From Bacillota bacterium (lineage in GTDB: Bacteria; Bacillota; Sulfobacillia; JAJZYS01; JAILZS01): a stretch of DNA of 64,000 bases. Under the pieces are notes generated by a model, which was given only the letters and a program-made list of their open reading frames with translations, did not search any database and was not told where the DNA came from. The position numbers and the translations under genes were made by a program. The stretch spans positions 27,260-91,259 of the forward strand of contig JAILZS010000003.1 in NCBI GenBank assembly GCA_023512375.1, in the 5' to 3' direction. Positions 1-64,000 of this stretch are shown here, one piece after another (within the stretch, counting starts at the first letter, position 1; the number at the start of each line of letters is the position of its first letter).

Positions 1-1479
1 ATCGTGAAGGTGCCGGTCGTACCGGGCATCGGCACCATCGCCGTGGGCATCGCCAAGGCGGGGGCGGACATCATCACCCTCTCGGGCTTCGACGGCGGAA
101 CCGGTGCCTGCCGCCGCCACAGCGCGCGCCACGTCGGGCTGCCGGCCGAGGTGGGCCTGCTCGAGGCCCACGGCGCCCTGGTGGAGGCCGGCCTGAGGGG
201 CGATGTGGAGCTGTGGTGCGACGGCGGCATGAAGACCGCGCTCGACGTGGTGAAGTGCATGCTCCTCGGGGCCAACCGGGTGGCGTTCGGCACCCTGGCC
301 ATGGTTTCCGTGGGGTGCACGATCTGCCGCGCCTGTCAGACCGACACATGCCACGTCGGCATCACCACCCAGGTGGAGAGCGAGGAGGAGGCACGGGCCA
401 AGGGCTTCAAGCGCTTCGTGCCGCGCGACCCGGAGGAGGCGGCCGAGTCGCTGGCGCGCGTGCTCACCGCCATCGGCGAGGGCGTGGCGCGCCACGCGGC
501 CGCCCTCGGCTACGCGAGCGCGCAGGAGCTGGTGGGCAGGGCAGAACACCTCGTGCAGGCGCGCGGACGCGATCGCCTCGACCTAAGCCCCCTCCTGGTG
601 TCACGCCCCCTCCCGCCACCCAGCGCCCAGCCCCACCGACCCACTCGCCCCCCTGTCGAGGTGCACGAGGAGGTGCGCGTCGGTGTTGCGGCGGCAGGAG
701 AGGACAGCGTGCGCATGTTCGGCACCGCACTGGCGGGGGAGCTCGTGCGCCGGGCGATGTTCGGGGACGAAGGCCGGCGCGTGCGGGTGCACGCCACGGG
801 TGTGGTGGGGCAAGGCCTAGCCGTCTTCCACACCCAGCACCTGAACACGGTGGTGCTGGGCGGAGCCCAGGACGGCGTGGCCAAGGGCGCGCTGGGCGGG
901 CGCGTGGCCGTCCTGAAGGCGGTCGGGCCGGACGGGGTGTGGCGCGACGGCAGCGTGGGCAAGAGCTTTGCCTACGGCGCGCAGGGAGGCCGCCTCTTCG
1001 TCCAGGGCGACGCCGACAGCCGGGCGGCGGTGCGCCTGTCGGGCGGTAGCGTGGTGTTCGGCGCCCGCCCCCGCGGCCCCCTGGACGGGACCGCCCAACG
1101 CGCCAACCTCAAGGGCTTCGCCTTCGAATACATGACCGGGGGCGTGGCCGTCTGCCTCGGCGACCCGGGCCCGTGGATGGCGGCCGGAATGACCGGAGGC
1201 GTGGTGTATGTCCACCTCTGGCCGGAGCTCGGCCTGGATCTCGAGGCGCTGCGCCGGCGCCTGGCGCGGGGGGCCACGTGCACCGCGGACGACGCCTTGG
1301 AGGAAACGGATCGGGCCCGCATCGCCGACCTGTTGTACGAGTACGCCGACCTCCTGGAGGAGAGCGGCCAGGGCGAGGAGGCGTTGTGGGTGCGCTCGCT
1401 CCTGCCGCCCGCCCCCGGCGCCTTCGCCCGCATCCGGCCGCGGGGCGCCCAGGTGAACCAGGAGGTGTCCACCGAGTAG
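1..1479 (+). CDS. gltB: glutamate synthase large subunit, C-terminal part (FMN-binding end plus GXGXG domain); 5' end lies outside the window
   Basis: In-frame from window start. Motifs typical of the GltB FMN/Fe-S region and C-terminal GXGXG domain (GTIAVGIAKAGADII, CRACQTDTCHVGITTQ, GQGLAVFH...GGRVAVLKAVG). Stop at 1477-1479. Confidence 0.8.
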   Translation: MVKVPVVPGIGTIAVGIAKAGADIITLSGFDGGTGACRRHSARHVGLPAEVGLLEAHGALVEAGLRGDVELWCDGGMKTALDVVKCMLLGANRVAFGTLAMVSVGCTICRACQTDTCHVGITTQVESEEEARAKGFKRFVPRDPEEAAESLARVLTAIGEGVARHAAALGYASAQELVGRAEHLVQARGRDRLDLSPLLVSRPLPPPSAQPHRPTRPPVEVHEEVRVGVAAAGEDSVRMFGTALAGELVRRAMFGDEGRRVRVHATGVVGQGLAVFHTQHLNTVVLGGAQDGVAKGALGGRVAVLKAVGPDGVWRDGSVGKSFAYGAQGGRLFVQGDADSRAAVRLSGGSVVFGARPRGPLDGTAQRANLKGFAFEYMTGGVAVCLGDPGPWMAAGMTGGVVYVHLWPELGLDLEALRRRLARGATCTADDALEETDRARIADLLYEYADLLEESGQGEEALWVRSLLPPAPGAFARIRPRGAQVNQEVSTE

Positions 1480-1548
1480 GACGCGTCTCGCGCACCCGCT
1501 CGGGGCCGGCGCCCGCACGGCGGGAGCCGGCCCCGGTCTGCTTCGACG

Positions 1549-2880
1549 TCACGCACGGGGGCGCCAGTCCCAGGTCGCCTCGAGCCAGGGGGCGAGGTCT
1601 TCCTCCCCCTCGAGGGCGAACGTGAGTTCCCAGAGACGGTCGGCGTGGGCCCGAGGGATCGTCGGCAGCACGAGCTGCTCGAACTTGTGCCGAAGGTCCT
1701 CGCGCGTCATGGGGCGCTCGAGGCTGCCACGGGCGTGGGACACGCGCCGGATCACTCGCCTTGCGCCCGCCTCCACCTCGACCTCCGCCGCGTCCCGCCC
1801 CATGGTCTCGTCCCCCACGATCTCCGCCCGCGCCCACAGGGCGCGGATGAGCGGGTCGGTGACGCGCGCGTCGCTGAACTGCTCCGGACCGGCGGTGCCG
1901 TCCACCAAGCCCACGGCCAGGGCGTGGGCAGCGCTGAACTTCCCCTCAAGGCCGCGGGTCGGTGCGGCGATAGCGGTGAAGTCCAGCACCAGGGGGTGGA
2001 CCCGGGCGGTGATCCGCGTCACCTCCTCCGGCCGCACACCCTCCTCCCGGATGCCGGCGGCCGCCTCGATCAGCGGGTGGAGGACGATGCCGCAGGCGTA
2101 CGGCTTAAACGTGTTGTCGGCCACGTGCCAACGCTCCCCCAGCGCGGCCGTGAGTACCTCCTCGTCCAGGCCGGCGGAGACCGCCCGCCCCAGGGCCCTC
2201 AGGCAGGAGAGATCGGCGGTGACGCCCTGCCCGGCGGCCGAGGCGGCGGCCCAGCCCAGGGCGCCGGCCCGCCCGACCTGGTAGGCCTTGGCGTGGGAGC
2301 CGAAGCTCGCCCTGAGCCCCGTGGGGGCGGCGGCGGCGAGACCGACGGCATGCGCCAGACGCTCCCTGTCCAAGCCCATGACCTTGCCCGCGGCCGCCGC
2401 TGCCGCCACCGGACCGACCACCGCCGTGTAGTGCCAGCCCCGGTCGGTGCCCGTCAGGTCGAGGGCGAGGCCGAGGCGGATCGCCACCTCCTCCCCCACA
2501 AGGCAGGCCTCCAGGAAACTCGCCGGGCGGGCACGCGAGGCCTCCGCCGCCGCCAAGGCAGCGGGAATCACCGGGGCGCTGGGGTGGACGACGGTGGCGA
2601 GGTGGGTGTCGTCGAAATCCTGCAGGTGCGCGAGGCTGGCGTTGCCCCAGACGGCCGCCATGGCGCCGGCCCGACGTCCCACCCCCACCAGGCACAGGTG
2701 GCCCGACCCCAAGGCCAGTGCACCCTGGATCAGGGGGCCGGCCTCGGGGTCGAGGGCCCCTCCCATGGTGGCCGCCAACCAGTTGGCCACCGAAAGCGTC
2801 AACCGCTCCCGCACCGGAGCGGGGGCGGCGGACCACGTGGATTCCTCGATGAAGGCGACGAAGTCCTCTAGCCTCGACAT
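1549..2880 (-). CDS. MmgE/PrpD family protein (2-methylcitrate dehydratase / cis-aconitate decarboxylase superfamily), paralog 1
   Basis: 443-aa ORF with PrpD-like architecture. Start chosen at ATG 2880 (MSRLEDF...), preceded by a GGGGGGAG RBS. The longer ORF start at 2898 is less likely. Confidence 0.75.
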   Translation of the reverse strand: MSRLEDFVAFIEESTWSAAPAPVRERLTLSVANWLAATMGGALDPEAGPLIQGALALGSGHLCLVGVGRRAGAMAAVWGNASLAHLQDFDDTHLATVVHPSAPVIPAALAAAEASRARPASFLEACLVGEEVAIRLGLALDLTGTDRGWHYTAVVGPVAAAAAAGKVMGLDRERLAHAVGLAAAAPTGLRASFGSHAKAYQVGRAGALGWAAASAAGQGVTADLSCLRALGRAVSAGLDEEVLTAALGERWHVADNTFKPYACGIVLHPLIEAAAGIREEGVRPEEVTRITARVHPLVLDFTAIAAPTRGLEGKFSAAHALAVGLVDGTAGPEQFSDARVTDPLIRALWARAEIVGDETMGRDAAEVEVEAGARRVIRRVSHARGSLERPMTREDLRHKFEQLVLPTIPRAHADRLWELTFALEGEEDLAPWLEATWDWRPRA

Positions 2881-2923
2881 CGTTCTCCCCCCCGACACGA
2901 TGGTTCTCCGCGCGCCGGCGTCG

Positions 2924-3865
2924 CTACGGCCCGGGCGCGTCCGAGACGGAGTCCGGCCAGGGAACGAGGGACGAGTCCTCCGCCAGGCTCGCCGCCCAGC
3001 GCGACAGGAGCGAAAGCACGCGGTCGGCGGGCCACGCGGCGTCGGGGCGCACCTCGAACGTCACGAGGACCTCGTGGGCGAGCTGGCGCGTCCAGGCGAC
3101 CGCGCGCGCGATCTGTTCCCGCGTCCCCATCGCACCGGCGGTCCCGGGCACGGGGTGACGGTCTTCCAGCACGCCGGACGCTCCCTTCCAGCCGGCGCCG
3201 ATCTGCACCACCCGGACGAACGACGAGAGGTCCTGCAGATTCGGCGGCAGATCCCCGCCCGCCAGCAAGTGGTGGGCGACATCGAACATGATCCCGACGC
3301 GGCCGCCGCTCTCCCGTGAGAGAGCGACAGCGGTGGCGGCGTCGGGGATGAGCGAATCGGCGATCGAGCATGGCGGAAACGGCTCCACCACGACCTCGGG
3401 TCCCCTGGCCGTGCGCAAGAACGCGTCCAGCTCTTCCGCCAGGATCTTGAGTTGGGCCGCGGCGCCCACCCCCTCCTCCCGCCGCCCTCCCCAGACGGCG
3501 ACGTAGCGGGCGCCGAGCCGAGCGGCGACGTCCCAGGCGCGTGACAACGCCGCCCGCGCCGCCCTCCGGCGTTCCTCCGAGGGGCTGGACAGGCTCAGGC
3601 CGCGCTCGATGAACGCCGTCTGCGTGCCCACGACGAGGGCCTGCTGCGCCCCCTCCAGCTCCCTCCAGTCGGTGTCCCATCGCAGCGGCACCTCGTATAC
3701 CCGGAACTCGGGGTGGCCGTCCATGAGGGTGCGCAGCCGTCCGATGGCCTCCCGGGCGGGCGCCCGCAGGAGCACCTCGTACAGCATGTAGGTGGCGAGA
3801 CCCACCGGGTGAGGGAAGGCGCCTCCGCCCGCCCCCTCCTGCCCGTGCCGCGCCGTTTCCACCAC
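2924..3865 (-). CDS. sugar phosphate isomerase/epimerase (xylose isomerase-like TIM barrel) family protein
   Basis: 313-aa ORF. GTG start with a GGAGGG RBS 8 nt upstream. Sits between the two PrpD paralogs with a 17-nt gap to the upstream stop. Family call rests on overall sequence character (hydrophobic barrel strands, conserved acidic and His residues). Confidence 0.6.
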   Translation of the reverse strand: MVETARHGQEGAGGGAFPHPVGLATYMLYEVLLRAPAREAIGRLRTLMDGHPEFRVYEVPLRWDTDWRELEGAQQALVVGTQTAFIERGLSLSSPSEERRRAARAALSRAWDVAARLGARYVAVWGGRREEGVGAAAQLKILAEELDAFLRTARGPEVVVEPFPPCSIADSLIPDAATAVALSRESGGRVGIMFDVAHHLLAGGDLPPNLQDLSSFVRVVQIGAGWKGASGVLEDRHPVPGTAGAMGTREQIARAVAWTRQLAHEVLVTFEVRPDAAWPADRVLSLLSRWAASLAEDSSLVPWPDSVSDAPGP

Positions 3866-3881
3866 GCCGCCGTCGCCCTCC

Positions 3882-5279
3882 TCACCGGCTCCGCCCTTCC
3901 GACAGTCCCGAGCGCAATAGCCGTCCCAGCGCCCGCACGCTTCGTTGGCGCTCGAGACGCATCACCCACGCCTCCACCTCCGCCAGGACCGACTCGGGCA
4001 GGCGGCGGCCCGCCGCGGCGCGCCACTTGGCCCGTACGTCGGCTTCCTGCCAGGGACGGTCGGGGCTCCCGCTGGGGGCCGGCACGTCGGCGGTGTATCG
4101 GCTGCCGTCGCGGGCGACGCACGTCACGCGGCCAGCGAACCGCGCCGGGTACCCCATCCCCTCCTCCGGCCGGTAGGTCACGCGGGCGGCGAAGGCGAGG
4201 ACCTCGGGCCGGATCCCCTGCGGGCGGAAGGTGTCGACGTCCACCGCACCGTCCAGCCACATCGAAGCCACGGCGTACGGCAGGCTGAACCTCGCATCCA
4301 CCGCCGAGGCCGGCCGCAGCTTCCTTTCCCACGGCTCGCAGATGACCGGCACGACCTCGGCGGGCACGGTGCACTCCACGCGCTCGACGTCCGCTGCCGC
4401 GACGCCCCCGTCCCGGAGCTCGGCGCAGGCGTCCAAGAAGGCGTGGATGTAGTGGCAGCACGGGTACGCCTTGTACGAGAGCTCGCGCGCGTGCCATACG
4501 GTGCCGAGGTCGTCGAACACGCGCCGATCCGGTTCCGCCCCGGCGGCGTGCGTGCGGTACAGGCCAAAGCGTCCCTCCAGCGCTGTCGCAGGCCCACGCA
4601 CGCCTTCCCGTGCGAGGTGGGCCGCCACCAATCCCATGTGGGCGGCCCAGCCTGGGTAGACCACCTTTACGTCGGAACCGTCGCCCAGGAACTCGAATAC
4701 GCCTCCCGCCAGGCTGGCGCCGATGCCCACCGCCGCGGCGAGGCGGTCGCGATCCAGGCCGAGGAGCCATCCGGCCACCAGGGCGGCGGCGGCGGGACCG
4801 CAGGCAGCGGTGGTCTGGAACCCCTGGCGCTGAAACGCCCCCGGGGCCGCGAGCCCCAGCCGGATGAGGACCTCCCATCCCAGGACGATGGCGTCCGAAC
4901 AGGCGGAGCCCGATGCGCCGGCCAGCTCCGCGGCAGCCAGGGCGGCGGGCACCACGACCGAGCTCGCATGTACCACCGAGCCGATGTGTGTGTCGTCGTA
5001 TTCCAAGGCGTGGATGAGGGCGCCGTTGGCGAGAGCGGCGGACGGGGCCGGCAGGCGCTCGGCCGCCCCCAGGGCGGTGGCCTCCGACCGCGTCCCCAAG
5101 GCGCGCACCGCCGCCAATACGCTCTGCCCTTCCGGCAGGGAGGAGGCCGCGATCCCCACGCCCAGGGCGTCGAGCAGGTGCAGCGCCGCGATGCGCCGGA
5201 CGTCCGGCGGGATGGCACCGCCCGCCCAGGCCATCGCCACGTCCACCAGTCCGTCCACAATGGTCGCCCTCGCCGCCAT
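3882..5279 (-). CDS. MmgE/PrpD family protein, paralog 2
   Basis: 465-aa ORF with a PrpD-like N-terminus (MAARATIVDGLVDVAMAWAG...) and full length typical of the family. Confidence 0.8.
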   Translation of the reverse strand: MAARATIVDGLVDVAMAWAGGAIPPDVRRIAALHLLDALGVGIAASSLPEGQSVLAAVRALGTRSEATALGAAERLPAPSAALANGALIHALEYDDTHIGSVVHASSVVVPAALAAAELAGASGSACSDAIVLGWEVLIRLGLAAPGAFQRQGFQTTAACGPAAAALVAGWLLGLDRDRLAAAVGIGASLAGGVFEFLGDGSDVKVVYPGWAAHMGLVAAHLAREGVRGPATALEGRFGLYRTHAAGAEPDRRVFDDLGTVWHARELSYKAYPCCHYIHAFLDACAELRDGGVAAADVERVECTVPAEVVPVICEPWERKLRPASAVDARFSLPYAVASMWLDGAVDVDTFRPQGIRPEVLAFAARVTYRPEEGMGYPARFAGRVTCVARDGSRYTADVPAPSGSPDRPWQEADVRAKWRAAAGRRLPESVLAEVEAWVMRLERQRSVRALGRLLRSGLSEGRSR

Positions 5280-5316
5280 CCGGCATCCCCCCCTCCGGCT
5301 CCCGCCGCGGCGGGCT

Positions 5317-6132
5317 CTACTCGCCCGTCTTTCCCTGGGGTCGGTAGCCGATGGCGCGGCTGAACGCCTGCGCCTCGGTAATCAGCAGGGGCGCGAGCTC
5401 GCGGATGAGCCGGTCGTACGGTACGATCGCCCCGTTTGTCGACATGTTCATGGCCGCCACCACGCGGCCGTGCTCGTCGCGCACAGGGGCGGCGATGGAT
5501 CGGATTCCGAACTCCAGTTCGTCCTCGCACACGGCCACCCCGAGCTTGTGGGCGGCGCGGATGTCCTCGAACAGCTGCACCTCGTTCACGCGCGTGTTGG
5601 GCGTGAAGCGGGGCCAGGGTGGCGGGCCGAAGATCTCCACCAGGTCCTCGGGCCTCGCGTCCCAGAGCGTGGCCTTTCCCAGCGCGGTGGCGTAAGCCGG
5701 CAGCCGCGAGCCCACCTGTAGGCGGGTCTCCAACAGGCGCGGCGTAGCCGACACCCGGGCCACGTAGACGACCTCCGGCCCGTCGCGCACCGCGAGGTTG
5801 ACCGTCTCCCCCGTGCGCCGGCTCAAGCGGGTGAGGAAGGGCTCAGCCATGTCCGGAAACCGCAGGGTCGCCAGATAGGCGCTGCCCAGCTCCAGAACGA
5901 ACAGGCCCAGGTGGTAGCGCCCGGCCTCGTCGACCTCGACGAAGCCGTACTTCACAAGCGTGCGCAAAAGGCGCAGCGTATGGGGCTTGCTCCATCCGAG
6001 CAGGCCGGCCACCTCGGACAGGGTGAGCCGCTGCCGGTCCCCGGTGAACGCCCTGAGGATCTGCAGACCCTTGCCCAGCGCCTGGACCTCGTCGGCCCGC
6101 TCGCGTCGCCGCTCTTGCACCTTCATGTTCAT
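5317..6132 (-). CDS. IclR family transcriptional regulator
   Basis: N-terminal HTH (LQILRAFTGDRQRLTLSEVAGLLGWSKPHTLRLLRTLVKYGFVE) plus a C-terminal IclR effector domain. Start taken at ATG 6132 (MNMKVQ...). The upstream part of the long ORF is low complexity. Confidence 0.85.
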   Translation of the reverse strand: MNMKVQERRRERADEVQALGKGLQILRAFTGDRQRLTLSEVAGLLGWSKPHTLRLLRTLVKYGFVEVDEAGRYHLGLFVLELGSAYLATLRFPDMAEPFLTRLSRRTGETVNLAVRDGPEVVYVARVSATPRLLETRLQVGSRLPAYATALGKATLWDARPEDLVEIFGPPPWPRFTPNTRVNEVQLFEDIRAAHKLGVAVCEDELEFGIRSIAAPVRDEHGRVVAAMNMSTNGAIVPYDRLIRELAPLLITEAQAFSRAIGYRPQGKTGE

Positions 6133-6218
6133 GACCCGCGCCCTCTCCCCACGTCCCGGCCTGGGCGTCCGACGGTGAGTGCCCGCATCGGGAGCCGGCG
6201 TCGCCCTTGTCCGAATTC

Positions 6219-6249
6219 TTGCGCTCGACCTACACACTAGACTATAATG
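6219..6249 (+). promoter_or_regulatory. putative sigma-A type promoter (TTGCGC-19 nt-TATAAT) in the divergent iclR/ABC-transporter intergenic region
   Basis: Perfect TATAAT hexamer at 6244-6249 in a locally AT-rich island (6230-6310) within an otherwise 72% GC sequence. Direct GCGTT repeats at 6277-6305 may be an IclR operator. Confidence 0.35.
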
Positions 6250-6436
6250 CACCAGATACACAACAGCGTTACGTATGGCGAAACTTGCGTTCCTCATATA
6301 GAAATCACCGGTGATCGACAGTGGCTCTCCCGGGTCCGGGCGAGCGGGACAAGCCTCCGAAAGGGGGTGAAAGGGAGCCGCCAAGCGCTCAGTGTGCTGT
6401 TTCCCATGTGACGTCTGGCAAAGGTGGTGGGGATTC

Positions 6437-7699
6437 ATGGGCGACGCCTTCCGCACGCCGAGGCGACACGGGATCGGATTCGGTCTCGCCGCGGCCCTCA
6501 CTCTCAGCCTCTTCGCCCTCCCGGCGACGGCGCTGGCCACCGTCCACACGCACCGGGCAGCGACGCAGGTGGTGACGATCGGCCTCATCGAGCCGACCAC
6601 CGGGGCGGGCGCCGTGCTCGGGGAACAGATCATCGACGGAGCCGACCTGGCCGTGGCCGACCTCAACCGCGAGGCGGCCGCCGAGCACAAGCCGTTCCGC
6701 TTCAAGACCGTGGTCGAGAACTCCCAGTGCGATCCTCAGGACGCCAACACCGCGACCCTCGCGGCCATCCAGCAGGCGCACGTCAACGCCATGGTGGGCG
6801 AGGTGTGCAGCGACGCGACCCTCGTCGTCCGCAGCCTGGCCGGCCAGTACAAGGTGCCGGTCGTCGTGCCCGACTCCTCCGCACACGCCATCACGGCGCA
6901 GGGAAACCCGTACACCTTCCGGATCATCCCGGACGAGGTCCTGCAGCACGAGATCCTCGCCGTCGTAGCCAAGAACTTCCTGCACTTTCACCACGTCGTG
7001 GCCGTCCACGAGCAGACGGCGTCGGGCGACGGCGCCGCGAACTCCTTCGTCTGGGCCATGCAGAGGATCGGCGACCCCGTCGTGGCCGACATCGCCGTGA
7101 GCGACACCGCTCCCAACTACGCATCCACCATCGCATACATCAAGAGCCTGCATCCGGACGCAATCGACGTCACCATGCTCATCAACCCTGCGGTCCGCTT
7201 CATCCAGCAGCTCTACCAGTCCGGGGTGCGCGTCCCGATCCTGGACTCGATCTGGTTCCCGCAGCCCGAATACGCCAAGCTGCTCGGCCCGGCAGCGATC
7301 GGAACGGTGTCCGAGTCCTTCTTCCAGGCGGGCTACAACAAGGCGTTCGGCGCGGCGGCCTTCACGAGCGAGTTCGAGGCGCGCTACCACACCGCCCCGG
7401 ACTATCAGAACGCCGAGGGCTACGCGTCGGCCAAGCTCATCGGCGACACCGTACTGCGCATCGGCAAGACGTCCCCCGTCGACATCGCCGCCGGTCTGCG
7501 TCAGACGCGTGACTACCCCTCCGTGATCGGCATGATCACCTTCAACTCCCAGGGGCAGGCGGAGTTCACGCCTACCTCGATGATCCTCGTGAAGAACCTG
7601 CCGGGGCTGAAGCTCGCCATCCTCAACACGGAACCGGGCTTCAAGCTCGGGCTCTGGATGGAGGCGTTCCGGGGGGCCACCTGCTCGCCCAACTGCTGA
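6437..7699 (+). CDS. ABC transporter substrate-binding protein, branched-chain amino acid (LivK/Peripla_BP_6) family
   Basis: ATG at 6437 follows a GGTGGTGGGG RBS. Signal-peptide-like N-terminus (GFGLAAALTLSLFALPATALA). Overall fold signatures match the Liv-type family. Confidence 0.85.
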   Translation: MGDAFRTPRRHGIGFGLAAALTLSLFALPATALATVHTHRAATQVVTIGLIEPTTGAGAVLGEQIIDGADLAVADLNREAAAEHKPFRFKTVVENSQCDPQDANTATLAAIQQAHVNAMVGEVCSDATLVVRSLAGQYKVPVVVPDSSAHAITAQGNPYTFRIIPDEVLQHEILAVVAKNFLHFHHVVAVHEQTASGDGAANSFVWAMQRIGDPVVADIAVSDTAPNYASTIAYIKSLHPDAIDVTMLINPAVRFIQQLYQSGVRVPILDSIWFPQPEYAKLLGPAAIGTVSESFFQAGYNKAFGAAAFTSEFEARYHTAPDYQNAEGYASAKLIGDTVLRIGKTSPVDIAAGLRQTRDYPSVIGMITFNSQGQAEFTPTSMILVKNLPGLKLAILNTEPGFKLGLWMEAFRGATCSPNC

Positions 7700-7803
7700 C
7701 CTGAACTCCGGCGCGCACAGGGGGGAACGGGGGAGCACGGCCGTCCACCCCCCTTTGCGTCTGTCCGGGCGCGATCGATCGCCTGCGGAGGGGGGTTACG
7801 CTC

Positions 7804-8514
7804 GTGCGCGTGGTCGTCACGGGAGCGAGCGGCGGCATCGGTTCGGCCCTCGTCGAGCGCCTGTTGACCGACGGGCATCGGGTGGCTGCCATCGACGTGC
7901 GCGCCGCCGTATCTGACCGGGATGCACCCGGGCTGAGCACCTACCGCTGCGACCTCGCGTCGTACGAGCAGACGGAGGAGGCGGTACGCCGCTTCGTGGC
8001 CGATGCGGGGGGCGTGGAGGCACTCGTCAACGTCGCCGGCACCAACCTCCTCCGCCCGTTCACGGAGCTGTCCCCCGACGACTGGGCCTATGTCCTCCGC
8101 ACCAACCTCTTCACCCTCTTCAACGCCTGCCGGGCGACGGTGCCGCATATGATCGAAGCCGCCCAAGGCGGTGCGATCGTCAACTTCTCCTCCACGTTCG
8201 CCTTTCGTGGCCAGCGCCACGTAGTGCCCTACGCCGCCAGCAAAGCCGGAGTTGTCGGGTTCACGCGCGCGCTTGCGGCCGAGCTCGCACCGCACGCCAT
8301 CCGTGTGAACGCGGTGGCGCCCGCGGCCACCTTGACGGCGCGGGTGGCCGCGATGCCCGAGGAATTCCTTGCCGAGCAGCTGGCGCACATCCCCCTCGGC
8401 CGCTTCACCCGGGTCGAGGATGTCGTCAACGCGGTGTGCTTCCTGATCTCCTCCGATGCCTCGGACATCACGGGGCAAACCCTGTCCGTCAGCGGCGGGG
8501 ACGTCATGCTATAA
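7804..8514 (+). CDS. SDR family NAD(P)-dependent oxidoreductase
   Basis: TGASGGIGSAL Rossmann motif, NVAG, and the YAASKAG catalytic Tyr/Lys motif. GTG start. Confidence 0.85.
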   Translation: MRVVVTGASGGIGSALVERLLTDGHRVAAIDVRAAVSDRDAPGLSTYRCDLASYEQTEEAVRRFVADAGGVEALVNVAGTNLLRPFTELSPDDWAYVLRTNLFTLFNACRATVPHMIEAAQGGAIVNFSSTFAFRGQRHVVPYAASKAGVVGFTRALAAELAPHAIRVNAVAPAATLTARVAAMPEEFLAEQLAHIPLGRFTRVEDVVNAVCFLISSDASDITGQTLSVSGGDVML

Positions 8515-8527
8515 GGCGGGGGTTGAA

Positions 8528-9403
8528 GTGCTCGCGTTTCTCAGTTCTCTGTTCATTAACGGGCTCGTCACCGGCAGCATGTTCATGCTTGTAGCGCTTG
8601 GCGTAACCCTTTTCTACGGCGTCTTGCGCATCATCAACCTCGCTCACGGCGACGTGTTCATGGTGGGAGCCTACATGGCGTTCTATGCTGGCACCTACCT
8701 GCACCTTCCCTACTGGGCTGTCGTGATCGTCACCATGATGGGCTGCGCCGTCCTCTACCCCATCTTGGATCTGCTCGTATTCCGTCGCCTGCGCGGCTCG
8801 GAGCTGGGCCCGCTCATCACGTCGGTGGGACTGTCCATGGCCCTCGAAAGCCTTGTGCAGGGCATCTTCACGGCCAATGCGCAGGCCGTGCCCTCTCCCT
8901 ACCTCAACAATCTCGTCAACATCGGTACGGTGTCGGTACCTCTCCAGAGCCTGCTCATGATCCCGCTCACGCTGGTGGTTGTGGCCGCCCTGTACGTCTT
9001 CCTCCGGCGAACCCGCACCGGCCTCATGGTGCGCGCCGTCGCGATGGAGCCGAGGGTGAGCCAGCTCATGGGGGTGCGGCCCGAGTACGTGTACGGCGTG
9101 GTCTTCGTGCTCGCCGGCCTGCTCGTCGGGCTAGCGGCCGCAACCATGGCGCCGGAGCTGTACGTCACGCCGACGATGGGGGTCGAACTCACGGTGGACG
9201 CGTACATCGTCGTGGTCATCGGCGGCTTCGGCAACGTCGAGGGAGCGATCGTGGCGGCGTTCATCCTCGGCCTCATCAACAGCTTCGTCTCCGGTCTGGG
9301 GCTCGCCGACTGGGCCACGACGATCGCCCTCGCCCTCCTGGTGGGCTTCATGATGGTGAGACCTTCCGGTCTCGTGGCGGAGCGCCTGGGGGTGCGACAG
9401 TGA
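8528..9403 (+). CDS. branched-chain amino acid ABC transporter permease (LivH-like)
   Basis: Polytopic membrane protein of the LivH type. GTG start just after the SDR stop. The ORF frame upstream overlaps the SDR gene and is not coding. Confidence 0.8.
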   Translation: MLAFLSSLFINGLVTGSMFMLVALGVTLFYGVLRIINLAHGDVFMVGAYMAFYAGTYLHLPYWAVVIVTMMGCAVLYPILDLLVFRRLRGSELGPLITSVGLSMALESLVQGIFTANAQAVPSPYLNNLVNIGTVSVPLQSLLMIPLTLVVVAALYVFLRRTRTGLMVRAVAMEPRVSQLMGVRPEYVYGVVFVLAGLLVGLAAATMAPELYVTPTMGVELTVDAYIVVVIGGFGNVEGAIVAAFILGLINSFVSGLGLADWATTIALALLVGFMMVRPSGLVAERLGVRQ

Positions 9404-10401
9404 ACGGGTCGCGCCGCTTCCTCGCGTCTTTCCTGCCCGCGGCCGCCCTTTGCGCCGTCGTCGCCTTGGCTGCCCTCCTGTTCGCCGACGCGTATCTCGC
9501 CCAGGTGGCTTTCCTCACCGGGATCACCGTCATCCTCGTACTGGGGGAGAGCTTCGCCGTGGGCAACATGGGCCAGCTGCTCATGTGCCAGGCCGGCTTC
9601 TACGGAATCGGCGCCTACGTGTCGGCCCTCCTCGAGATGCATGGCATGCCCCCCTATCTGGCGCCGGCCGTGGGCATCACCTGCGGTGCGGTCTCCGGCC
9701 TCGTGGTGGGGCTGGCCGCCACGCGCATCCGCGGCCACTACCTGGCGATCGTCACGCTCGCGATCGGGGTCATCGTGGAGGAGTTGCTCAACAACCTGCA
9801 GGGCATCACCAACGGCCCCATCGGCCTCGTCGGCGTGCCGACGTTCTTCGGACCTCTCAACGCGGGCAACCAGGCCGACTACATCGTGGTCGTGTGGGGG
9901 GCGGTGATCGTCGTGCTCGGCTGTCTCGCCCTTCTGCGGGAGAGCCGGTTCGGCTGGTTCCTACGCGCCATCCGCGACTCCGAGGCCGCCGCCGAGAGCA
10001 TCGGCTTGCGCATCGGGACGTACCAGGTGGCCACGGTGACGGTGGCGGCGGCGGTCGCCGGTCTGGCGGGTGCGCTGTACACGAACTATGCGGGTCTATT
10101 GGTCCCCGACCTGTTCAGCTACGGCTTGTCCGCGCAGATTTTGGCCACCGCCGTCCTGGGCGGGATCAACAGCTTCGGCGGCGCCGTTGTCTCGAGCCTC
10201 GTCTTCAACGGCGTACCGCAGATGGCCCAGGTGACGGCCTTCTACCAGTACCTGATCTTCGGCGTGGTGCTGATCGTCATGATGCAGTTCGCCCCCAGGG
10301 GGTTGTCGCAGATCGGGGTGTACGCCGTCTCCCTGGCCCGCCGCCGCCTCCTCGGTTGGGGTGCGGGCCAACCCAACGCGGCGACGGTGAGGCGGCCGTG
10401 A
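9400..10401 (+). CDS. branched-chain amino acid ABC transporter permease (LivM-like)
   Basis: 333-aa polytopic permease. Start overlaps the LivH stop by 4 nt. Confidence 0.8.
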   Translation: MNGSRRFLASFLPAAALCAVVALAALLFADAYLAQVAFLTGITVILVLGESFAVGNMGQLLMCQAGFYGIGAYVSALLEMHGMPPYLAPAVGITCGAVSGLVVGLAATRIRGHYLAIVTLAIGVIVEELLNNLQGITNGPIGLVGVPTFFGPLNAGNQADYIVVVWGAVIVVLGCLALLRESRFGWFLRAIRDSEAAAESIGLRIGTYQVATVTVAAAVAGLAGALYTNYAGLLVPDLFSYGLSAQILATAVLGGINSFGGAVVSSLVFNGVPQMAQVTAFYQYLIFGVVLIVMMQFAPRGLSQIGVYAVSLARRRLLGWGAGQPNAATVRRP

Positions 10402-11117
10402 GCACCGGCGCGGTGGCCCTCGGGGCAGAGCGCGTATCGCGCGAGTTCGGCGGCGTCCAAGCCCTCAAGGACGTCTCGTTCGCCGTGGGAGAGGCGGAGA
10501 TCGTCGGCCTCATCGGGCCCAACGGCGCCGGCAAGACCACTGTGCTCAACGCCATCACCGGCGTCGACACCGCCTTTTCTGGCCGCATCACCTTTCGCGG
10601 TCAGGACGTCAGCCGCGTGCCCGCGCCCGTCCGGGCCCGGCTCGGCATGGCCCGCACGTTCCAGCGCGCCTCGCTCTTCCCGTCCATGTCCTGCTTCGAG
10701 AACGTGGCGGTGGCCGCGCTGGCCGCCGGCCTGTCCCAAACCGAGGCCCGGCGGCGGGCGGAGGAGGCGGTGGAGCGGGTAGGAGCGGGCGCGGTGGCCC
10801 AACGCCTAGCCGCCGAGGTGCCCCTGGGCACGCAGCGGCTGGTGGAGATCGCGCGCGCCATCGTGCGCCGGCCTACCCTCATGGTCCTGGACGAGCCGCT
10901 GAGCGGCCTGGAGGAGGCTGAGGTGGAGCGCGTCTGCCGGGTGATCCAGGAGCTCAACGCCGCGGGTCTCGCCTTTCTCTGGGTGGAGCACAACACCCGC
11001 GCGGTGCTCGCCATCTCCCATCGGGTCATCGTCCTGGACCTCGGGCGCAAGATCTTCGACGGCGGGGTGGACCAGGTCGGCGAGGCGAAGGAGGTGCTCG
11101 ATGCCTACCTCGGCTGA
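10398..11117 (+). CDS. ABC transporter ATP-binding protein (LivG-like)
   Basis: Walker A GPNGAGKTT, ABC signature LSGLEEAEV region, Walker B MVLDEP. GTG start overlaps the LivM stop. The real gene is the C-terminal 239 aa of a 555-aa six-frame ORF. Confidence 0.85.
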   Translation: MSTGAVALGAERVSREFGGVQALKDVSFAVGEAEIVGLIGPNGAGKTTVLNAITGVDTAFSGRITFRGQDVSRVPAPVRARLGMARTFQRASLFPSMSCFENVAVAALAAGLSQTEARRRAEEAVERVGAGAVAQRLAAEVPLGTQRLVEIARAIVRRPTLMVLDEPLSGLEEAEVERVCRVIQELNAAGLAFLWVEHNTRAVLAISHRVIVLDLGRKIFDGGVDQVGEAKEVLDAYLG

Positions 11118-11829
11118 AGCGCCGGCGGCGCTGCGGGTATGCGACCTCACCGCCGGCTACGGGGCGGGTACCGTGGTCAAGGGTGTCTCCCTCGAGGTAC
11201 GCCCAGGCGAACGCCTGTGCATCATCGGCCCCAACGGCGCGGGCAAGAGCACCCTGCTCCGCGTCCTGAGCGGCCTTCGCCCGCCCGTCTCCGGCACCGT
11301 CTCCCTCCTGGGCGAAGACGTCACGCACGCCCCGCCGGACCTGCGGCTGCGCCGGGGCCTGGTGCTGGTGCCCGAGGGGCGGGGCATCTTCTACGGCCTC
11401 ACGGTGGACGAGAACCTGACCATGGGCTCGGTAGCCTTTCCTCGCACCCAAGAGCTCGAAAACCGGGAGCGGGTGCTCGCCGTCTTCCCCGTCCTCCGCC
11501 AGTTCCGCAACCGCCTGGCCGGACTGCTCAGCGGCGGCCAGCAGCAGATGCTGGCCATCGCCCGCGGCCTCATGGCGGGACCCCGGGTGCTCATGCTCGA
11601 CGAGCCCTCGCTCGGCCTGTCGCCCCAGGCCATCCGAGAGCTGGTGGCCTCGCTCGAGGCCTGGTGCGCGGCGTACGGCACCGCGGTCCTGCTGGTGGAG
11701 CAGAACTCGTCCGTAGCGCTGCGCTTTGCGCAGCGGGCGTACGTGATGGCGCGGGGGGAGTTCGTATACGCGGGGGACACGGCGGCGATGGCGGCGGACG
11801 GGTCCCTCCTCAAGTACTACCTGCAGTAG
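11101..11829 (+). CDS. ABC transporter ATP-binding protein (LivF-like)
   Basis: Walker A GPNGAGKST, LSGGQQQML signature, Walker B LMLDEPS. Confidence 0.85.
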   Translation: MPTSAEAPAALRVCDLTAGYGAGTVVKGVSLEVRPGERLCIIGPNGAGKSTLLRVLSGLRPPVSGTVSLLGEDVTHAPPDLRLRRGLVLVPEGRGIFYGLTVDENLTMGSVAFPRTQELENRERVLAVFPVLRQFRNRLAGLLSGGQQQMLAIARGLMAGPRVLMLDEPSLGLSPQAIRELVASLEAWCAAYGTAVLLVEQNSSVALRFAQRAYVMARGEFVYAGDTAAMAADGSLLKYYLQ

Positions 11830-11838
11830 GGAAGGGAG

Positions 11839-12771
11839 GTGGAGGAGATGGGCCCTGCCGAGCCCCTCGCGGTGGTCGGCCTGGGCAGCATGGGGCTGGC
11901 CACGGCGGAGCACCTTCGAGACCTGGGGCACCCGGTGTACGGTTACGACCCGAGCGCAGCGGCGTGCGAGCGCGCAGCCCAGGCCGGGGTGGTCGTGCTT
12001 GCCGATCCGGCCGAGGTGGGGCGCGCCGCGGCGGTGGTCTACCTGGCCGTGCCAGACGGCGAGGCGGTATTCGCCGCCGTGGACGGATTGGCGCGCGCCG
12101 GGCGGCGGCCCCTCGCCATCCTCGACATGTCGACCCTCTCGCCCGGGGCAGCGCGGGCCGCACGGGACCGCGCCCGCGCCCTGGGCTGCCGCTACGTCGA
12201 GGTGCCGGTGGCCCGTGCAGTGCGGGCCGCCCGCACCGGCAACCTGCTGGCGATGGTGGCCTGCCCCGAGGAGGAGCTGGGCGAGGTGCGGCCGTGGGTG
12301 GAGCGCATCGCCAGCGACGTCGTCTGGGCCGGGCCCCCCGGCAGCGGCCAGGCCCTGAAGGCGATCCACAACCTCAAGATCCTGGGCGAGGTGGCGCTCA
12401 TCGCGGAGAGCGTGGCGCTCGCACGCGCGCACGGCGTGCCCGAGGCCAGCCTGGAGCGGGTGCTGCGCACCGGCTCCAGCCAGAGCTTCATGGTCGACTA
12501 CCAGCTCGGCCGCATGCTCGGCGGCGACTACGCGCCCGGGTTCCGCATCGTCCTGGCCGAGAAGGACTTGGCCATCGCCCTGTCCATGGCCGATGAAGTC
12601 GGCCTCCACCTGGAGGTGACGGAGGCGGCGCTGGCCAGCTACGCGCGCGCAGAGCGGAGCGGCTGGGGACAGATGGACACGGCCGCCCTGCTGTCCTACC
12701 TGACCCGCGCCGCGCCCTCGGACACTGGTGCCCAGAGCCCCCCCAGCACGCAGAGCCCAAGGAAAGGATGA
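11839..12771 (+). CDS. NAD(P)-dependent oxidoreductase, 3-hydroxyisobutyrate dehydrogenase / 6-phosphogluconate dehydrogenase NAD-binding family
   Basis: N-terminal GLGSMG dinucleotide-binding motif and the HIBADH-like central and C-terminal regions. Confidence 0.8.
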   Translation: MEEMGPAEPLAVVGLGSMGLATAEHLRDLGHPVYGYDPSAAACERAAQAGVVVLADPAEVGRAAAVVYLAVPDGEAVFAAVDGLARAGRRPLAILDMSTLSPGAARAARDRARALGCRYVEVPVARAVRAARTGNLLAMVACPEEELGEVRPWVERIASDVVWAGPPGSGQALKAIHNLKILGEVALIAESVALARAHGVPEASLERVLRTGSSQSFMVDYQLGRMLGGDYAPGFRIVLAEKDLAIALSMADEVGLHLEVTEAALASYARAERSGWGQMDTAALLSYLTRAAPSDTGAQSPPSTQSPRKG

Positions 12772-13703
12772 CACGAGCGGTGTTCGAACGCGCCATCGAC
12801 GTCCACACGCACCCGTTCACCGACGAGACACGGATGGGCCACGGCCCGTCATACACGGAGGCGCACGAGTACTTCGGCTCCAGCAGCGAGTCCGCGCACG
12901 CCTCGGGCGGACACCGGGCGAAGTCGATCGACGAGAGCTACGCGGAACTGAAGGAAGGGGGCGTGGTGCGCCGCGCCGTGGTGGTGAACATGAACGCCTG
13001 CACCACCTACGGACGGGCCCTGGCGAACGACTACATCGCCCGCTACGTGCGCGAGCACCCCGACCTGTACATCGGTTTCGGCAGCGTCGACCCCAACATG
13101 CCGCGGCGTAGGGCGGTGGACGAGGTACGGCGTTGCAAGGAGGAGCTGGGGCTCACCGGCCTCAAGTTCCATCCCGCCTATCAGGAGTTCTTCCCCAACG
13201 ACCACGAGAAGGCCTACCCCATCTACGAGGAATGCGTCCGCCTCGGCATGCCGGTGCTATTCCACACCGGGACGACGCGTATGACGCGTTGCAACATCCG
13301 CTCCTGCAAGCCGGAGTACCTGGACGAGGTGGCCACCGATTTCCCCGAGCTGCGGATCATCATGAGCCACTTCGGCTGGCCGTGGACAGAAGAGAGCCTG
13401 GCCGTGCTTTGGCGCCACGAGCACGTGTACATGGACTTGTCGGGCTGGATGCCCAAGTACATCTACGGGGCGCAACCGATCGTCTTCCAGTACATGAACA
13501 CCGTGCTGCAGGACAAGTTCGTTTTCGGCTCCGACTACCCGGCGATCACCCCGCAGAACTGGCTGCGCCAGTTTCGAACCTATGCCGAAGAGGGGTTCGA
13601 GTGGGGGGGAAGCCACCACGTCCTTAGCGCCCAGACCGTAGAAAAATTCCTGTGGCTCAACCCGATCCGCGCCCTCGGGCTGGATCCGGCCGCACTGGAT
13701 TAG
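12768..13703 (+). CDS. amidohydrolase-2 (ACMSD/LigW-type metal-dependent hydrolase/decarboxylase) family protein
   Basis: IDVHTHPF metal-binding start motif, later His and Asp ligands (LFHTG, FGSDYP). ATGA overlap with the upstream stop. Confidence 0.8.
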   Translation: MTRAVFERAIDVHTHPFTDETRMGHGPSYTEAHEYFGSSSESAHASGGHRAKSIDESYAELKEGGVVRRAVVVNMNACTTYGRALANDYIARYVREHPDLYIGFGSVDPNMPRRRAVDEVRRCKEELGLTGLKFHPAYQEFFPNDHEKAYPIYEECVRLGMPVLFHTGTTRMTRCNIRSCKPEYLDEVATDFPELRIIMSHFGWPWTEESLAVLWRHEHVYMDLSGWMPKYIYGAQPIVFQYMNTVLQDKFVFGSDYPAITPQNWLRQFRTYAEEGFEWGGSHHVLSAQTVEKFLWLNPIRALGLDPAALD

Positions 13704-13717
13704 GGGTGCGGCACGGC

Positions 13718-14629
13718 ATGCGCTTCCTTTCCTTGCCTGAGATGGTGTCCCGGTACGTCCACTCCGGCGCCACCCTGTACATCGGCGGCTTCGCGTTCGA
13801 CGACCCGCTGGCGGTAGCGCACGAGATCGTCCGCCAGGGCATTCGCGACCTCACCGTGATCAAGAGCAGCGGCGGCATCGTGGTCGATCTCTTGATCGGA
13901 GCGGGGGCCATCCGCCGCCTCCTTGTCAGCCACCTGTGGAACTCGGTGGGCCCGACGCCGGCGCACGCCTTTCGCCGCGCCGTGGAGCGCGGCCAGCCGC
14001 CGATCGAGCTGGAGGAGCTCAGCTACGGGGCCTTCACGTGCGGCCTACTGGCCGGCGGCATGGGGCTGCCGTTCATGCCCACCACGCCGCTCATGGGCAC
14101 GGGCACCTTCGGCGAGCGCACGTTCCTGCCCGACAAACTGGCGACGGTGCGGTCGCCGTTCGACCCTGCGTCGGAGGTCGTGGTGGTGAAGGCCATCGCC
14201 CCGCCGCTCGGCATCTTCCACGTGGCGCGCGTGGACCGCGAGGGCACGGCCCAAATCCTCGGCCCCGTGGCCGAGACGCGCCTGGCGATGGCCGCCTGCC
14301 AGCGCGTGCTGCTCATCGCGGAGGAGGTGGTCGACACGGCCGCAATCCGCTCCCGGCCGGAGTGCACGGTCGCCTTCGGCGCCCAGGTAGAGGCGGTGGC
14401 GGTCGTGCCCTTCGGCGCCTTCCCCACCGACTGCCACGGTTACTACCGGCGTGACCTCGCCTATCACCTGGAGTACGCCCAGGCCACCGCCAGCCCGGAG
14501 GGATTCGAGGCGTACGTGGCGCGCGAGGTGCGGGGGGTGGCCGACCACGGCGAGTTCCTGGCCCGCCTGGGAGCGGAGCGCCTGGCGGGGTTGGCAACCC
14601 GGCAGGAGCGGTGGTGGTCGGTGGCATGA
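13718..14629 (+). CDS. CoA-transferase subunit A (class I, 3-oxoadipate/glutaconate CoA-transferase alpha-like)
   Basis: ATG 13718 (MRFLSLPEM...). Typical subunit-A N-terminus: GATLYIGGFAFDDPLAVAHEIVRQGIRDLTVI. Confidence 0.8.
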   Translation: MRFLSLPEMVSRYVHSGATLYIGGFAFDDPLAVAHEIVRQGIRDLTVIKSSGGIVVDLLIGAGAIRRLLVSHLWNSVGPTPAHAFRRAVERGQPPIELEELSYGAFTCGLLAGGMGLPFMPTTPLMGTGTFGERTFLPDKLATVRSPFDPASEVVVVKAIAPPLGIFHVARVDREGTAQILGPVAETRLAMAACQRVLLIAEEVVDTAAIRSRPECTVAFGAQVEAVAVVPFGAFPTDCHGYYRRDLAYHLEYAQATASPEGFEAYVAREVRGVADHGEFLARLGAERLAGLATRQERWWSVA

Positions 14630-15411
14630 GCTTCGCGCGCATGCTCCTCCGGGCGGCGGCCGAGATCCCCGAAGGCGGCGTGGTGTTCGTGGGCTTCCAC
14701 TGGCCGATGCTCGTGGCGCGGGTGGCACGCCGGGTGTACGGACGGCGCTTCCTCGAGGTGTACGAGAACGGCGTGGTCGTCGACCGCCTGAGCGAGGAGG
14801 TCCCCACCTCCCCGTGCGACTTCCGGTTCATGGACTCCGCCGTCGCCGCCCTGGGCAGCATGGAGGCCCTGTACCTGGTGCTCGGCCGCGGCCGCTGCGA
14901 CCTGGCCATCCTCGACGCGCCCATCGTCGACCGCCACGGCAACGTGGACAGCACCTGCGTGGGCCCCTACCGGCATCCCAGGGTGCGCCTAGCGGGCTCG
15001 GGCGGAGCGGCCGAGCTGGGCGCCTTCGGCCGCACGCTACTCGTGACCTCGAACCGCGAGGCCCGTTCCTACCCGGCCCAGGTGCCCTTCGTCACCACCC
15101 CGGGTCTCGTCGTCGGCGGGGCCGCGCGCGAGGAGTTGGGGTACCCGTCCGGCACCGGCCCGGTCGGGCTGGTCACACCGCTCGGCATGCTGCGGCCGGA
15201 CGCGGGCCGGCGCGAACTCCTCCTCGTCGAACGCTTCGCCGGCGTCTCCCCCGACGAGGTCGCCGCCACCTTCGGTTGGCCGGCAGTCGGGCGGTGGGAC
15301 GACGTGGCGGTGTGGCCGGAGCCCGACGCCGAGGCGCTGGCCCTCGTCGACGACGAGCTGGCCCGGGCGCGCAGCAACTTCTACCGCTTGCCGGAGGAGG
15401 TGGTGGGATGA
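14626..15411 (+). CDS. CoA-transferase subunit B (class I)
   Basis: ATGA overlap with subunit A. Subunit-B like N-terminus (MLLRAAAEIPEGGVVFVGF...). Confidence 0.8.
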   Translation: MSFARMLLRAAAEIPEGGVVFVGFHWPMLVARVARRVYGRRFLEVYENGVVVDRLSEEVPTSPCDFRFMDSAVAALGSMEALYLVLGRGRCDLAILDAPIVDRHGNVDSTCVGPYRHPRVRLAGSGGAAELGAFGRTLLVTSNREARSYPAQVPFVTTPGLVVGGAAREELGYPSGTGPVGLVTPLGMLRPDAGRRELLLVERFAGVSPDEVAATFGWPAVGRWDDVAVWPEPDAEALALVDDELARARSNFYRLPEEVVG

Positions 15412-16583
15412 CTCCCCTTCCCCTTGCGGGCGTGCGCGTCCTCGACCTCTCCCGCGTGCTCGCGGGCCCGTTCAGCACGATGATGCTCGGCGACCTGGGC
15501 GCGGACGTCGTCAAAGTGGAGCTTCCGGGCCGAGGTGACGATCTGCGGGCCTGGGGCCCGCCGTTCCTCGCCAGCGGCGAGAGCACCTACTTCTTGGCCG
15601 TCAACCGCAACAAGCGCTCCCTCGCCCTGGACCTGCGGGTGCCCGCCGACGGGGAGCGGTTCCGCGCCCTCCTTGCGCGCGCCGACGTCCTGGTGGAGAA
15701 CTTCCGCGCCGGGTACCTCGAACGACTGGGCTACACGGATGCCGCCTTCGAAGCGATCAACCCGCACCTGGTGCGCTGCACGATCCACGCCTTCTCCAGC
15801 CCGGCGATGCAGGGCGTGCCAGGCTACGACCTCATCCTCCAGGCGATGAGCGGCGTGATGGACGTCACCGGCCCGGTGGAGGGCCCACCCTCCAAGGTCG
15901 GGTTCGCGGCGGTGGACGTGCTCACCGGGCTGTACGCCGCTCTCGCCGTCGCCGCCGCCCTGGCGCGACCCGAGCCACGCCGCTACCTGAGGCTGGATCT
16001 GGCCATGCTCGACTGCGCCGCAGCGTCGATGGTGAACTGGGCCAGCGGCTACCTCCTGGCCGGCGCCCGCCCTGAGCGCCTGGGCAACGCGCACCCCAAC
16101 GTGGCGCCATACGACGTGTTTGCCGCCCAGGACGGCCACGTCGCTATCGCCTGCGGCAACCAGAGCCAGTGGGAGGCACTGTGCCGGGTGCTGGACCGAC
16201 CCGAGTTCCTGACGCGCCCTGAGTGGGCGACGAACGCCGGTCGGGTGCGCGACCGCGCGAACCTGAACGCCGCCCTTGGAGAGGTGATCGCACAGGAGGC
16301 GGCCGACGCATGGGTGGAGCGCCTCAACGCCGGCGGCATCCCCTGCCAGCGCGTCTCCGACCTGCCGAGCGTGATCGAGCGCGGCGTCCTGGACCCGTCG
16401 GCGGTGGTCGGTCCCCCGCCCGGGCAGGAGGCCTCCGGCCTGAGGTGGATCTCCAATCCCATCCGCCTCAACGACGAGCGCCTGGCGGTACGCACCGTGG
16501 TGCGCGCGGTCGGGGAGCACGGCCGGGAGGTCCTGCGCGACTGGCTGGGAGAGGAAGGGGGAACGACGGGCGATGGACCTTGA
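15408..16583 (+). CDS. CaiB/BaiF family CoA-transferase (class III), copy 1
   Basis: GVRVLDLSRVLAGPFSTMMLGDLGADVVKVE N-terminal signature of family III CoA-transferases. ATG 15408 overlaps the upstream stop. The real gene is the C-terminal 391 aa of a 710-aa six-frame ORF. Confidence 0.85.
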   Translation: MTPLPLAGVRVLDLSRVLAGPFSTMMLGDLGADVVKVELPGRGDDLRAWGPPFLASGESTYFLAVNRNKRSLALDLRVPADGERFRALLARADVLVENFRAGYLERLGYTDAAFEAINPHLVRCTIHAFSSPAMQGVPGYDLILQAMSGVMDVTGPVEGPPSKVGFAAVDVLTGLYAALAVAAALARPEPRRYLRLDLAMLDCAAASMVNWASGYLLAGARPERLGNAHPNVAPYDVFAAQDGHVAIACGNQSQWEALCRVLDRPEFLTRPEWATNAGRVRDRANLNAALGEVIAQEAADAWVERLNAGGIPCQRVSDLPSVIERGVLDPSAVVGPPPGQEASGLRWISNPIRLNDERLAVRTVVRAVGEHGREVLRDWLGEEGGTTGDGP

Positions 16584-17358
16584 ACTCGACGGCAAGATCG
16601 CGCTCGTGGCGGGGGGAGGGCGCGGAATTGGGCGCGCCGTGGCGCTGTCCCTGCTTGCCGAGGGGGCGAGGGTGACCGCGGCGTCGCGGTCGCAGGCGCC
16701 CCTCGCCGAACTCGAGGCGGCGGCGGGCAGCGCCGCCGGCCGGCTCGCCACCCTGGCTCTCGACCTCACCGAGCCCGGGGCGGCCGAGCGCGCGGTGGAG
16801 GAGACTGCGCGCCGCTGGGGCGGGGTGGATGCGGTCGTGAGCACCGTGGGAAGCGCCCCCCCGGGCCGCATCGACCAGTTGGACGACGCGGCCTGGGAGC
16901 TCTCTTTCCGGACGAAGCTCATGACGTTCGTCCGCCTGGCCCGGGCGGCCATCCCCCTCATGGAGGGGCGGGGCGGTGGTGTCCTTTGCGTGGTGGGCGG
17001 CACCGCCGGGCAGCAGCCCGACCCCTGGTTGGTGGCGGGAGGGGCGGTGAACGCCGCCGTACACAACGCGGTGAAGGGCATGGCGGCGCCGCTGGCCGCC
17101 AGGGGGATCCGCGTCCTGGCGGTCTCTCCGGCGCCCACCCAGACCGACCGGTGGCAGGGGCTGAAGGCCGGGGCGGCGCGGGCGCTGGGCCTTGCCGCCG
17201 ACGAGGCCGAGGCCGCCCTCACGGCAACGCTGCCGCTGGGCCGCCCCGCCCGGCCCGAAGAGGTCGCCTCCGTGGTCACGTTCCTCGTCTCGCCCAAGGC
17301 GTCGTACGTCACGGGCGCGAGCGTACTCGTGGACGGCGGGCAGGTACGCGGCCTCTAA
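16573..17358 (+). CDS. SDR family oxidoreductase
   Basis: GKIALVAGGGRGIGRAV cofactor motif, plus catalytic Tyr/Lys region. Confidence 0.8.
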   Translation: MDLELDGKIALVAGGGRGIGRAVALSLLAEGARVTAASRSQAPLAELEAAAGSAAGRLATLALDLTEPGAAERAVEETARRWGGVDAVVSTVGSAPPGRIDQLDDAAWELSFRTKLMTFVRLARAAIPLMEGRGGGVLCVVGGTAGQQPDPWLVAGGAVNAAVHNAVKGMAAPLAARGIRVLAVSPAPTQTDRWQGLKAGAARALGLAADEAEAALTATLPLGRPARPEEVASVVTFLVSPKASYVTGASVLVDGGQVRGL

Positions 17359-17382
17359 CCGTCCCCTCGATGAGCGAAAGGA

Positions 17383-17739
17383 GTGGGAGACATGGCAATG
17401 CCGACGGTCGTCCGGGGCGCCGAACGCACGGATGCACCCGTGCCGTGGGGAACGGAGCGGCACTACCTCGACATCGGCGCCGGCCCGAGCGCGGTCCGCC
17501 TCACCACGTCGACCTTCCCGCCGGGGCTCACCCATGCGTGGCACGAGCACCCCGACGAATGGGAGGTGATCTTCGTCCTGGACGGCACCTGCCGGCACGA
17601 GTCCGAGGCAGGGACCTTCGACCTCGTCCCCGGCGACGCGGTGTGGATCCCGGCGGCCACACGCCACCGCACCACCAACCCATCGCCCGACCGGACGATG
17701 ACCTGCCTGGTCCTCAAGGGCCCGGGGGGAGGGGCGTGA
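17383..17739 (+). CDS. cupin domain protein (possible small metal-dependent dioxygenase/isomerase)
   Basis: Cupin motif 1 HAWHEHPDEWEVIFVLDG and motif 2 GDAVWIPAATRH with conserved His/Glu metal ligands. Confidence 0.6.
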   Translation: MGDMAMPTVVRGAERTDAPVPWGTERHYLDIGAGPSAVRLTTSTFPPGLTHAWHEHPDEWEVIFVLDGTCRHESEAGTFDLVPGDAVWIPAATRHRTTNPSPDRTMTCLVLKGPGGGA

Positions 17740-18512
17740 ACGCTTTGCAGGTCCGAACGCAGCTGGCGCACTCGGACGCGGACCGGATCGAGGTGCGCGG
17801 GCACGACCTCAACGACCTCATCGGCCGGGTCTCCCTCACCGACATGCTGTTCCTGGAGGTGCAGGGCCGCCTTCCCGCCCCCTCCGAACGCCGTCTGGCC
17901 GACGCCGCTTTGGTCACCCTCGTAGAGCACGGCTTCACCCCCAGCGCCATCGCCGCCCGCATGACCCACCTCGGCAGCCCGGACTTTCTGCAGGGTGCCG
18001 TCGCCGCCGGCCTCTTGGGCCTGGGGTCGACGTTCGTGGGCTCGATCGAGGGCGCCGCCCGCATGCTGCAGGAGGCGGTGGCGGCCGCCGGTGCGGACAT
18101 GCGCCCGGCAGACGTCGCCGACGCCGTGGTGGCCGCCTACCGGCGGGACGGGCGGGCGATCCCGGGCCTTGGCCATCACCTGCACAAGCGGGCCGACCCG
18201 CGTGTCGCCCGCCTCTATGAGATCGCCCAGGAAGAAGGTCGAGTCGGGCCTCACCTCGCGGTGCTTGGCGAGCTCGAGGCCGCATTCGAGCGCCAGAGCG
18301 GCAAGTTCCTGCCCGTCAACGCCACGGGCGCCATCGGCGCCGTCGCCTCGGACCTTGGCTTCGACTGGCGGGTGTGCCGGGCGTTTGGCATCGTAGCGCG
18401 CTGCGTCGGCCTCGTCGGCCATGTGTGGGAGGAGATGCGCCAGCCCGTGGCGCGGGCCATCTGGCACGAGGTGGAGCGGGCCGCCGGCCCGCCCGCGCCC
18501 GGCCAGGCGTAG
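17736..18512 (+). CDS. citrate synthase-like short protein (citryl-CoA lyase-like)
   Basis: About 258 aa, corresponding to the C-terminal catalytic part of citrate synthase, including the GLGHHLHKRADPR motif (citrate synthase GHRVYK..DPR with catalytic His). The size matches stand-alone citryl-CoA lyases. GTG start overlaps the cupin stop. Confidence 0.65.
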   Translation: MNALQVRTQLAHSDADRIEVRGHDLNDLIGRVSLTDMLFLEVQGRLPAPSERRLADAALVTLVEHGFTPSAIAARMTHLGSPDFLQGAVAAGLLGLGSTFVGSIEGAARMLQEAVAAAGADMRPADVADAVVAAYRRDGRAIPGLGHHLHKRADPRVARLYEIAQEEGRVGPHLAVLGELEAAFERQSGKFLPVNATGAIGAVASDLGFDWRVCRAFGIVARCVGLVGHVWEEMRQPVARAIWHEVERAAGPPAPGQA

Positions 18513-18555
18513 CGGCCGCGTGGCGCCGGTAACGACGACAGGAGGTGGGGCTTTC

Positions 18556-19029
18556 TTGTCGACGGGCCCGTACTTCGAGGACTTCGCTCCCGGTCAGGTG
18601 TTCCGCCACTGGCCGGGGCGGACGATCACAGAGGCGGACGACACCTTCTTCTGCATGATGACCATGAACCACAACCCTCTGCACTTTGACGCGCACTACG
18701 CGGCCAAGCGCCAACACGGACAGCGGGTGGTGGTCGGCACGCTGGTGTTCAGCTTGGCCGTGGGGATGAGCGTGCGCGACATCAGCCTCAACGCCGTCGC
18801 GAACCTCGACTACGAGGAGGTCCGGCACGTCGCACCCGTGTTCCACGGCGACACCATCTACGCACAGAGCGAGATCCTCGAGGTGCGTCCGTCGCAGTCC
18901 AAGCCGGACCGCGGCATCGTGCACCTGAGAACGACGGCGACCAATCAGGACGGGCAGGTGGTCCTCACCTTCCGCCGCCACGTCATGATCCCGCGCCGGC
19001 CACCCGAACGCGATAGGGGGAACGCCTGA
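18556..19029 (+). CDS. MaoC-like (R)-specific enoyl-CoA hydratase/dehydratase (hot-dog fold)
   Basis: TTG start after an AGGAGG RBS. Hot-dog hydratase motifs (FDAHYAAK, HGDTIYAQSEILEVR). Confidence 0.8.
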   Translation: MSTGPYFEDFAPGQVFRHWPGRTITEADDTFFCMMTMNHNPLHFDAHYAAKRQHGQRVVVGTLVFSLAVGMSVRDISLNAVANLDYEEVRHVAPVFHGDTIYAQSEILEVRPSQSKPDRGIVHLRTTATNQDGQVVLTFRRHVMIPRRPPERDRGNA

Positions 19030-19694
19030 TGCTCGTGGATCTCAGCATGCCCCTCGGTCCCCGCGTCACCCCGGTGAGCGGGCACCCGCCCTTCTCCTCC
19101 CGGCCGATCACCACCCTGGAGAAGGACGGCCGAGCCAACAGCCACGTGTCGTTCAGCATCCACACCGCCACCCATGTGGATGCGCCCTCCCACTTCGTTC
19201 CCGGGGGCCTGACCATCGACCAGGTGCCCCTCCGCCGGTTCACCGGTGAAGCCTATGTCGTCCACCTGGCGCCGCCGCCGGCCGCCCGCCAGGCCATCGA
19301 CCTCGACCTCCTGCGGCGTTCGGGCCTGCCCGACGCGGCCGTCCTTCGGGACCGGATCCTCGTCCTGCACAGCGGCTGGACCGACGCCCACGGCCACAGC
19401 CCCGATCTGTACACCCACAACCCGTACCTGGCGGAGGAGAGCGCACGCTGGATCGTCGACGCCGGCGTGGCCATGCTGGGGGTGGACTTCGGGGTGGACG
19501 GCGGGTTCGCCGACACGCCGGTGTACACGATCCACCCCATCCTCCTCGGGGCAGGCATCCCCATCCTCGAAAACCTGGTAGGCCTCCATCGCCTGCGCCG
19601 CTCACCCTTCACCCTCACGGCCTTCCCCGTCTGCCTCGAGGGCGAGAACGGCGGCCCCGCCCGGGCGGTCGCCGTCGTGGACGAGGAGGGGTGA
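19029..19694 (+). CDS. cyclase family protein (kynurenine formamidase-like metal hydrolase)
   Basis: HTATHVDAPSHF motif characteristic of the putative-cyclase/KynB family. TGATG overlap with the upstream stop. Confidence 0.75.
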   Translation: MLVDLSMPLGPRVTPVSGHPPFSSRPITTLEKDGRANSHVSFSIHTATHVDAPSHFVPGGLTIDQVPLRRFTGEAYVVHLAPPPAARQAIDLDLLRRSGLPDAAVLRDRILVLHSGWTDAHGHSPDLYTHNPYLAEESARWIVDAGVAMLGVDFGVDGGFADTPVYTIHPILLGAGIPILENLVGLHRLRRSPFTLTAFPVCLEGENGGPARAVAVVDEEG

Positions 19695-19703
19695 GGCAAG
19701 GCC

Positions 19704-20411
19704 ATGGCCCGCGATGTCGAGGTCCTGCGCGATCTAAGCGAGCAGGCGGATCCCCGGCACACCGCCTTCCTCGTGGTCGACGTCACGAACGACTTCTGCC
19801 ACCCCGAGGGCCGCGCCGTGCGAGGGGGACGCCGCTCGCTGGAGCCCATCGAGCGCATCCTGCCGCCCATCCGAGCGGTGGCGGCGGCGGCGCGACGGGT
19901 GGGCGTCCCCGTCGTCTACGTCCTGCACACCACCCTGCCGGACGGCCGGAGCCACAGCGGCCCCTGGCTGGCGGCGCGCGAGCGTGCGCCCCACTCCGAC
20001 GTCACGGTGGGACTCGACGGCACCTGGGGGCAGCGCGTCCTGGACGCCGTCGCCCCCCAGCCGGGCGACCTCGAGGTGCACAAGTTCCGCTACAGCGCCT
20101 TCACCGGCACCCGCCTCGACCCCATGCTACGGGCGCGCGGCATCAAGACCGTACTGGTGAGCGGCGCCTCCACGAACGTATGCGTCTACGCCACCGCCTC
20201 TGCCGCCCTGGAGCTCGAGTACTACCCGGTGATCGTGGAGGACGCGGTGGCCTCCTGGAACATGGACCTGCACGAGGCGGCCCTCCGCACCTTCCGCGCC
20301 CGCTACGGCCTCACATGCCAAAGCGCGGACCTTCTCGCCCTGTGGCAGGCGGCGGACGAGGGGTCGGCGGGGTCCGGGTCCCAGGCGCCGTCGGGGACGG
20401 TGGCGGGCTGA
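19704..20411 (+). CDS. isochorismatase-family cysteine hydrolase
   Basis: AFLVVDVTNDFCHPEG (VDxQNDF-type) motif and a catalytic Cys region (TNVCV). Confidence 0.8.
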   Translation: MARDVEVLRDLSEQADPRHTAFLVVDVTNDFCHPEGRAVRGGRRSLEPIERILPPIRAVAAAARRVGVPVVYVLHTTLPDGRSHSGPWLAARERAPHSDVTVGLDGTWGQRVLDAVAPQPGDLEVHKFRYSAFTGTRLDPMLRARGIKTVLVSGASTNVCVYATASAALELEYYPVIVEDAVASWNMDLHEAALRTFRARYGLTCQSADLLALWQAADEGSAGSGSQAPSGTVAG

Positions 20412-21565
20412 TGGCCACGGCCGACGACCCGGCGACGGAGGAGATCCGCCGGGCCATCCGCGATCTGTGCCGCCGCTTCCCCGACGCCTACTGGCGAGAG
20501 ATGGACGCCGCCCGCAGCTACCCCGAGGCCTTCATCGCCGCCCTCACCGAGGGCGGTTGGCTCGCGGCCCTCATCCCCGAGGAGTACGGCGGCGCCGGCC
20601 TGGGTGTGCGGCAGGCGGCGGCGATCCTGGAGGAAATCCACCGCTCCGGCGGCAACGCCGCCGCCGCCCACGCCCAGATGTATACGATGGGCACGCTCCT
20701 GCGGCACGGATCCGAAGAGCAGAAGCGGCGCTACCTCCCCGACATCGCCTCCGGCCGCCTTCGGCTGCAGGCGTTCGGCGTGACCGAGCCGAACGCCGGA
20801 TCGGACACCACCCGCATCGCCACCACGGCCGTGCGCGACGGCGCCCACTACGTGATCAACGGCCAGAAGATCTTCACGTCGCGCTTCGACCACTCGGACC
20901 TGGAACTGCTCCTCGCGCGCACCACGCCGTATGACCAAGTGAGCGACAAGACGCAGGGGCTGAGCGTCTTCCTCGTGGATCTCACCACCCCCGGCATCGA
21001 GGCCCATCCCATCCCCACGATGATGAACCACGACACCTTCGCCGTGTTCTTCAACGACGTCCGGGTGCCGGCGGAGAACCTCATCGGGGAGGAGGGCAAG
21101 GGATTCCGCTACATCCTCGACGGGATGAACGTGGAACGCATCCTCATCGCCTCGGAGTGCATCGGCGACGGCCGCTACTTCGTCGAGCGCGCCAGCCGCT
21201 ACGCGAGCGAACGTGTGGTCTTCGACCGCCCCATCGGCCAGAACCAGGGCGTCCAGTTCCCCATCGCCCACGCCTACGCGGCGGTCGAGGCAGCCGCCCT
21301 CATGCGCGACCGCGCCGCCGAGCTGTTCGACCGCGGTGAGCGGTGCGGGGCGGAGGCCAACATGGCCAAGCTCCTTGCCTCCGAGGCGTCGTGGCAGGCC
21401 GCCAACGCCGCCATCCAGACCTTCGGCGGCTACGGCTTCGCCACGGAGTACGACATCGAGCGCAAGTTCCGCGAGACCCGGCTCTACCAGGTGGCGCCGG
21501 TGGCGAACAACCTCGTCCTGGCCTACCTCGGCCACCACGTCCTTGGCATGCCGAGGAGCTACTAG
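20411..21565 (+). CDS. acyl-CoA dehydrogenase
   Basis: ACAD N-terminal, middle (GVTEPNAGSD) and C-terminal (IQTFGGYGFATEYDIERKFRETRLYQV) domains. The real gene is the C-terminal 384 aa of a 624-aa six-frame ORF. Confidence 0.85.
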   Translation: MATADDPATEEIRRAIRDLCRRFPDAYWREMDAARSYPEAFIAALTEGGWLAALIPEEYGGAGLGVRQAAAILEEIHRSGGNAAAAHAQMYTMGTLLRHGSEEQKRRYLPDIASGRLRLQAFGVTEPNAGSDTTRIATTAVRDGAHYVINGQKIFTSRFDHSDLELLLARTTPYDQVSDKTQGLSVFLVDLTTPGIEAHPIPTMMNHDTFAVFFNDVRVPAENLIGEEGKGFRYILDGMNVERILIASECIGDGRYFVERASRYASERVVFDRPIGQNQGVQFPIAHAYAAVEAAALMRDRAAELFDRGERCGAEANMAKLLASEASWQAANAAIQTFGGYGFATEYDIERKFRETRLYQVAPVANNLVLAYLGHHVLGMPRSY

Positions 21566-21606
21566 GCCGAAGCGCGCGCGGACGCAGCGGGAAAGGGGCA
21601 AGGTCC

Positions 21607-22467
21607 ATGTCGGAACGGTACCGCACCTGGCTGTTCGCCCCAGCGGACCGCCCGGATCGGTGTCGCAAGGCCCTGGCCAGCGCGGCCGACCAGGTGATCT
21701 GGGACCTGGAGGACGCGGTGGCCCCCGGCCGGGCCGCCGAAGCGCGCACGGCGCTGGCCGAACTCCTGGCGGACCCGGGTACCCTGGGCGGGCGCCGGCC
21801 GTGGGTGCGGATCCATTCGCCCCTGACGGACGACGGCAGGCGCGATCTGGAGGAGCTGGCACCCTACGCGGCAACGCCGGCCCGCTGGGTGGTGCCGAAG
21901 GCGGACGGCGCATCGGTGGCCGCGCTCGAGGAGGCGGCCCGCCGCGCCCCGCGGCCGGGGGAGTGGCTGTTCGTCGTGGAGTCGGCGCGCGGCCTCTGGG
22001 ACCTCGCCGACCCCGGACAGGCCGGACGTTGGCACCGACTGGGCCCGGTCCGTCTCGCGTTGGGAGCCATGGACCTCCGCCTCGACCTCGGGATGACGCC
22101 CGACCCCGAGGAGCTCGACATCCTCTGGGCGCGCACGGCGCTCGTCTGGCTCAGCCGGGTGCACGGCCTACCGCCTCCCGTCGACACCCCCTGCCCCGTC
22201 TTGCGCGGCCCCGAGGTCGCCGCCTCGGCCCGCCGCGCCCACGCCCTAGGGTTCGCCGGCAAGCTCGTCATCCACCCCGCCCAGGTGGAGGTCGTGCACG
22301 CCGCCTTTGCCCCCTCGCCGGAGGAAGAGGCGTGGGCGCGCGCGGTCGTGGCGGCGGCGGAGCGAAGCGGCGGTAGCGCCGTGCAGGCAGCCGGGGAGAT
22401 GGTCGACCGGCCGGTGCTGGAACGGGCGCGCGCCATCCTCGACCGGACGGGGGAAGGCCCGACCTGA
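21607..22467 (+). CDS. HpcH/HpaI aldolase / citrate lyase beta-subunit-like (CitE-like) acyl-CoA lyase
   Basis: CitE/malyl-CoA lyase-like organisation (RTWLFAPADRPDRCRKA..., VVPKADG, catalytic D/E motif FVVESARG). Confidence 0.8.
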   Translation: MSERYRTWLFAPADRPDRCRKALASAADQVIWDLEDAVAPGRAAEARTALAELLADPGTLGGRRPWVRIHSPLTDDGRRDLEELAPYAATPARWVVPKADGASVAALEEAARRAPRPGEWLFVVESARGLWDLADPGQAGRWHRLGPVRLALGAMDLRLDLGMTPDPEELDILWARTALVWLSRVHGLPPPVDTPCPVLRGPEVAASARRAHALGFAGKLVIHPAQVEVVHAAFAPSPEEEAWARAVVAAAERSGGSAVQAAGEMVDRPVLERARAILDRTGEGPT

Positions 22468-22521
22468 TATCCGTCCCGGCGTCGCCCGGACGCCACCACC
22501 GCGGAAGAAAGGGGAGGGTTC

Positions 22522-23715
22522 GTGATGGGCGGGGCGCGTCGACCCCTCGACGGCGTCACGGTCGTGGCCCTGGAGCAGGCTGTGGCCGCGCCGTTCGCCA
22601 CGCGCCAGCTGGCGGACCTGGGGGCGCGGGTGGTGAAGGTGGAGCGGCCGGACGGCGGCGACTTCGCCCGCCGCTACGACGAGACGGTGCAGGGGCTCGC
22701 CAGCTACTTCGTGTGGCTCAACCGTTCGAAGGAGAGCCTCACGCTCGACCTCAAGCATCCCGAGGCCGCCCTCTTGCTGGAGCGCCTCTTTGCCCGGGCG
22801 GACGTCGTCGTCCACAACCTCTCGCCCGGCGCGGCGCGCCGCCTGAACCTGGAGGCGGCCGCGCTGCGGGCGCGGTGGCCGCGCCTGGTGGTGTGTACGA
22901 TCTCCGGCTACGGCAGCGGCGGCCCGAGCTCCGACCGCAAGGCCTACGACCTCCTCATCCAGGCGGAGACGGGGCTCCTCTCCCTCACCGGCACCCCCCA
23001 GACGCCGGTCAAGGTCGGCATCTCGGTCGCCGACATCGCCGCCGGCATGTACGCCTTCAGCGGCATCCTGGCAGCCCTCCTGGAGCGCGAGCGGACCGGG
23101 GAGGGGGCCTCCCTGGAGGTCTCCATGCTGGAGGCGCTGGGGGAATGGGTGAGCCACGCGGCGTACTACGCCGTCTACAGCGGCGCCGATCCGGAGCGCA
23201 CCGGCGCCCACCACGCCTCCATCGCCCCCTACGGGCCGTTCCGGGTGGGCGACGGGAACGCCGTCTACCTCGCCGTGCAGAACGAGCGCGAGTGGGTGCG
23301 CCTGTGCACCGAAGTGCTGGGCCGGCCCGAGCTGGCGGAGGACGAGCGCTTCCGCACCAACCCGCGCCGCGCCGCCCACCGCGACGAGCTGGCGGCCCTC
23401 ATCGAGGAGTCGTTCGCAGCCTGCTCGCTGGAGGAGGTCCAGCGCCGCCTGGACCAGGCCACCATCGCGTACTCGCGCATGAACACCGTGCGGGCGTTCT
23501 GGGAGCATCCGCAGCTGTCGGCCCGCGGCCGCTGGCGCGAGGTGGCCTCGCCGGCCGGTCCGGTGCGCGCGCCCCTCCCCCCGCTGGGATGGGGGGACTG
23601 GGAGCCGCGCATGGGCCCCGTGCCCGCCCTGGGAGAGCACACCGACGCCATCCTGGCGGAGCTGGGGTTGGCACCGGACGAGATCCGCCGCCTACGGGCG
23701 GCCGGGGCCGTGTAA
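22522..23715 (+). CDS. CaiB/BaiF family CoA-transferase (class III), copy 2
   Basis: GVTVVALEQAVAAPFATRQLADLGARVVKVERP family-III signature. Confidence 0.85.
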   Translation: MMGGARRPLDGVTVVALEQAVAAPFATRQLADLGARVVKVERPDGGDFARRYDETVQGLASYFVWLNRSKESLTLDLKHPEAALLLERLFARADVVVHNLSPGAARRLNLEAAALRARWPRLVVCTISGYGSGGPSSDRKAYDLLIQAETGLLSLTGTPQTPVKVGISVADIAAGMYAFSGILAALLERERTGEGASLEVSMLEALGEWVSHAAYYAVYSGADPERTGAHHASIAPYGPFRVGDGNAVYLAVQNEREWVRLCTEVLGRPELAEDERFRTNPRRAAHRDELAALIEESFAACSLEEVQRRLDQATIAYSRMNTVRAFWEHPQLSARGRWREVASPAGPVRAPLPPLGWGDWEPRMGPVPALGEHTDAILAELGLAPDEIRRLRAAGAV

Positions 23716-23781
23716 CGATCTCCCTCTCGCGCATCGGGATCGGGGCTGGGAGCGAGGGTCCTCGCACCACCGCGACCGCGT

Positions 23782-24603
23782 TCAAGCGCCGATCCCAAGC
23801 GGCTCCAGCGTCCGCACCCGCCCCTCGACGCGCGCCACCCGGTCGTATCCGGCCTCCTCCAGGAGGGCGACCGCCCGGTCGAAGGCGTAGCCGGCGTACT
23901 GCGGCTCGTGCGCGTCCGAGGCGACGGTGGCCGGCACTCCGCGCCGCCGCGCCAGGGCGAGGATCTCGGGCGCCGGGTAGAGGATGCCGACCGGACGGCG
24001 AAGGCCGTTCGTGTTCACCTCGATCGCCATGTCCGCCGCCGCCAGGGCGTCCACGAGGGGAGCGAAGAGGGCCCTCAGGTCCTTGCCGTAGAAGTGGCCC
24101 CACAGCTTGGGCAGGTCGGGATGGGTGAAGACGTCGAACAGGCCGCTTCGACAGGCGGCGACGGCCGTCTCGACGTACCGCTCCCACACCGCGTCCACGT
24201 CCCGCCCCTGCCAGTCGTCGGGCGAGTTGTCGATGGCGAAGTCCCCCAGCCAATGCACGCTGCCGAGCACGAAGTCCCACGGGTAGAGGGACAGAAGGCG
24301 CGCGATCCCCTCCTCCTTGCCCGGCACGTAGTCCACCTCCAGGCCCGCGACGATGGGGTAGCCGGCCGAGCGCGCCCTGTCCAGGAACTCCAGGTAAGGC
24401 CCCAGGTCGTAGCGGCAACGCGCCTCCGACCACGCCCCGGGGAGCAGGCCGCGCGCCTCGTGGAAACGGTAGGCGTGCTCCACCACCCCCAGGGTGTCCA
24501 CGCCCGCCCGCCGCGCCTGGGCGACGTAGGCGTCCAGCCATTCGAGGGGGTAGTTGTCGGGCCCGTACGGTCCCTTCTCGAGGTGGACGTGGTGGTCAAC
24601 CAC
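23782..24603 (-). CDS. PHP-family histidinol-phosphatase-like phosphoesterase (possible phosphoserine phosphatase role in this operon)
   Basis: MVDHHVHLE PHP motif I and later His/Asp metal ligands (EHAY, SDAHEP). Start overlaps the serA stop by 8 nt. Confidence 0.7.
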   Translation of the reverse strand: MVDHHVHLEKGPYGPDNYPLEWLDAYVAQARRAGVDTLGVVEHAYRFHEARGLLPGAWSEARCRYDLGPYLEFLDRARSAGYPIVAGLEVDYVPGKEEGIARLLSLYPWDFVLGSVHWLGDFAIDNSPDDWQGRDVDAVWERYVETAVAACRSGLFDVFTHPDLPKLWGHFYGKDLRALFAPLVDALAAADMAIEVNTNGLRRPVGILYPAPEILALARRRGVPATVASDAHEPQYAGYAFDRAVALLEEAGYDRVARVEGRVRTLEPLGIGA

Positions 24604-26191
24604 GGGCCGGCGCCTCCGCCGTCCCGGCGGCCCCGAGCTCCACCGCCACCGCCTGGGACACCTCCGGCAGGGCCCCCAGGCGGTCGAGCACCCCGTCGGG
24701 CACCGGCCCGTCCAACACCAGCGCCATCACCGCCTCGCCTCCCGGCCGGTCCCGCCCCAGCTCGAGGGCGGCGATGTTCACGCCCGCGTCGCCCAGAAGC
24801 GTGCCCACGTGACCCACCACGCCCGGCCGGTCGCGGTGGCGAGTGATCACCAGGGCAGGGCCCAGCGGAAGGTCGAAGCGCGCCCCCAGCACGGCGCGCA
24901 ACCGGGGCGGCCCGCCCTCCCCGGCCGCCACCTCCACCGCCGGCGTCCCCTCGAACTGCACCGCCAGGAGGCGTCCCCCGCCGCCATCGTCCTCCTGGCC
25001 GCTCACCAGCGCGAGGCCGCGGTCGTGGGCCCGGGCCAGGGCGTTCACCGGATTCACCCCGTCCTCCCCGGACACGCGCAGAAGGCCCGCCATGGCGGCG
25101 CGGGCCGCAAGCGGCAGGGCCTCGGAAGGAAACGCCCCCCGAGCCAGCACACGGAGGGTGGAGGCGGGAGGCCCCAGGGCGGCCAGGATCCGGCCCGCCG
25201 CCTCCCCCGCCGCCAGCACCTCGGCGGCGCGCACCACCTCGGGCGGGGGGTAGGGCAGGTTGACCGGATCCTCCGGCGCCTCGCCCCGAAGCACGCGCAA
25301 CACGTCCTCGGCCACGCGCACGCCGATGCGCTCCTGCGCCTCCAGGGTGGAGCCCCCGAGGTGGCAGGTGACAAGCGTGTCCTCGCGACCGAGCAGGGCG
25401 AGATCGCGCGGCGGCGGCTCCGAACTGAAGACGTCGAAGGCCGCACCGGCCAGATGGCCCGCGGCCAGAAGCTCGGCCACCGCCTCCTCGTCCACCAAGC
25501 CGCCGCGGGCCACGTTGAGCACGTACGCGCCCCTCGGCAGGCGGGAGAGCTCCGCCCTGCCCAAGCGCGGCCCCGTCTTGGGGGTATGGATGGTGAGCAC
25601 GTCGCTCCGCACGAGGAGGTCGGCGAGGGTATTGGCCCGCTCGGCGCCGTAGGCGCGGAACACCTCGTCGCTCACGTAGGGGTCGTACGCCGTCACCGCC
25701 ATGCCGAAGGCGCGCCCGAACCGCGCCACCTCCCGCCCCACGCGGCCGATGCCGATGATGCCCAGGCGGCGCCCCCGCATCTCGGCGCCGAAGAAGGCGG
25801 CGCGGTCCCACCCCCCCTCCCGCACATGCCTGTCGGCACGGCGCATGTGCCGGGCCAGGGCGAGGAGCATCCCCCACGTGTGCTCGGCCGCCGCCACCGC
25901 GTTGGCGCCGGGGGTGTTGAGCACGAGGACGCCTCGCCGCGTCGCCGCCTCCACGTCGATGTTGTCCACGCCGGTGCCCGCCCGCGCCGCCACCTTCAGG
26001 CGCGGCGCCCCCTCCAGGTCGGCCGCGGTGACGCGGTGGGCGCTGCGTACGATGACGGCATCGAATTCGCCCAGCCGCCGCCGGTACTCCGCCGGATCCA
26101 TGAGGTCATGCGCCTCCACCTCGGCCTCACGCCGTAGGCGCCGAAGCGCCTCCTCCCCCAGCACCTCGGTCACCAGCACCCGCGGTCTCAC
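24596..26191 (-). CDS. serA: D-3-phosphoglycerate dehydrogenase with C-terminal ACT domain
   Basis: 2-hydroxyacid dehydrogenase NAD motif (GIIGIGRVGREVA) and catalytic R/E/H, with a C-terminal ACT-like segment. GTG 26191 overlaps the upstream gene stop (GTGA). Confidence 0.8.
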   Translation of the reverse strand: MRPRVLVTEVLGEEALRRLRREAEVEAHDLMDPAEYRRRLGEFDAVIVRSAHRVTAADLEGAPRLKVAARAGTGVDNIDVEAATRRGVLVLNTPGANAVAAAEHTWGMLLALARHMRRADRHVREGGWDRAAFFGAEMRGRRLGIIGIGRVGREVARFGRAFGMAVTAYDPYVSDEVFRAYGAERANTLADLLVRSDVLTIHTPKTGPRLGRAELSRLPRGAYVLNVARGGLVDEEAVAELLAAGHLAGAAFDVFSSEPPPRDLALLGREDTLVTCHLGGSTLEAQERIGVRVAEDVLRVLRGEAPEDPVNLPYPPPEVVRAAEVLAAGEAAGRILAALGPPASTLRVLARGAFPSEALPLAARAAMAGLLRVSGEDGVNPVNALARAHDRGLALVSGQEDDGGGGRLLAVQFEGTPAVEVAAGEGGPPRLRAVLGARFDLPLGPALVITRHRDRPGVVGHVGTLLGDAGVNIAALELGRDRPGGEAVMALVLDGPVPDGVLDRLGALPEVSQAVAVELGAAGTAEAPARG

Positions 26192-27381
26192 GTCCGCACG
26201 CCCTCCTTCCGATATCCCTCGACCTCCCAACCGTCCGCTCCGCCGCCGCGCCAGGCCCGCACCGCCGCCGCCGTTCCGGTGCCGTCGGCCGGCTCCCCCC
26301 GCACCTCGGCCAGGGCCGCCTCGAGGGCGGCGACCGCGGCCACCGCATCCAGGGGGCCCACCGCCCCCACGTGCCCGACGCGCACCGCCACCTCCCTCAG
26401 GGGCCCCATGCCGCCGGCGAACGCAGCCCCCAGGCGTCCTGCCGCGGCCCTCAGAGCTGCGGGTGCCACGCCCTCGGGCAAGGTGAGGGCCGTCACCGTG
26501 GGCGAAGCCACCTCCTCCCGCGCCAGGGGCCGAAGGCCGATCGCTCGCGCCCCCTCCCGCACCATGCGGGCCACCAGGCGATGGCGGCGCTCGCGCCCCT
26601 CCGCCCCCTCCCCCTCAAGGCGGGCCAGGGAGCGCTCCAGCGCATACCACAGGCCCACCGGGGCGGTGTAGGGAAGGTCTCCCTTCAGGTACGGACGCAG
26701 GTCGAAGTAGGCGCGGCGGCGCCCGGACCCCTCGACCGCCCGGCGCGCCCGTTCGCCCACGGCCACCAGCGCCAGGCCGGGCGGCAGGGCGAAGGCCTTC
26801 TGCGACCCGGCCACGACCAGGTCCACGCCCCATGCGTCCATGGGCAGGGCCACGGCGGGGAAGCCGCTCACCGCGTCCACCGCCACGAGGGTGCCGGGGG
26901 CGTGGGCGCGCACCGCCGCCGCCAACGCCTCGACGTCCTGCAGCACGCCGGTCGACGTCTCGTTCTGCGTGAGCAGCACGCCGGCGTAGGGTTGGTCGAC
27001 CAGCCGCTCGGCTACTGCATCCGGCGACGCCGCCTCCCCCCACGCCACCTCCAGGCGGTCGACGACCAGGCCGAGACCTGCGGCCATGTCCGCCCAGCGG
27101 GCGCCGAAGGCCCCGGCCACGACCGCGAGCACGCGCTCGCCCGGGCAGAACAGGTTGACCAGCGCCGCCTCCAGGCCTCCCGTTCCGGAGGCGGGGAGGA
27201 CGGCCACGTCCCCGGCGGTGCCGAACAGGCGAGCCAGCCGGGGCAGGAGCTCGGCCATCAGAGCGCCGAAGGCGCTCCCCCGATGGTCGACCATGGGCAG
27301 GGCCTGGGCCAGGGCGACGTCGGCAGGTACGGGCGTCGGCCCGGGCAGAAACAGGTGGGCCGGTGCGGCCTCTGGGCGCAT
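26188..27381 (-). CDS. class V aminotransferase (serine-pyruvate / phosphoserine aminotransferase, AGXT-like)
   Basis: PLP fold with the SQKA(F) Lys motif (GSQKAFALPPG). ATG 27381 preceded by a GGGGGGAAGAG RBS. Immediately downstream of the T-box leader. Confidence 0.8.
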   Translation of the reverse strand: MRPEAAPAHLFLPGPTPVPADVALAQALPMVDHRGSAFGALMAELLPRLARLFGTAGDVAVLPASGTGGLEAALVNLFCPGERVLAVVAGAFGARWADMAAGLGLVVDRLEVAWGEAASPDAVAERLVDQPYAGVLLTQNETSTGVLQDVEALAAAVRAHAPGTLVAVDAVSGFPAVALPMDAWGVDLVVAGSQKAFALPPGLALVAVGERARRAVEGSGRRRAYFDLRPYLKGDLPYTAPVGLWYALERSLARLEGEGAEGRERRHRLVARMVREGARAIGLRPLAREEVASPTVTALTLPEGVAPAALRAAAGRLGAAFAGGMGPLREVAVRVGHVGAVGPLDAVAAVAALEAALAEVRGEPADGTGTAAAVRAWRGGGADGWEVEGYRKEGVRT

Positions 27382-27404
27382 CGCGCTCTTCCCCCCATCG
27401 TCGT

Positions 27405-27700
27405 CGAATGAACAGACGACCGCCGTCCCTCAAGGGACGGCGGTTTGCCGCGGTGCCACCCTCGTTGGCGCCATGCGCCCACTCGGACGCCGTTCACGGG
27501 GCGTCGGCCGGCCGCGTTGTCCGCGGCACCTCCCCGGTGGACCCCGGACGCTCCGGCCGGCCGACTCGCACCCGCTCGGCTCGCTGCACGGCCTCGGCGC
27601 CGGTGCCGGTTCCTCGGCACGATTGGCGACGTTGGTTGTCGCCCATCGTGCACGATGGGGGACCGGGCCGTCAATCCCCCCCGCCCTCTTGCGGGCGTCG
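27405..27700 (-). promoter_or_regulatory. T-box riboswitch leader upstream of the aminotransferase-serA-PHP operon
   Basis: Minus-strand sequence AGGGTGGCACCGCGG (plus coordinates 27448-27462) matches the conserved T-box motif AGGGUGGNACCGCG. It sits about 70 nt upstream of the ATG and immediately 5' of a terminator whose 5' arm can alternatively pair with the motif to form the canonical antiterminator. The roughly 290-nt untranslated leader is consistent with T-box length. Confidence 0.6.
27420..27443 (-). terminator. T-box leader intrinsic terminator hairpin (CCGCCGTCCC-TTGA-GGGACGGCGG)
   Basis: Perfect 10-bp GC-rich stem followed on the minus strand by the U-containing tract GTCGTCTGTTCATTC. 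Alternative pairing of its 5' arm with the T-box sequence is shown in findings. Confidence 0.55.
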
Positions 27701-28348
27701 GGGCCGCCCGGAGGGATGCTTCGGTGGGCACGGGCCCCGCCCGCCGCCCCCTTGCGGCCCCAGCGCGCGGCGGTGCGCGTCCACCTCCCGCCACACGAGC
27801 TCCGCCACCCACGCGTCGTCCAGGTAGCCGACCGGGAAGCGGTCGTCCGGGATGGCGTCCACGCTCAGGACGAAGTACAGGAGGGCCGCCGCCACCCGCC
27901 GCCGGAGGGCTTGGGGCAGGTCGTCGCCCCCCTGGGCGTACAGCTCGAAGAGGGCGTCCAGCCGGGCCAGGGCGGGTCCGGCCATACCGCTCTGAGCCAG
28001 AAGAGCCCGCTTGGGCCCATAGCCCGCCCGCACCAGCCCCTCCACCTCCGCCCCTCCCGCCAGGGCGGCCAGTTGCTCCAGGGTCGCCCGTACGTGGCCG
28101 GGGCCGATCCCCTCGGGAACGCCCCACGCCGGCTCCTCGTCTGCCGCCCCGGCGCGGGCGAGCGCCACCAGGCGGTCGGGGTCCAACCCCAGGTGGGGGG
28201 CGAGGAGGCGCAGAAGTCGCGGCGTGGGGGCGGCGCGCCCCGCCATGAGACGCGACAGGGTGGTATGGTGCACCCCCGCCCTGGCGCCCAGGGCGCGCAG
28301 GCTCCAGCCCCCCGCGGCGATGCGCGCCGCCAGCTCCCGCCGCACGAG
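27671..28348 (-). CDS. HTH (XRE-like) transcriptional regulator fused to a DUF1232 (YkvA-like) domain
   Basis: HTH segment WSLRALGARAGVHHTTLSRLMAG. C-terminal YFVLSVDAIPDDRFPVGYLDDAWV matches the DUF1232 signature. Start is uncertain; the N-terminal 45 aa of the ORF are low complexity. Confidence 0.5.
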   Translation of the reverse strand, partial: LVRRELAARIAAGGWSLRALGARAGVHHTTLSRLMAGRAAPTPRLLRLLAPHLGLDPDRLVALARAGAADEEPAWGVPEGIGPGHVRATLEQLAALAGGAEVEGLVRAGYGPKRALLAQSGMAGPALARLDALFELYAQGGDDLPQALRRRVAAALLYFVLSVDAIPDDRFPVGYLDDAWVAELVWREVDAHRRALGPQGGGGRGPCPPKHPSGRPRRPQEGGGD

Positions 28349-28542
28349 GGTCGCACCCGCGTCCGCCTCCCCCGACGTCTCCCCCACCTCCCGACGGCTC
28401 CAGGGCCGCCCGGACAGTGTACGGCAGCGGCGGGGCGACGGTGTGCGCCCGTCCCCGCGTAGGCCGGACGGGCCGGTGCGCACCGCGGTGAGCCCTGCAC
28501 CAGCCCGCCGGCGCCGTCATAGCAGAGGACGGTGGTCCACGG

Positions 28543-29844
28543 GTGCGAGGACGGGGCGGTGAGGGCGTGGGCAAGGCGGGGGCGGCGCTCGACGGGACGG
28601 GGCCGGTGCGGCGCCGCCCCTTGCCCGCGCCCCGGCGCGCCCTCGCCCTGGCCGCCGTCTTCGCCGCCGTGGGACCCGGCGTCCTGGCCATGGCGGGCGA
28701 CAACGACGCGGGGGGACTGTTGGCCTACAGCGCCACCGGCGCCCGCTTCGGCACGCGCTTTTTCCTGCCCGCCCTGGTGCTCCTGGGGCTCGTCACCCTG
28801 GTGGTGCAGGACATGGCCACGCGCCTGGCGATCGGCACGGGGGAGGGCCTGCCGGAGTTGGTCGGGCGCCTGGGCGGGCGGGCGTGGGCCCGCGTGCTGG
28901 CGGCCGATCTCGCCCTGGTCAACACCGCCACTCTGGTGGCCGAGCTCACCGGCATGGCGGTCGGCCTCGCCCACTTCGGCCTCCCCCTGCCGCTCGGCAT
29001 CCTCGCCTCCCTGACCGCCGTCACCGCCACCCTCGCCCTCGGCAGCTACCGCAGCGCCGAGCGCATCGGCCTGAGCCTGGTAGCCATCAACCTGCTCTTC
29101 CTGCCCCTCGCGCTCACCCACCTACCGCCCTCCGGTGCCCTGCTCCCCTGGCCCGCCGCCCGCACCCTCGCCCGCCCTGGCTTCGCCTTGTTCGCCGTGG
29201 GCCTGGCCGGCAACGCCATCGCCCCCTGGATGCCCTTCTTCCAGATGGACGCCGTGCACGCCCACGGCTGGACGGCGCCCTCCGACCTGAAGCGGGCGCG
29301 CGTCGACCTCGCCCTGGGCACGGCCGTGCAGGTGTTGGTGGCGGCCGCCGTGCTGGCCCTGTCGGCGCGTGCGCCCTGGCGAGGGCCCTTCGCCCCCGGC
29401 CCGTGGCTCGCGCGCCTGGGGAGCTCCACCTCCCCCTGGGTGTCCGATCTCTTCGCCGCCGGCCTGTTCGACGCCGGGTTCGTCGCCTGCCTGGCCGTCT
29501 CCTACACGTCCGCCTGGACGGTCCTGCGCACCTGGGGAGGCGTCGGCGGAGCGGGCGCCGTCCCCGGCCGCTCGCGCGCGGCGTTCGCCCTGTTCGCCCT
29601 GGGGCTCGCCGTGGCGGGCCTGCTCGTCGCCCTGCCCGGGGCCCCCCTGGGCCTGTACGCGGTGGCCACCCAGGCCCTGTCCGCCGTCCTCATGCCACCG
29701 GTGCTGGCCGTGCTATGGTTTCTCGCCCGCCGCCGGCGGCTCGTCGGCGCCCTGGCCAACGGCCGCGGCCACGACCTCGTCGCCGCCCTCGCCCTCGTCC
29801 TGTTCGTGGCCGCCAGCGGCGCCCTCCTGTGGGGGGGATCGTGA
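28543..29844 (+). CDS. NRAMP family divalent metal (Mn2+/Fe2+) transporter
   Basis: Nramp signature GPGVLAMAGDNDAGG (variant of the GPGxL...DPGN motif) and about 11 predicted TM segments. The true start may be internal, for example GTG 28606. Confidence 0.7.
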   Translation: MRGRGGEGVGKAGAALDGTGPVRRRPLPAPRRALALAAVFAAVGPGVLAMAGDNDAGGLLAYSATGARFGTRFFLPALVLLGLVTLVVQDMATRLAIGTGEGLPELVGRLGGRAWARVLAADLALVNTATLVAELTGMAVGLAHFGLPLPLGILASLTAVTATLALGSYRSAERIGLSLVAINLLFLPLALTHLPPSGALLPWPAARTLARPGFALFAVGLAGNAIAPWMPFFQMDAVHAHGWTAPSDLKRARVDLALGTAVQVLVAAAVLALSARAPWRGPFAPGPWLARLGSSTSPWVSDLFAAGLFDAGFVACLAVSYTSAWTVLRTWGGVGGAGAVPGRSRAAFALFALGLAVAGLLVALPGAPLGLYAVATQALSAVLMPPVLAVLWFLARRRRLVGALANGRGHDLVAALALVLFVAASGALLWGGS

Positions 29845-29846
29845 TG

Positions 29847-29954
29847 CGCCGGCCCACGCGTCGCCTCGTGGCAGCGGCGCTGGTGGTGGTCTGGATCGGC
29901 GCCTGCCTGGCGCTGTTCGGCTACCGCCTGGTGACGTCCTGGTTGGGCGGGTAG
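29847..29954 (+). CDS. small hydrophobic protein (36 aa, single TM) translationally coupled to the NRAMP gene
   Basis: ATG overlaps the NRAMP stop (GTGATG). MRRPTRRLVAAALVVVWIGACLALFGYRLVTSWLGG has a charged N-terminus followed by a TM helix. Confidence 0.3.
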   Translation, partial: RRPTRRLVAAALVVVWIGACLALFGYRLVTSWLGG

Positions 29955-29986
29955 GCGCGACAAGGCCGCGATGGCCACGCCCGCGC

Positions 29987-30015
29987 TTGAGGCGCCTGGG
30001 GCGGGCTGGTACAGT
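29987..30015 (+). promoter_or_regulatory. putative sigma-A promoter TTGAGG-17 nt-TACAGT upstream of the gntR-family gene
   Basis: Near-consensus -35 and -10 hexamers with a 17-nt spacer, about 30 nt upstream of the GntR start codon. Confidence 0.4.
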
Positions 30016-30045
30016 CGAGGAAAGGTCGAATCCGAGGGGCGGAGC

Positions 30046-30825
30046 ATGCAGGGGGAGACGAACGACCGCCTGGCGGCGCTGTTCCGGACGGTGCCGGCCG
30101 GGCGAGGGTCGAACGCCATCGCCCGCCGCATCGAGCGCGCCATCCTGAACGGCGATCTCGCCGTGGGCGAGCGCCTGCCCAACGAGCGCGACCTGGGGCG
30201 CCTGTTCGGGGTCAGCCGCGCCACCCTGCGCGAGGCCCTGCGCATCCTCGAGGCCGACGGCCTCCTCGAGGTTCGCCGCGGCGTCACGGGCGGGGCGTTC
30301 GTATCCGTGCCGCGTACGGAGAGGGCGGCGAGCGCGCTCGCCGCCCTCATCCGCTTCCGCCAGGCCACCCCCGCCCATTTCTCCGAGTTCCGCCTCGCCT
30401 TCGAGGCGGAGAACGCCCGCCTGGCCGCGGCGAGAGCCACCCCGGAGCAGGTGGCCGCGATCGTGGAGGCGGCCGCCGCCGCAGCGGCCTGCGCCCATCC
30501 CGACGCGGCGTGGGAGGAGTTCATGGACCGGGACATCGACTTTCACGAGCGCGTGGCCGAGGCGACCGCCAACCCGATCCGGGTGGCGGTCATGCTGGGC
30601 GTACACGGCGCCTTCCGCCAGTCGTCGCGCGCCGTCGGCCGCCTCGACACGCCCGCATGGCGGCGCGAGCAGGCGGCCCAGCTGGAGGAGGTGGCGCGCG
30701 CCATCCGCCTGCGCCGGCCGCGCGCCGCCCAGCGCCACATGCAGCGCCACATCCTGAGCAACACGGCGGTGGCCGAGGCCATCTGGGCCCGGCCCTCGCC
30801 GGACGGCGAGGGCGGACAGGCATGA
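30046..30825 (+). CDS. GntR family (FadR/FCD subfamily) transcriptional regulator
   Basis: wHTH segment RLPNERDLGRLFGVSRATLREALRILEADGLLEVRRGVTGGAFV plus an all-helical FCD-like C-terminal domain. ATG 30046 (MQGE...). Confidence 0.8.
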   Translation: MQGETNDRLAALFRTVPAGRGSNAIARRIERAILNGDLAVGERLPNERDLGRLFGVSRATLREALRILEADGLLEVRRGVTGGAFVSVPRTERAASALAALIRFRQATPAHFSEFRLAFEAENARLAAARATPEQVAAIVEAAAAAAACAHPDAAWEEFMDRDIDFHERVAEATANPIRVAVMLGVHGAFRQSSRAVGRLDTPAWRREQAAQLEEVARAIRLRRPRAAQRHMQRHILSNTAVAEAIWARPSPDGEGGQA

Positions 30826-31385
30826 GGGAAGGGGAAGCCGCGGTGTACGCCGCCCCCGCCGCGGACGGCGCCGACCGGGCGTGGCTCGCGCAGCTGTGGC
30901 GCGACGGCTGGGGCGGAGACCCCATGTACAGCGGCGGGCGGGTCCACCACCTGGCGCGCTTGGAGGCCTTCATCGCCTGGGAGGCGGGGCGGCGCGTGGG
31001 CGCCGCCACGTACGCCCCGCCCGAGGACGGCGTGGCCGAGCTGGTCAGCCTCGACGCCCTCGTGCCGGGGCGGGGTGTGGGCAGCCTCCTCCTCCAGGCG
31101 GTGAGCGACGCCGTGCGCGCCCGCGGCGGCCGCGCCCTCAAGGTGGTGACCACGAACGACAACCTCGACGCCCTCGGCTTCTATCAGCGGCGCGGCTTCC
31201 GCCTCATGGCCCTCAGGCCCGGGGCCGTGGACGTTGCCCGCCGCCACAAGCCGACCATCCCCCTCGTGGGCCGGCACGGCATCCCCGTGCGCGACGAGCT
31301 CGTGCTCATCGCCGAGCTGGCGGGTGAGGAGCCGTCGTCGTTCCCGGACAGCGGGGGCGACGACGGTGCGGCTCCCGGATCTTAG
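30822..31385 (+). CDS. GNAT family N-acetyltransferase
   Basis: ATGA overlap with the gntR stop. Acetyl-CoA binding region (LVPGRGVGSLLLQAV...ARGGRALKVVTTNDN...FYQRRGF). Confidence 0.65.
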   Translation: MREGEAAVYAAPAADGADRAWLAQLWRDGWGGDPMYSGGRVHHLARLEAFIAWEAGRRVGAATYAPPEDGVAELVSLDALVPGRGVGSLLLQAVSDAVRARGGRALKVVTTNDNLDALGFYQRRGFRLMALRPGAVDVARRHKPTIPLVGRHGIPVRDELVLIAELAGEEPSSFPDSGGDDGAAPGS

Positions 31386-32260
31386 GCGGTGGGGGCCAGG
31401 CTGGCAAGGTCGGCGAGGACGGCGTCGATGCGCCGGCGGTCCGCTTCCTCCAAGGGGAGGCGGGGCGGACGCGTGTCGCCCACGGGGCGGCCCACCGCCG
31501 CCAGCCCGTACTTGATCGCCTGCACGAGGCGGGGCGTGGTGTCGTAGCGCAGGAGTGGAAGCATGCGCCGGTACAGAGCCCAGGCGCGCTCGTAGTCGCG
31601 TGTCCGCGCCGCCTCGTACAGGGCGACCGACGCCGCGGGTACGATGTTCGCCATGCCCGCGATCCAGCCCACGGCGCCGGCGAACATGCTTTCCAGCACC
31701 AGGTCGTCGGCGCCGGCCAGGACGCTCGCGCGGCAGGTCTGGATGAGCTCGGTCACGCGCCGCACGTCGCCGGAGAACTCCTTGACGGCGGCGATGCGCG
31801 CCACCCCCTCGAGCTCGCGCACGCGCTCGGCCGTGACGTCGGTCGACGTGTCGAAGGGGTTGTTGTAGATCACGATCGGCAGCCCCACGGCGTCGATGGC
31901 CCGGTAGTGCGCGACTACCTCCGCCCAGGTGGGCCGGTACTGGATGGGAGGCAGGGCCATGACGGCCTGGGCGCCGTGGTCGCGCGCGTGCTCGGCCCAG
32001 CGCACCACCTGGGCGGTGGTGGTCGCGGCCACCCCCACGACCACGGGGACGCGGCCCTTGGCCTCGGCCAGCACCGCCTCCACCACCGCGGCCCGCTCCC
32101 CGTCCGACAGCGAAGCGTACTCGCCGCATGTGCCGGCCGGCACCAGGCCGTGCACGCCCTCCCGGATGAGCCAGTCCACGTGGGCCCTCAAGGAGTCCAC
32201 GTCCACCTCGCCCGACTTGGCAAAGGGCGTCACCACGGCCACGTACACGCCTTCGAACAT
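31382..32260 (-). CDS. dihydrodipicolinate synthase (DapA/NAL) family lyase; candidate 1-pyrroline-4-hydroxy-2-carboxylate deaminase
   Basis: DapA-family N-terminus (GVYVAVVTPF...GVHGLVPAGTCGEYASLS) and Schiff-base Lys region (AAVKEFSGD). Adjacent to hydroxyproline and peptide genes. Confidence 0.75.
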   Translation of the reverse strand: MFEGVYVAVVTPFAKSGEVDVDSLRAHVDWLIREGVHGLVPAGTCGEYASLSDGERAAVVEAVLAEAKGRVPVVVGVAATTTAQVVRWAEHARDHGAQAVMALPPIQYRPTWAEVVAHYRAIDAVGLPIVIYNNPFDTSTDVTAERVRELEGVARIAAVKEFSGDVRRVTELIQTCRASVLAGADDLVLESMFAGAVGWIAGMANIVPAASVALYEAARTRDYERAWALYRRMLPLLRYDTTPRLVQAIKYGLAAVGRPVGDTRPPRLPLEEADRRRIDAVLADLASLAPTA

Positions 32261-32297
32261 CTCGTCTGCCCCCTTCGTCGCTCGCCTCTCCCGTCCC

Positions 32298-33389
32298 CTA
32301 GACCGTGCGCCAGGCCTTGGGGACGACGGTGAGGCGCTCGCTCCCGTCCTCCGTCACCACGAGCGTATCCTCGACCCGTGCCCCGCCCACGCCCGGCAGG
32401 TAGATGCCCGGCTCCACGGTGATCGTCATGCCCGGGCGAAGGACGTCGTCCTTGCCCTCCTCCGGCTCGCGGGCGGCAAAGGGGCGCTCGTGGATGTCGA
32501 GCCCCACCCCGTGGCCCGCCCCGTGCCCGAAGCGGTCGCCGTACCCGGCCGCCTCGATGATCCGCCGACACGCGCGGTCGACCTCGCTCGCCCGCACGCC
32601 GGGTCGCACGCTGGCGATGCCGGCGGCCTGCGCCTCGTGCACGAGATCGAAGATCTCCCGCAGGCGGGCAGGCACCTGCCCCACGCCGAAGGTCACCGTC
32701 TCGTCCGAGCGGTAGCCGTCGCTCAGGCCGCCGAAGTCCACCGTCACCATGTCGCCCGGGCCGATCACGCGCTCTCCCGGTCGGGCGTGGGGGAGCGAGC
32801 CGCGCTCCCCGGAGGCGACGATGGTGTCGAACCCGGGTGCGTCGAGGCCCAGCTCGCGCATGCGGTGCTCCAGCGCGACGGCCAGGGCCCGCTCCGTCCG
32901 ACCCGGCGCGGTGGGCAGAAGCTCCTCCAGGGCCTGGCCGGCCAGGTGGGCGGCCCGCCGGATGGCGGCGATCTCCCCGGCGTCCTTCACGAGGCGCAGC
33001 TCCTGCATGAGCTCCTGCGCCCCCACCCATTCCACCTGGGGCATGTGCTCCCGCCACTGCCGGAACATGGCCACCGGCAGGCGCTCGTCCTCGAAGCCGG
33101 CGCGGCGGATGCCGGCGTTGGCCACGACGTCCGCCAGGGTGGACAGGTAGGGCCGGCCGTGCTGCACCACCTCGTACCCGTCCGCCCCGGCCCCGGCCGC
33201 CTCCACGTACCGGAAGTCGGTGAGGAGCCACGCCCCGTCGGCCGACACCACCAAATACGACGAGGAGCCGGAGAATCCGGTGAGATAGCGCACCTGCGCG
33301 TTGCTCATGTGCTCGGGCGCGGCCAACACCAGGCCGTCCAGCCCCCGCTCCCGCATCGCCTCGCGCAGGCGCCTCAGGCGCTCTCGCAT
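32298..33389 (-). CDS. M24 family Xaa-Pro aminopeptidase / prolidase
   Basis: Creatinase-like N-domain plus pita-bread catalytic domain with metal ligands (DFGG...D, HGAGHGVG, E...E). Start at ATG 33389 (MRERLRRLRE...). Confidence 0.8.
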   Translation of the reverse strand: MRERLRRLREAMRERGLDGLVLAAPEHMSNAQVRYLTGFSGSSSYLVVSADGAWLLTDFRYVEAAGAGADGYEVVQHGRPYLSTLADVVANAGIRRAGFEDERLPVAMFRQWREHMPQVEWVGAQELMQELRLVKDAGEIAAIRRAAHLAGQALEELLPTAPGRTERALAVALEHRMRELGLDAPGFDTIVASGERGSLPHARPGERVIGPGDMVTVDFGGLSDGYRSDETVTFGVGQVPARLREIFDLVHEAQAAGIASVRPGVRASEVDRACRRIIEAAGYGDRFGHGAGHGVGLDIHERPFAAREPEEGKDDVLRPGMTITVEPGIYLPGVGGARVEDTLVVTEDGSERLTVVPKAWRTV

Positions 33390-33505
33390 GTCGATCGTCC
33401 CTTCCTTGCGCTCGCGTGGTCGCCCGCTCTCCAGGCGCCGTGGCACGGGCGCCGCCGCCCTCCGGGGGGGCGGCGCGCCCGCGCACGGCTAGCGGCCCGT
33501 ACCGT

Positions 33506-35251
33506 CTACCTGCACACGTAGATGTACTGGAACTGCACAGCCTTGATGGGGTGCAGGTACAAGTTGATGTCGCTCGGGCCGACGTTGTTCGTGATGAGCA
33601 TCTCCTGGGTCCCGAAGTACATGAACAGCCACGGTGCGTCGTGCTCCACGATCGCCTGCGCCTCGTCATACAGCTTGTAGCGCAGGGCGTCCTGCGAAGG
33701 CGGCAGGGAGTCCGCCTCGGCCACCAAGCGGTCCACCGTGGGATTGTTGTAGTTCGCCTCGTTGGAGCTCGCGAACACGTCGTGCTTGGGATCGTTCGGC
33801 GGCCCCTTGGCCACCAGGAGGTTGGCGAAGAAGTCGGACGGGTCAGGGTAGTCCTGCACCCAGCCGGCGTCACCGGCGTCGTAGGACGTCTGTGGCCCGC
33901 CCGTGGCCGGCGGGGAACCGTTCGTCCAATACACCGAGGTCGACACCGGCACGATCTGGATGTTCACGCCGATCTTGCGCCAAGCCTGCTGCAGGTAGGT
34001 GGCGATGGCCTCGTCCGTCTGGTCGTTGGGGATGTAATACTTGAAGCTCAGGCTCTTGTGGGCATACCCGGCCTTGGCCATCAGCGCCCGTGCCTTGGCC
34101 AGGTTGTAGGGGTACGGCTCTTGGCTGTTCACCCACCCGGGCATGCCGGGCGGCAGGACGCCGTCGTTGGGAAGGTAGCCGTGGCCGTTCACGGCCACCT
34201 TGATGAGGATCCGCTTGTCCACCGCGTAGTTGAGGGCTTGGCGAAGATACAGGTTGTTGAAAGGGGGCTCCGCCGTGTTGAAGTATCCGTATACCACCCA
34301 GTTGTACGGCTGCTGGTGGAACTCCACCGCCGTCTGCGGGTTCGACATGGCCTGAAGATACTGCGACGGTGTCGGCCCCCAGATGAGGTTCACCTGACCG
34401 CGCGTGAACTGCTCGAACTCGGTGGTCGGGTTTACGTTCACAGGGAAAACGATCTTATCGAGGTAGGGCTTTGGCCCCCAGTAGAGAGGATTGCGCACCA
34501 ACACGAGCTGCTTGTTGTGCTGCCAGGACAACAGCTTGAACGGTCCCGAACCGACGGCATGGTTCTCATAGGCATCATTCGCGTCAGTGGGCCCGTACTG
34601 CTTGATCACCTTCGGGTCGGCCACGCCTGTCACCATGAGTGCCATGTCGTTCAAGAAGAACGCCGCCGGCTTCACCAGGGTGATGCTGAGGACGTGGGGG
34701 CCCAGAACCTTTACGCCGCTCAGGGGGATGGGGTCGGTGTTCCACGCGGTGTAGGCGCGACTGGTCTTGGGCTCCTTCTGCAGAGCCGAGAACCCCTCCA
34801 CGTCGCCCAGGGTGAACGCCGCATAGGGCGAGTTGGCGCCCGGCTGGGAGACGCGCGCAAGGTTGAAGGCCACATCCGCCGCAGTCACCGGGTCCCCGTT
34901 GGAGAAGCGGGCATTTCGTAGATAGAACGTGTACGTGCGGCCGCCGTTCGTGATGGTCCAGCGGGTGGCCAAGCCGGGACCGATGGCGGAACTGTCCTTG
35001 TTGTATTCGACCAGCGTGTCGTAGATCGACTGCATGGCCATGAGCGACTGGCCGTCGTCCCAGTACACGGGGTCGAGGGTGGCGAAGTCGTTGGGCCACG
35101 CCATGGTGATCGTACCGCCGTACGTCGGCGTCGAGCAGAACGGTTGGCCGGCGGCCAGGGCGGGCGCGGTCGCCAGCGGCGCGCCCGCGCCGACGGCCAG
35201 GACGGAAGCCGCCGCAGCCGCCGCGCCGACCGCCCCCCATCGCCTGCCCAT
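33506..35251 (-). CDS. ABC transporter substrate-binding protein, family 5 (DppA/OppA peptide-binding type)
   Basis: Signal peptide MGRRWGAVGAAAAAASVLAVGAGAPLA followed by a family-5 SBP. Start at ATG 35251. Confidence 0.8.
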   Translation of the reverse strand: MGRRWGAVGAAAAAASVLAVGAGAPLATAPALAAGQPFCSTPTYGGTITMAWPNDFATLDPVYWDDGQSLMAMQSIYDTLVEYNKDSSAIGPGLATRWTITNGGRTYTFYLRNARFSNGDPVTAADVAFNLARVSQPGANSPYAAFTLGDVEGFSALQKEPKTSRAYTAWNTDPIPLSGVKVLGPHVLSITLVKPAAFFLNDMALMVTGVADPKVIKQYGPTDANDAYENHAVGSGPFKLLSWQHNKQLVLVRNPLYWGPKPYLDKIVFPVNVNPTTEFEQFTRGQVNLIWGPTPSQYLQAMSNPQTAVEFHQQPYNWVVYGYFNTAEPPFNNLYLRQALNYAVDKRILIKVAVNGHGYLPNDGVLPPGMPGWVNSQEPYPYNLAKARALMAKAGYAHKSLSFKYYIPNDQTDEAIATYLQQAWRKIGVNIQIVPVSTSVYWTNGSPPATGGPQTSYDAGDAGWVQDYPDPSDFFANLLVAKGPPNDPKHDVFASSNEANYNNPTVDRLVAEADSLPPSQDALRYKLYDEAQAIVEHDAPWLFMYFGTQEMLITNNVGPSDINLYLHPIKAVQFQYIYVCR

Positions 35252-35354
35252 GTTCAGCAAAACGGACACCGTCGAACCCTCCCTTGGTGTGCAGGCGCGT
35301 GGCCTGCACCGCGCTGGTCGTCGGGGTCGCGCGCCGCTCCCACCCCCTTTGCGA

Positions 35355-36287
35355 TCACGAGTACGTGATGCGGGGATCGAGAAGGGCATAGACCACGTCC
35401 ACCACCAGGTTCATGACCACGATGGCCGCCGAGGCGAACAGCACGACCCCCAGGATGGTCGGGACGTCGATCACCCGGATGGCGCTCGACGTCATGGCCC
35501 CCAGCCCGGGCCAGTCGAAGATCGTCTCCACCACCAATAGGCCCCCGAGGAGGTAGGCGAAGTCGAGCCCGAGGTAAGTGACCAGGGGGATGAGCGCGTT
35601 GCGCATCATGTGCCGCCACGTGACGCCCGCCTCCGACAAGCCCTTGGCGCGCGCCGTGCGCACGTAGTCCTCGCCCGCGATCTCGATCAGGCTCTGGCGC
35701 ACCAGGCGAGCGTCGTAGGCCGCGCTCGTGAGCGCGTACGAGAGGGCCGGAAGGACCACGTACCGGATGTCGGGGAAGGGCGCGGACCCGCCGAGGGGAA
35801 ACCACCCAAGGCGGTAGGCGAAGATGTACAGGAAGATGGAACCGACCGCAAATGTGGGCACCGAGACGCTGACGAGGGAAAGAACGACGAACGCCGTATC
35901 CGCCCACGTCCCCGCGCGGCGAGCGAAGAACACACCGAGCGGTACACCGATCGCCACCTCGAGGACGATGGCGGCCACCCCGAGATAGATGGAATGGGGC
36001 ACCGCCTGGGCCAACATCTGGGCCACGGGGAGGTGGAATTGGTAAGAGTAGCCGAGATCCAGGTGGGCGAGCTGACCCAGGTAAAGGCCAAATTGGGCCA
36101 CAATGGGTAGGTTGAGCCCGTAATTTCGTGTGATTTCCGCGATAGTGACCGGGCTTGCGTGATTCGTCCCGGCGATGACCTTCGCATAGTTAATCGGCAA
36201 TGCGTGCAGGATTAGGAAATTGACAAAGATGATGGCGAACATGGTGACAACGAGCATCGCCAGCCGACGCACGAGGTAGCTAGCCAC
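35355..36287 (-). CDS. ABC transporter permease (DppB/OppB-like)
   Basis: N-terminal YLVRRLAMLVV motif and EAA-loop region. GTG 36287 overlaps the upstream permease stop. Confidence 0.8.
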   Translation of the reverse strand: MASYLVRRLAMLVVTMFAIIFVNFLILHALPINYAKVIAGTNHASPVTIAEITRNYGLNLPIVAQFGLYLGQLAHLDLGYSYQFHLPVAQMLAQAVPHSIYLGVAAIVLEVAIGVPLGVFFARRAGTWADTAFVVLSLVSVSVPTFAVGSIFLYIFAYRLGWFPLGGSAPFPDIRYVVLPALSYALTSAAYDARLVRQSLIEIAGEDYVRTARAKGLSEAGVTWRHMMRNALIPLVTYLGLDFAYLLGGLLVVETIFDWPGLGAMTSSAIRVIDVPTILGVVLFASAAIVVMNLVVDVVYALLDPRITYS

Positions 36288-37212
36288 GGCGGACCACCGC
36301 CCCTCGCGTGTTGAGCGTGGCGTTGAGCGCCTCGAGCAGAAGGTTGAACCCGACTGTGGCAAGGCAGATAGCGATCGTGGGGAAGATCACCAACCAGGGA
36401 GCGATGTTCAGGTACGAGAGCCCTTCGGCGATCATCTTCCCCCAGCTCGGGATGGGCGTCGGCACACCGATGCCCAGGAAACTGAGCGTGCTCTCGTAGA
36501 TGATGTTGACCGGGATGGACATACCGGCCACGACGACGATCGGGGCGATGGCGTTGGGCACCAGGTGGCGCCAGATGATGCGCGAGGGGCGGGCGCCCAG
36601 GGAGCGGGCCACCTCCACGAAGGGCTGTTCGCGCAGGCTGAGCACCTGGCCGCGCGTGAAGCGGGCGTTCGTCGGCCAGCCCAGTAGGCCGATGGTCAGG
36701 TAGATGACCGGCACGCTGGGAGAGAGCACGGAGGCCACCAGGATGAGGAAGAACAGGGCCGGGAAGGCGAACATGACGTCCGTCACCCGCATGATGAGGC
36801 TGTCCACCCAGCCCCCGAAGTAGCCTGCGGCGACGCCCAGGGTGATTCCGATGGCGGCGCTGATGGCGCTGCCCAGCACGCCCACCTGGAGCGAGACGCG
36901 CGCGGCCCAGATGAGGCGGCTGAACTCGTCCCGCCCCAATTGGTCGGTGCCGAGGAAGAAGCCGTGGAGCGACCACTGGGGCGGAAGCGGCGCGTCGGTG
37001 GCGGACAGGCCCGTGATCGGATACATCTCCCAATACGGGTGGGTCATGAGGGCGGGAGCGAACACCGCCGCCGCCACCATGAGGCCCACGATGACCAGGC
37101 CTGGCGGCGCGAGGGGATGGGAGAGGAAGCGGCGCCACAGGGAGGGGCGAAGACCTTCGCGGGCCTCCACCTCCGTCGCCACGCCCGGCTCCGGGCGGAC
37201 GGCTGCGCTCAT
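36280..37212 (-). CDS. ABC transporter permease (DppC/OppC-like)
   Basis: N-terminal [11 protein letters not shown] motif typical of DppC. ATG 37212 abuts the S9 peptidase stop. Confidence 0.8.
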
Positions 37213-39149
37213 GTTGTGGCGCCCCCGCGCAGGTGGCGGTCGAACCAAGCGAGGATGCGGCGGTGGGCATCCACCATCGTGCCCAGGCGTCCGGCGCGTA
37301 GGAAGCTATGGTGTTCACCCGGGTAACGCACGAACTCCACCGTCTTTCCCTGCCAGCGAAGGCCGACGAACAAGATTTCGGCCTCGATCAGGGGGCAGGT
37401 CATGTCCTCCTCGCCGTGAAGGATGAGGAGCGGCGCCTCCATGTCCGGCAGGTACCTGGCCGGCGAGTGGTCGCGATAGTAGTCCGGGATCTCCCACGGA
37501 CGGCCGCCCATGTCGGTGGCGATCGACTCCCAGTGGTCGATGCCGTAGGCAGAGGTGAAGAGGCTGGCCACCGTGGAGATCGTCACCCCGGCCCGCACCT
37601 TCCCCGCATACCGCCCAAGCATCCAGTTGGTCATGAACCCGCCGTAGCTGATGCCGTAGACGCCAACGGCATCGGGGCGCGCCCATCCCTGCCGGCACAG
37701 GTGGTCGATGAGGCGCGCCCCGTCCTCCCCCTCCTTGGGTCCCCAATCGGCATGCACGAGGTCGGCGAAGGCCTGGCCGTAACCGGCGCTGCCGCGATAG
37801 TTGAGGTTGGCGACCAGGTAGCCCGCACCCGCCAACATCTGGTCGAGGGGGTTGAAGTACGGTCCGAAGGCGCCATGCGGGCCGCCATGGAACTGGACCA
37901 AGGCCGGCCCCCCACCCCGGGGCGGCTCATGGCGCGGGCGCCACAGCACCGCCTCCACCGGGCCGTGCGGGCTGTCGAGCACGATCGTCTCGGGCGGACG
38001 CGCCAGGGAGCGGCCCGACAGCCATGGGTTGAGGTCGGTGATCGCCCGCACTCCGCCGTCGGGTAGGCTGAGGAGCGCCACTTCCGGCGGTCGGTCCGGC
38101 CCGTAGACGAGGGCGGCTCCTCGATTCCGCGATGCGTCCAGGCTCGGCCAGCCGACATGGCGCGCGACCGGCCGGGTGCCCGATCCGTCGCACGCCGTCG
38201 CCTCCAGGACCCGCACACCCCGGTCGTTGGCCAGCCACAGGACGCTCTGCCCGTCCGCCGCATAGGCGGGCGGGCCGCCGCCCACGATGGGCGGCTCGTA
38301 CACGTCCGCCGCCCCCCGGTCCAGGGAGTGGCTCAGGCACCGGGCGGGGGCCGAACCATCGGCTGGCGCCTCGAACAGGTGGTAGTCGGACGTGGTCCCC
38401 GTCCACGGCCGGTGGTTGTGGAGGAAGGCCACCCGGGTTCCGTCCGGTGACCAGGCGGGGTAGAGGGCGACGCCGTCGGAAGCGGTGAGGCGCGTCCAGC
38501 GGTCGAGGGGGATGTCGACGACGTAGACGTCCCACACCCACTCCAGGTCCCAGTCGGTCCGCCGCGTGGTGACCAGGGCGAGCCGGCGCCCGTCCGGCGC
38601 CCAGGCAGGCGAAAAGTGATGGAACTCGGCGTCGCCGAGGGCGCGGGCAGTGCCGTCGGACGCGTCGACCACCACCACCCGCCAGCGCCTGTCGCCGATG
38701 AACGCCCGGCCGTTCACGTTGTAACGCAGCCGGCGTACCACCCGCGGGGCGAGGGGGTCGGGGGCAGGATCGAGCACCTCCAAGGCGATGTGCCGACCGT
38801 CGGGCGACCACACCGGCTGGCGCGGTTCGCCCGCAAAGTCTGCCAAGCGCAACGCCTCGCCGCCTCGCATGTCGAGGACGTAGAGCCCGAAGGCGCCCCC
38901 GCGCCGGGAAACGAAGGCGACCCGCACCCCATCGGGCGACCAGGCAGGGTCCTCGCTCGCCCCGTCGTGGGTGAGCCATCGGCCCTCGCCCGAGGCCGAC
39001 ACCCAAACCAAATCGGTGGCGCGCTCGCCCCCGTCGAAGTGGGTGAGGGTGTAGACGGCGGCGTCTCCCTGGGGGCGCAGGGCGGGCCGCCCCGCGCCTG
39101 CGAGGCGTGCGAGGTCCTCGGGGCGAAGCGGCTCGGGTATGGCGGACAC
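37209..39149 (-). CDS. S9 family peptidase (prolyl oligopeptidase / acylaminoacyl-peptidase type; beta-propeller plus alpha/beta hydrolase)
   Basis: Repeated WSPDG propeller motifs, GxSxGG nucleophile elbow (GISYGGFM), and a C-terminal Asp/His catalytic region. Confidence 0.8.
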   Translation of the reverse strand: MSAIPEPLRPEDLARLAGAGRPALRPQGDAAVYTLTHFDGGERATDLVWVSASGEGRWLTHDGASEDPAWSPDGVRVAFVSRRGGAFGLYVLDMRGGEALRLADFAGEPRQPVWSPDGRHIALEVLDPAPDPLAPRVVRRLRYNVNGRAFIGDRRWRVVVVDASDGTARALGDAEFHHFSPAWAPDGRRLALVTTRRTDWDLEWVWDVYVVDIPLDRWTRLTASDGVALYPAWSPDGTRVAFLHNHRPWTGTTSDYHLFEAPADGSAPARCLSHSLDRGAADVYEPPIVGGGPPAYAADGQSVLWLANDRGVRVLEATACDGSGTRPVARHVGWPSLDASRNRGAALVYGPDRPPEVALLSLPDGGVRAITDLNPWLSGRSLARPPETIVLDSPHGPVEAVLWRPRHEPPRGGGPALVQFHGGPHGAFGPYFNPLDQMLAGAGYLVANLNYRGSAGYGQAFADLVHADWGPKEGEDGARLIDHLCRQGWARPDAVGVYGISYGGFMTNWMLGRYAGKVRAGVTISTVASLFTSAYGIDHWESIATDMGGRPWEIPDYYRDHSPARYLPDMEAPLLILHGEEDMTCPLIEAEILFVGLRWQGKTVEFVRYPGEHHSFLRAGRLGTMVDAHRRILAWFDRHLRGGATT

Positions 39150-39302
39150 AGCTCTCCCCCCCGGTGGGCTGACGGGCGCGGCAGTCTTGTCGCCAGCGGA
39201 GCAAATTGTTAGACCTTATACCGTTAGGACCAACGTAGAGGCGGGCCGCCCCTCCTGTCAAGGGCGTCTCGACGCGGGTGGTGCGGGAGGTACGCGACTG
39301 CG

Positions 39303-41246
39303 GTGGAACCGGTGACCGGACGGCAAGTGCGCCTCGCCGCAGGCTTTTGGCAGACGTGGCTCGACCGCCTGCGGCGGGACATCCTCCCCCACCAGTGGCG
39401 AGCGCTACAGGACGCCGTACCCGGCGCGCCCCCCAGCTATGCCTTGCGCAACCTGCGCCTGGCCGCCTGCGGTGAAGGGGGAGAGCCGCGTGGTCGGCCG
39501 TTTCAGGACAGCGACGTGGCCAAGTGGCTGGAAGCGGCATCCTACGTCCTCCAGCGCGAAGAGGCACCCGACCTGGCGGCGCACGCGGCGGAGGTAGTGG
39601 ATCTGGCGGCTCGCGCCCAGTGGCCGGACGGCTACCTGAATTCCCGTTTCACCCTCGACCGCTCCCGTCCGCGCTGGCGCAACGTGCGCGACGACCACGA
39701 GCTGTACGTGGCGGGTCATTGGCTCGAGGGGCTCGTCGCCTACCACCGCGCCACCGGCGACGCCCGAGCCCTTGACGTAGCGGTGCGTTTGGGCGACCAC
39801 CTCGACCGCACCTTCGGGCCAGGCCCCGGCAAGATCCGCGGCTATCCCGGCCATCCCGAGGTCGAGATCGCCCTGGTCAAGCTGTGGCGGGCGACCGGCG
39901 AGGGGCGCTACCTCGACCTGGCGCGGTTCTTCGTCTACGAGCGCGGGCGGCAGCCCGCCTTCTTCGCCCTCGAGGCGCAGAGCCGAGGGGACGAACGGCC
40001 CTACGACCCGCGCTACTTTCTCAGCCACCGCCCGCTCCTCGAACAGGAACACGCCACCGGTCACGCCGTACGGGCCATGTATCTCTACGCCGGTGCGGCG
40101 GACGTGGCCGCGACCGGACCCGACCCCGCGCTGGTGGAGCGGCTGCGAGCGCTGTGGCGGGACGTGACCGAGCGCCAGATGTACCTCACCGGCGGCGTCG
40201 GCCAGGAAGGTCACCGGGAGGCGTTCACCGTTCCCTACGACCTGCCCGGTGACCGCGCCTACGCCGAGACCTGCGCCGCCGTGGGGCTCGTGCTCTGGGC
40301 CCAGCGCATGCTCCGCCTCGAGGCCGATGGGCGCTACGCGGACACGGCCGAGCGAGCGTTGTACAACGGTGCCCTGGCCGGCGTGTCGGCCGACGGCCGG
40401 GCCTACTTCTACGTGAACCCCCTTGAGGTGTGGCCGGCGGCCGCCGTCGCCCGCCACGACCTCGCCGACGTGAGCCTGACTCGCCAGCCCTGGTTCGAGT
40501 GCGCCTGCTGCCCGCCCAACCTGGCCCGCCTCATCGCCTCCGTGCCCGACCTCCTGTACGGCGTCGAGCAGGATGGGGCGACATTGTTCGTGCACCACTA
40601 CGCCGCCTCCGAGGCAGACGTAGAGCTCGCCCCCGCGGGCCGGGTTCGGGTGCGTCAGGAAGGCGATTACCCGTGGTCGGGTAGCATCGCCCTCTCCCTC
40701 TCCCCAGATCGGCCCGGGGAATGGACGCTTGCCCTGCGCCTACCGGGATGGGCGCGCTCCGCCACCGTGGCGGTGAACGGCGTCACAGTGGCGGCGCCGC
40801 TCCCCGTACAAACCGGGTACGTCACCCTGAAGCGGCTATGGCGGCCCGGCGACCAAGTCACACTCGCCCTCCCGATGCCCGTGGAGCGGGTCCGCGCCCA
40901 CCCCTCGGCGCGCGACCTGGCCGGCCGCGTGGCCCTCATGCGCGGGCCCCTCGTGTACGCCTTCGAAGAGGCGGACAACGGCCCCGACCTGGGCGCCCTC
41001 GCGCTGGGCGACGTCGAAGCCTGGCAGGCTTGGCGCGAACCCGCCCTGGCGGGAGGCGCCGTCTGCCTGTCGGGTCGCGGATGGCGGCGCCTGCCGCCCC
41101 CCGAAGGCGCCTTGTACGCCCGCGACCCCATCCCGGCGGCAAGCGTCTCGCTCACAGCCGTTCCGTACTGGGCATGGGGCAACCGCGCCCCCGGCGAGAT
41201 GCGCGTCTGGCTGGTCGACGCCGACCCCTTGGGGCCTTCGACCTAG
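39303..41246 (+). CDS. glycoside hydrolase family 127 (DUF1680) beta-L-arabinofuranosidase-like protein
   Basis: 647 aa. Conserved Glu and Cys-rich zinc/catalytic motif FECACCPPN, as in HypBA1-type GH127 enzymes. GTG start. Confidence 0.75.
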   Translation: MEPVTGRQVRLAAGFWQTWLDRLRRDILPHQWRALQDAVPGAPPSYALRNLRLAACGEGGEPRGRPFQDSDVAKWLEAASYVLQREEAPDLAAHAAEVVDLAARAQWPDGYLNSRFTLDRSRPRWRNVRDDHELYVAGHWLEGLVAYHRATGDARALDVAVRLGDHLDRTFGPGPGKIRGYPGHPEVEIALVKLWRATGEGRYLDLARFFVYERGRQPAFFALEAQSRGDERPYDPRYFLSHRPLLEQEHATGHAVRAMYLYAGAADVAATGPDPALVERLRALWRDVTERQMYLTGGVGQEGHREAFTVPYDLPGDRAYAETCAAVGLVLWAQRMLRLEADGRYADTAERALYNGALAGVSADGRAYFYVNPLEVWPAAAVARHDLADVSLTRQPWFECACCPPNLARLIASVPDLLYGVEQDGATLFVHHYAASEADVELAPAGRVRVRQEGDYPWSGSIALSLSPDRPGEWTLALRLPGWARSATVAVNGVTVAAPLPVQTGYVTLKRLWRPGDQVTLALPMPVERVRAHPSARDLAGRVALMRGPLVYAFEEADNGPDLGALALGDVEAWQAWREPALAGGAVCLSGRGWRRLPPPEGALYARDPIPAASVSLTAVPYWAWGNRAPGEMRVWLVDADPLGPST

Positions 41247-41305
41247 TCATGGCAACAGGAGTCGGCGCTGCGGGCGAGGAACCGCCGACGCGAGGGGGTG
41301 GACGG

Positions 41306-42472
41306 ATGGCGAGCCGCGTCGTGGTGGTGGGGGGCGGTGTGATCGGCGCCGCCTGCACCTACTTCCTCACCGCCGCGGGAGCCGAGGTGACGCTCGTGGA
41401 GGCGCAGGTGGTGGGTGGGGGCACCTCCTCCCGCTGCGACGGCAACGTTCTGGCCATCGACAAGAGCCCGGGCTTCGACAGCCAGCTGGGCCTGCGAAGT
41501 CAAAAGCTCCTGGCCGAGCTCGCCCATGTCCTGGGCGACTTCGAGTACAGGAGCCCGGGAAGCTACCTCGTGTGCGACAACGACGACGAGGTGGAGCCCG
41601 CGCATACGTGGACCGAGGCGCTTCGGGAGTCGGGCCTGCCGGTCGAGTTCCTGGAGCGCGAGGAGGTGCACCGGCGCCTCCCCGACCTGGCGGCGGACGT
41701 GCCCGCCGGCCTGTACTGCGCCTCCGACGCCACCCTCAACCCCCTCCTCTACGTCCAGGGCCTGGTGGCCTGGGCACGGGAGCGGGGGGCTTCGGTGCGC
41801 GATCGAAGCCCGGTCGCCGCTCTGGACGCCAGTGACGGGAGGGTGCGGGGGGTGGTCCTGGCCTCGGGCGAACACCTCGCCGCCGACGCCACGGTGGTGG
41901 CCGCCGGCATCGCCACGCCCGCCCTGGTCGCCCCGCTGGGGATCGAGCTCCCCATCCGCCCCCGCAAGGGGCACCTGATCGTGTCGGCGCGGGGGCGGCG
42001 CTTCGGCGACGCCAAGGTGATGGAGTTCGGCTACCTCATGAGCAAGTTCGGACTCGAGCGCCGCGTCCCGCCCGACGTCGAGCGCTACGGCGTAGCGCTG
42101 GTGTACGAGCCGACGCGGGCGGGCAACTTCCTCCTGGGTTCGAGCCGCGAGTTCGTGGGCGAGGACACGGAGAGCGACCCGGAGGTGGTGCGCACCATCG
42201 CCCGCCGCGCCCTGCGCTTCTACCCGGGCATGCGCGCCGCCACTGTCGTGCGCACCTACGCCGGGCTCAGGCCGTGGACGCCCGACCACCTTCCGGTGGT
42301 GTCGGCGGCGGAGGGCGTGCCCGGCCTGTTCGTGGCAGCGGGACACGAGGGGGACGGCATCAGCCTGGCAGCGGTGACGGGGGAGATCGTGCGCGACCTC
42401 GTCCTGGGGCGCGAGACCGCCCTCGACGTCGCCCCGTTGCGCCTGGGCCGGTTCGGCCTCGGCGCCGCCTGA
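41306..42472 (+). CDS. FAD-dependent oxidoreductase (DAO family; D-hydroxyproline dehydrogenase / opine oxidase beta-subunit-like)
   Basis: VVVVGGGVIGAACTYFL dinucleotide-binding motif and DAO-fold C-terminus (GLRPWTPDHLPVV...GHEGDGI). The real gene is the C-terminal 388 aa of a 583-aa six-frame ORF. Confidence 0.8.
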   Translation: MASRVVVVGGGVIGAACTYFLTAAGAEVTLVEAQVVGGGTSSRCDGNVLAIDKSPGFDSQLGLRSQKLLAELAHVLGDFEYRSPGSYLVCDNDDEVEPAHTWTEALRESGLPVEFLEREEVHRRLPDLAADVPAGLYCASDATLNPLLYVQGLVAWARERGASVRDRSPVAALDASDGRVRGVVLASGEHLAADATVVAAGIATPALVAPLGIELPIRPRKGHLIVSARGRRFGDAKVMEFGYLMSKFGLERRVPPDVERYGVALVYEPTRAGNFLLGSSREFVGEDTESDPEVVRTIARRALRFYPGMRAATVVRTYAGLRPWTPDHLPVVSAAEGVPGLFVAAGHEGDGISLAAVTGEIVRDLVLGRETALDVAPLRLGRFGLGAA

Positions 42473-42499
42473 GGACCGCACGGAAAGGAGCGAACCCGC

Positions 42500-42790
42500 A
42501 TGACCGAGCGAGCCCCTTCGGGCCCCGAGACGACCGTGGTGTGCCGATGCGAAGGCGTCACCCTGGAAGAGCTGGCGCAGGCTTCGTCGCGCTACCGCGT
42601 CGCCTCCCTGCGCCAGCTCAAACTGGTGAGCCGGGCGGGCATGGGGATCTGCCAGGCCCGCGTGTGCGCGCCCGCCCTGGAGGCGCTGGCGCGCGGCTGG
42701 GGACTGGCCGCCGGAAGCGGCGAGCTCCGCACGCGGCCGCCCATCCGGCCGGTGGACCTGGCCACCCTGGCGGGAGGGGAAGAGGGGTGA
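42500..42790 (+). CDS. (2Fe-2S)-binding protein, BFD-like domain (small subunit of heteromeric opine/D-Hyp dehydrogenase)
   Basis: C-R-C-E...C-Q-A-R-V-C four-Cys pattern typical of BFD-like [2Fe-2S] domains. Confidence 0.6.
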   Translation: MTERAPSGPETTVVCRCEGVTLEELAQASSRYRVASLRQLKLVSRAGMGICQARVCAPALEALARGWGLAAGSGELRTRPPIRPVDLATLAGGEEG

Positions 42791-43131
42791 GCCGCATCGT
42801 CCACCCCCCGTCGTACCCGGCCGCTGCCCGCCCGCCCCGCGGCCGGACGGTGCGGTTCTGGTTCGACGACCGAGCGTACGAGGGGGTGGAGGGGGAGCCG
42901 CTCGCGGCCGCCCTGTGGGCGGCGGGGGTGCGCGACCTGGGCCGCACGGAGGCCACGGGGGCGCCGCGCGGTCTGTACTGCGCCATCGGCCACTGCTTCG
43001 AGTGCCGCGTGCGCGTGGGCGACCGGCCGGATCGACGCGCCTGCCTGGAGCCGGTGCGTGAGGGACTGCGCGCCTACCGCCAGGCCCCTCCCCCTCCCCT
43101 CGCCTCCGGCGACAGGGGGGCACCGGCGTGA
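42787..43131 (+). CDS. (2Fe-2S)-binding protein (HcnA / sarcosine-oxidase-alpha N-terminal-like)
   Basis: GLYCAIGHCFECRVRVG...RACLEPV cysteine cluster. GTG overlaps the upstream stop. Confidence 0.55.
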   Translation: MSRIVHPPSYPAAARPPRGRTVRFWFDDRAYEGVEGEPLAAALWAAGVRDLGRTEATGAPRGLYCAIGHCFECRVRVGDRPDRRACLEPVREGLRAYRQAPPPPLASGDRGAPA

Positions 43132-44366
43132 GCGCGGGCGGGGAGGGCGTCCTCGACCTGGCGGTGGTCGGTGCCGGGCCCGCCGGGCTGGCGGCGGCCG
43201 CCGCAGCGGGCGAGCGCGGCCTGGTCACGGCGGTGTTCGACGAATCCCCGGTGGCGGGAGGCCGCCTCCTAGGACAGCTCCATCCCGTCCCAGGCGGGTG
43301 GTGGGTGGGCCGGGCCGAGGCCGCGCGCCTCGTGGCCGCCGTCGAGGACCGGCCCACGGTGTCGTTGCGCCTGGGGGCAGGCGTCTATGCGGCGGCGCGG
43401 GAGGAGGGCGGCTTTCGCCTCCATGCCTCCGTCTCCCCCACCCCGGTGCGGGCGCGCTCGCTTCTCGTGGCCACCGGGGCGACGGAGCTCCCGGTGCCGC
43501 TTCCGGGCTGGAACCTGCCGGGCGTGATCACCGCGGGGGCGGCGCAGACCCTGGCCAACGTGTGGGGCGTGGAGGTGGGTAGGCGCTCTTTCGTGGTGGG
43601 CCTGAGCCCTCTCGCCTTCGCCGTCGCCCTGGAGCTGAGCGCCGCCGGCGTTCCCCCCGCCGCCATCGCCCCCCCCGCTCCGGGACCGGCCCTCGCCCAC
43701 CTCGGCCCCCCCGCGGCGCAGTGGCGAGAGGCCCTACGTCTTGCCCGCCTCGGGCCGGTCTGGGCGCGGCCAGGGGCCGCCCTCCTGGCCTCCCCCGCCC
43801 TGCGCCGTGCCCTCCTTCCCCGGCTGCCGCGCTCCGGCCTCCCCCTGCTGGGCAGCCGCCTGCGCCTCAACGTGGCGGTGGAGGCGGTCGTGGGGCGGGA
43901 GAGCGCCGAAGGGGTGCGCCTCAGGCGCCTGGACGGGGACGGACGGCCGGTGGGACCGGCTTGGCACGAGGCGGCCGACGCCGTCCTGTTGGCCGGCGGC
44001 CTTCGCCCCGTGCCCGACCTGTTGCGCGCGCTGGGCGCCCGCATGGCCACGGTGGAGGAATTGGGGGGCGAGGTGCCGGTCGTCGACCCCGACGGGGCGA
44101 CAACGGTACCGGGGCTGTATGCGGCGGGCAACGCCCTGGGCGTGGAGGGTGCGGCGGTGGCCATGGCGCAGGGTCGGCGCGCCGCCCTCGCCGTGGCTGC
44201 CCGGCTCGGGCGGGCGGACGGGCGAGCGCAGGCCGAGGCGCGGGCGGCGGTGGAACGCGCTCGGGCCGACGCTCCCTTCGCCTTCCACGCCGGCGTGGCC
44301 GAGGGCCATCGGCGCATCGCCGCCCTATGGCAGGAAGGGGGAGGGGGTGACGGGCGTGCGGTTTGA
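43128..44366 (+). CDS. FAD/NAD(P)-binding oxidoreductase (HcnB / opine oxidase alpha-subunit-like)
   Basis: LAVVGAGPAGLAAA and later GAG Rossmann motifs. GTG start overlaps the upstream stop. Confidence 0.65.
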   Translation: MSAGGEGVLDLAVVGAGPAGLAAAAAAGERGLVTAVFDESPVAGGRLLGQLHPVPGGWWVGRAEAARLVAAVEDRPTVSLRLGAGVYAAAREEGGFRLHASVSPTPVRARSLLVATGATELPVPLPGWNLPGVITAGAAQTLANVWGVEVGRRSFVVGLSPLAFAVALELSAAGVPPAAIAPPAPGPALAHLGPPAAQWREALRLARLGPVWARPGAALLASPALRRALLPRLPRSGLPLLGSRLRLNVAVEAVVGRESAEGVRLRRLDGDGRPVGPAWHEAADAVLLAGGLRPVPDLLRALGARMATVEELGGEVPVVDPDGATTVPGLYAAGNALGVEGAAVAMAQGRRAALAVAARLGRADGRAQAEARAAVERARADAPFAFHAGVAEGHRRIAALWQEGGGGDGRAV

Positions 44367-45366
44367 ACGCGTCCTGCGTACGATCGAGACCCACACGGGA
44401 GGCAACCCCACGCGCACCATCGTCTCGGGCATGCCGCGTATCCCGGGCGCCACCATGATGGAGAAGATGGAGTACGTGCGCACCCACCTCGACGGCCTGC
44501 GCCGCCTGCTCATGTTCGAACCCCGCGGGCACGGCGTCATGTCGGGCTGCATCCTCACCGAGCCGGTGACGCCTGGCGCCGACCTAGGCGTCGTCTACAT
44601 CGAGGTGGGCGGCTACCTGCCCATGTGTGGGCACGACACGATCGGCCTCGTCACCGCGCTGGTGGAGAGCGGCCAGGTGGAGGCGGCCGACGGCGCGGCG
44701 GAGGTGGTGCTCGACACCCCCTCGGGCGTGGTGCGCGCCCGCGCCCGGGTGGAGGGCGGGCGCTGCCTCGAGGTGGCGTTCGACAACGTGCCGTCCTTCC
44801 TCTACCGGCGAGACCTCCGGGTGGAGGTGCCCGGCGGCGTGGGCGAGGTGGCGCTCGACGTGGCGTGGGGGGGGAACTTCTACGGCCTGGTGCGGGCGGA
44901 GGACGTGGGGGTGCGCCTCGACCCCGGCGGGGCGCGAAAGGCCATCCGTCTGGCGCGGGCCATCCGCGCCGCCGTAGACCTCAACCACGCCGTCGTCCAC
45001 CCCCTCTTCCCCAACGTGCGCGGGCTCACGCACGTGGAGTTCTACGGCCCCCCGGACCGTCCGGACGCGGACGTGAAGAACATGGTCATCGTCCCCCCGG
45101 GGGGCGTGGACCGCTCGCCCTGCGGGACGGGGACGTGCGCCAAGGCGGCCGTCCTGCACGCGCGGGGGGAGCTCCCGGTGGGGGCGTCGTTCGTGCACGA
45201 GAGCGTGACCGGCGCCACCTTCCGCGCCACGGTCCTGGGGGAGGAACGGGTGGGCGACCTTCCCGCCGTGCGCGTGCGCATCGCCGGCTCGGCCCACGTG
45301 TACGGCGAGTCGACCTTTGTCCTCGAGGAGGACGACGAGCTACCGGCCGGGTTCTTCGTGCCCTAG
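44356..45366 (+). CDS. 4-hydroxyproline 2-epimerase (proline racemase family, two-Cys type)
   Basis: Both catalytic Cys motifs present (YLPMCGHDT and DRSPCGTGT). N-terminus VRFERVLRTIETHTGGNPTR typical of the family. Confidence 0.8.
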   Translation: MRFERVLRTIETHTGGNPTRTIVSGMPRIPGATMMEKMEYVRTHLDGLRRLLMFEPRGHGVMSGCILTEPVTPGADLGVVYIEVGGYLPMCGHDTIGLVTALVESGQVEAADGAAEVVLDTPSGVVRARARVEGGRCLEVAFDNVPSFLYRRDLRVEVPGGVGEVALDVAWGGNFYGLVRAEDVGVRLDPGGARKAIRLARAIRAAVDLNHAVVHPLFPNVRGLTHVEFYGPPDRPDADVKNMVIVPPGGVDRSPCGTGTCAKAAVLHARGELPVGASFVHESVTGATFRATVLGEERVGDLPAVRVRIAGSAHVYGESTFVLEEDDELPAGFFVP

Positions 45367-45379
45367 AGGAGGTGGCGGG

Positions 45380-46327
45380 ATGTGGACGGACAGCGCGGTG
45401 GAGGCCGTCGACCTGCACGTGGCGGGCGTGCCCGTGCGGGTGGTGGCGAACGACCGCCTAGGATGGTCGGCGGACGCCGGTCCCGACACGTGGCTGGCCC
45501 GCCTTCGCGCCGACGACGGCGGCGCGCGCCTGCGCCTCTCCCACGAACCGTGGGGGTTCGAGGGCATGCAGGGGGTCTGGCTCATGCCCGCCCATCGGCC
45601 CGGGAGCGCCGGTTCCGCCGTGTTCTGGGACGCCGACGGCTACGCCCCCTGGTGTGGGCGCGGCCTGGCCGCCTTGGCCGCCTTCCTGGTGCGCACGGGG
45701 CGGGCGCCGGCGGGGGAGGTGGCCGTGGACACCGCCCTGGGGACGGTGCGCCTGGAGGTGGAGGATAGCGGCGACGCCCCCGCCGTGCGCGTCGCCCCCC
45801 CGCCGGCGCGCGCCGTCGCGCGCGGCCTCCGCCTGGAAGGGCAAGGGTTCACCGTCGACCTGGCGGTGTGCGGCGGAAAGGCCTATGCCTTTCTCCCCTC
45901 CCCCGTCCCGATCGACCTGGAGGGGGCGCATGTCCTGGCCCTGCGGGAACGCGCGGCCTCCTTGCTCGAACCGGTGGCGCCGCTGGCCGGCCGCGCCGGC
46001 GACCTGGCCGCCCTGGTGTTCGCGGCCGCACCGGAGGGGGACCGCGTGCACCGCCTCTGCCCGGTGGGGGCGACGGGCCGCTTGCACCGCGCCCCCGGCG
46101 TCCGCCTGCTGGCCGCCTACGCCGCCCTCCGGCGAGGGGACGGAGAGGCGCTCCCCCTGGCCGCGGCCGGCCTTTCCGGCGTCCAGACCACGGTGGAGGG
46201 GGCGGACGACGGGCCGCGACCCGACGGCCAGGTGCGCGTCACCGTCGCCCTGCGGCCGCACGTCGTCGCCTTCCGCCGCTTCTACCACGACCCGTACGAC
46301 CCGGTGGCGCCGTTCCTCGTGCCGTAG
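45380..46327 (+). CDS. proline racemase-like protein, degenerate paralog (second catalytic Cys/Thr not evident)
   Basis: First Cys motif conserved (YAPWCGRG). The position equivalent to the second catalytic Cys reads AAAGLSGVQTT. 316 aa. Confidence 0.55.
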   Translation: MWTDSAVEAVDLHVAGVPVRVVANDRLGWSADAGPDTWLARLRADDGGARLRLSHEPWGFEGMQGVWLMPAHRPGSAGSAVFWDADGYAPWCGRGLAALAAFLVRTGRAPAGEVAVDTALGTVRLEVEDSGDAPAVRVAPPPARAVARGLRLEGQGFTVDLAVCGGKAYAFLPSPVPIDLEGAHVLALRERAASLLEPVAPLAGRAGDLAALVFAAAPEGDRVHRLCPVGATGRLHRAPGVRLLAAYAALRRGDGEALPLAAAGLSGVQTTVEGADDGPRPDGQVRVTVALRPHVVAFRRFYHDPYDPVAPFLVP

Positions 46328-46466
46328 CCGGACGGCAGGCCCGTCCAGGCGGGGCATTCCCGCTGGCGAGGGGCGGGCGGCGCGGAGAACACGGCGGTGT
46401 CGGCCCGGCCCGCCGCCCTTCCCGGACACAGGACGGCAGCCGCCCGGCGCCGCTCCGTCGAGCGTC

Positions 46467-47318
46467 CTACAGCTGCAGAAGGGGAGCGAACCCCAGGGCG
46501 AAGGAGCCCGTACCGCCGCCGAAGAAGGCGACGTTAGGCCGGTCGGCGTACGACTCGACCACGCTCCCGGGGTGGCGCCGGAGCACTCCCTCCCGAAGGG
46601 CGGCTTCGGCCGCCTCGGCGCCCACGTGGGTGATCACCGCCCGCACCGGGACGCCGGCGGGCACGTCGTGCGCCATTCCCTCGAGCATGCCCTCCACCGC
46701 CCGCTCCAGAGAAGGCGCCGTGGCAAAGGCGCGGAACTCGTCGTCCCCCACGCGCTGCACGTTGTACTGGTCGGCCATGCCCTCCGCCCGGCCGCGCAGG
46801 CGGCCGATGTCCTCCAGCACACCGAAGGAGGGGCCGGCGATGTACGTCGCCGAGTGGCGGACGCTCTCCCCCAGCGCGGCCATGAGCTCTGCCCGCCCCA
46901 CCCCGCGGCGTGCGTGCTCCGCCGCCTCCAGCACCAGGGCGGCCTCCCCCAGGTGCACCTGGTGGCTGTCGAACACCTCCACCTGGCCGGGCTCGAACAG
47001 GTCGGCGGCGGTGATGGCGAAGGTCCAGGTGCTGGAGATCTTGCGCGGCATGGTGATGCACAGAACCTCGGGGGCGCGGGCGAGCGACCGCTCGTACGCT
47101 TGGGCGAAGTCGTCGGCGTTCACACCCGCGCTCGAGGCGCGCTGGGTGCGGCGGTCGACGCGGGCGATGAAGGCGGGCGCGTCCATGTCGAGCTCGATGA
47201 GGTGCGGCTCGCCGTCGATGACATACGTCACGCGCCCGATCTCGATCGCCAGATCGCGCGCCCGCTCCGGCGCGATGTCGATGGTGGAGTCGGTCACCAC
47301 GGCCACCCTGCGGCTCAC
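46467..47318 (-). CDS. DegV family fatty-acid-binding protein (FakB-like)
   Basis: DegV fold start (VAVVTDSTIDI...) and about 283 aa length. Confidence 0.8.
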   Translation of the reverse strand: MSRRVAVVTDSTIDIAPERARDLAIEIGRVTYVIDGEPHLIELDMDAPAFIARVDRRTQRASSAGVNADDFAQAYERSLARAPEVLCITMPRKISSTWTFAITAADLFEPGQVEVFDSHQVHLGEAALVLEAAEHARRGVGRAELMAALGESVRHSATYIAGPSFGVLEDIGRLRGRAEGMADQYNVQRVGDDEFRAFATAPSLERAVEGMLEGMAHDVPAGVPVRAVITHVGAEAAEAALREGVLRRHPGSVVESYADRPNVAFFGGGTGSFALGFAPLLQL

Positions 47319-47357
47319 GTCCCTACCTCCTCCTCCTCAGCCCGCGTCCCGACGCCC

Positions 47358-48311
47358 TCATGCCCCCGGGCCGGAGCCATCCTTCTCGTGCAGGGCCAGG
47401 ATCTCGGCGTCCAGGTTGGCGATGCTCACGCCCTCCGGCCGGCCGAAGGCGCGCGCCGCCCGCAGCACGGCCTCGGCGTCGGGGGCGTGGATGTGGACCT
47501 TGAGGAGGGCGTCGTCCCCCACCACCACCAGAGAGTCGCCCAGCGGCCTGAGCGCCGCTCGCAGGGCCTGGGGGTCCAGCCCCTCGCCTTCGAGCACGAA
47601 CTGCACCTCGAAGCCGTAGACCACCCCCTCGGCCGCCTGCTCCTCGGCTGCGCGCACCGCGGCGGACGCCCGCTGCTCCGAGCTGACGGGGGCGACGCGC
47701 CCCTCGGCCACCTCCGCCATGGCGTCCAAGACGTGGAACAGGCCCAGCCCGGCCGAGTCGACCACCCCCGCCTGGGCCAGCTGGGGCAGAAGGCGGGTGG
47801 TGTCGGCCACGGCCTCCCCCGCCTCCCGCGCCGCCGCGCGCAGGACGGCTGCCACGTTGCCGTCGGCGGCCGCCGCCCGCGCCCCTTCCGCCGCCCGACG
47901 CGCCACGGTGAGGATCGTCCCCTCCACCGGGTTGTCGACCGCGCCGTACGCCGCCTCCGCCGCCGCCGCCAGGGCGGTGGCCAACGACGCGCCGTCCGGC
48001 GGCTGGGGCGCCCCGCTCAGGGCGCGCGCCAGACCGCGCAGGTACTGGGAGAAGATGACCCCGGAGTTGCCGCGCGCCCCTAGGATGGTGGCGCGGGAGA
48101 TGGCCATCAGGGCCTGGCCGGCACTCTCGTTCCCGCTCAGGGCGGATGCGGCCCGCGCCGACGCCTCCAAGGTGAGCGCGAGGTTGGTGCCCGTGTCCGC
48201 GTCCGGGATGGGGAACACGTTGAGGGCGTTGATCTCCTCCCGCCGCTCCTGGATGCGGGCGTGGGCCGCCCGCACCATGGCGCGCGCGGTGTCGGCGGTC
48301 AGCGACGTCAC
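47358..48311 (-). CDS. DAK2 domain protein (fatty acid kinase FakA N-terminal/middle region-like; YloV-like)
   Basis: Dak2 motifs (DADTGTNLALTLEA, GARGNSGVI). At 317 aa it lacks the C-terminal DegV-like domain of full-length FakA. Confidence 0.7.
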   Translation of the reverse strand: MTSLTADTARAMVRAAHARIQERREEINALNVFPIPDADTGTNLALTLEASARAASALSGNESAGQALMAISRATILGARGNSGVIFSQYLRGLARALSGAPQPPDGASLATALAAAAEAAYGAVDNPVEGTILTVARRAAEGARAAAADGNVAAVLRAAAREAGEAVADTTRLLPQLAQAGVVDSAGLGLFHVLDAMAEVAEGRVAPVSSEQRASAAVRAAEEQAAEGVVYGFEVQFVLEGEGLDPQALRAALRPLGDSLVVVGDDALLKVHIHAPDAEAVLRAARAFGRPEGVSIANLDAEILALHEKDGSGPGA

Positions 48312-49315
48312 GCCAGGGTCGCTCCTTTCGTGCCTTCAGGTTCGAGCGCCCGCCTCAGGGCGGGAGCGAGGCCGGCGCGCACCGCCCCCTCGGTGCGCAG
48401 GAGGGTGGCGGCGATGGCGTCGGCCCCGGAACGGCCGTGGCCCGGCACGAACACCCCGTCGACGCCCAAAAAGGCCACCGGGGCGCCGGTCTGGGTGGCG
48501 TCGCCCAGGGCGGCCACGCCGGACAGGACCTCCTCCCGCCCCGGCAACGAGGGCGGCAGGAGGGCCCGGAGCTGCCCCACCACGTGCTCCCCCAAGCCCT
48601 CGATGGCCTTGAGGACGCAGTTGCCGGTGAAGCCGTCGGTCACCACCACGTCCGCCGGGCGGCGAACGAGGTCGTTGCCCTCGCAGTTGCCGACGAAGCG
48701 GAGACCGCTTTGCCGCAGGAGATCGTGAGCCGCCCGGGCCAGGCGGTTTCCCTTGCCGCTCTCCGCCCCGTTCGACAAAAGCGCCACCGTGGGCTCGCGG
48801 ACGCCGAACTGGACGCGTGCGTACGCCGCGCCCAGGCGCGCGAACTGGACGATCTCCTCCGGGCCCGGGTCGGGGTTGGGTCCGGCGTCGAGGAACACCA
48901 TGTCGGGCGCGAAGGCGAAGGTCACGGCCGCCGCAGGGCGGACGACGCCCGGCAATAGGCCCATCTCCCACACGGCCGCCACCAGGCAGGCGCCCGTGTG
49001 GCCCATGCTCACCGCCGCCTCCGCCTCGCCCGTCGCCGCCAGGCGGGCCGCCGTCTGCACGCTGGAGTCCGGGTGGGCCCGCATCCACGTGGCCGGGTGG
49101 CCGCCCTCTGGCACGCCGGGGCCGCTCGGGAACACCGTCAGGCCCGGCACGGGTCCGCCGGCGGCGTCCAGGGCCTCCTCCACCACCGGCGCGGGCCCCA
49201 CCAGGATCACCTCGAGCGCCCCCGTGCGCCGGAGGAGGGCGGTGCGCGCCGCGCCCACCGGCGCCGCCGGCGCCAGGTCACCCCCCATGGCGTCCAGGGC
49301 GATGCGAACCGGCAC
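48308..49315 (-). CDS. plsX: phosphate acyltransferase PlsX
   Basis: VPVRIALDAMGGDLAP N-terminus and DGFTGN motif. GTG 49315 with a GGGGGACGGGGGG RBS. The long ORF upstream of it is low complexity. Confidence 0.85.
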   Translation of the reverse strand: MPVRIALDAMGGDLAPAAPVGAARTALLRRTGALEVILVGPAPVVEEALDAAGGPVPGLTVFPSGPGVPEGGHPATWMRAHPDSSVQTAARLAATGEAEAAVSMGHTGACLVAAVWEMGLLPGVVRPAAAVTFAFAPDMVFLDAGPNPDPGPEEIVQFARLGAAYARVQFGVREPTVALLSNGAESGKGNRLARAAHDLLRQSGLRFVGNCEGNDLVRRPADVVVTDGFTGNCVLKAIEGLGEHVVGQLRALLPPSLPGREEVLSGVAALGDATQTGAPVAFLGVDGVFVPGHGRSGADAIAATLLRTEGAVRAGLAPALRRALEPEGTKGATLA

Positions 49316-49421
49316 CCCCCTACCCCCCGTCCCCCGGGTCGGTCCCGCCTGAGCACAGGCGCTGCAATTCGCCAGAATGCGCGCCCCTCCTGCGCCGGTG
49401 GCGGCAGCCCATGGCCGCCGC

Positions 49422-49775
49422 CTACGCCGGGCCCTCCTCTCCCGCCAGATAGCGCCGCACCCATCCCCGCACCCAGGCGTCGTCGCCGAAGGCGGAGCGG
49501 GCACGCCGGTCGCGCGCCAGAAGGTCGACCACCGCCAGGCGGTCCTCCCCTTCGTCCGCCCGCTCCTGCACCACGGCCACCACGCCGGCGTCGTTGGCCA
49601 CCAGCACCGCATCCGCCCACAGGCCCCGCGGCGGGTCGAGGTCGTCCTCCACCGCCCGCACCGTGCACACGGCCACGTTCACGCTCGGGCGGGTGAGGGA
49701 GAAGCTGGCCCGCCCGAGAAGCCGCAGGCGCAGCGCCGCCTCATCGCCCCGCGCCGCCGCCTCATCGCCGGCCAC
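49422..49775 (-). CDS. hypothetical protein (117 aa), function unknown
   Basis: Only sizeable minus-strand ORF filling the 465-nt gap between sufB and plsX. Weak resemblance to a hot-dog/FapR C-terminal region but too short for FapR. Could be a GC-frame artefact. Confidence 0.25.
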   Translation of the reverse strand: MAGDEAAARGDEAALRLRLLGRASFSLTRPSVNVAVCTVRAVEDDLDPPRGLWADAVLVANDAGVVAVVQERADEGEDRLAVVDLLARDRRARSAFGDDAWVRGWVRRYLAGEEGPA

Positions 49776-49779
49776 GGCC

Positions 49780-51183
49780 CTAGCCCACGCCCCCGTCCAT
49801 CTCCCACCGGATGAGCCGGTTCATCTCCAGCGCGTACTCCATCGGCAGCTCCTTCGTGAACGGCTCGATGAACCCCATGACCACGAGCTCCGCCGCCTGC
49901 GCCTGGGTGAGGCCTCGGCTCATGAGATAGAAGAGCTGCTCCTCCGACACCTTGGACACGGTGGCCTCGTGCTCGAGGGTGATGTCGTCGTTCATCACGC
50001 GGTTGTCCGGGATCGTCTCCGACACCGACTCGGCGTCGAACAACAGGGCGTCGCAGCGCACGCTCGACTTCGATCCGCGGGCGTTCGTGCTGAACTGGGT
50101 GAGTCCCCGGTAAGTGGTCTTGCCGCCGTCGTGGCTGATCGACTTCGACAGGATGGTGGACTCCGTCTCGGGCGCGGCGTGGATCACCTTGCCGCCGGCG
50201 TCCTGGTGCTGCCCCTTGCCGGCCACGGCGATGGAGAGGATGTTCGCCCGCGCCCCCCGACCCAGGAGGTAGACGGAGGGGTACTTCATGGTAAGCTTGG
50301 ACCCCATGTTGCCGTCCACCCACTCGACCGTCGCGCCCTCATAGGCGAATGCGCGCTTCGTGACCAGGTTGTAGATGTTGGGAGCCCAGTTTTGGAGCGT
50401 GGTGTACCGGATCTTGGCGCCCTTCATGGCGATGAGTTCCACCACAGCGGCGTGGAGCGAGTCCGTTGTGTAGATTGGGGCCGTGCAGCCCTCGACGTAG
50501 TGTACGGAGGAACCCTCGTCGGCGATGATGAGGGTGCGCTCGAACTGGCCCATGTTCTCGGTGTTGATGCGGAAGTACGCCTGCAAGGGGATGTCCACGT
50601 GCACACCCGGCGGCACGTAGATGAACGACCCTCCGCTCCACACGGCGCTGTTCAGGGCGGCGAACTTGTTGTCCGCCGGCGGCACGACCGTGCCGAAGAA
50701 ACGGCGCACGATGTCCGGGTGCTCGCGTAGGCCCGAGTCCATGTCGCTGAACAGGACGCCCTGCGCCGCCAGGCGCTCCTGCATGTGGTGGTAGACCACC
50801 TCGGACTCGTACTGCGCGCTCACGCCCGCCAGAAACTTGCGCTCCGCCTCCGGGATGCCCAAGCGCTCGAACGTGTTCTTGATCGTGTCGGGCACCTCGT
50901 CCCACGTGCGGCCGGGCCGTTCGCTCGGCTTCACGTAGTACACGATGCGCCCGAAGTCGAGGCCGGACAGGTCCCCGCCCCACGTGGGCATGGGCTTCTG
51001 CTCGAAGATCTCCAGCGCCCTCAGGCGGAACTCCAGCATCCAGGCGGGCTCGCCCTTCATGCGCGAGATCTCCTCCACCACCGCCCGGCTCAGGCCACGC
51101 CCCGACCGGAAGACCGCCATGTCGGGGTCGCGGAACCCGTACGCGTACTCGCCCGTCAGGGGCGGCCGCATGGCGCTCGCCAT
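49780..51183 (-). CDS. sufB: Fe-S cluster assembly protein SufB
   Basis: Full-length SufB (467 aa) with conserved C-terminal beta-helix region. Confidence 0.9.
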
Positions 51184-51187
51184 CGCC

Positions 51188-51616
51188 TCATCCCTCCTCC
51201 TTGCCCGTGCCCGCCTCCGCCCCTGCGCCGACGCCCGCCCCGGCCCGCGCCCTCGCCCCCACCTGCAACGTCTTCAAGGCCAGGAGAGCGCACTTGCGGC
51301 GCGCCGGCGTGAGGGAGGGGAGGCCGATCTCCGCCAGCATCTCCTCGTCCCCCATGGCCGCAAGCTCGGCCAGAGTACGTCCCGGCGCCAGGTCGGTGAG
51401 GATGGAGGCGGCGGCCATGCTCACGGCGCAACCGCGCCCCTCGAACCGCGCCTGGGTCACGCGCTCCCCCTCAAGCTTGAGGTCGATCGTCACCTCGTCG
51501 CCGCACAGGGGGTTCTGGCCCTCCTGGCGCACGTCCGGCGCCGCCATGAGGCCGTAGTTGTGCGGGTGCCGGTACAGCTCCACCAGGTACTCCCGGTACA
51601 GGTCGTCGGCCGCCAC
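51188..51616 (-). CDS. sufU: SUF system NifU-family Fe-S scaffold SufU
   Basis: NPLCGD...GCAVS Cys/Asp ligand motifs. 142 aa. Confidence 0.85.
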
Positions 51617-51619
51617 CGC

Positions 51620-52891
51620 CTACGCCCCCCCGAAGACGTCCTGGGCGCGGCGCACGGCCGCCACCAGGCGCTCAAGGTCCTGGTCGCGATTGTAGACGTA
51701 CACGCTCGCCCGTGCCATGGCCGCCACCCCGTACCGTTCCATGAGGGGCTGGGCGCAGTGGTGGCCGGCCCGGATGGCCACCCCCTGCCCGTCCAGGATG
51801 GTGGCCAGGTCGTGGGGATGCACCCCGGCCACGTTGAACGCCACCACGGCCGTGCGCGCCGCCCCCGGGGGCGGGCCGTACACCGTCACCCGGGGTAGCT
51901 CGGCCAGGCGCTCGGCGGCGTGCATGGCGAGCGTCCGGCTGTGCTCCGCCACCGCCCTCAGGTCAAGGGCGGTCAGATACTCCACCGCCGCCCCCAGGCC
52001 GATGGCCTCGGCGATGGCGGGCGTCCCCGCCTCGAACTTGTGCGGCAGCTCCGCCCACGTCGCCCGCCTCAGGTGCACCGTCCCCACCATGTCGCCGCCG
52101 GTGAGGAAGGGGGGCATCGCCTCCAACAGCTCGCGCCGTCCCCACAGCACGCCGATGCCGGTGGGCCCGAGCATCTTGTGACCGGAGAAGGCCAGGAAGT
52201 CGGCCCCCAGGGCGCGCGGCCGCACGGGCATGTGGGGCACGCTCTGGGCGGCGTCCACCACCACCACCGCCCCCGCCCGGTGCGCCCGTTCGGCCACGTA
52301 GGCGACGGGGTTCTCGACCCCGAGCACGTTGGAGACGTGGCTCAGGGCCACGATGCGCACGCCCCGGGCCAGCACCGCGTCCAGCTCGCTCAGGTCGAGC
52401 TCGCCCCGGTCGGTGACCGGCAGGACCTCCAGGCGAGCGCCGCGCCGCTCGCACAGGCGCTGCCACGGAAGGAGGTTGGAGTGGTGCTCGCTCTCCGTCA
52501 CCAGGACCGCGTCGTTCGGCCCCACGTGCCCCTCGCCGTAGGCGTAGGCCACGAGGTTGAGGCCCTCCGTGGCGTTGCGGGTGTAGATCACTTCGCTCCG
52601 GTCGACGTCCAACAGGGCGGCGATGCGGTCGCGCGCCCCCTCGTACAGGGCGGTCGCCTCCTCCGCGGCGGCGTACACGCCGCGGTGGATATTCGCGTTG
52701 GTCCGCCGGTAGTAGGCGTCCACCGCCCGGATGACCGACCGTGGCCGCTGGGAGGTGGCCGCGCTGTCGAGGTACGTGTAGGGGTGGCCGTGCACGCGCC
52801 GGTGCAGGGCGGGGAAGTCGGCCCGCAGGCGCTCGGGGTCGAGGGCGCGGGGGGCGGGGGCGTCTTGCGCCGGCAAACGCGTGGCGCTCAT
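51620..52891 (-). CDS. sufS: cysteine desulfurase SufS
   Basis: Class V (group II) aminotransferase with SGHK PLP-Lys and HHCAQP active-site Cys motifs. ATG 52891 overlaps the sufD stop (ATGA). It is the C-terminal 423 aa of an 829-aa six-frame ORF. Confidence 0.85.
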   Translation of the reverse strand: MSATRLPAQDAPAPRALDPERLRADFPALHRRVHGHPYTYLDSAATSQRPRSVIRAVDAYYRRTNANIHRGVYAAAEEATALYEGARDRIAALLDVDRSEVIYTRNATEGLNLVAYAYGEGHVGPNDAVLVTESEHHSNLLPWQRLCERRGARLEVLPVTDRGELDLSELDAVLARGVRIVALSHVSNVLGVENPVAYVAERAHRAGAVVVVDAAQSVPHMPVRPRALGADFLAFSGHKMLGPTGIGVLWGRRELLEAMPPFLTGGDMVGTVHLRRATWAELPHKFEAGTPAIAEAIGLGAAVEYLTALDLRAVAEHSRTLAMHAAERLAELPRVTVYGPPPGAARTAVVAFNVAGVHPHDLATILDGQGVAIRAGHHCAQPLMERYGVAAMARASVYVYNRDQDLERLVAAVRRAQDVFGGA

Positions 52892-54186
52892 GCCGTCTCC
52901 CCCCCTGTCGCCCGCACGCGGCGCAGGATGGAGGCGCGCTGCGCCTCGCGCACGGCGCTGTCCGGGATGCGCTCCAACGTGGGCTCGAAGTAGCCGAGGA
53001 CGAGCATCTCCCGCCCCTCGGCCGGATCGATGCCGCGCGCCGCCAGGTAATACAGCTGCTCGGGGTCGACGCGGCCGATCGTCGCCCCGTGCCCCACGCG
53101 CACGTCGTCGCCCTCGATGAGGAGGGCGGGGATGGAGTCGGCGTGGGCGTGGGGGCTGAGGAAGAGGAGGTGGTCGCCCAGGTGGGAGACCGTGCCCCGC
53201 GCCCTGGCCTCGGTGCGGATGATGCCGTCGAACACCGACGCCGAGCGGTCGAAGACGGCGCCCCGGAACTGCACGTCCGCCTCGGTGGCCGGGGCCCGGT
53301 GCCAGGTATCCGACACGAGGGCGTGCTGCTCCCGCCCGCCCGACAGGTAGACGCCCGTGGCGTCCAGGCGGGCGCCGGGGGCCACAAGCTCGGTGTCCCA
53401 GGCAAGGGCGAGGAAGCCACCGCCGAACACGCCCGTCGTCCACTCCAGGCGGCTGTCGCGCCCCAGCCGGGCCCGCCGGCGCACCACGGCCTTGGCGAGC
53501 GGGCCCATCTCGGTGACGTCGACGTAGCGGAGGCGGGCGCCCTCCCCCACCACCACCTCGCTCACGCCGTCGACCAAAGCGCGCGCACCGCCGCCCGAGG
53601 CGTCCACGCACTCCTCCAGCACCGTCGCCTCCGCCCCCTCCTCCAGCACGACCGCAAGGCGCGGCAGGGCGGCCGCGCCGTCCGTGCGCACGACATGGCG
53701 CAGGCGCAGCGTGCCCACGCGCGCTCCCCGGGCCACCCGCACCAAGGCCCCGCCCGTCATGGCGGCCAGGTTGAGGGCCTCCAGCTTGCCGGCCTCGGGA
53801 CCCACGACGGCGCCCAGGACGTCGGCGGCGGCCGTCGGCAGGAGGTCGGGACCCCCGGGACCGAGGGGGATCACCTCCACCCCGGGGGGCAGCCCGGCCG
53901 CCGGGCGCGCAAGGCGTCCGTCCACCAGGAGGACGTGCGCCTCCTGCCCGGAAGCCTCGGGAAACGGCGCCGGCGGCGCCGCCACCGGGGCGAACGCCTC
54001 CAGCCGAAGCGGTTCCGGCTGTAGGCTCCATCCCCGCCCCCGCCGCCAGGTGGGCATGGGCAGCGTCTCGAAGGCGGCGCGGGCGCGCTCGCGCCGCTCC
54101 CGCCACCACGGCGTGCCCTCCTGCCCGCCCCCGGCGTAGGCGGCCGGCCAGGTGGTGTCGGCGCGCGCGGCCTCAGACGGCGGCAT
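52888..54186 (-). CDS. sufD: Fe-S cluster assembly protein SufD
   Basis: SufD beta-helix domain. Start chosen at ATG 54186 (MPPSEAARADTTWP...), overlapping the sufC 3' end by 11 nt. Confidence 0.75.
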   Translation of the reverse strand: MPPSEAARADTTWPAAYAGGGQEGTPWWRERRERARAAFETLPMPTWRRGRGWSLQPEPLRLEAFAPVAAPPAPFPEASGQEAHVLLVDGRLARPAAGLPPGVEVIPLGPGGPDLLPTAAADVLGAVVGPEAGKLEALNLAAMTGGALVRVARGARVGTLRLRHVVRTDGAAALPRLAVVLEEGAEATVLEECVDASGGGARALVDGVSEVVVGEGARLRYVDVTEMGPLAKAVVRRRARLGRDSRLEWTTGVFGGGFLALAWDTELVAPGARLDATGVYLSGGREQHALVSDTWHRAPATEADVQFRGAVFDRSASVFDGIIRTEARARGTVSHLGDHLLFLSPHAHADSIPALLIEGDDVRVGHGATIGRVDPEQLYYLAARGIDPAEGREMLVLGYFEPTLERIPDSAVREAQRASILRRVRATGGETA

Positions 54187-54946
54187 CTTCGGTCTCCCGC
54201 TTGAGCCAGTCGTAGCCCTGCGCCTCCAGCTCCTGCGCCAGCTCCTGGCCGCCCGAACGCACGATGCGCCCACCCACCATGACGTGCACGCGGTCGGGGC
54301 GCACGTACGTGAGGATGCGCTGGTAGTGGGTGATGATGAGGAAGCCGATGTCCGGCCCGCGCAACGCCTCGACGCCGGAGGCCACCGTCCGCACGGCATC
54401 GATGTCGAGGCCCGAGTCGGGCTCGTCCAGGATGGCCAGCGACGGCCGGAGCATGGCCAGCTGCAGCATCTCCAGCCGCTTCTTCTCGCCCCCGGAGAAG
54501 CCGTCGTTCAGGTAGCGGCCGGCGAAGGCGGCGTCCAAGTCCAGGCGTGCCATCTGGGCGCGAAGCTCGCGCATGAACTCCCCCAGAGGGACGCCGCGGT
54601 CCTCCGGGTCGCGCCGCGTGCGGCGGGCGTTCACCGCGGTGCGGATGAAGTTGGCCACGCTCACGCCGGACACGGCGATCGGGTACTGGAAGGCCAAGAA
54701 GAGGCCGGCGAGGGCGCGCTCGTGCGTGGGCAGGGAGAGGATGCTGCGCCCGTCCAGGCGCACGTCGCCCCCCGTCACCTGGTAGGCCGGATGGCCCATG
54801 ATCACGTTGGAGAGCGTGCTCTTGCCGCTTCCGTTCGGTCCCATGAGGGCGTGCACCTCGCCCGAGCGCACTGTCAGGTCGACCCCCCGCAGGATGGGCG
54901 TCTCCCCCGCCTGGGCGCTCAGGTTCTCGATCTCCAGGATGGCCAT
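54173..54946 (-). CDS. sufC: Fe-S cluster assembly ATPase SufC
   Basis: Walker A GPNGSGKST, ABC signature FSGGEKKR, Walker B ILDEPDSGLD. GAGGAGGA RBS. Confidence 0.9.
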   Translation of the reverse strand: MAILEIENLSAQAGETPILRGVDLTVRSGEVHALMGPNGSGKSTLSNVIMGHPAYQVTGGDVRLDGRSILSLPTHERALAGLFLAFQYPIAVSGVSVANFIRTAVNARRTRRDPEDRGVPLGEFMRELRAQMARLDLDAAFAGRYLNDGFSGGEKKRLEMLQLAMLRPSLAILDEPDSGLDIDAVRTVASGVEALRGPDIGFLIITHYQRILTYVRPDRVHVMVGGRIVRSGGQELAQELEAQGYDWLKRETEDAAV

Positions 54947-54959
54947 GTCGTCCTCCTCG

Positions 54960-55406
54960 CTAGCGCGCCATCCGCGCCCCCGCCTCGCCCAGCGCCGGCG
55001 GGATGAGTTCGTCCAGGGTGGTGGTCTCCAACACGGTGAGGATGCTGTCGCGGATGCGGCGCCACAGGACCTGGCTCGTGCACGAGCCCTCCAGCTCGCA
55101 CAGGACGCGCCCGGCCCGCTCCCCCACCGCGCACAGCATGGGGGCGATGCCGCCCTCGAGGCCCAGCACCACCTCCGACATGCGCACCTCGGAGGGGGGA
55201 CGGGCGAGCTCGAACCCGCCCTTCTTGCCCTGACGGCTCACCACCAGGCCCGCGCGGCGAAGCGTCCCCATGATCTGCTCCAGGTAGGGGAGGGGCATGC
55301 GCTCGGCGCGCGCGATCTCCGACAGCGGCACCGGACCCTGCCCGTAGCGGCGGCCGAGGCTCACGAGAACGCGCACGCCGTACTCGCTCTTCGACGAGAA
55401 CCGCAC
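54960..55406 (-). CDS. Rrf2 family transcriptional regulator (IscR/SufR-like) heading the suf operon
   Basis: Rrf2 N-terminus VRFSSKSEYGVRVLVSLG, wHTH, and a Cys cluster (MLCAVGERAGRVLCELEGSC) consistent with Fe-S sensing. GTG start at 55406. It is only the C-terminal part of a 562-aa six-frame ORF. Confidence 0.75.
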   Translation of the reverse strand: MRFSSKSEYGVRVLVSLGRRYGQGPVPLSEIARAERMPLPYLEQIMGTLRRAGLVVSRQGKKGGFELARPPSEVRMSEVVLGLEGGIAPMLCAVGERAGRVLCELEGSCTSQVLWRRIRDSILTVLETTTLDELIPPALGEAGARMAR

Positions 55407-55522
55407 CCCACCGCCCCCCGTCCCCAACTTTGACTGCGACGGTGAACTATGACTCAGCGGATCATGTTTCATCCTACGAAGGGGCGCGCGCCCTGTCAAC
55501 GCAAGCGCGCGCCTCTCCGAGG
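55407..55522 (-). promoter_or_regulatory. candidate promoter/operator of the rrf2-suf operon containing repeated TGACT elements
   Basis: Plus-strand 55421-55460 reads tccccaactTTGACTgcgacggtgaactaTGACTCAgcgg. The repeated TGACT spaced about 20 nt apart lies immediately upstream of the Rrf2 start. Confidence 0.3.
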
Positions 55523-56248
55523 TCAGGGCAGCAAGCGGTAGACCGCCGTCACCTGGGCGGAGACGGACACGCCCTGGGGCGGCACGAGAACCGGCGCCGA
55601 CACCGCGGCGGCATGCATGAGGGCGTACGGCACCGGCGGCGACCCACCCCCTTCCGCCACCGACACGAGCGGTCCCAAGCGGTCGCCCGCCTGCGCTGCC
55701 AGCGCCTCCGCCCGGCGATGCGCGTCGGCCAGGGCGGCCGCGTCGGCCCTCGCCGCCAACGCCCCCGGGTGGGCGAGGCCGAAGGAGACGTCCTGTACCT
55801 GGTTGGCGCCGGCGCGCACGGCGGCATCGATGAGCTCGCCCGCAGCCGCCAGACGCGACGTGGTCACGACCACCAGGTCGCTCACCGTGTAACCGGTGAT
55901 CCGGGGGGACCCGGAGGGAGGGGACGTCTCGTCCGGCTGGATGGCGTAGCCCTGGGTGGCGATGTCCGCCGCCTTCGCCCCCGCCCCCTCCAGGGCCGCC
56001 ACGACGGCGGCCATGCGGCGCGCCTCGACGTCCATGGCGGCGCCGGCGGTGGAAGCGGTGACCTGGGTACCGAGGGTGATCTGGACCTGGTCCGGGGGCA
56101 TCGACAAGGCGGCGCTGCCCGTCACCGTGACGGTGCCCAGCGTCGGCGGCCCCGCCGCCCCGCTCGGCGAGCGGGCGGCCAGGACGAGGGCGGCGGCGGT
56201 CAGGGCCACGGCCCCGCCCAGGAAGAGGGGGATCCTCCTCGCGCGCAT
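55523..56248 (-). CDS. SIMPL domain (DUF541) protein, secreted/periplasmic
   Basis: N-terminal signal/TM followed by a SIMPL-type domain (ITGYTVSDLVVVTT...VSVSAQVTAVYRL). Confidence 0.7.
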   Translation of the reverse strand: MRARRIPLFLGGAVALTAAALVLAARSPSGAAGPPTLGTVTVTGSAALSMPPDQVQITLGTQVTASTAGAAMDVEARRMAAVVAALEGAGAKAADIATQGYAIQPDETSPPSGSPRITGYTVSDLVVVTTSRLAAAGELIDAAVRAGANQVQDVSFGLAHPGALAARADAAALADAHRRAEALAAQAGDRLGPLVSVAEGGGSPPVPYALMHAAAVSAPVLVPPQGVSVSAQVTAVYRLLP

Positions 56249-56316
56249 CTCCTCTCAACTCCTTCACTCGACTCGGACTGGGTCGTTCGGCCTGGCCCCC
56301 CGCCCACCCGGCGCAC

Positions 56317-56862
56317 CTATCCCGAGGGCGAGGCAGGGGATCGCGGCACGAGCCGCCACAGGCGGGGCGCACCCCCGGCGGGCGCCGCCAAGAGGGCCCT
56401 CTCCCGCCCCCGCCCGTACACGGCGAGGGGGCGCAGGCCGGAGCCGAGCGCCGCCCGCAAGGCGAGGCGCGGGTGGCCGGCGAGCCGCCGCCAACCGCGG
56501 CCGGAGGCGAGGGGGGCGCCCAAGCGGTAGAGCTGGCCCCGCCACTCGATGTCCTGCGCCGCGGCCGGCTGCACCGCGCCGGCGTATGCTCTCGGGCCGG
56601 CGGCGGGGGTAGAGAGCGCGGGCCGGTGGACGCTGGCGGCGGGCGCAAAGGCTACCCGCGCCCGGCCGACCAGAAGCCCCGCCGCCGCCGCAGCCACCGC
56701 CCCGCCCACCGCCGCCCGCCACCGCCCTGCCCGCAGGCGGGCGGCGCGGGCCGCCACGCCCTCCCAGTCAAGCGGCGGCGGTTCGACGCCGGCGAAGAAG
56801 GCGTCCACGGCCCGGGCGGCCAGCTCTTCGTCCGACGGCGCGGCGTCACGCGGCGGCCTCAT
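56317..56862 (-). CDS. putative anti-sigma factor (single-pass membrane protein) coupled to the ECF sigma gene
   Basis: Start overlaps the sigma stop. Short cytoplasmic N-domain then TM segment AAVGGAVAAAAAGLLVG. Confidence 0.45.
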   Translation of the reverse strand: MRPPRDAAPSDEELAARAVDAFFAGVEPPPLDWEGVAARAARLRAGRWRAAVGGAVAAAAAGLLVGRARVAFAPAASVHRPALSTPAAGPRAYAGAVQPAAAQDIEWRGQLYRLGAPLASGRGWRRLAGHPRLALRAALGSGLRPLAVYGRGRERALLAAPAGGAPRLWRLVPRSPASPSG

Positions 56863-57446
56863 GCCCAGTCACCTCCGTCGGGGGAGAGGGCGGAGGACGG
56901 CGGTGCCTGCGGGCGGACGTTCTCCTCCCCAGGGGCGGACGGCTCCGCCGCCAGCGCCTGCCGAAGGCACTCCCGCGCCCGCATGAGGCGGAAGCGCACC
57001 GTCGCCGGCCTGAGCCCAAGGACGCGCCCGATCTCGGCGCTGGTAAGGCCGGCGTGATAGTGCAGGACGAGCGGCAGGCGCAACGAGGGGTCGAGCTCTG
57101 CCATCGCCCGGCGCAGGTCCACCTGTCCCGCCACGTCGGACTCGGCTGCCTCTACCTCCTCCGCCGCCTCCACCGCGCGCCGGCGCGAGGTCCGGCGCAT
57201 CTCCTGGATGGCGGCGTTCACCGCCAGGCGGTACAGCCAGGTGCGGAAGGCGTCGGGACGGCGCAGGCCGCCGATGCCGACCACAAGGCGCGCGCATGCC
57301 TCCTGCGCCGCGTCCTCCGCCGCCGCCCGGTCCCGCACGACGCTCCAGGCGGCGCGGTAGGCGTAGGGCCACGCCGCCCCCACCAGGCGGCGCAGCGCCG
57401 CCCCGTCGCCCGCGCGCGCCGCCCGCACGTCGCCCTCGTCCACCTC
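56859..57446 (-). CDS. ECF-type RNA polymerase sigma-70 family factor
   Basis: Region 2 (AQEACARLVVGIGGLRRPDAFRTWLYRLAVNAAI) and region 4 HTH (LTSAEIGRVLGLRPATVRFRLMRARECL). Start placed at GTG 57446. Confidence 0.75.
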   Translation of the reverse strand, partial: EVDEGDVRAARAGDGAALRRLVGAAWPYAYRAAWSVVRDRAAAEDAAQEACARLVVGIGGLRRPDAFRTWLYRLAVNAAIQEMRRTSRRRAVEAAEEVEAAESDVAGQVDLRRAMAELDPSLRLPLVLHYHAGLTSAEIGRVLGLRPATVRFRLMRARECLRQALAAEPSAPGEENVRPQAPPSSALSPDGGDWA

Positions 57447-57524
57447 CACTCCCCCGTCCTCCCCCCTCCCGATGGACGCGCGGCGCAGGCAATGTGTTGG
57501 CGGCAAGGACGTCCTCGTCGGCCC

Positions 57525-57866
57525 CTACGGCGATCCCGAGCCCTCGCCCGACCCCTGCGCCGCCTGCAAGAGGGCCTGCACCCGCTGCCGGAAGGCGGGA
57601 CGGCGCAGATACCGCGCCACGAGGGCGAGAAGGACGCGCTCCGCCAAGCCCCCCTCGCCCGGCCCCTCGGGATCGAACAGGTCGCCCGCCACGTCGGCGA
57701 CGACCTCCGCGAGCAGCGCCTCCCCCGCCTCGGAGCGCAGAAAGGCGCGGACCCAGCCCTCCAGGAGCGGCTCGCCGTGGCGCAGGATGCGGCGGGCCAA
57801 CGCGGCCTCGAGGCGCCGGCCCACACCGCCGCCGAGCCCTCCCGTCCCGCCTCCGTCGCGCGCCAT
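57525..57866 (-). CDS. hypothetical protein (113 aa)
   Basis: ORF only, no recognisable motif. Could be a GC-frame artefact. Confidence 0.2.
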   Translation of the reverse strand: MARDGGGTGGLGGGVGRRLEAALARRILRHGEPLLEGWVRAFLRSEAGEALLAEVVADVAGDLFDPEGPGEGGLAERVLLALVARYLRRPAFRQRVQALLQAAQGSGEGSGSP

Positions 57867-58129
57867 GCCCTACCGGTGCGGGGCGCACGGCGCGCGGCGA
57901 GGGCATTCGTCGCCCATGCACCGCCCTCCCCTGCGCCAGGATCCCGCCGCAGATCGCCCGCGCCGCCCTCCCCGGGCGCCTGCGCCAGCGCCGTCGCTTC
58001 CCCGCAGTTCCGCGCCAAGCATAACACCGTGCCGCAGTCCCCCGCCCGCCCCCTGGCGGCGGCCGCCGCATCGCCCCGGCGTCCCTCGACGTTCGGGCCC
58101 TTCTCCCCTACACTCGCCTCGACCGGACG

Positions 58130-59074
58130 GTGCGAGAGGGGTTGGGTCCGACGGGCGATCCCTTGCGATATGTGGGCGGCCGCATCGACGTTCCGGGGGT
58201 GCGGGTGGGAACGTGGACCGATGCCGACGCCCGTACGGGTGTCACCGTGCTGCTCCTGCCCGAAGGCACGCGGGGAGCCGTGGACGTCGCCGGGGGCGGA
58301 CCGGCCACGCGGGAGACCGATGCCCTGCGGCCCGACAACCTGGTGCCGGGACCCCACGCCCTGGTCCTCACCGGCGGCAGCGCCCTCGGCCTGGCAGCCG
58401 CGGACGGGGTGGTGCGCCTCTTGCGGGAGCGCGGCGTAGGGGTGGCGGTCGGCGGTGTGCGCGTTCCCGTCGTCGCGGCGGCGGCCATCTTCGACCTTGC
58501 CGTGGGCGCCCCGCGCTCCCCGGGGCCGGACGAAGGGGCGGCGGCCGCGGCCGCCGCCGTGGAGCACGACGTGCCCGAGGGACAGGCGGGGGCAGGCACC
58601 GGGGCCACCGTGGGTAAGCTCTTCCCCCCGCCCCATGCTCCCGGCGGGCAAGGGGCGGTGACGCTTATCACCCCCGACGGCCTGCGGGTGGCCGCCTTGG
58701 CGGTGGTGAACGCGGTGGGCGTCGTCCTGGACGAGGTCGGACGGCCCCTGGCAGGTGGGCGGTCGGCGGACGGTACACCCCTGGACCCGCTCGCACCCCT
58801 GGCCGCCGACGCCCGCGCCCTGGGCGGCGGCCACACGACGCTGGCGGCCGTGGTCACCGACGCGAGCCTCGACAAGGCCGCTCTGGCGCGGGTGGCCCGC
58901 ATGGCGCAGGCAGGGATGGCGCGGGCCATCGAACCCGTGCACACGCTGTGGGACGGCGACGCCGTCTTCGCCCTGGCCACCGGCGCGGGCAAAAGCGCCG
59001 ATCCAAGCCGCGTGGGGGCGCTCGCGGCCCGCGCCCTCACCCTCGCCATCCGGCGGGCCGTCCTGTCCGCCTGA
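58130..59074 (+). CDS. P1/S58 family peptidase (DmpA / L-aminopeptidase D-Ala-esterase-amidase type)
   Basis: DmpA-like N-terminus (IDVPGVRVGTWTD), self-processing Gly-Ser/Thr-type site region (GAGTGATVGK) and conserved C-terminal core. Confidence 0.7.
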   Translation: MREGLGPTGDPLRYVGGRIDVPGVRVGTWTDADARTGVTVLLLPEGTRGAVDVAGGGPATRETDALRPDNLVPGPHALVLTGGSALGLAAADGVVRLLRERGVGVAVGGVRVPVVAAAAIFDLAVGAPRSPGPDEGAAAAAAAVEHDVPEGQAGAGTGATVGKLFPPPHAPGGQGAVTLITPDGLRVAALAVVNAVGVVLDEVGRPLAGGRSADGTPLDPLAPLAADARALGGGHTTLAAVVTDASLDKAALARVARMAQAGMARAIEPVHTLWDGDAVFALATGAGKSADPSRVGALAARALTLAIRRAVLSA

Positions 59075-59376
59075 CAGGCATACGACCGCGCCCAACTCCC
59101 CCAGGCGTCCACCCGGAGGGCAGGGAGGAGAGGGCAGGGGACACGCGGTCGGGTACGTTCCGGCGAGGCACCCGGCTGCCGGGCGGAGAGGTCGCTCGGA
59201 TCGTACCCTCGGCTCGGGGCTCGGCCCGAGCGATGCGCTCTTGCACCGCCGGTCTCAGCCTTGGGAGGCAAGGCGACCATGCCGATATGGGCGAAGCGCT
59301 ACGGGCAGCGGTCGACAGCCAGCGGGGGCGTGCCGTCCTCCATCAGGCGGATCGCCCCCGCGGGCCCAGCGATCGA

Positions 59377-60183
59377 TCACGAAGGGCGCACGATGAGCCG
59401 GCCGTACATGCCCGCTCGGGCGTGGCCCGGATATGTGCACAGGTAGGTGTACGTGCCGGCCGCCTGGGCAACAAACGCGGTCGCCGCGCTGGGCGATGCG
59501 CTCGTTGTCGCGGGCGGCATGAGGGGCGTTGCGGCGCCCGGAAAGGCCAGCGGCGCCTGCATCATGGCCATGTACGAAAACGGCGGCCCGGCCGGCGTGA
59601 CGACCAGATTGTGGTACATGCCCGTGTCCGCGTTGACGAGCGTCAGGTGGACCGCGGCTCCCACCGGCACGACGACCGTCGGGTTCACGAGGCCGGCGAT
59701 CCGAAACGTCTCGTCCCGCTGCCCGGACGGGCTGGCGACGACGACGAGGGTCACGGCCCGGCTGGCGAACACGACGCGGTTGGCGCTGGGGTCTACGGTC
59801 GCGCCGCTCGGGGCCGAGTCGCCGAGGGCGGCCACGCGCGCCGCGGGCACGGATCGCTCGGAGTAGGCGTAGGCGCCGTAGGCGCCCATCATGCCGTATC
59901 CGTATCCATTCCCATATCCGCCCATCTTCCCCGGTCCTGGCCCCGGCCCGGATCCGTATCCCCATCCGTAGCCGCCGCGCGCGCCGCCGACCGGCGCAGA
60001 GGCGCCCGCGCGCGTCGCCGCCCCCGGCCGCCAGAAAGGACACCACCGGGTCCAACTTGCCGCGGGGCCACCCGTCCCGGCCGCCGCTTGCATCGCCCCG
60101 GCGGCGCCGATGACGGCCGCTATGCCGAACGCTGCCACGCCGACCACTTTCCACCCGCCCATCTTCCAGGTCACGCCATCCAC
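59377..60183 (-). CDS. cupredoxin-like type-1 copper protein with N-terminal membrane anchor and Gly/Tyr-rich linker
   Basis: C-terminal CTYPGHARAGMYG (Cys...His...Met type-1 copper ligands, with an upstream His in MYHNLVV). N-terminal TM. Low-complexity GGYGWGYGSGPGPGPGKMGGYGNGYGYGMMGAYGAYAY segment. Confidence 0.65.
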   Translation of the reverse strand: MDGVTWKMGGWKVVGVAAFGIAAVIGAAGAMQAAAGTGGPAASWTRWCPFWRPGAATRAGASAPVGGARGGYGWGYGSGPGPGPGKMGGYGNGYGYGMMGAYGAYAYSERSVPAARVAALGDSAPSGATVDPSANRVVFASRAVTLVVVASPSGQRDETFRIAGLVNPTVVVPVGAAVHLTLVNADTGMYHNLVVTPAGPPFSYMAMMQAPLAFPGAATPLMPPATTSASPSAATAFVAQAAGTYTYLCTYPGHARAGMYGRLIVRPS

Positions 60184-60231
60184 CCTCTCCCCATCGACCG
60201 ATCCGATCTGGGGCCGCGCCCTCCCTGCCCG

Positions 60232-60474
60232 TCAACGCGGCCGCTCGGTCAGGTCGGCGCGCATCTTGAGGAACTCGTCACGCGTGAGCTCGCCCTTGGC
60301 GTACCGTCGCTCGAGGAGCGTGAGCGCATCGCCGTCGTCCCGCGCCCGACCCGGCGGCGACGCCCACCACAAGCGAAGCAGATAGGCCACAGCAACCAGC
60401 ACCGCCAGCCAGAACAAGAACATGCCGATCGGACCGACCCAGCCCCACGGTCCCCCGAAGTACCCCCACATCAT
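60232..60474 (-). CDS. SHOCT domain membrane protein
   Basis: Two-TM N-terminus then LLERRYAKGELTRDEFLKMRADL, matching the SHOCT (short C-terminal) domain signature. Confidence 0.65.
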   Translation of the reverse strand: MMWGYFGGPWGWVGPIGMFLFWLAVLVAVAYLLRLWWASPPGRARDDGDALTLLERRYAKGELTRDEFLKMRADLTERPR

Positions 60475-60684
60475 CCGGCATCCTCCCCTTCGCGCCCAAG
60501 TGTACGCGGCCGGCCTCCGGCGACGGTTCAGCCCCTCTCAGGGTGGGCGCACGCCTGGCTCAAGACTCCGTTCAGTCCGCCCGCGTGCGCGCCGCGATGC
60601 GCTCGCGGCGTGGCTGCGGGCGTCCGTGGCACGGAACGATGCGGGCTCCGGCCCGCACCGACGAGTCGAGCGCGTTGGGACCGG

Positions 60685-60885
60685 CTAGGGTGCCGCGATG
60701 ACGACACCCACCACCAACACCAGCAAGCCGGCGGTCCAGCGAAGCGGCTGGCGAGCGCGTGCGAAGGCATGCCCGACGGCCTGAAGAACGCGCCGGTGCG
60801 TAGCGGTCAGGCCTACGCCCAAGACCGGGGTGAGATAGAACAAGTTGTACAGGAGCAGCGCTCCGACGGCCTCCGGCCGCGGCAA
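60685..60885 (-). CDS. small hydrophobic ORF (66 aa), possibly the 3' remnant of a gene interrupted by the IS607-family insertion
   Basis: TTG start. The in-frame stop upstream (TAA 60907-60909) coincides with the inferred IS left boundary. Confidence 0.25.
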   Translation of the reverse strand: MPRPEAVGALLLYNLFYLTPVLGVGLTATHRRVLQAVGHAFARARQPLRWTAGLLVLVVGVVIAAP

Positions 60886-60953
60886 GGGCGCGATCGCGGC
60901 GAGGACTTACACTTTGACTGGACTTAGTAGGCTAAATCTCGTACCATGGTCTC

Positions 60954-61586
60954 ATGGATGATTTTGTCAGCATCGCGGAGGCGCGGCGGCGTCTTGGGGT
61001 GTCATCCCGCACGTTGCGGCGGTGGGATGCGCAAGGCGTCCTCCAGACCATTCGTAGCCCGGGCGGGCGCCGGATGTTCAGCTTGGAGTCGATCAGCCGC
61101 CTGGCTGGAGAGCGAAGCGGCCAAAACCGGGCCGTCATCTATGCTCGGGTGTCGTCCATCAAGCAGAAGCGAGACGGCAACCTGGACCGGCAAAGAGAAC
61201 GCCTTCTGAACGCAGCCAAGGAACGAGGCTATCGCATTGTCGAGGTGATCGCGGAACAAGCGTCGGGCATCAATGAGAAACGGCGCGGACTGCGCCGCAT
61301 CTTCCGTTTGGCGGAAGACAGCAAGATCGACATCGTGCTGATCGAGTTCCGTGATCGTTTGGCTCGGTTTGGATACAGCTACATCGAAACGTATCTTTCC
61401 GCCCGTAAGGTTCGCGTCGTGTGCCTCGACGATGCTCCACCAGCTTCTACAGAAAGCGAGCTTACGCGCGACCTTATCACCATCATTACGGTGTTCTCTG
61501 CACGGCTCTACGGACAGCGCAGTCGCGGCTTTCGCAAGAAAGTGACCGATGTGATCCATGAGCACCACGCGGCGATCAGAGGGTAG
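60954..61586 (+). CDS. tnpA: IS607-family transposase TnpA (serine recombinase with N-terminal MerR-like HTH)
   Basis: N-terminal MerR-type HTH (VSIAEARRRLGVSSRTLRRWDAQGVL) and resolvase catalytic domain with the Ser nucleophile region (AVIYARVSSIKQK). Confidence 0.85.
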   Translation: MDDFVSIAEARRRLGVSSRTLRRWDAQGVLQTIRSPGGRRMFSLESISRLAGERSGQNRAVIYARVSSIKQKRDGNLDRQRERLLNAAKERGYRIVEVIAEQASGINEKRRGLRRIFRLAEDSKIDIVLIEFRDRLARFGYSYIETYLSARKVRVVCLDDAPPASTESELTRDLITIITVFSARLYGQRSRGFRKKVTDVIHEHHAAIRG

Positions 61587-61590
61587 ATGC

Positions 61591-63171
61591 ATGGGGCAGG
61601 TCCAAGCTGTACGCACCATGATCCTTCCCTTGTGGGGGCCGAACGGCGTCAAGAACGAGGCGCTTGAACGAACTCAGGCTCTGTTCGAGAAGATCGTCGC
61701 GTTCTACATCCCCGTCCTCAGGCAGGAGGGAGGCCTATGGGCCAAGGTTCCCAAGCGAGACAAGGAGACGCGAGCGATCCTCTTCGACCCCGAAACCGGC
61801 GAGATCAAGATGCGCGCCCCCACCGCCGACGACGTGCTGACGAGGGCAGAAGCCATCACGGTGAAGACCAAGGCCCACCCGGACCCGCCCTACGATCTTT
61901 CGGCGGTGCCCGGGGCGGCTAAGGCTCCCGTCGTGTTCCGGCGGGCCGCGATCAAGCGCGCCATCGGGCTTGTGCAGGCGTATCGCTCGAACCTTGCCCG
62001 CTGGGAGCGCCGGGGGCGAAGGGGCCGGATGCCTGGGATGCCAACGGTGGAGCGATTCCCCGTCACGATCTACCAAGGCCTGGGCTTCATCGTGCGGGGG
62101 CCTCTGCGTTCCTTCCTGAAGGTGAAGCTGTGGAACGGGGCCAAGTGGGACTGGTTTGAGATCCCGGTGCGCATTCCCGAACGCGCCGCTACGCTCCTGG
62201 CGGCGTCAGAGGCCACCCGCGCAAGGATGGAGGCGGTGCTGAGCGCGGCCCGTGCCCTCGAACGGGAGGGGCGCACAGAGAAAGCCCAGGCGGTGCGCGA
62301 AGAGCTCAAGCCGCTGCCATGGGAGATCGCCCAGGCGTCGGCCACGCTCTACCGGCACGCTGACGGATGGGCTGTGCACGTGCCGTTCGTGCGCACAGTG
62401 CCAGTGCAAAAGGCGGAGAATCAACGCGAGGCCAACCCGGGGCTGGCGATCACAACCGTGGATCTGGGAGAGAACAATCTCGCTGCTGCGGCTTCCTGGA
62501 AGGGGCGCAAGGTCACAGGCACGCTCTTCGTTCCCGGTAGGGAGCACGAGGCGCGGCGCATGCGGCGGCTTTCAGCGATCCGGCGTCGGCAGACGGCGTC
62601 CGGCAAGCCGATCAAGGGCGTGCGGTCGAACAAACGGCGCTGGGTCAGGTTGGCCCAAGCCGAAGAGGACACCGCCCGCAAGACCGCACGCGCCATCGTA
62701 GACTTCGCCAAGGCACATGGCTCCAAGGTGATCGTCTTCGAGGCGCTGAACCGGATGCCTGGCACCCGGCGCATGGGGTGGACAAGGCGCCAGAACCTGC
62801 GCCGGTCCTGGTGGATCCGAGGGAAGATCCTGGAGTTCGTCCGGGAGATGGCCCTTTGGGAGGGCATCTTGGTCGTGCGGCGCGATCCGGCGTTCACGTC
62901 CAAGGCGTGCCCGCGCTGTGGCACATACGGGGAGAGGTTCTCCCAGCGTGCGCATGGGCGGGGGCCACGCCACACCTTCCACTGCCCTGCGTGCGGCTGG
63001 GAAGGGAACGCCGACCTTGTGGGCGCACTCAACCTGAAGAAGAAGTGGGATCGGACATTCCCACCGCTTGGGCCGCTCATGGCCGCGGCCAAGGAAGCGA
63101 GGAAGACCCAAACCGCTCCCGCCGGATTGGGGGATAAGGGAGCGGTGGGATGTGCGGCTAACGCCGGCTGA
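61591..63171 (+). CDS. tnpB: TnpB (OrfB) RNA-guided endonuclease-like protein, IS605/IS607 family
   Basis: RuvC-like split motifs (TVDLGENNLAAAA; VIVFEALN; the C-terminal D/E region) and a CPRCG...CPACG zinc finger. ATG 61591 directly follows the tnpA stop. Confidence 0.85.
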   Translation: MGQVQAVRTMILPLWGPNGVKNEALERTQALFEKIVAFYIPVLRQEGGLWAKVPKRDKETRAILFDPETGEIKMRAPTADDVLTRAEAITVKTKAHPDPPYDLSAVPGAAKAPVVFRRAAIKRAIGLVQAYRSNLARWERRGRRGRMPGMPTVERFPVTIYQGLGFIVRGPLRSFLKVKLWNGAKWDWFEIPVRIPERAATLLAASEATRARMEAVLSAARALEREGRTEKAQAVREELKPLPWEIAQASATLYRHADGWAVHVPFVRTVPVQKAENQREANPGLAITTVDLGENNLAAAASWKGRKVTGTLFVPGREHEARRMRRLSAIRRRQTASGKPIKGVRSNKRRWVRLAQAEEDTARKTARAIVDFAKAHGSKVIVFEALNRMPGTRRMGWTRRQNLRRSWWIRGKILEFVREMALWEGILVVRRDPAFTSKACPRCGTYGERFSQRAHGRGPRHTFHCPACGWEGNADLVGALNLKKKWDRTFPPLGPLMAAAKEARKTQTAPAGLGDKGAVGCAANAG

Positions 63172-63671
63172 ACCTGCGGCGGATGCCGTGCGTCCCCTGG
63201 GCGACGTGGTTCGCCCTCGTCGAGGCCGACACGGGGAAGCAGAGGCTTGTTCCTCCAACCTGTGCCGGCGTAACCCAGGCTCCATCCCAAGGGCGGCTGG
63301 CAGACGTCGCCCGCTTGGGAACAACCCAGGCAGCAGGGGCCCGGGGCTCACAGAAGGAAAGCCGAGGGGGCATGTCCAATCATGTCCAACAAATCGGCTG
63401 CTGTTTCATACCACAAGGGCGGTGGCAGCGGCTAGGAGGGCGGCGAAATTGTGGCTGTGGGCGGGCACCCGAGCGGGCAAGGCGGCACCTCCAGGGTCGG
63501 CGCGAGCCGGCTGACCGGCGCCGGGCGGGTCGGTCGCCGCTGCGGTCGGTCCAGCACCATGCGAGCACGACCGGCCCACAGCCTCCAGTGTCCTGCGTTC
63601 GTCGTACGGTTCCCAAGGGTCTGGACTGCCAAGGGATCGTTCGTCCTAAGTCAACATAATATACATTATCG
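63100..63671 (+). ncRNA. probable TnpB-associated omega-RNA (right-end element RNA) region
   Basis: By established knowledge, TnpB omega-RNAs derive from the 3' end of tnpB and the IS right end. This segment is non-coding after 63171, has extensive stem potential (for example cccaagggcgg...ccgcttggg), and carries four copies of a CAAGGG-containing motif (63287, 63411, 63613, 63630). Exact ends unknown. Confidence 0.3.
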
Positions 63672-63785
63672 GACATAGGGAGGACGAGCTCCGCCACGGT
63701 TGGGTGCGCAGTCCCCCGCAAACGGTCGACAGCCGGCCTGCGGTCCACGTCGCCGGCCCTCCGCTTCGCCCTTCTGGTCGGCGTC

Positions 63786-64000
63786 ATGAGCTTCTTCGCG
63801 CACTTCACGCACGAAGGCTCACGCAGCATCGTCGGGCAGTACCTGGCGCTGCTCGGCCTGGGGGCGTTCGGCATCGCCGCGGTCGGCGGGCCCGGCGAGC
63901 TCGCCGGCTACGGTCTGCGCCAGGTTTCCTGCCGCCTGTTGGCCCGTCGCCGCGGCGCGGGTCGTGCGGAAACGCTCGTTCAGGCGACGCGCAACCCGCC
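63786..64000 (+). CDS. MFS transporter, N-terminal part (3' end outside the window; start uncertain)
   Basis: Frame reads ...LRFALLVGVMSFFAHFTHEGSRSIVGQYLALLGLGAFGIAAVGG..., the characteristic TM1 region of MFS transporters, and stays open to the window end. First ATG at 63786. The true start is probably a non-ATG codon upstream (about 63720). Confidence 0.5.
   Translation, partial: MSFFAHFTHEGSRSIVGQYLALLGLGAFGIAAVGGPGELAGYGLRQVSCRLLARRRGAGRAETLVQATRNP

Follow-up and report, generated by a model that had tools for sequence, protein, structure and literature searches.

A divergent gene cluster that may couple a GH127 beta-L-arabinofuranosidase to hydroxyproline catabolism in an uncultured high-GC Firmicute

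The 64-kb stretch of DNA analysed here (the window) has a GC content of ~73% and comes from an uncultured high-GC Firmicute. Genes were chosen by third-position GC and assigned to families with Pfam. Positions 31382-46327, both of which are true gene ends, hold two divergent operons (Table 1). The minus-strand operon starts with the gene for an S9 peptidase, followed by those for OppC-like and OppB-like permeases, a family-5 binding protein (SBP_5), an M24 Xaa-Pro peptidase and a dihydrodipicolinate synthase (DHDPS)-family protein. In the plus-strand operon, GH127 is the first gene and heads a tightly packed set for a four-subunit DAO/2Fe-2S/Pyr_redox dehydrogenase, a Cys/Cys proline-racemase-family epimerase (HypE) and a degenerate paralogue (PRS2); its downstream genes overlap by 4-11 bp, with a 4-bp overlap between the Fer2_4 subunit gene and each of its neighbours. 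All genes that a first-pass annotation had named in this interval were found, including the four dehydrogenase subunits (DAO beta, two small 2Fe-2S and HcnB-like alpha), and so was the GntR regulator that it had placed nearby. The GNAT gene between the GntR and DHDPS genes occupies the same position in L001, a related locus that is fully syntenic with that of the window. Comparison with L001 also bears on several gene starts: that of GntR is uncertain (the L001 orthologue has 259 aa), while the probable starts are 33389 for M24 (363 aa, matching L001), 36287 for the OppB-like permease (310 aa in the L001 gene call) and 37212 for the OppC-like permease, a start that overlaps the S9 stop by 4 bp and agrees with the L001 call.

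Table 1. Predicted genes and control region of the locus, with window coordinates, strand and Pfam support
Feature	Coordinates	Strand	Support
GntR/FCD-family regulator	29971..30825	+	GntR 9e-19, FCD 3e-17
GNAT acetyltransferase	30822..31385	+	Acetyltransf_1 8.5e-11
DHDPS/DapA-family protein, candidate Pyr4H2C deaminase	31382..32260	-	PF00701 2e-62
M24B Xaa-Pro (Xaa-Hyp) dipeptidase/aminopeptidase	32298..33446	-	Peptidase_M24 3e-67, Creatinase_N 2e-27
Family-5 solute-binding protein, Opp/Dpp-type ABC importer	33506..35389	-	SBP_bac_5 6e-83
OppB-like ABC permease	35355..36362	-	BPD_transp_1 5e-39, BPD_transp_1_N
OppC-like ABC permease	36280..37248	-	BPD_transp_1 2e-29, OppC_N 3e-8
S9 serine peptidase with PD40 beta-propeller	37209..39149	-	Peptidase_S9 (PF00326) 1e-37, PD40 6e-25
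Divergent control region	39150..39302	.	Common to both operons; conserved AT-rich box
GH127 beta-L-arabinofuranosidase, 647 aa	39303..41246	+	PF07944 1.5e-98, PF20736, PF20737
DAO-family FAD beta subunit, candidate cis-4-hydroxy-D-proline dehydrogenase	41306..42472	+	PF01266 3e-66
Small BFD-like [2Fe-2S] subunit (Fer2_BFD)	42500..42790	+	PF04324 1.6e-9, SO_alpha_A3
Small Fer2_4 2Fe-2S subunit	42787..43131	+	PF13510 5e-25
Pyr_redox_2 (SoxA/HcnB-like) alpha subunit of dehydrogenase	43128..44366	+	PF07992 3e-20
Pro_racemase epimerase, candidate 4-hydroxyproline 2-epimerase	44356..45366	+	PF05544 1.5e-110
PRS2, second divergent Pro_racemase paralogue	45377..46327	+	PF05544 53 bits, N-terminal half only

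The window protein has all three GH127 domains, and its best structural matches are Geobacillus GH127 (4QJY, E=6e-203) and Bifidobacterium longum HypBA1 (4e-136). In the alignment with HypBA1, the five catalytic and Zn residues E322, E338, C340, C417 and C418 correspond to E306, E322, C324, C402 and C403, and all are kept. The protein groups with proven beta-L-arabinofuranosidases; membership of the aceric-acid hydrolase branch was rejected (NCBIfam 384 bits vs a cut-off of 950). Judged by its sequence, the enzyme is intact. HypBA1 itself frees arabinose from Ara-Hyp, Ara2-Hyp, Ara3-Hyp and beta-Ara2 (PMC6085000).

The epimerase keeps the catalytic motifs MCGHD and DRSPCGTG, and its ligand sites 1 and 5 are Ser and Val, where true proline racemases (ProR) have Phe at both (PMC4364671). 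Its scores are nevertheless better with true proline racemases than with hydroxyproline (Hyp) epimerases (7pb3, 6e-84; NCBIfam ProR 360 bits vs 4-HypE 311 bits), and it reaches none of the NCBIfam equivalog cut-offs. The two ligand-site residues and the gene context point to Hyp rather than proline as its substrate, and the dehydrogenase is likewise presumed to be specific for Hyp. The Hyp 2-epimerase of the first-pass annotation stands as a candidate. The last gene of the interval was rejected as its gene: PRS2 has Gly in place of the second catalytic Cys, its best PDB match is 4juu (6e-12) and dN/dS is 0.33. The HypE-PRS2 tandem also occurs in L092, L093, L021/L025 and L019. Over its full length, the DAO subunit matches 1y56_B (9e-24), which is the beta subunit in the L-proline dehydrogenase complex of Pyrococcus, and it is 62-69% identical to the DAO proteins of L007, L092 and L093; the BFD-like subunit is conserved in L001, L007, L092, L093 and L019, and the Pyr_redox_2 subunit has an N-terminal match to the NCBIfam soxA family. 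As a whole, the dehydrogenase is similar to the alpha-beta-gamma-delta proline dehydrogenases of archaea, which occur in Thermococcus in ProR/ProDH clusters (PMC4364671). The DHDPS-family protein does not reach the NCBIfam equivalog cut-off for DapA (194 vs 206), its best PDB match is a 'putative DHDPS' of Pseudomonas aeruginosa (3na8), and it shares 60% identity with the DHDPS proteins inside the Hyp operons of L092 and L093, which end in an aldehyde dehydrogenase gene.

The M24 assignment as a prolidase in the first-pass annotation is supported (PDB proline dipeptidase 3q6d, 2e-82; also PepQ), and an M24 gene is found in all Hyp-linked loci examined except L016. The S9 assignment also held at the family level, but not as a prolyl oligopeptidase: the closest proteins are of acyl-peptide-hydrolase/Dpp5 type (8wt1 S9 peptidase, 5e-78; Deinococcus acyl-peptide hydrolase, 1e-51), a subtype that is not Pro-specific. 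No signal peptide was found in M24 or S9, and the latter is predicted to be cytoplasmic. The binding protein, with a signal-peptide-like segment (MGRRWGAVGAAAAAASVLAVGAGAPLATAPALA), is the sole exported protein of the locus; its nearest structures are peptide binders (8upi, 2e-69, then HbpA, OppA and DppA). As no other protein has an export signal, GH127 is taken to be cytoplasmic and its substrate must be imported; the locus has no importer other than this peptide-type one. Of the Dpp-type peptide transporter claimed earlier, the binding protein and two Opp-like permeases were recovered, but the 64 kb contain no ABC ATPase gene. A search for a linked alpha-ketoglutarate semialdehyde (KGSA) dehydrogenase and arabinose catabolism genes likewise found no aldehyde dehydrogenase of any kind and no araA, araB or araD within the 64 kb, so that the pathway as seen in the window is incomplete.

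Within the divergent region of 153 bp, an AT-rich box at 39204-39217, AATTGTTAGACCTT, is conserved. In the alignment of the window with L001, L007 and L008, the blocks AATTGT..GACCTT, CCAACGT and CTGTCAAGGGC are invariant. Reverse-complemented, the box core GTTAGACC reads GGTCTAAC, a sequence found inside a GntR-type palindrome, AATGGTCTAACCATT, that is upstream of the Hyp operon in L093. The box is found once in the window at 0 mismatches; allowing up to 3 mismatches gives 2 operator matches vs 1.17 expected, so that in the window taken by itself the match is statistically uninformative. The window GntR shares 47% identity with the one encoded directly before the GH127-less Hyp operons of L092 and L093. 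The GntR/FCD protein likely regulates the locus, probably as a repressor at the divergent region, a pairing of regulator and operator that we infer from these resemblances.

Gene order is conserved in relatives well beyond L001. L007 (76% GC) keeps S9<-|->GH127-DAO-BFD-Fer2_4 and L008 (68% GC) keeps S9<-|->GH127, so that the divergent S9-GH127 linkage persists across three diverged lineages, down to 55-69% protein identity. Sulfobacillus-type relatives (L092 and L093) have GntR-M24-DHDPS-DAO-BFD-Fer2_4-PyrRedox-HypE-PRS2-ALDH (aldehyde dehydrogenase) on one strand, without GH127, S9 or Opp genes. Judged from this gene content, the core is an operon for converting Hyp dipeptides to 2-oxoglutarate; the GH127, S9 and Opp genes were therefore later additions, with GH127 recruited into a Hyp locus. 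In a neighbour-joining tree, the window clade lies apart from the Hyp-linked GH127s of Bacillales and is sister to an arabinose-operon GH127, which implies at least two recruitments.

Based on these results, we propose with moderate confidence that the locus salvages arabinosylated Hyp peptides, that is, the Hyp-O-beta-L-arabinofuranoside cores found in hydroxyproline-rich glycoproteins (HRGPs) of plants or algae, for example extensin. With both operons firing from the one divergent region, the binding protein and two permeases, powered by ATPases encoded elsewhere, would import short Hyp-rich (glyco)peptides, which the cytoplasmic S9 and M24 Xaa-Pro/Xaa-Hyp peptidases would trim. GH127 would remove beta-L-arabinofuranose from Hyp, as HypBA1 does with Ara1-3-Hyp. 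The epimerase would then convert free trans-4-L-Hyp to cis-4-D-Hyp, the dehydrogenase would oxidise the latter to delta1-pyrroline-4-hydroxy-2-carboxylate (Pyr4H2C), the DHDPS-family enzyme would deaminate Pyr4H2C to KGSA, and an aldehyde dehydrogenase from outside the window would yield 2-oxoglutarate. Every substrate, the order in which peptidases and glycosidase act and the cargo of the transporter are putative. As neither GH43 nor GH121 is encoded at the locus, full-length Ara4-Hyp chains would be beyond this locus alone. The coupling of Hyp-O-arabinoside removal to Hyp catabolism, already suggested in the first-pass annotation, gains sequence-level support from the GH127 residues, the grouping of the enzyme and the gene order.

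The cargo of the transporter could also be sugar alone. Free beta-L-arabino-oligosaccharides (e.g., beta-Ara2), released outside by enzymes encoded elsewhere, would be imported and cleaved by GH127, while Hyp or Hyp dipeptides would enter apart; co-location would then reflect a common plant polymer, and GH127 would never meet a Hyp-linked sugar. Hydrolysis of imported beta-Ara2 is indeed the physiological role of cytoplasmic HypBA1 in B. longum (PMC7263609), a CUT1 sugar-type ABC transporter stands beside GH127 in Hyp-linked loci of Bacillales, and ATPase-less sets of SBP_5 and OppBC adjoin GH51 and GH127 in L009 and L010 without Hyp or peptide genes, a neighbourhood by which the family-5 transporter may carry sugar. 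We nevertheless consider this explanation unlikely: the window binding protein is only 22% identical to those of L009, its closest relatives of solved structure are peptide binders, the transporter genes appear from the operon layout to be co-transcribed with those of two peptidases, and the window contains no extracellular GH121, GH43 or GH146 able to release beta-Ara2.

It is quite improbable that horizontal transfer fortuitously placed a GH127 from a Firmicute arabinose operon as first gene before a Hyp operon, where it would persist with no functional link to its neighbours and work in general arabinan or arabinose use. Outside the clade, the closest GH127s do lie in araBAD/GH51 operons, conservation relative to L001 is lower for GH127 than for any other enzyme of the cluster (87% against 92-98%), and most GH127 loci lack Hyp genes (151 of 160 sampled). 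Hyp linkage was found in 7/80 genome and 2/80 metagenome loci and arabinose-operon linkage in 14/80 and 24/80, respectively, with none linked to both; none of the three neighbouring Hyp loci inspected starting from HypE has GH127. By our own estimate, however, chance adjacency within 10 kb is expected in ~0.4% of loci. GH127 is under purifying selection similar to that on neighbouring genes (dN/dS 0.18 vs L001), no terminator was found in the 59-bp gap before DAO, the promoter region is common to both operons, arabinose-catabolic genes are absent nearby, and the linkage is kept in three lineages. The pairing also has separate origins in Paenibacillaceae, Rossellomorea and another Bacillota MAG, where GH146 and additional peptidases are interspersed.

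The GH146 family includes proven Araf-beta1-Hyp hydrolases. GH127, with GH146 or with M24, M3 or DPP-IV peptidases, adjoins genes for Hyp breakdown in Cohnella, Paenibacillus, Rossellomorea and the Bacillota MAG, so that the pairing is also seen in soil bacilli unrelated to the window organism. Cohnella silvisoli has GH127, sugar ABC, M24, DAO, HypE, PRS2, DHDPS and ALDH, continuing with Fe-S subunits, PyrRedox, GH127, GH146, M3 and M24; Rossellomorea has HypE, PRS2, DHDPS, ALDH, two M24, GH127, ABC, GH127, GH146 and M3; and the MAG has three DPP-IV-like S9 peptidases, GH127 and HypE. Such loci add GH146, extra Pro-specific peptidases and the aldehyde dehydrogenase absent from the window. Given its persistence in three diverged lineages and independent recurrence in other Bacillota, the co-location is beyond chance; the same functional combination has, judging from gene content, been assembled separately in Cohnella/Paenibacillus, Rossellomorea and the MAG.

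To our knowledge, collagen carries no arabinofuranose, which counts against use of the locus on non-plant Pro/Hyp peptides (collagen, gelatin or microbial) through a proline racemase and a D- or L-proline dehydrogenase, with GH127 acting on an unrelated or unknown glycoside. This explanation, which accords with the epimerase scores, the likeness to archaeal proline dehydrogenases and the S9 and M24 peptidases, neither of which is plant-specific, is very doubtful, given the Ser/Val ligand sites, the non-DapA DHDPS-family gene of the window and the ALDH of related operons, which together mark a route from Pyr4H2C via KGSA to 2-oxoglutarate that proline would not need, and the recurrence of GH127 and GH146 in such loci, which it leaves unexplained.

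No description of a bacterial locus coupling GH127 to Hyp catabolism was found in the literature searched, in agreement with the first-pass annotation. Known HRGP systems harvest sugar alone, whereas the proposed locus would use Hyp too. If our proposal is correct, the locus would represent an undescribed bacterial route for consuming the arabinose-covered hydroxyproline found in extensins of plant cell walls.

Comparative genomics supports the coupling of glycan removal to hydroxyproline (Hyp) catabolism that the first-pass annotation had predicted for this locus. The interval of 29.9-46.4 kb is made up of two divergent transcription units around a 153-bp intergenic region (39150-39302). Because the GC content of the window is ~73%, raw ORF lists were full of spurious frames; genes were picked by third-position GC and assigned by Pfam, and the genes and coordinates named earlier were borne out with some corrections. 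Downstream of the gene for the FAD-dependent dehydrogenase subunit (DAO), spacing is 27 bp or less, with overlaps of 4-11 bp from the Fer2_BFD gene through the first Pro_racemase gene. No terminator-like structure was found in the 59-bp gap between the GH127 and DAO genes; the promoter/terminator scan, whose counts equal the shuffled expectation, is informative solely for that absence. The flanking genes are housekeeping genes (Nramp, SerA-like, DegV, FakA-like, PlsX and a Suf cluster).

Genes of the locus and related features in other hydroxyproline loci
Feature	Sequence	Position	Strand	Remark
GntR/FCD regulator	window	29971-30825		Pfam; just past the DHDPS gene
GNAT gene	window	30822-31385		Pfam; just past the DHDPS gene
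DHDPS-family protein	window	31382-32260	minus	Pfam; last in transcription order
M24 Xaa-Pro peptidase with Creatinase_N domain	window	32298-33389/33446	minus	Pfam
Family-5 solute-binding protein	window	33506-35389	minus	Pfam
OppB-like permease	window	~35355-36287	minus	Pfam
OppC-like permease	window	~36280-37212	minus	Pfam
S9 serine peptidase with PD40 propeller	window	37209-39149	minus	first in transcription order
GH127	window	39303-41246	plus	first gene of the plus-strand unit
DAO-family flavoprotein	window	41306-42472	plus	Pfam
BFD-like 2Fe-2S protein (Fer2_BFD)	window	42500-42790	plus	Pfam
Fer2_4 2Fe-2S protein	window	42787-43131	plus	Pfam
Pyr_redox_2 protein	window	43128-44366	plus	Pfam
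Pro_racemase-family protein	window	44356-45366	plus	PF05544, strong match
PRS2, divergent Pro_racemase paralogue	window	45377-46327	plus	Pfam, weak match
PRS2	L092 (Sulfobacillus-type operon)	11023-12033
PRS2	L093 (Sulfobacillus acidophilus MAG)	8465-9475
PRS2	L021 (Rossellomorea)	712-1665
PRS2	L025 (Rossellomorea)	1056-2009
PRS2	L019 (Cohnella silvisoli)	3263-4276
Cys/Cys Hyp epimerase	L019	2222-3220
GH146	L019	11984-14281		directly after GH127, before the M3 gene
GH146	L021	17521-19842		directly after GH127, before the M3 gene
GH146	L025	17524-19845		directly after GH127, before the M3 gene

The GH127 protein possesses the complete three-domain architecture of its family, i.e., a catalytic (alpha/alpha)6 domain, a middle domain and a C-terminal beta domain (PF07944, 1.5e-98; PF20736, 1.8e-22; PF20737, 8e-22), with residues 8-637 covered. 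Full-length alignments are obtained with the Geobacillus GH127 enzyme 4QJY, its closest solved homologue (E=6e-203), and with HypBA1 of Bifidobacterium longum (E=4e-136); the match to the GH146 enzyme 5opj is far weaker (1.7e-10). In the HMMER alignment to 3wkw, E322, E338, C340, C417 and C418 of HypBA1 correspond to E306, E322, C324, C402 and C403 of the window protein, so that all five residues of the catalytic acid/base Glu, the nucleophile Cys and the Zn-binding Glu/Cys3 site are kept, and they are invariant across the four members of its clade. In this type of Glu/Cys-Zn site, the nucleophile is a Cys (PMC10850190). For B. longum HypBA1, hydrolysis of Araf-beta1-Hyp and of beta-1,2-linked Araf has been shown (PMC6085000). 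The window protein groups with the characterised beta-L-arabinofuranosidases and not with the aceric-acid hydrolase or GH146 branches, and it is predicted to be a beta-L-arabinofuranosidase of the HypBA1 type. Identity as an aceric-acid hydrolase was ruled out (NCBIfam, 384 bits vs. a cut-off of 950), as was pseudogenisation, the ORF being intact. Relative to the 87% identical orthologue in the related locus L001, dN/dS is 0.18, which indicates that selection maintains the gene; the corresponding values for the DAO and Pyr_redox subunits are 0.17 and 0.15.

Other genes of the locus resemble the bacterial trans-4-hydroxy-L-proline pathway (summarised in PMC4364671), which in Pseudomonas and Sinorhizobium consists of HypE, a D-Hyp dehydrogenase (LhpB/E/F type), a deaminase of delta1-pyrroline-4-hydroxy-2-carboxylate (Pyr4H2C; LhpC) and an alpha-ketoglutarate semialdehyde (KGSA) dehydrogenase (LhpG). 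The Cys/Cys epimerase, heteromeric flavin/Fe-S dehydrogenase and DHDPS-family protein (the candidate Pyr4H2C deaminase) of the window agree with it in enzyme family and in the predicted order of reactions. The clusters described in those organisms have amino-acid transporters and no glycoside hydrolase; compared with them, the window locus lacks the KGSA dehydrogenase and has an additional, degenerate epimerase paralogue. The FAD beta subunit, two small 2Fe-2S subunits and Pyr_redox alpha subunit that had been proposed to form a heteromeric D-Hyp dehydrogenase were all found by Pfam (DAO, Fer2_BFD, Fer2_4 and Pyr_redox_2) and agree with the heteromeric type in domains and gene order, the DAO subunit matching 1y56_B over its full length; the substrate is putative. 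None of the cluster proteins reaches the curated cut-off of an NCBIfam equivalog model. For the DHDPS-family protein (PF00701, 211 bits), the DapA equivalog scores 194 vs. a cut-off of 206, and the best PDB match is an uncharacterised DHDPS-like protein of P. aeruginosa. The candidate epimerase (PF05544, 370 bits) keeps the catalytic Cys/Cys motifs MCGHD and DRSPCGTG and scores below the cut-offs of ProR (360/556 bits), 4-HypE (311/376) and T3LHypD (320/540); its raw PDB scores favour true proline racemases over Hyp epimerases. At ligand site 1, only proline racemases have Phe, whereas natural Hyp epimerases carry Ser or Val, and racemases also have Phe at site 5, which precedes the second Cys by ten residues (PMC4364671). 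With Ser at site 1 and Val at site 5, the window enzyme is HypE-like by these criteria, and its nearest named relatives, from Sulfobacillus, are 67-69% identical. A similar arrangement is found in Thermococcus litoralis, where a Hyp-accepting epimerase of the proline-racemase branch lies beside a four-subunit DAO/Fe-S/Pyr_redox dehydrogenase (PMC4364671); unlike the window locus, that cluster is archaeal, tied to L-proline and 3-Hyp metabolism and without a glycosidase, and its epimerase carries Trp instead of Val at site 5.

The strongest argument for the predicted Hyp pathway in the window comes from the context of related operons. In the Sulfobacillus-type operon L092 and in the Sulfobacillus acidophilus MAG L093, orthologues 45-69% identical to the window proteins are found in one operon with the order GntR-M24-DHDPS-DAO-BFD-Fer2_4-Pyr_redox-HypE-PRS2-aldehyde dehydrogenase, which is predicted to be the full enzyme set from trans-4-Hyp to 2-oxoglutarate plus a prolidase. 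The window locus has this gene set minus the aldehyde dehydrogenase. The first-pass annotation had called for a search for a linked KGSA dehydrogenase, and none emerged, as no aldehyde dehydrogenase (PF00171) is encoded in the whole 64-kb window; the gene is present in L092, L093, C. silvisoli and Rossellomorea (L021).

Linkage of GH127 to these genes is conserved among relatives. L001 is syntenic across the whole locus and both flanks, L007 (76% GC) keeps S9<-|->GH127-DAO-BFD-Fer2_4 and L008 (68% GC) keeps S9<-|->GH127 and the start of DAO, with proteins of L007 and L008 55-69% identical to those of the window; the S9<-|->GH127 core is thus conserved in all three. The Sulfobacillus-type operons L092 and L093 contain no GH127, S9 or Opp genes, and in the neighbour-joining tree the window-clade GH127 is sister to a GH127 of a classical araBAD/GH51 operon. 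These two observations indicate that the Hyp-dipeptide operon is older and that GH127 was added to it together with a peptidase and an importer. The nearest relatives outside the clade sit in this araBAD/GH51-linked operon type; unlike the window gene, the GH127 genes of such operons in Bacillota and that of the Geobacillus stearothermophilus enzyme (4QJY) are accompanied by genes for arabinose isomerase, kinase, epimerase, GH51 and sugar transporters.

Genome and metagenome contigs scanned with an alignment of the GH127 clade served as background samples, in which none of the matches listed exceeded 55% identity or extended the contigs of the L007 and L008 lineages. They show that the combination recurs independently. 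Among the 80 GH127 loci listed from species-representative genomes, all at most 49% identical, seven, from six genomes, have Hyp genes within 10 kb, and two of the 80 listed from metagenomes are Hyp-linked; Hyp genes accompany none of the 38 arabinose-operon-linked GH127 loci among the matches listed in both samples. By a rough estimate that is not a computed control and assumes one Hyp locus per ~5 Mb genome, a random gene would lie within 10 kb of a Hyp locus in ~0.4% of cases. In Cohnella silvisoli, a co-directional array of ~32 kb starts with GH127, a two-component system, a sugar ABC importer, M24 and DAO, continues with HypE, PRS2, DHDPS, aldehyde dehydrogenase, two Fe-S subunits and Pyr_redox, and ends with a malic-enzyme-like gene, GH127, GH146, an M3 oligopeptidase and M24; the first part of this array is also found in a Cohnella MAG and in Paenibacillus sp. 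PL91. Two Rossellomorea species combine HypE, PRS2, DHDPS, aldehyde dehydrogenase, an amino-acid symporter and two M24 genes with GH127, a sugar ABC importer, a further GH127, GH146 and an M3 peptidase. In a Bacillota MAG, GH127 and HypE are accompanied by three DPP-IV-like peptidases encoded in tandem. The GH146 proteins of the Bacillales loci consist of a GH127-type catalytic domain plus DUF4986/DUF6805 and match BT0349 with 2e-169; two characterised GH146 members, XeHypBA1 and Bll4HypBA1, cleave the Araf-beta1-Hyp linkage (PMC10850190). When Hyp-linked GH127s were compared with the others, three alignment columns stood out (control mean, 0.2), most clearly Trp332, eight residues past the Zn ligand Cys324, which is present in 11/11 Hyp-linked proteins and 16/71 others (mostly Phe). 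As Trp also occupies this position in the Geobacillus enzyme of the arabinan cluster, this residue is probably a phylogenetic signal and not a specificity marker. In C. silvisoli, the malic-enzyme-family gene (L019 8492-9952) is part of the Hyp operon, with the gene for the dehydrogenase alpha subunit on one side and GH127 on the other. A different Hyp-locus variant is found in L091 (74% GC; HypE 75% identical), where a 1012-aa BNR/Sortilin-Vps10 repeat protein (6950-9988) is encoded between the DHDPS-like gene and HypE and no D-Hyp dehydrogenase or GH127 gene occurs within 10 kb.

The intergenic regions between S9 and GH127 of four lineages have invariant blocks in common, the most striking of which is AATTGT..GACCTT (window 39204-39217). 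The core of this box, read as its reverse complement GGTCTAAC, sits in the middle of a perfect palindrome of the GntR type, AATGGTCTAACCATT, which fits TnGTnnnACnA and lies in the gap that separates the GntR gene from the Hyp operon in L093; L092 has a similar site, and the window GntR protein is 47% identical to the L092/L093 regulators. These similarities suggest that one putative repressor controls both divergent operons, GH127 included. The case for the operator box is its cross-lineage conservation; inside the window there are two matches at three or fewer mismatches vs. 1.17 expected, which is not significant alone, and one-repressor control is for that reason offered as a suggestion.

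Directly 3' of the Cys/Cys Hyp epimerase gene, PRS2 is found in four lineages, in loci with or without GH127. Its catalytic pair is Cys/Gly in the window, Phe/Gly in L093, Tyr/Gly in Rossellomorea and Ser/Gly in Cohnella, and Cys/Cys solely in L092, while a dN/dS of 0.33 indicates some remaining constraint. PRS2 could be a pseudoenzyme partner, have a dehydratase-like activity or act as a regulator, and, conserved yet catalytically degenerate, might add a new functional element to Hyp metabolism.

For uptake, the locus encodes an Opp/Dpp-type importer set of SBP_bac_5, OppB-like and OppC-like proteins, and the nearest solved relatives of the binding protein are peptide binders. No ABC_tran gene for an OppD/OppF ATPase occurs between 29.9 and 46.4 kb, and L001 lacks one too. 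Such ATPase-less sets recur (window 33506-37248; L001; L091 13107-16689; L009/L010 1364-9984), which suggests that they share orphan ATPases. No CUT1-type sugar ABC importer for beta-Ara2 is found in the window locus, but the Bacillales variants of Hyp-linked loci do have SBP_bac_1 importers. Neither GH121 nor GH43 was found, the locus genes and all large ORFs of the window falling in other Pfam families; no extracellular glycosidase is encoded in the locus, and no arabinose pathway genes were found in the window. Among the locus proteins examined, solely the binding protein carries an export signal; GH127 has no signal peptide and, like the S9 and M24 peptidases, is predicted to be cytoplasmic. 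The S9 enzyme belongs to a subtype without proline specificity.

Based on these features, we propose, and consider rather probable, that the locus serves the salvage of glycopeptides from hydroxyproline-rich glycoproteins (HRGPs). Short Hyp-rich peptides with one to three beta-arabinofuranoses would be imported by the SBP_5/Opp-type transporter, trimmed by the S9 and M24 peptidases and deglycosylated by GH127, and the Hyp would be oxidised to KGSA. Glycopeptide import is the simplest reading because GH127 is predicted to be cytoplasmic, an extracellular glycosidase and a sugar importer are absent from the locus and the binding protein is of the peptide type; the order of peptidases and glycosidase, the transporter cargo and all substrates are inferred. 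The main alternative, that the sugar and peptide branches draw on a common source but on separate cargo, appears unlikely. Sugar cargo is conceivable, since in L009/L010, which have no Hyp genes, two ATPase-less SBP_5/OppBC sets lie between a GH51 gene and a GH127 gene, suggesting that some so-called peptide transporters of the SBP_5 type carry arabino-oligosaccharides; the binding proteins of these sets are, however, only 22% identical to that of the window, and orthology of the window transporter with them was rejected. Chance adjacency of GH127 and Hyp genes is very improbable, and so is a locus for non-plant Pro/Hyp peptides. Within HRGP glycopeptide salvage, we advance only tentatively, as somewhat doubtful, the proposal that arabinosylated Hyp-peptides are imported whole by the Opp-type transporter and deglycosylated by GH127 in the cytoplasm, with the amino acid and not the sugar as the main prize.

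The hypBA1-hypBA2-hypAA system of B. longum resembles the window in its cytoplasmic GH127, with the same catalytic Glu/Cys-Zn site, and in its target, the Hyp-linked beta-L-arabinofuranosides of extensin-type glycoproteins (PMC7263609, PMC6085000), which is predicted for the window. Unlike the window, it serves arabinose harvest only, by means of GH121 and GH43 enzymes that act outside the cell and a beta-Ara2-specific CUT1 transporter, and includes no peptidases and no Hyp catabolism, whereas GH127 is combined in the window with an importer of the peptide type, two peptidases and a predicted Hyp oxidation pathway. With xehypBA1-BA2-AA, Xanthomonas euvesicatoria degrades Ara4-Hyp stepwise to Ara-Hyp and arabinose, and, as a peptidase gene does in the window, a putative prolyl oligopeptidase gene adjoins, whose product, according to the authors, might attack Hyp-rich HRGPs; that gene is frameshifted, and no Hyp catabolic genes were reported (PMC6085000). 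The enzyme of this cluster that hydrolyses Ara-Hyp is today assigned to GH146 (PMC10850190). X. euvesicatoria cannot use arabinose, and why the cluster is kept was left open by its authors (PMC6085000). The B. longum and Xanthomonas systems remove the glycan only, and then use or discard it (PMC7263609, PMC6085000, PMC5928203). A neighbourhood study of the proline-racemase superfamily mentions peptidases and transporters but not glycosidases (PMC4113996), and a genome survey of Latescibacteria lists GH127 and HRGPs with no linked locus (PMC4454575). The literature searched, mostly without subscription journals, holds no further description of a GH127/GH146-Hyp/prolidase locus, in keeping with the earlier claim that the coupling had not been described; all components belong to known families, and judged against that literature the combination and its recurrence are apparently new.

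SufB of the window is 84-99% identical to metagenomic relatives and 71-74% identical to the nearest named genera (Calditerricola, Paenibacillus, Alicyclobacillus and Kyrpidia). Together with the relatives of the epimerase and the FakA/DegV/PlsX flank, this places the window in an uncultured, very high-GC lineage of Bacillota. In the Suf region, an 829-aa ORF (51620-54109, minus strand) holds a SufS-like Aminotran_5 domain at residues 445-815 and is probably an over-extended high-GC ORF; its upstream half overlaps a high-GC3 frame (52888-54507) that may be SufD. Other features of the window include a large catabolic island at 1549-20411, with two MmgE/PrpD-family proteins, a xylose-isomerase-like TIM barrel, family I and III CoA-transferases, Amidohydro_2, two SDRs, a MaoC hydratase, a cyclase, an isochorismatase, a 3-hydroxyisobutyrate-dehydrogenase-like protein and a Peripla_BP_6 branched-chain-type ABC importer. 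A gene for a peptidase S58 (DmpA/beta-aminopeptidase-like; 58025-59074, plus strand) adjoins an ECF-type sigma factor gene (56859-57524), and in a lower-GC stretch (~66-68%) at the end of the window an ORF of ~538 aa (61555-63171, plus strand) with a Cas12f1-like TNB domain encodes a TnpB-like, transposon-associated nuclease.

Extensins and related HRGPs are among the most recalcitrant components of the plant cell wall, and, to the best of our knowledge, microbial turnover of their protein part is essentially undescribed. With its beta-L-arabinofuranosidases, Pro/Hyp peptidases, importer and predicted route from Hyp to 2-oxoglutarate, this type of locus, which recurs both in cultured bacteria (Cohnella, Paenibacillus and Rossellomorea) and in thermophile-like Bacillota that are uncultured, provides a concrete and genetically testable model. 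From gene context, the model predicts substrates for some members of the very large GH127/GH146 families. It also provides candidates for the enzymatic cleavage of peptides that are Hyp-rich or glycosylated, suggests why bacteria unable to grow on arabinose have beta-L-arabinofuranosidases and bears on how carbon and nitrogen are cycled in soil and compost and on enzymatic processing of plant protein. If whole-glycopeptide import is true, a bacterial pathway that consumes the plant extensin protein backbone would be defined for the first time; this reading would account for beta-L-arabinofuranosidases in organisms without growth on arabinose and would name peptidases of the S9, M24, M3 and DPP-IV types as candidates for Hyp-rich sequences.

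Follow-up and report, generated by a model that had tools for sequence, protein, structure and literature searches.

A window of 64,000 nucleotides from a Bacillota bacterium, to whose positions all coordinates given here refer, very probably carries between 60907 and 63414 a single intact insertion sequence (IS) of the IS607 family, 2508 bp in length, in which the serine recombinase gene tnpA is followed by tnpB, the gene of an RNA-guided endonuclease, and by a conserved, covarying RNA structure that ends where the element itself ends. Comparison with related copies now defines the right end, the omega-RNA scaffold, the predicted guide, and the candidate TAM of this element, and corrects the reading of an earlier, first-pass annotation. 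In addition, the family-wide alignment provides a covariation-supported omega-RNA model for a clade of serine-recombinase-associated TnpB proteins whose omega-RNA is absent from Rfam and whose TnpB falls below the curated IS607_TnpB model. The element is otherwise a standard selfish one, located in an intergenic position, and nothing about it suggests a new mechanism. Its neighbors include sulfocyanin, SHOCT and MFS-like genes. The features discussed below are collected in the table.

Table. Features of the element and of its immediate flanks (window coordinates)
Feature	Position	Strand	Remarks
Left-flank GAC	60904..60906	+	AC (60905-06) is the probable crossover dinucleotide; G at -3 completes the candidate TAM
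Left end (LE)	60907..60953	+	Non-coding, 43% GC; homology of relatives begins here
LE TTGAC-TGGAC motifs	60915-60923	+	Only TGAyTGGAC matches the reverse-complemented right end
LE hairpin CCATGGTCTCATGG	60944-60957	+	Abuts the tnpA start codon
tnpA	60954..61586	+	IS607-family serine recombinase, 210 aa; MerR-type HTH and resolvase catalytic domain
tnpB	61591..63171	+	RNA-guided endonuclease, likely 526 aa; ORF open from 61558
Omega-RNA scaffold, ~303 nt	about 63112..63414	+	Begins in the last 60 nt of tnpB, ends at the right terminus of the IS
Scaffold helices	63112-63146, 63147-63196, 63199-63216, 63225-63269, 63274-63345, 63368-63387	+	RNA fold
Inner hairpins of helix 63274-63345	63291-63312, 63313-63331	+	
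Subterminal direct repeat CATGTCCAA-T-CATGTCCAA	63371..63389	+	10-nt period, 100% identity; candidate TnpA site
Right terminus ACCAC	63410..63414	+	Ends in AC (63413-14), which repeats the probable crossover dinucleotide
Predicted guide segment, host DNA, AAGGGCGGTGGCAGCGGCTA	63415..63434	+	First bases after the conserved terminus

Extent, genes and relatives of the element

The first-pass annotation had proposed comparing copies of the IS with one another, as well as inferring a TAM from several insertion sites. The former comparison, run by blastn and MAFFT on relatives from other genomes and metagenomes (L001, L040-L047, and L053), places the ends at 60907 and 63414: similarity begins at 60903/60904, in agreement with the left end first proposed, and extends to 63414, with unrelated flanks on both sides. 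The closest sequenced copies are those of Ca. Hydrogenisulfobacillus filiaventi (LR778114, L040), of the MAG JAIMBI010000018 (L001), and of metagenome contigs from hot-spring or acid environments (L041-L047). Their TnpB is 78-82% identical to the present one and their DNA about 80% identical over the whole length between the two ends, with 82% identity for the nearest full-length relative, and they have the same ends (GAC/TTACA ... ACCAC/, with slashes at the junctions) in different insertion sites. A partial copy (L071) is 98.6% identical and diverges within the scaffold, at 63300.

More distant relatives were missed by nhmmer with the close-family alignment and were reached with a covariance model, which recovered the pattern ...TGTC-N-TTGTC...ACCAC 3' of tnpB in about 27 further copies, each with a different flank. 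Overall, about 36 related insertions all stop at the equivalent of 63414, their flanks differing directly after it, and nearly all terminate in ACCAC, the exceptions being ACCGC (L041) and ACCAG (L047). The same ends in about nine close and 27 distant copies, each with unrelated flanks, define a discrete mobile unit, and in one case (L044 and L053) a single element is found in two different flanks. Related elements measure about 2.55 kb, and the GC content of the IS is 0.64, versus 0.72-0.73 on either side, including 63415-63639. Terminal inverted repeats were not found, as the left end aligned with the reverse-complemented right end scores 14, compared with 13.9 +/- 2.9 for shuffled sequences, and nothing beyond AC is common to both junctions as a target-site duplication; both results are as expected for IS607.

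Regarding the proteins, TnpA scores 181 bits against the NCBIfam model NF033518, "IS607 family transposase" (cut-off 110), it matches PF00239 Resolvase (1e-22) and PF00376 MerR (2e-10) in Pfam, and its catalytic Ser67 is within a YARVSS motif. On one strand, tnpA runs through its stop codon to 61586 and tnpB starts at 61591, an arrangement also present in L040, L042, and L043; the ATG at 61591 is the likely true start of tnpB. In the alignment the RuvC triad of TnpB, D291/E384/D475, is intact, as is the zinc finger (C440, C443, C465, C468), and the protein matches both PF07282 (1e-16) and the guided_TnpB model NF040570 (107, cut-off 100). Its 42.9 bits against the IS607_TnpB model NF038280, for which the cut-off is 350, place it outside the canonical IS607 TnpB lineage, and among precomputed hits the sole match of its N-terminal 250 aa is to a newer Pfam family, PF27142. 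A MerR-HTH serine recombinase, an adjacent downstream tnpB, the lack of terminal inverted repeats, and a discrete mobile unit are together the hallmarks of the IS607 family. The first-pass annotation was right in calling an IS607-family element with tnpB, and in describing both genes as full-length, with tnpB ending at 63171.

A second copy was found neither by blastn nor by tblastn in the 64-kb window, the plasmid database contains no match for the element, and an exact look-up of the TnpB protein in public assemblies found none on record. Given that the window has no second copy and that public assemblies lack the exact protein, this copy may not have moved recently. The element could be a fossil that does not home, in which TnpB and/or TnpA are non-functional or TnpB now serves the host as a nuclease-dead, TldR-like regulator, a view to which the single copy in 64 kb, the only 82% identity of the nearest full-length relative, and a promoter scan that detected no sigma-70-like site all lend something. 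We regard it as unlikely, because the full-length ORFs, Ser67, the RuvC D-E-D triad, and the zinc finger are all preserved, the two ends and the helices of the omega-RNA remain intact when set against the family consensus, and tnpB still lies beside tnpA within a complete IS.

The omega-RNA scaffold at the right end

The reading of the element as intact extends to the RNA encoded at its right end. RNAalifold applied to eight sequences predicts 86 pairs, 24 of which are compensatory; 94% of the cells are paired, compared with 41-48% in controls, the 24 covarying pairs compare with 4-8 in slid controls, and none of 500 shuffles reaches the observed values. Folding of the single sequence gives z = -2.89. 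A conserved structured RNA, overlapping tnpB at its 3' end and stopping where the transposon does on the right, is what characterizes TnpB/OMEGA systems, and covariation and fold agree with the general idea, already in the first-pass annotation, of a structured omega-RNA at the right end that reads into the flank. Its transcription and processing are proposed in line with published work on TnpB as a processor of its own mRNA (PMC10278001). The scaffold has no family match in Rfam (cmscan, E <= 1, 60500-64000), the sole Rfam match being a single, sub-threshold one to CRISPR-DR20 (E = 0.72) in host DNA. A pseudoknot in which the 3' tail (GGCAnCTGnTGAC) would pair with regions upstream was considered and discarded, as the covariation, inspected by eye in 33 sequences, was inconsistent.

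The 243 nt that follow tnpB might instead be conserved only as a DNA recombination site, namely the TnpA-binding right end, or as a small coding gene, and this we find very unlikely. It is true that the last 60-70 nt, although their sequence is conserved, have few predicted pairs and contain direct repeats typical of TnpA sites, so that conservation of the final 70 nt may reflect TnpA-DNA binding instead of RNA structure, and that in L040 and L042 this region is covered by publicly annotated ORFs of 97-270 aa. However, the compensatory pairs belong to helices spanning 63112-63345, far past the ~60 bp required of an IS607 right end, and the structure begins inside tnpB, as in known omega-RNAs. 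In addition, indels of 1 nt break the reading frames among relatives, which argues against a coding role, and the annotated ORFs extend into non-homologous flanks. The CDS annotated over the omega-RNA in the closest copies are probably spurious; those copies are otherwise annotated only as a resolvase along with a protein whose function is given as unknown. At least one complete genome, LR778114 of Ca. Hydrogenisulfobacillus filiaventi, has its omega-RNA region mis-annotated as protein-coding.

The right-end direct repeat is a candidate binding site for the HTH of TnpA. The repeat is the inverse of the TGGAC motif of the left end, TGTCnnnnnTTTGTC within it is kept in the ~36 relatives, and the binding role is proposed by analogy with the subterminal motifs of IS607 and CboIStron (10.1101/2023.11.20.567912).

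Right flank, predicted guide and proposed homing cycle

The DNA from 63415 to 63679 is host DNA and not part of the IS: its GC content, 0.724, is host-like, it folds like shuffled sequence (z = -0.07), and it is common to none of the ~36 related copies. The first-pass annotation had instead carried the IS to about 63671, taking the whole 500 nt after tnpB as omega-RNA, an AT-rich stretch as the low-GC terminus, and GAGGACGAGC... / GAGGACGAGCTCC... from the right flank as the guide, a model that the alignments of relatives refute and that we consider scarcely credible, since, although 63640-63679 is indeed AT-rich (35% GC) and superficially like the low-GC left end, GAGGAC lies beside both proposed ends, and four CAAGGG hexamers occur in the segment, nothing past 63414 is held in common with any relative, 63415-63639 is at host GC, the fold is at chance level, the segment has no similarity to the element, and the conserved ACCAC terminus stands at 63410-63414. 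Of the roughly 500 nt described there as structured and non-coding, 63172-63414 belongs to the IS and the unstructured remainder does not; thus, the first-pass annotation's own alternative, that 63172-63671 might be host DNA, holds for its distal 257 nt (63415-63671). The scaffold is shifted accordingly to ~63112-63414, overlapping the last 60 nt of tnpB.

The short motifs noted in that annotation are present, but the CAAGGG copies and the second GAGGAC are due to chance. The four CAAGGG copies (+ strand; 63288, 63414, 63614, and 63630) do not form a repeat family, as a repeat search around them returned none; the first alone is inside the IS and is variable among relatives, the last two or three being host DNA, and the hexamer is not enriched in the window (39 found, 31.7 +/- 5.6 expected). 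GAGGAC is indeed present both at 60901-60906 and at 63680-63685, yet it does not mark a target site: the window has 30 occurrences on its + strand, roughly one every 2 kb, which makes the second copy, 266 nt past the true end, unremarkable.

Two further ideas about the flanks were set aside. The resemblance of CAAGGGCGG-TGGCAG at 63414 to CAAGGGCGGCTGGCAG at 63288 gave rise to the suggestion that 63415-63690 is a decayed older copy, for which the local alignment scores 27 versus 24.9 +/- 2.6 for shuffles. Joining 60906 to 63415 creates an uninterrupted ORF on the minus strand that includes a hydrophobic stretch, as if the IS interrupted a gene, but this is unsupported, because the ORF has no Pfam match and a search of 5.8 billion proteins gave no homologue; in DNA of 72% GC, such an open frame has probably arisen by chance.

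At the junctions themselves, the AC dinucleotide at 60905-06 and again at 63413-14 is the probable crossover core of the serine recombinase. GAC directly precedes TTACA in six of six independent insertions of close relatives, the bases further upstream being variable, and from these six insertions the TAM inference yields GAC as the candidate TAM for TnpB, by analogy with CboIStron, whose TAM, TGGG, contains its GG core (10.1101/2023.11.20.567912). In the distant group (36-51% identity) the left flanks have no conserved dinucleotide or bases, so the AC-core model may not generalize. With the element ending at 63414, the guide is predicted to start at 63415 (AAGGGCGGTGGCAGCGGC...), its length of 16-20 nt being assumed by analogy, and GAC followed by the predicted guide sequence has no other occurrence in the 64-kb window. 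As a consequence of the corrected right end, the RNA to look for is one of about 320 nt, ending near 63430-63434 and not near 63671.

The cycle proposed for this element, including its transcription, processing, guide length, TAM, cleavage, and homing, is modelled on published work on TnpA and TnpB of IS607 and CboIStron (10.1101/2023.11.20.567912). TnpA, whose catalytic residue is Ser67, would bind the subterminal TGGAC/GTCCA motifs and excise the element as a double-stranded circle, with crossover at the two AC dinucleotides, leaving the donor joint ...GCGAGG-AC-AAGGGCGG..., predicted as GCGAGGAC joined to AAGGGCGG, and an empty site whose predicted string is GCGATCGCGGCGAGGACAAGGGCGGTGGCAGC; the circle would be closed at ...CATACC-AC-TTACAC.... 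The two genes, 4 nt apart, are probably co-transcribed, and the transcript would read on past the right end into flanking DNA. Within it, the last 60 nt of tnpB and the 243-nt 3' UTR would fold into a scaffold of ~300 nt (63112-63414). TnpB, with its RuvC D291/E384/D475, would bind this scaffold, with the adjoining host bases from 63415 acting as guide, and the complex would cut the empty site (candidate TAM GAC, then AAGGGCGGTGGCAGC...) on the sister chromosome, after which recombinational repair would copy the element back. The occupied site would be spared, having CAC in place of GAC before the target.

Comparison with known systems

The TnpB clade is moderate-sized and divergent, with 126 representative clusters at E <= 1e-30, its sources being chiefly Bacillota with acidophilic or thermophilic habits and metagenomes of hot springs. 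The AlphaFold model of the protein (pLDDT 77.5) resembles AsCas12f and TnpB structures (Foldseek E = 1e-18 to 1e-11), and the closest solved structure is that of AsCas12f, the type V-F effector of Acidibacillus sulfuroxidans (PDB 7wju, 8j12, 8dzj), which is the best match among solved structures both in sequence (E = 8e-7) and in structure (E = 2e-18, TM 0.46-0.58). Both have a long guide RNA, but the identity is only ~16%, and AsCas12f works with a CRISPR array and a tracrRNA, whereas here there is neither and the gene is inside a mobile IS; with no repeat array and with tnpA present, the locus is not a type V-F CRISPR-Cas12f system. A speculative reading, which we think improbable, is that the clade is a sister lineage of the AsCas12f-type V-F effectors that is still mobile and carried by transposons, with an unusually long (~300 nt) multi-helix omega-RNA, possibly dimeric like Cas12f, and with GAC as a short TAM linked to a crossover core other than GG (AC). 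If so, it would be a living intermediate of the TnpB-to-Cas12f transition and would offer a thermostable compact nuclease.

The OMEGA nuclease ISDra2 TnpB, from the IS200/IS605 group (PDB 8h1j, 8exa), has the same RuvC and zinc-finger nuclease fold (Foldseek E = 1.6e-11) and a guide RNA that likewise shares its start with the tnpB 3' end and stops at the right end of the transposon, and a homing-type role would be expected for both. The differences are in the partner, a Y1 HUH enzyme there and a serine recombinase here, in the length of TnpB, which here exceeds the other by ~120 aa and has a helical insertion at ~197-238 (526-aa numbering; 208-249 in the 537-aa ORF), in the marginal sequence similarity (E = 0.33), and in the scaffold, which is about twice as long here.

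The nearest counterparts in organization are IS607 of Helicobacter pylori and CboIStron/IS607 of Clostridium botulinum (Zedaveinyte et al., 10.1101/2023.11.20.567912). Their core is GG (TAM TGGG), while here it is apparently AC (candidate TAM GAC), and the TnpB described here, of 526 aa, is below the IS607_TnpB model and has a scaffold of ~300 nt. CboIStron contains a group I intron, whereas none is present here (Rfam cmscan, E <= 1, 60500-64000) and the left end has only 47 nt, so that the element is not an IStron. In all of them, a serine recombinase with an N-terminal MerR-HTH precedes tnpB on the same strand, terminal inverted repeats are lacking, no duplication exceeds the shared core dinucleotide, and short subterminal repeats accompany a right-end omega-RNA and a TAM, here a candidate one, that contains the core dinucleotide.

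Boundaries of the element

The extent of the IS607-family element was derived from related loci, gathered by protein search, by scanning genome and metagenome contigs for patterns, and by exact-protein look-ups. Nine close copies, including one in Ca. Hydrogenisulfobacillus filiaventi (LR778114), have TnpB proteins 67–86% identical to that of the window, and their DNA is about 80% identical to the window between 60903/60904 and 63414, with nothing in common beyond. All copies in the multiple alignments terminate in ...TTTCATACCAC and have flanks unrelated from the next base on, and two of them, L044 and L053, present one element with two different right flanks. More distant relatives were reached with a covariance model built on the last 190 nt of the element, which gave weak plus-strand matches 3' of tnpB in about 27 of them (34–51% protein identity), all ending in ...TGTCnnnnnTTTGTCnnGCAAATCGGGCAnCTGnTGAyACCAC and then continuing into differing sequence. 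Because close and distant copies share a terminus and diverge after it, the right end lies at 63414, and not near 63671, where the first-pass annotation had put it. Its left end, 60907, agrees with the close copies, all of which read GAC in the flank followed by TTACAC... in the element. This comparison thus fixes an element of 2508 bp, related ones being about 2.55 kb long; the segment 63172–63671, for which host DNA had been named as the alternative, belongs to the element up to 63414, but is host DNA from 63415 on.

Two copies deviate from this plan. In L044 (350–480; metagenome contigs OGCG01011052 and JGI24721J44947_10179534 for L044 and L053), the left end, GAC followed by TTACAG, is just 117 nt 5' of tnpB, and this copy is therefore an IS1341-like derivative that belongs to the same family but lacks tnpA; in L053 the same right end borders a different flank. 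A partial copy (L071, 1–1348, Logan SRR15214122) corresponds to window 61996–63300, is 98.6% identical to tnpB and the proximal omega-RNA, and diverges sharply at the equivalent of 63300, within the scaffold; the cause is either truncation or rearrangement of this copy or a break in the assembly.

Features of the element and its left neighbours (window positions)
Feature	Position	Strand	Remarks
IS607-family element	60907-63414		
tnpA	60954-61586	+	210 aa; MerR-type HTH and resolvase catalytic domain (Pfam)
tnpB	to 63171 (open from 61558)	+	begins four bases past tnpA stop; TnpB-type protein
Supported omega-RNA helices	63112-63345	+	covariation among eight copies
Weaker omega-RNA hairpin	63368-63387	+	helix listing
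Sulfocyanin-like cupredoxin (SoxE/Copper-bind)	59377-60183	-	left neighbour of IS
SHOCT-domain small membrane protein	60232-60474	-	left neighbour of IS

A covarying RNA at the right end

From eight distinct close copies aligned over 63070–63413, RNAalifold returned a consensus of 86 pairs, with compensatory double changes in 24. An independent count of the pairs puts paired cells at 94.3%, compared with 41–48% when partners are slid by 1–3 columns, the covarying pairs drop from 24 to 4–8 in the same controls, and none of 500 column shuffles matched the observed values. The single sequence 63112–63414 also folds with z = -2.89. An omega-RNA at the right end had been proposed before, and this much stands, as the covarying structure ends at the terminus, 63414; the stretch 63415–63679, on the other hand, folds no better than its shuffles (z = -0.07).

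Since the supported helices start at 63112, the omega-RNA structure begins within the last 60 nt of tnpB. These nucleotides encode a C-terminal tail of low confidence (pLDDT below 50), predicted to be probably disordered. The last ~20 residues, TAPAGLGDKGAVGCAANAG (codons 63109–63171), are conserved and encoded by helices 63112–63196; because their codons form omega-RNA helices, it is probably the RNA and not the protein that keeps them conserved. Indels of 1 nt between relatives rule out a conserved reading frame over the omega-RNA, and publicly annotated ORFs on this region continue into non-homologous flanks. The gene calls in L040 (LR778114, 5096–5908, 270 aa) and L042 (2323–2616, 97 aa), both of which cover the omega-RNA region and extend into the flank, are probably spurious, since the RNA covaries and homology is lost at the right end.

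In the last 70 nt of the scaffold the sequence is conserved but the predicted pairing is not. This part holds the direct repeat CATGTCCAA-T-CATGTCCAA, the inverse of whose motif, TGGAC, is present in the left end and is the sole resemblance between the two ends; the repeat and TGGAC are probably TnpA binding sites, which would share ground with the part of the RNA next to the guide. Landmarks found family-wide are GGCT-AACG...CGGCGGATGCC and the terminal motif. The omega-RNA region has no match among Rfam families, and at the element neither a group I intron (Rfam) nor a CRISPR array (repeat searches) was detected.

Junctions and flanking DNA

Both junctions share the dinucleotide AC (60905–06 and 63413–14), as would be expected from a serine-recombinase crossover core, paralleling the GG core of IS607/CboIStron (10.1101/2023.11.20.567912). 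At the left junction, G precedes AC in six of six independent close insertions, while bases further 5' vary. The TAM of CboTnpB, TGGG, includes the GG core (10.1101/2023.11.20.567912), and by analogy GAC is a candidate TAM for the window TnpB; the occupied right junction reads CAC in place of GAC, which would shield the integrated copy. Distant relatives (L006–L028 and L049–L052, TnpB identity 36–41%) have the right terminus ACCAC of the close group, left ends beginning GGAG..., and a left flank in which no dinucleotide is conserved, and the matching-core model (AC/AC) of the window's subgroup is not obviously valid for them.

The flank 63415–63679 is common to no relative, its score against the element on both strands (27, versus 24.9 +/- 2.6 for shuffles) is not significant, and its GC content of 0.724 is host-like (IS 0.642, rest of window 0.728). 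Within it, 63640–63679 is AT-rich (35% GC), unique in the window, and followed by GGGAGG and an MFS-like membrane ORF; a near-palindrome, ATAATATACATTAT, lies within 63640–63685. We read 63640–63679 as host intergenic or regulatory DNA, with 63640–63685 probably serving as the operator or promoter and ribosome-binding site of the MFS-like ORF, for which no canonical in-frame start codon was found ahead of the first transmembrane helix.

The four CAAGGG copies formerly assigned to the RNA exist (63288, 63414, 63614 and 63630), but only the first is inside the IS, and it varies in relatives (CCAGGGG, CCGAGGG, CCAGTTG); the second spans the junction, the others lie in host DNA, and a repeat finder detected no family around them. 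The GAGGAC pair, once suggested as a target-site mark, loses that role, with 30 plus-strand copies in the window and the one at 63680 placed 266 nt past the true end.

The idea that a small membrane-protein gene on the minus strand is interrupted by the IS found no support: removing the IS in silico with one AC kept joins 60685–60885 (-) and 63415–63579 (-) into a continuous 128-codon frame with a hydrophobic stretch at the junction, but this frame matches no Pfam family, lacks homologues among 5.8 billion proteins, and is probably a chance opening in GC-rich DNA. The sulfocyanin-like and SHOCT neighbours fit an acidophilic or thermophilic host.

The two proteins and known systems

TnpA reaches 181 bits against the NCBIfam equivalog "IS607 family transposase" (cut-off 110), and its catalytic serine is Ser67, within YARVSS. 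The hairpin CCATGGTCTCATGG at 60944–60957, whose 3' end falls inside the tnpA start codon (ATG 60954), is almost unchanged across close relatives and may act on translation or in TnpA autoregulation. For tnpB, equivalent starts in homologues point to ATG 61591, giving 526 aa. Both genes are full length, as first annotated, and TnpB retains RuvC residues D291/E384/D475 and a CxxC...CxxC zinc finger. This is a complete IS607-type unit, whose catalytic motifs are intact, whose ends are defined and whose covarying RNA structure stops at the right terminus; the earlier annotation recognized the kind of element, with its TnpB and omega-RNA, but misplaced its anatomy.

By inference from published IS607 and TnpB work, TnpA crossover at AC would excise the element as a circle, and the tnpA-tnpB transcript would continue through the right end, where TnpB would bind its own 3' UTR and process it into the omega-RNA. 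The guide would be the adjoining host sequence, AAGGGCGGTGGCAGCGGC..., and not one past ~63671 as formerly placed. TnpB-omega-RNA would then cut the donor joint once it is empty (GAC plus target), favouring retention through recombinational repair; GAC plus guide is matched nowhere else in the window.

TnpB contains a Cas12f1-like TNB domain and passes the "guided_TnpB" model (107, cut-off 100), but stays far short of the cut-off of the canonical IS607_TnpB model (43, cut-off 350). Its clade is moderate-sized: when 1.84 billion representative proteins were searched with a profile, 126 matched at E <= 1e-30, and the count at E <= 1e-10 was 1292. The clade occurs chiefly in Sulfobacillus-like Bacillota and hot-spring or acid-environment metagenomes. 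One relative (P0012, 750 aa, JGI metagenome) is called as a single TnpA-TnpB protein with MerR, Resolvase and TNB domains; either the two are truly fused or the call reflects a frameshift or read-through.

The AlphaFold model of TnpB (pLDDT 77.5) matches AsCas12f best (E = 2e-18, TM 0.46–0.58) and ISDra2 TnpB more weakly (E = 1.6e-11), a ranking with which the PDB sequence search agrees (8e-7 and 0.33, respectively). We consider it improbable that AsCas12f-type effectors have in this clade a mobile sister lineage whose omega-RNA is unusually long. TnpBs paired with serine recombinases are polyphyletic (PMC10691335), so a non-canonical TnpB in an IS607-type element is to be expected, and the window element adds to a known kind of system, the IS607 type with TnpB.
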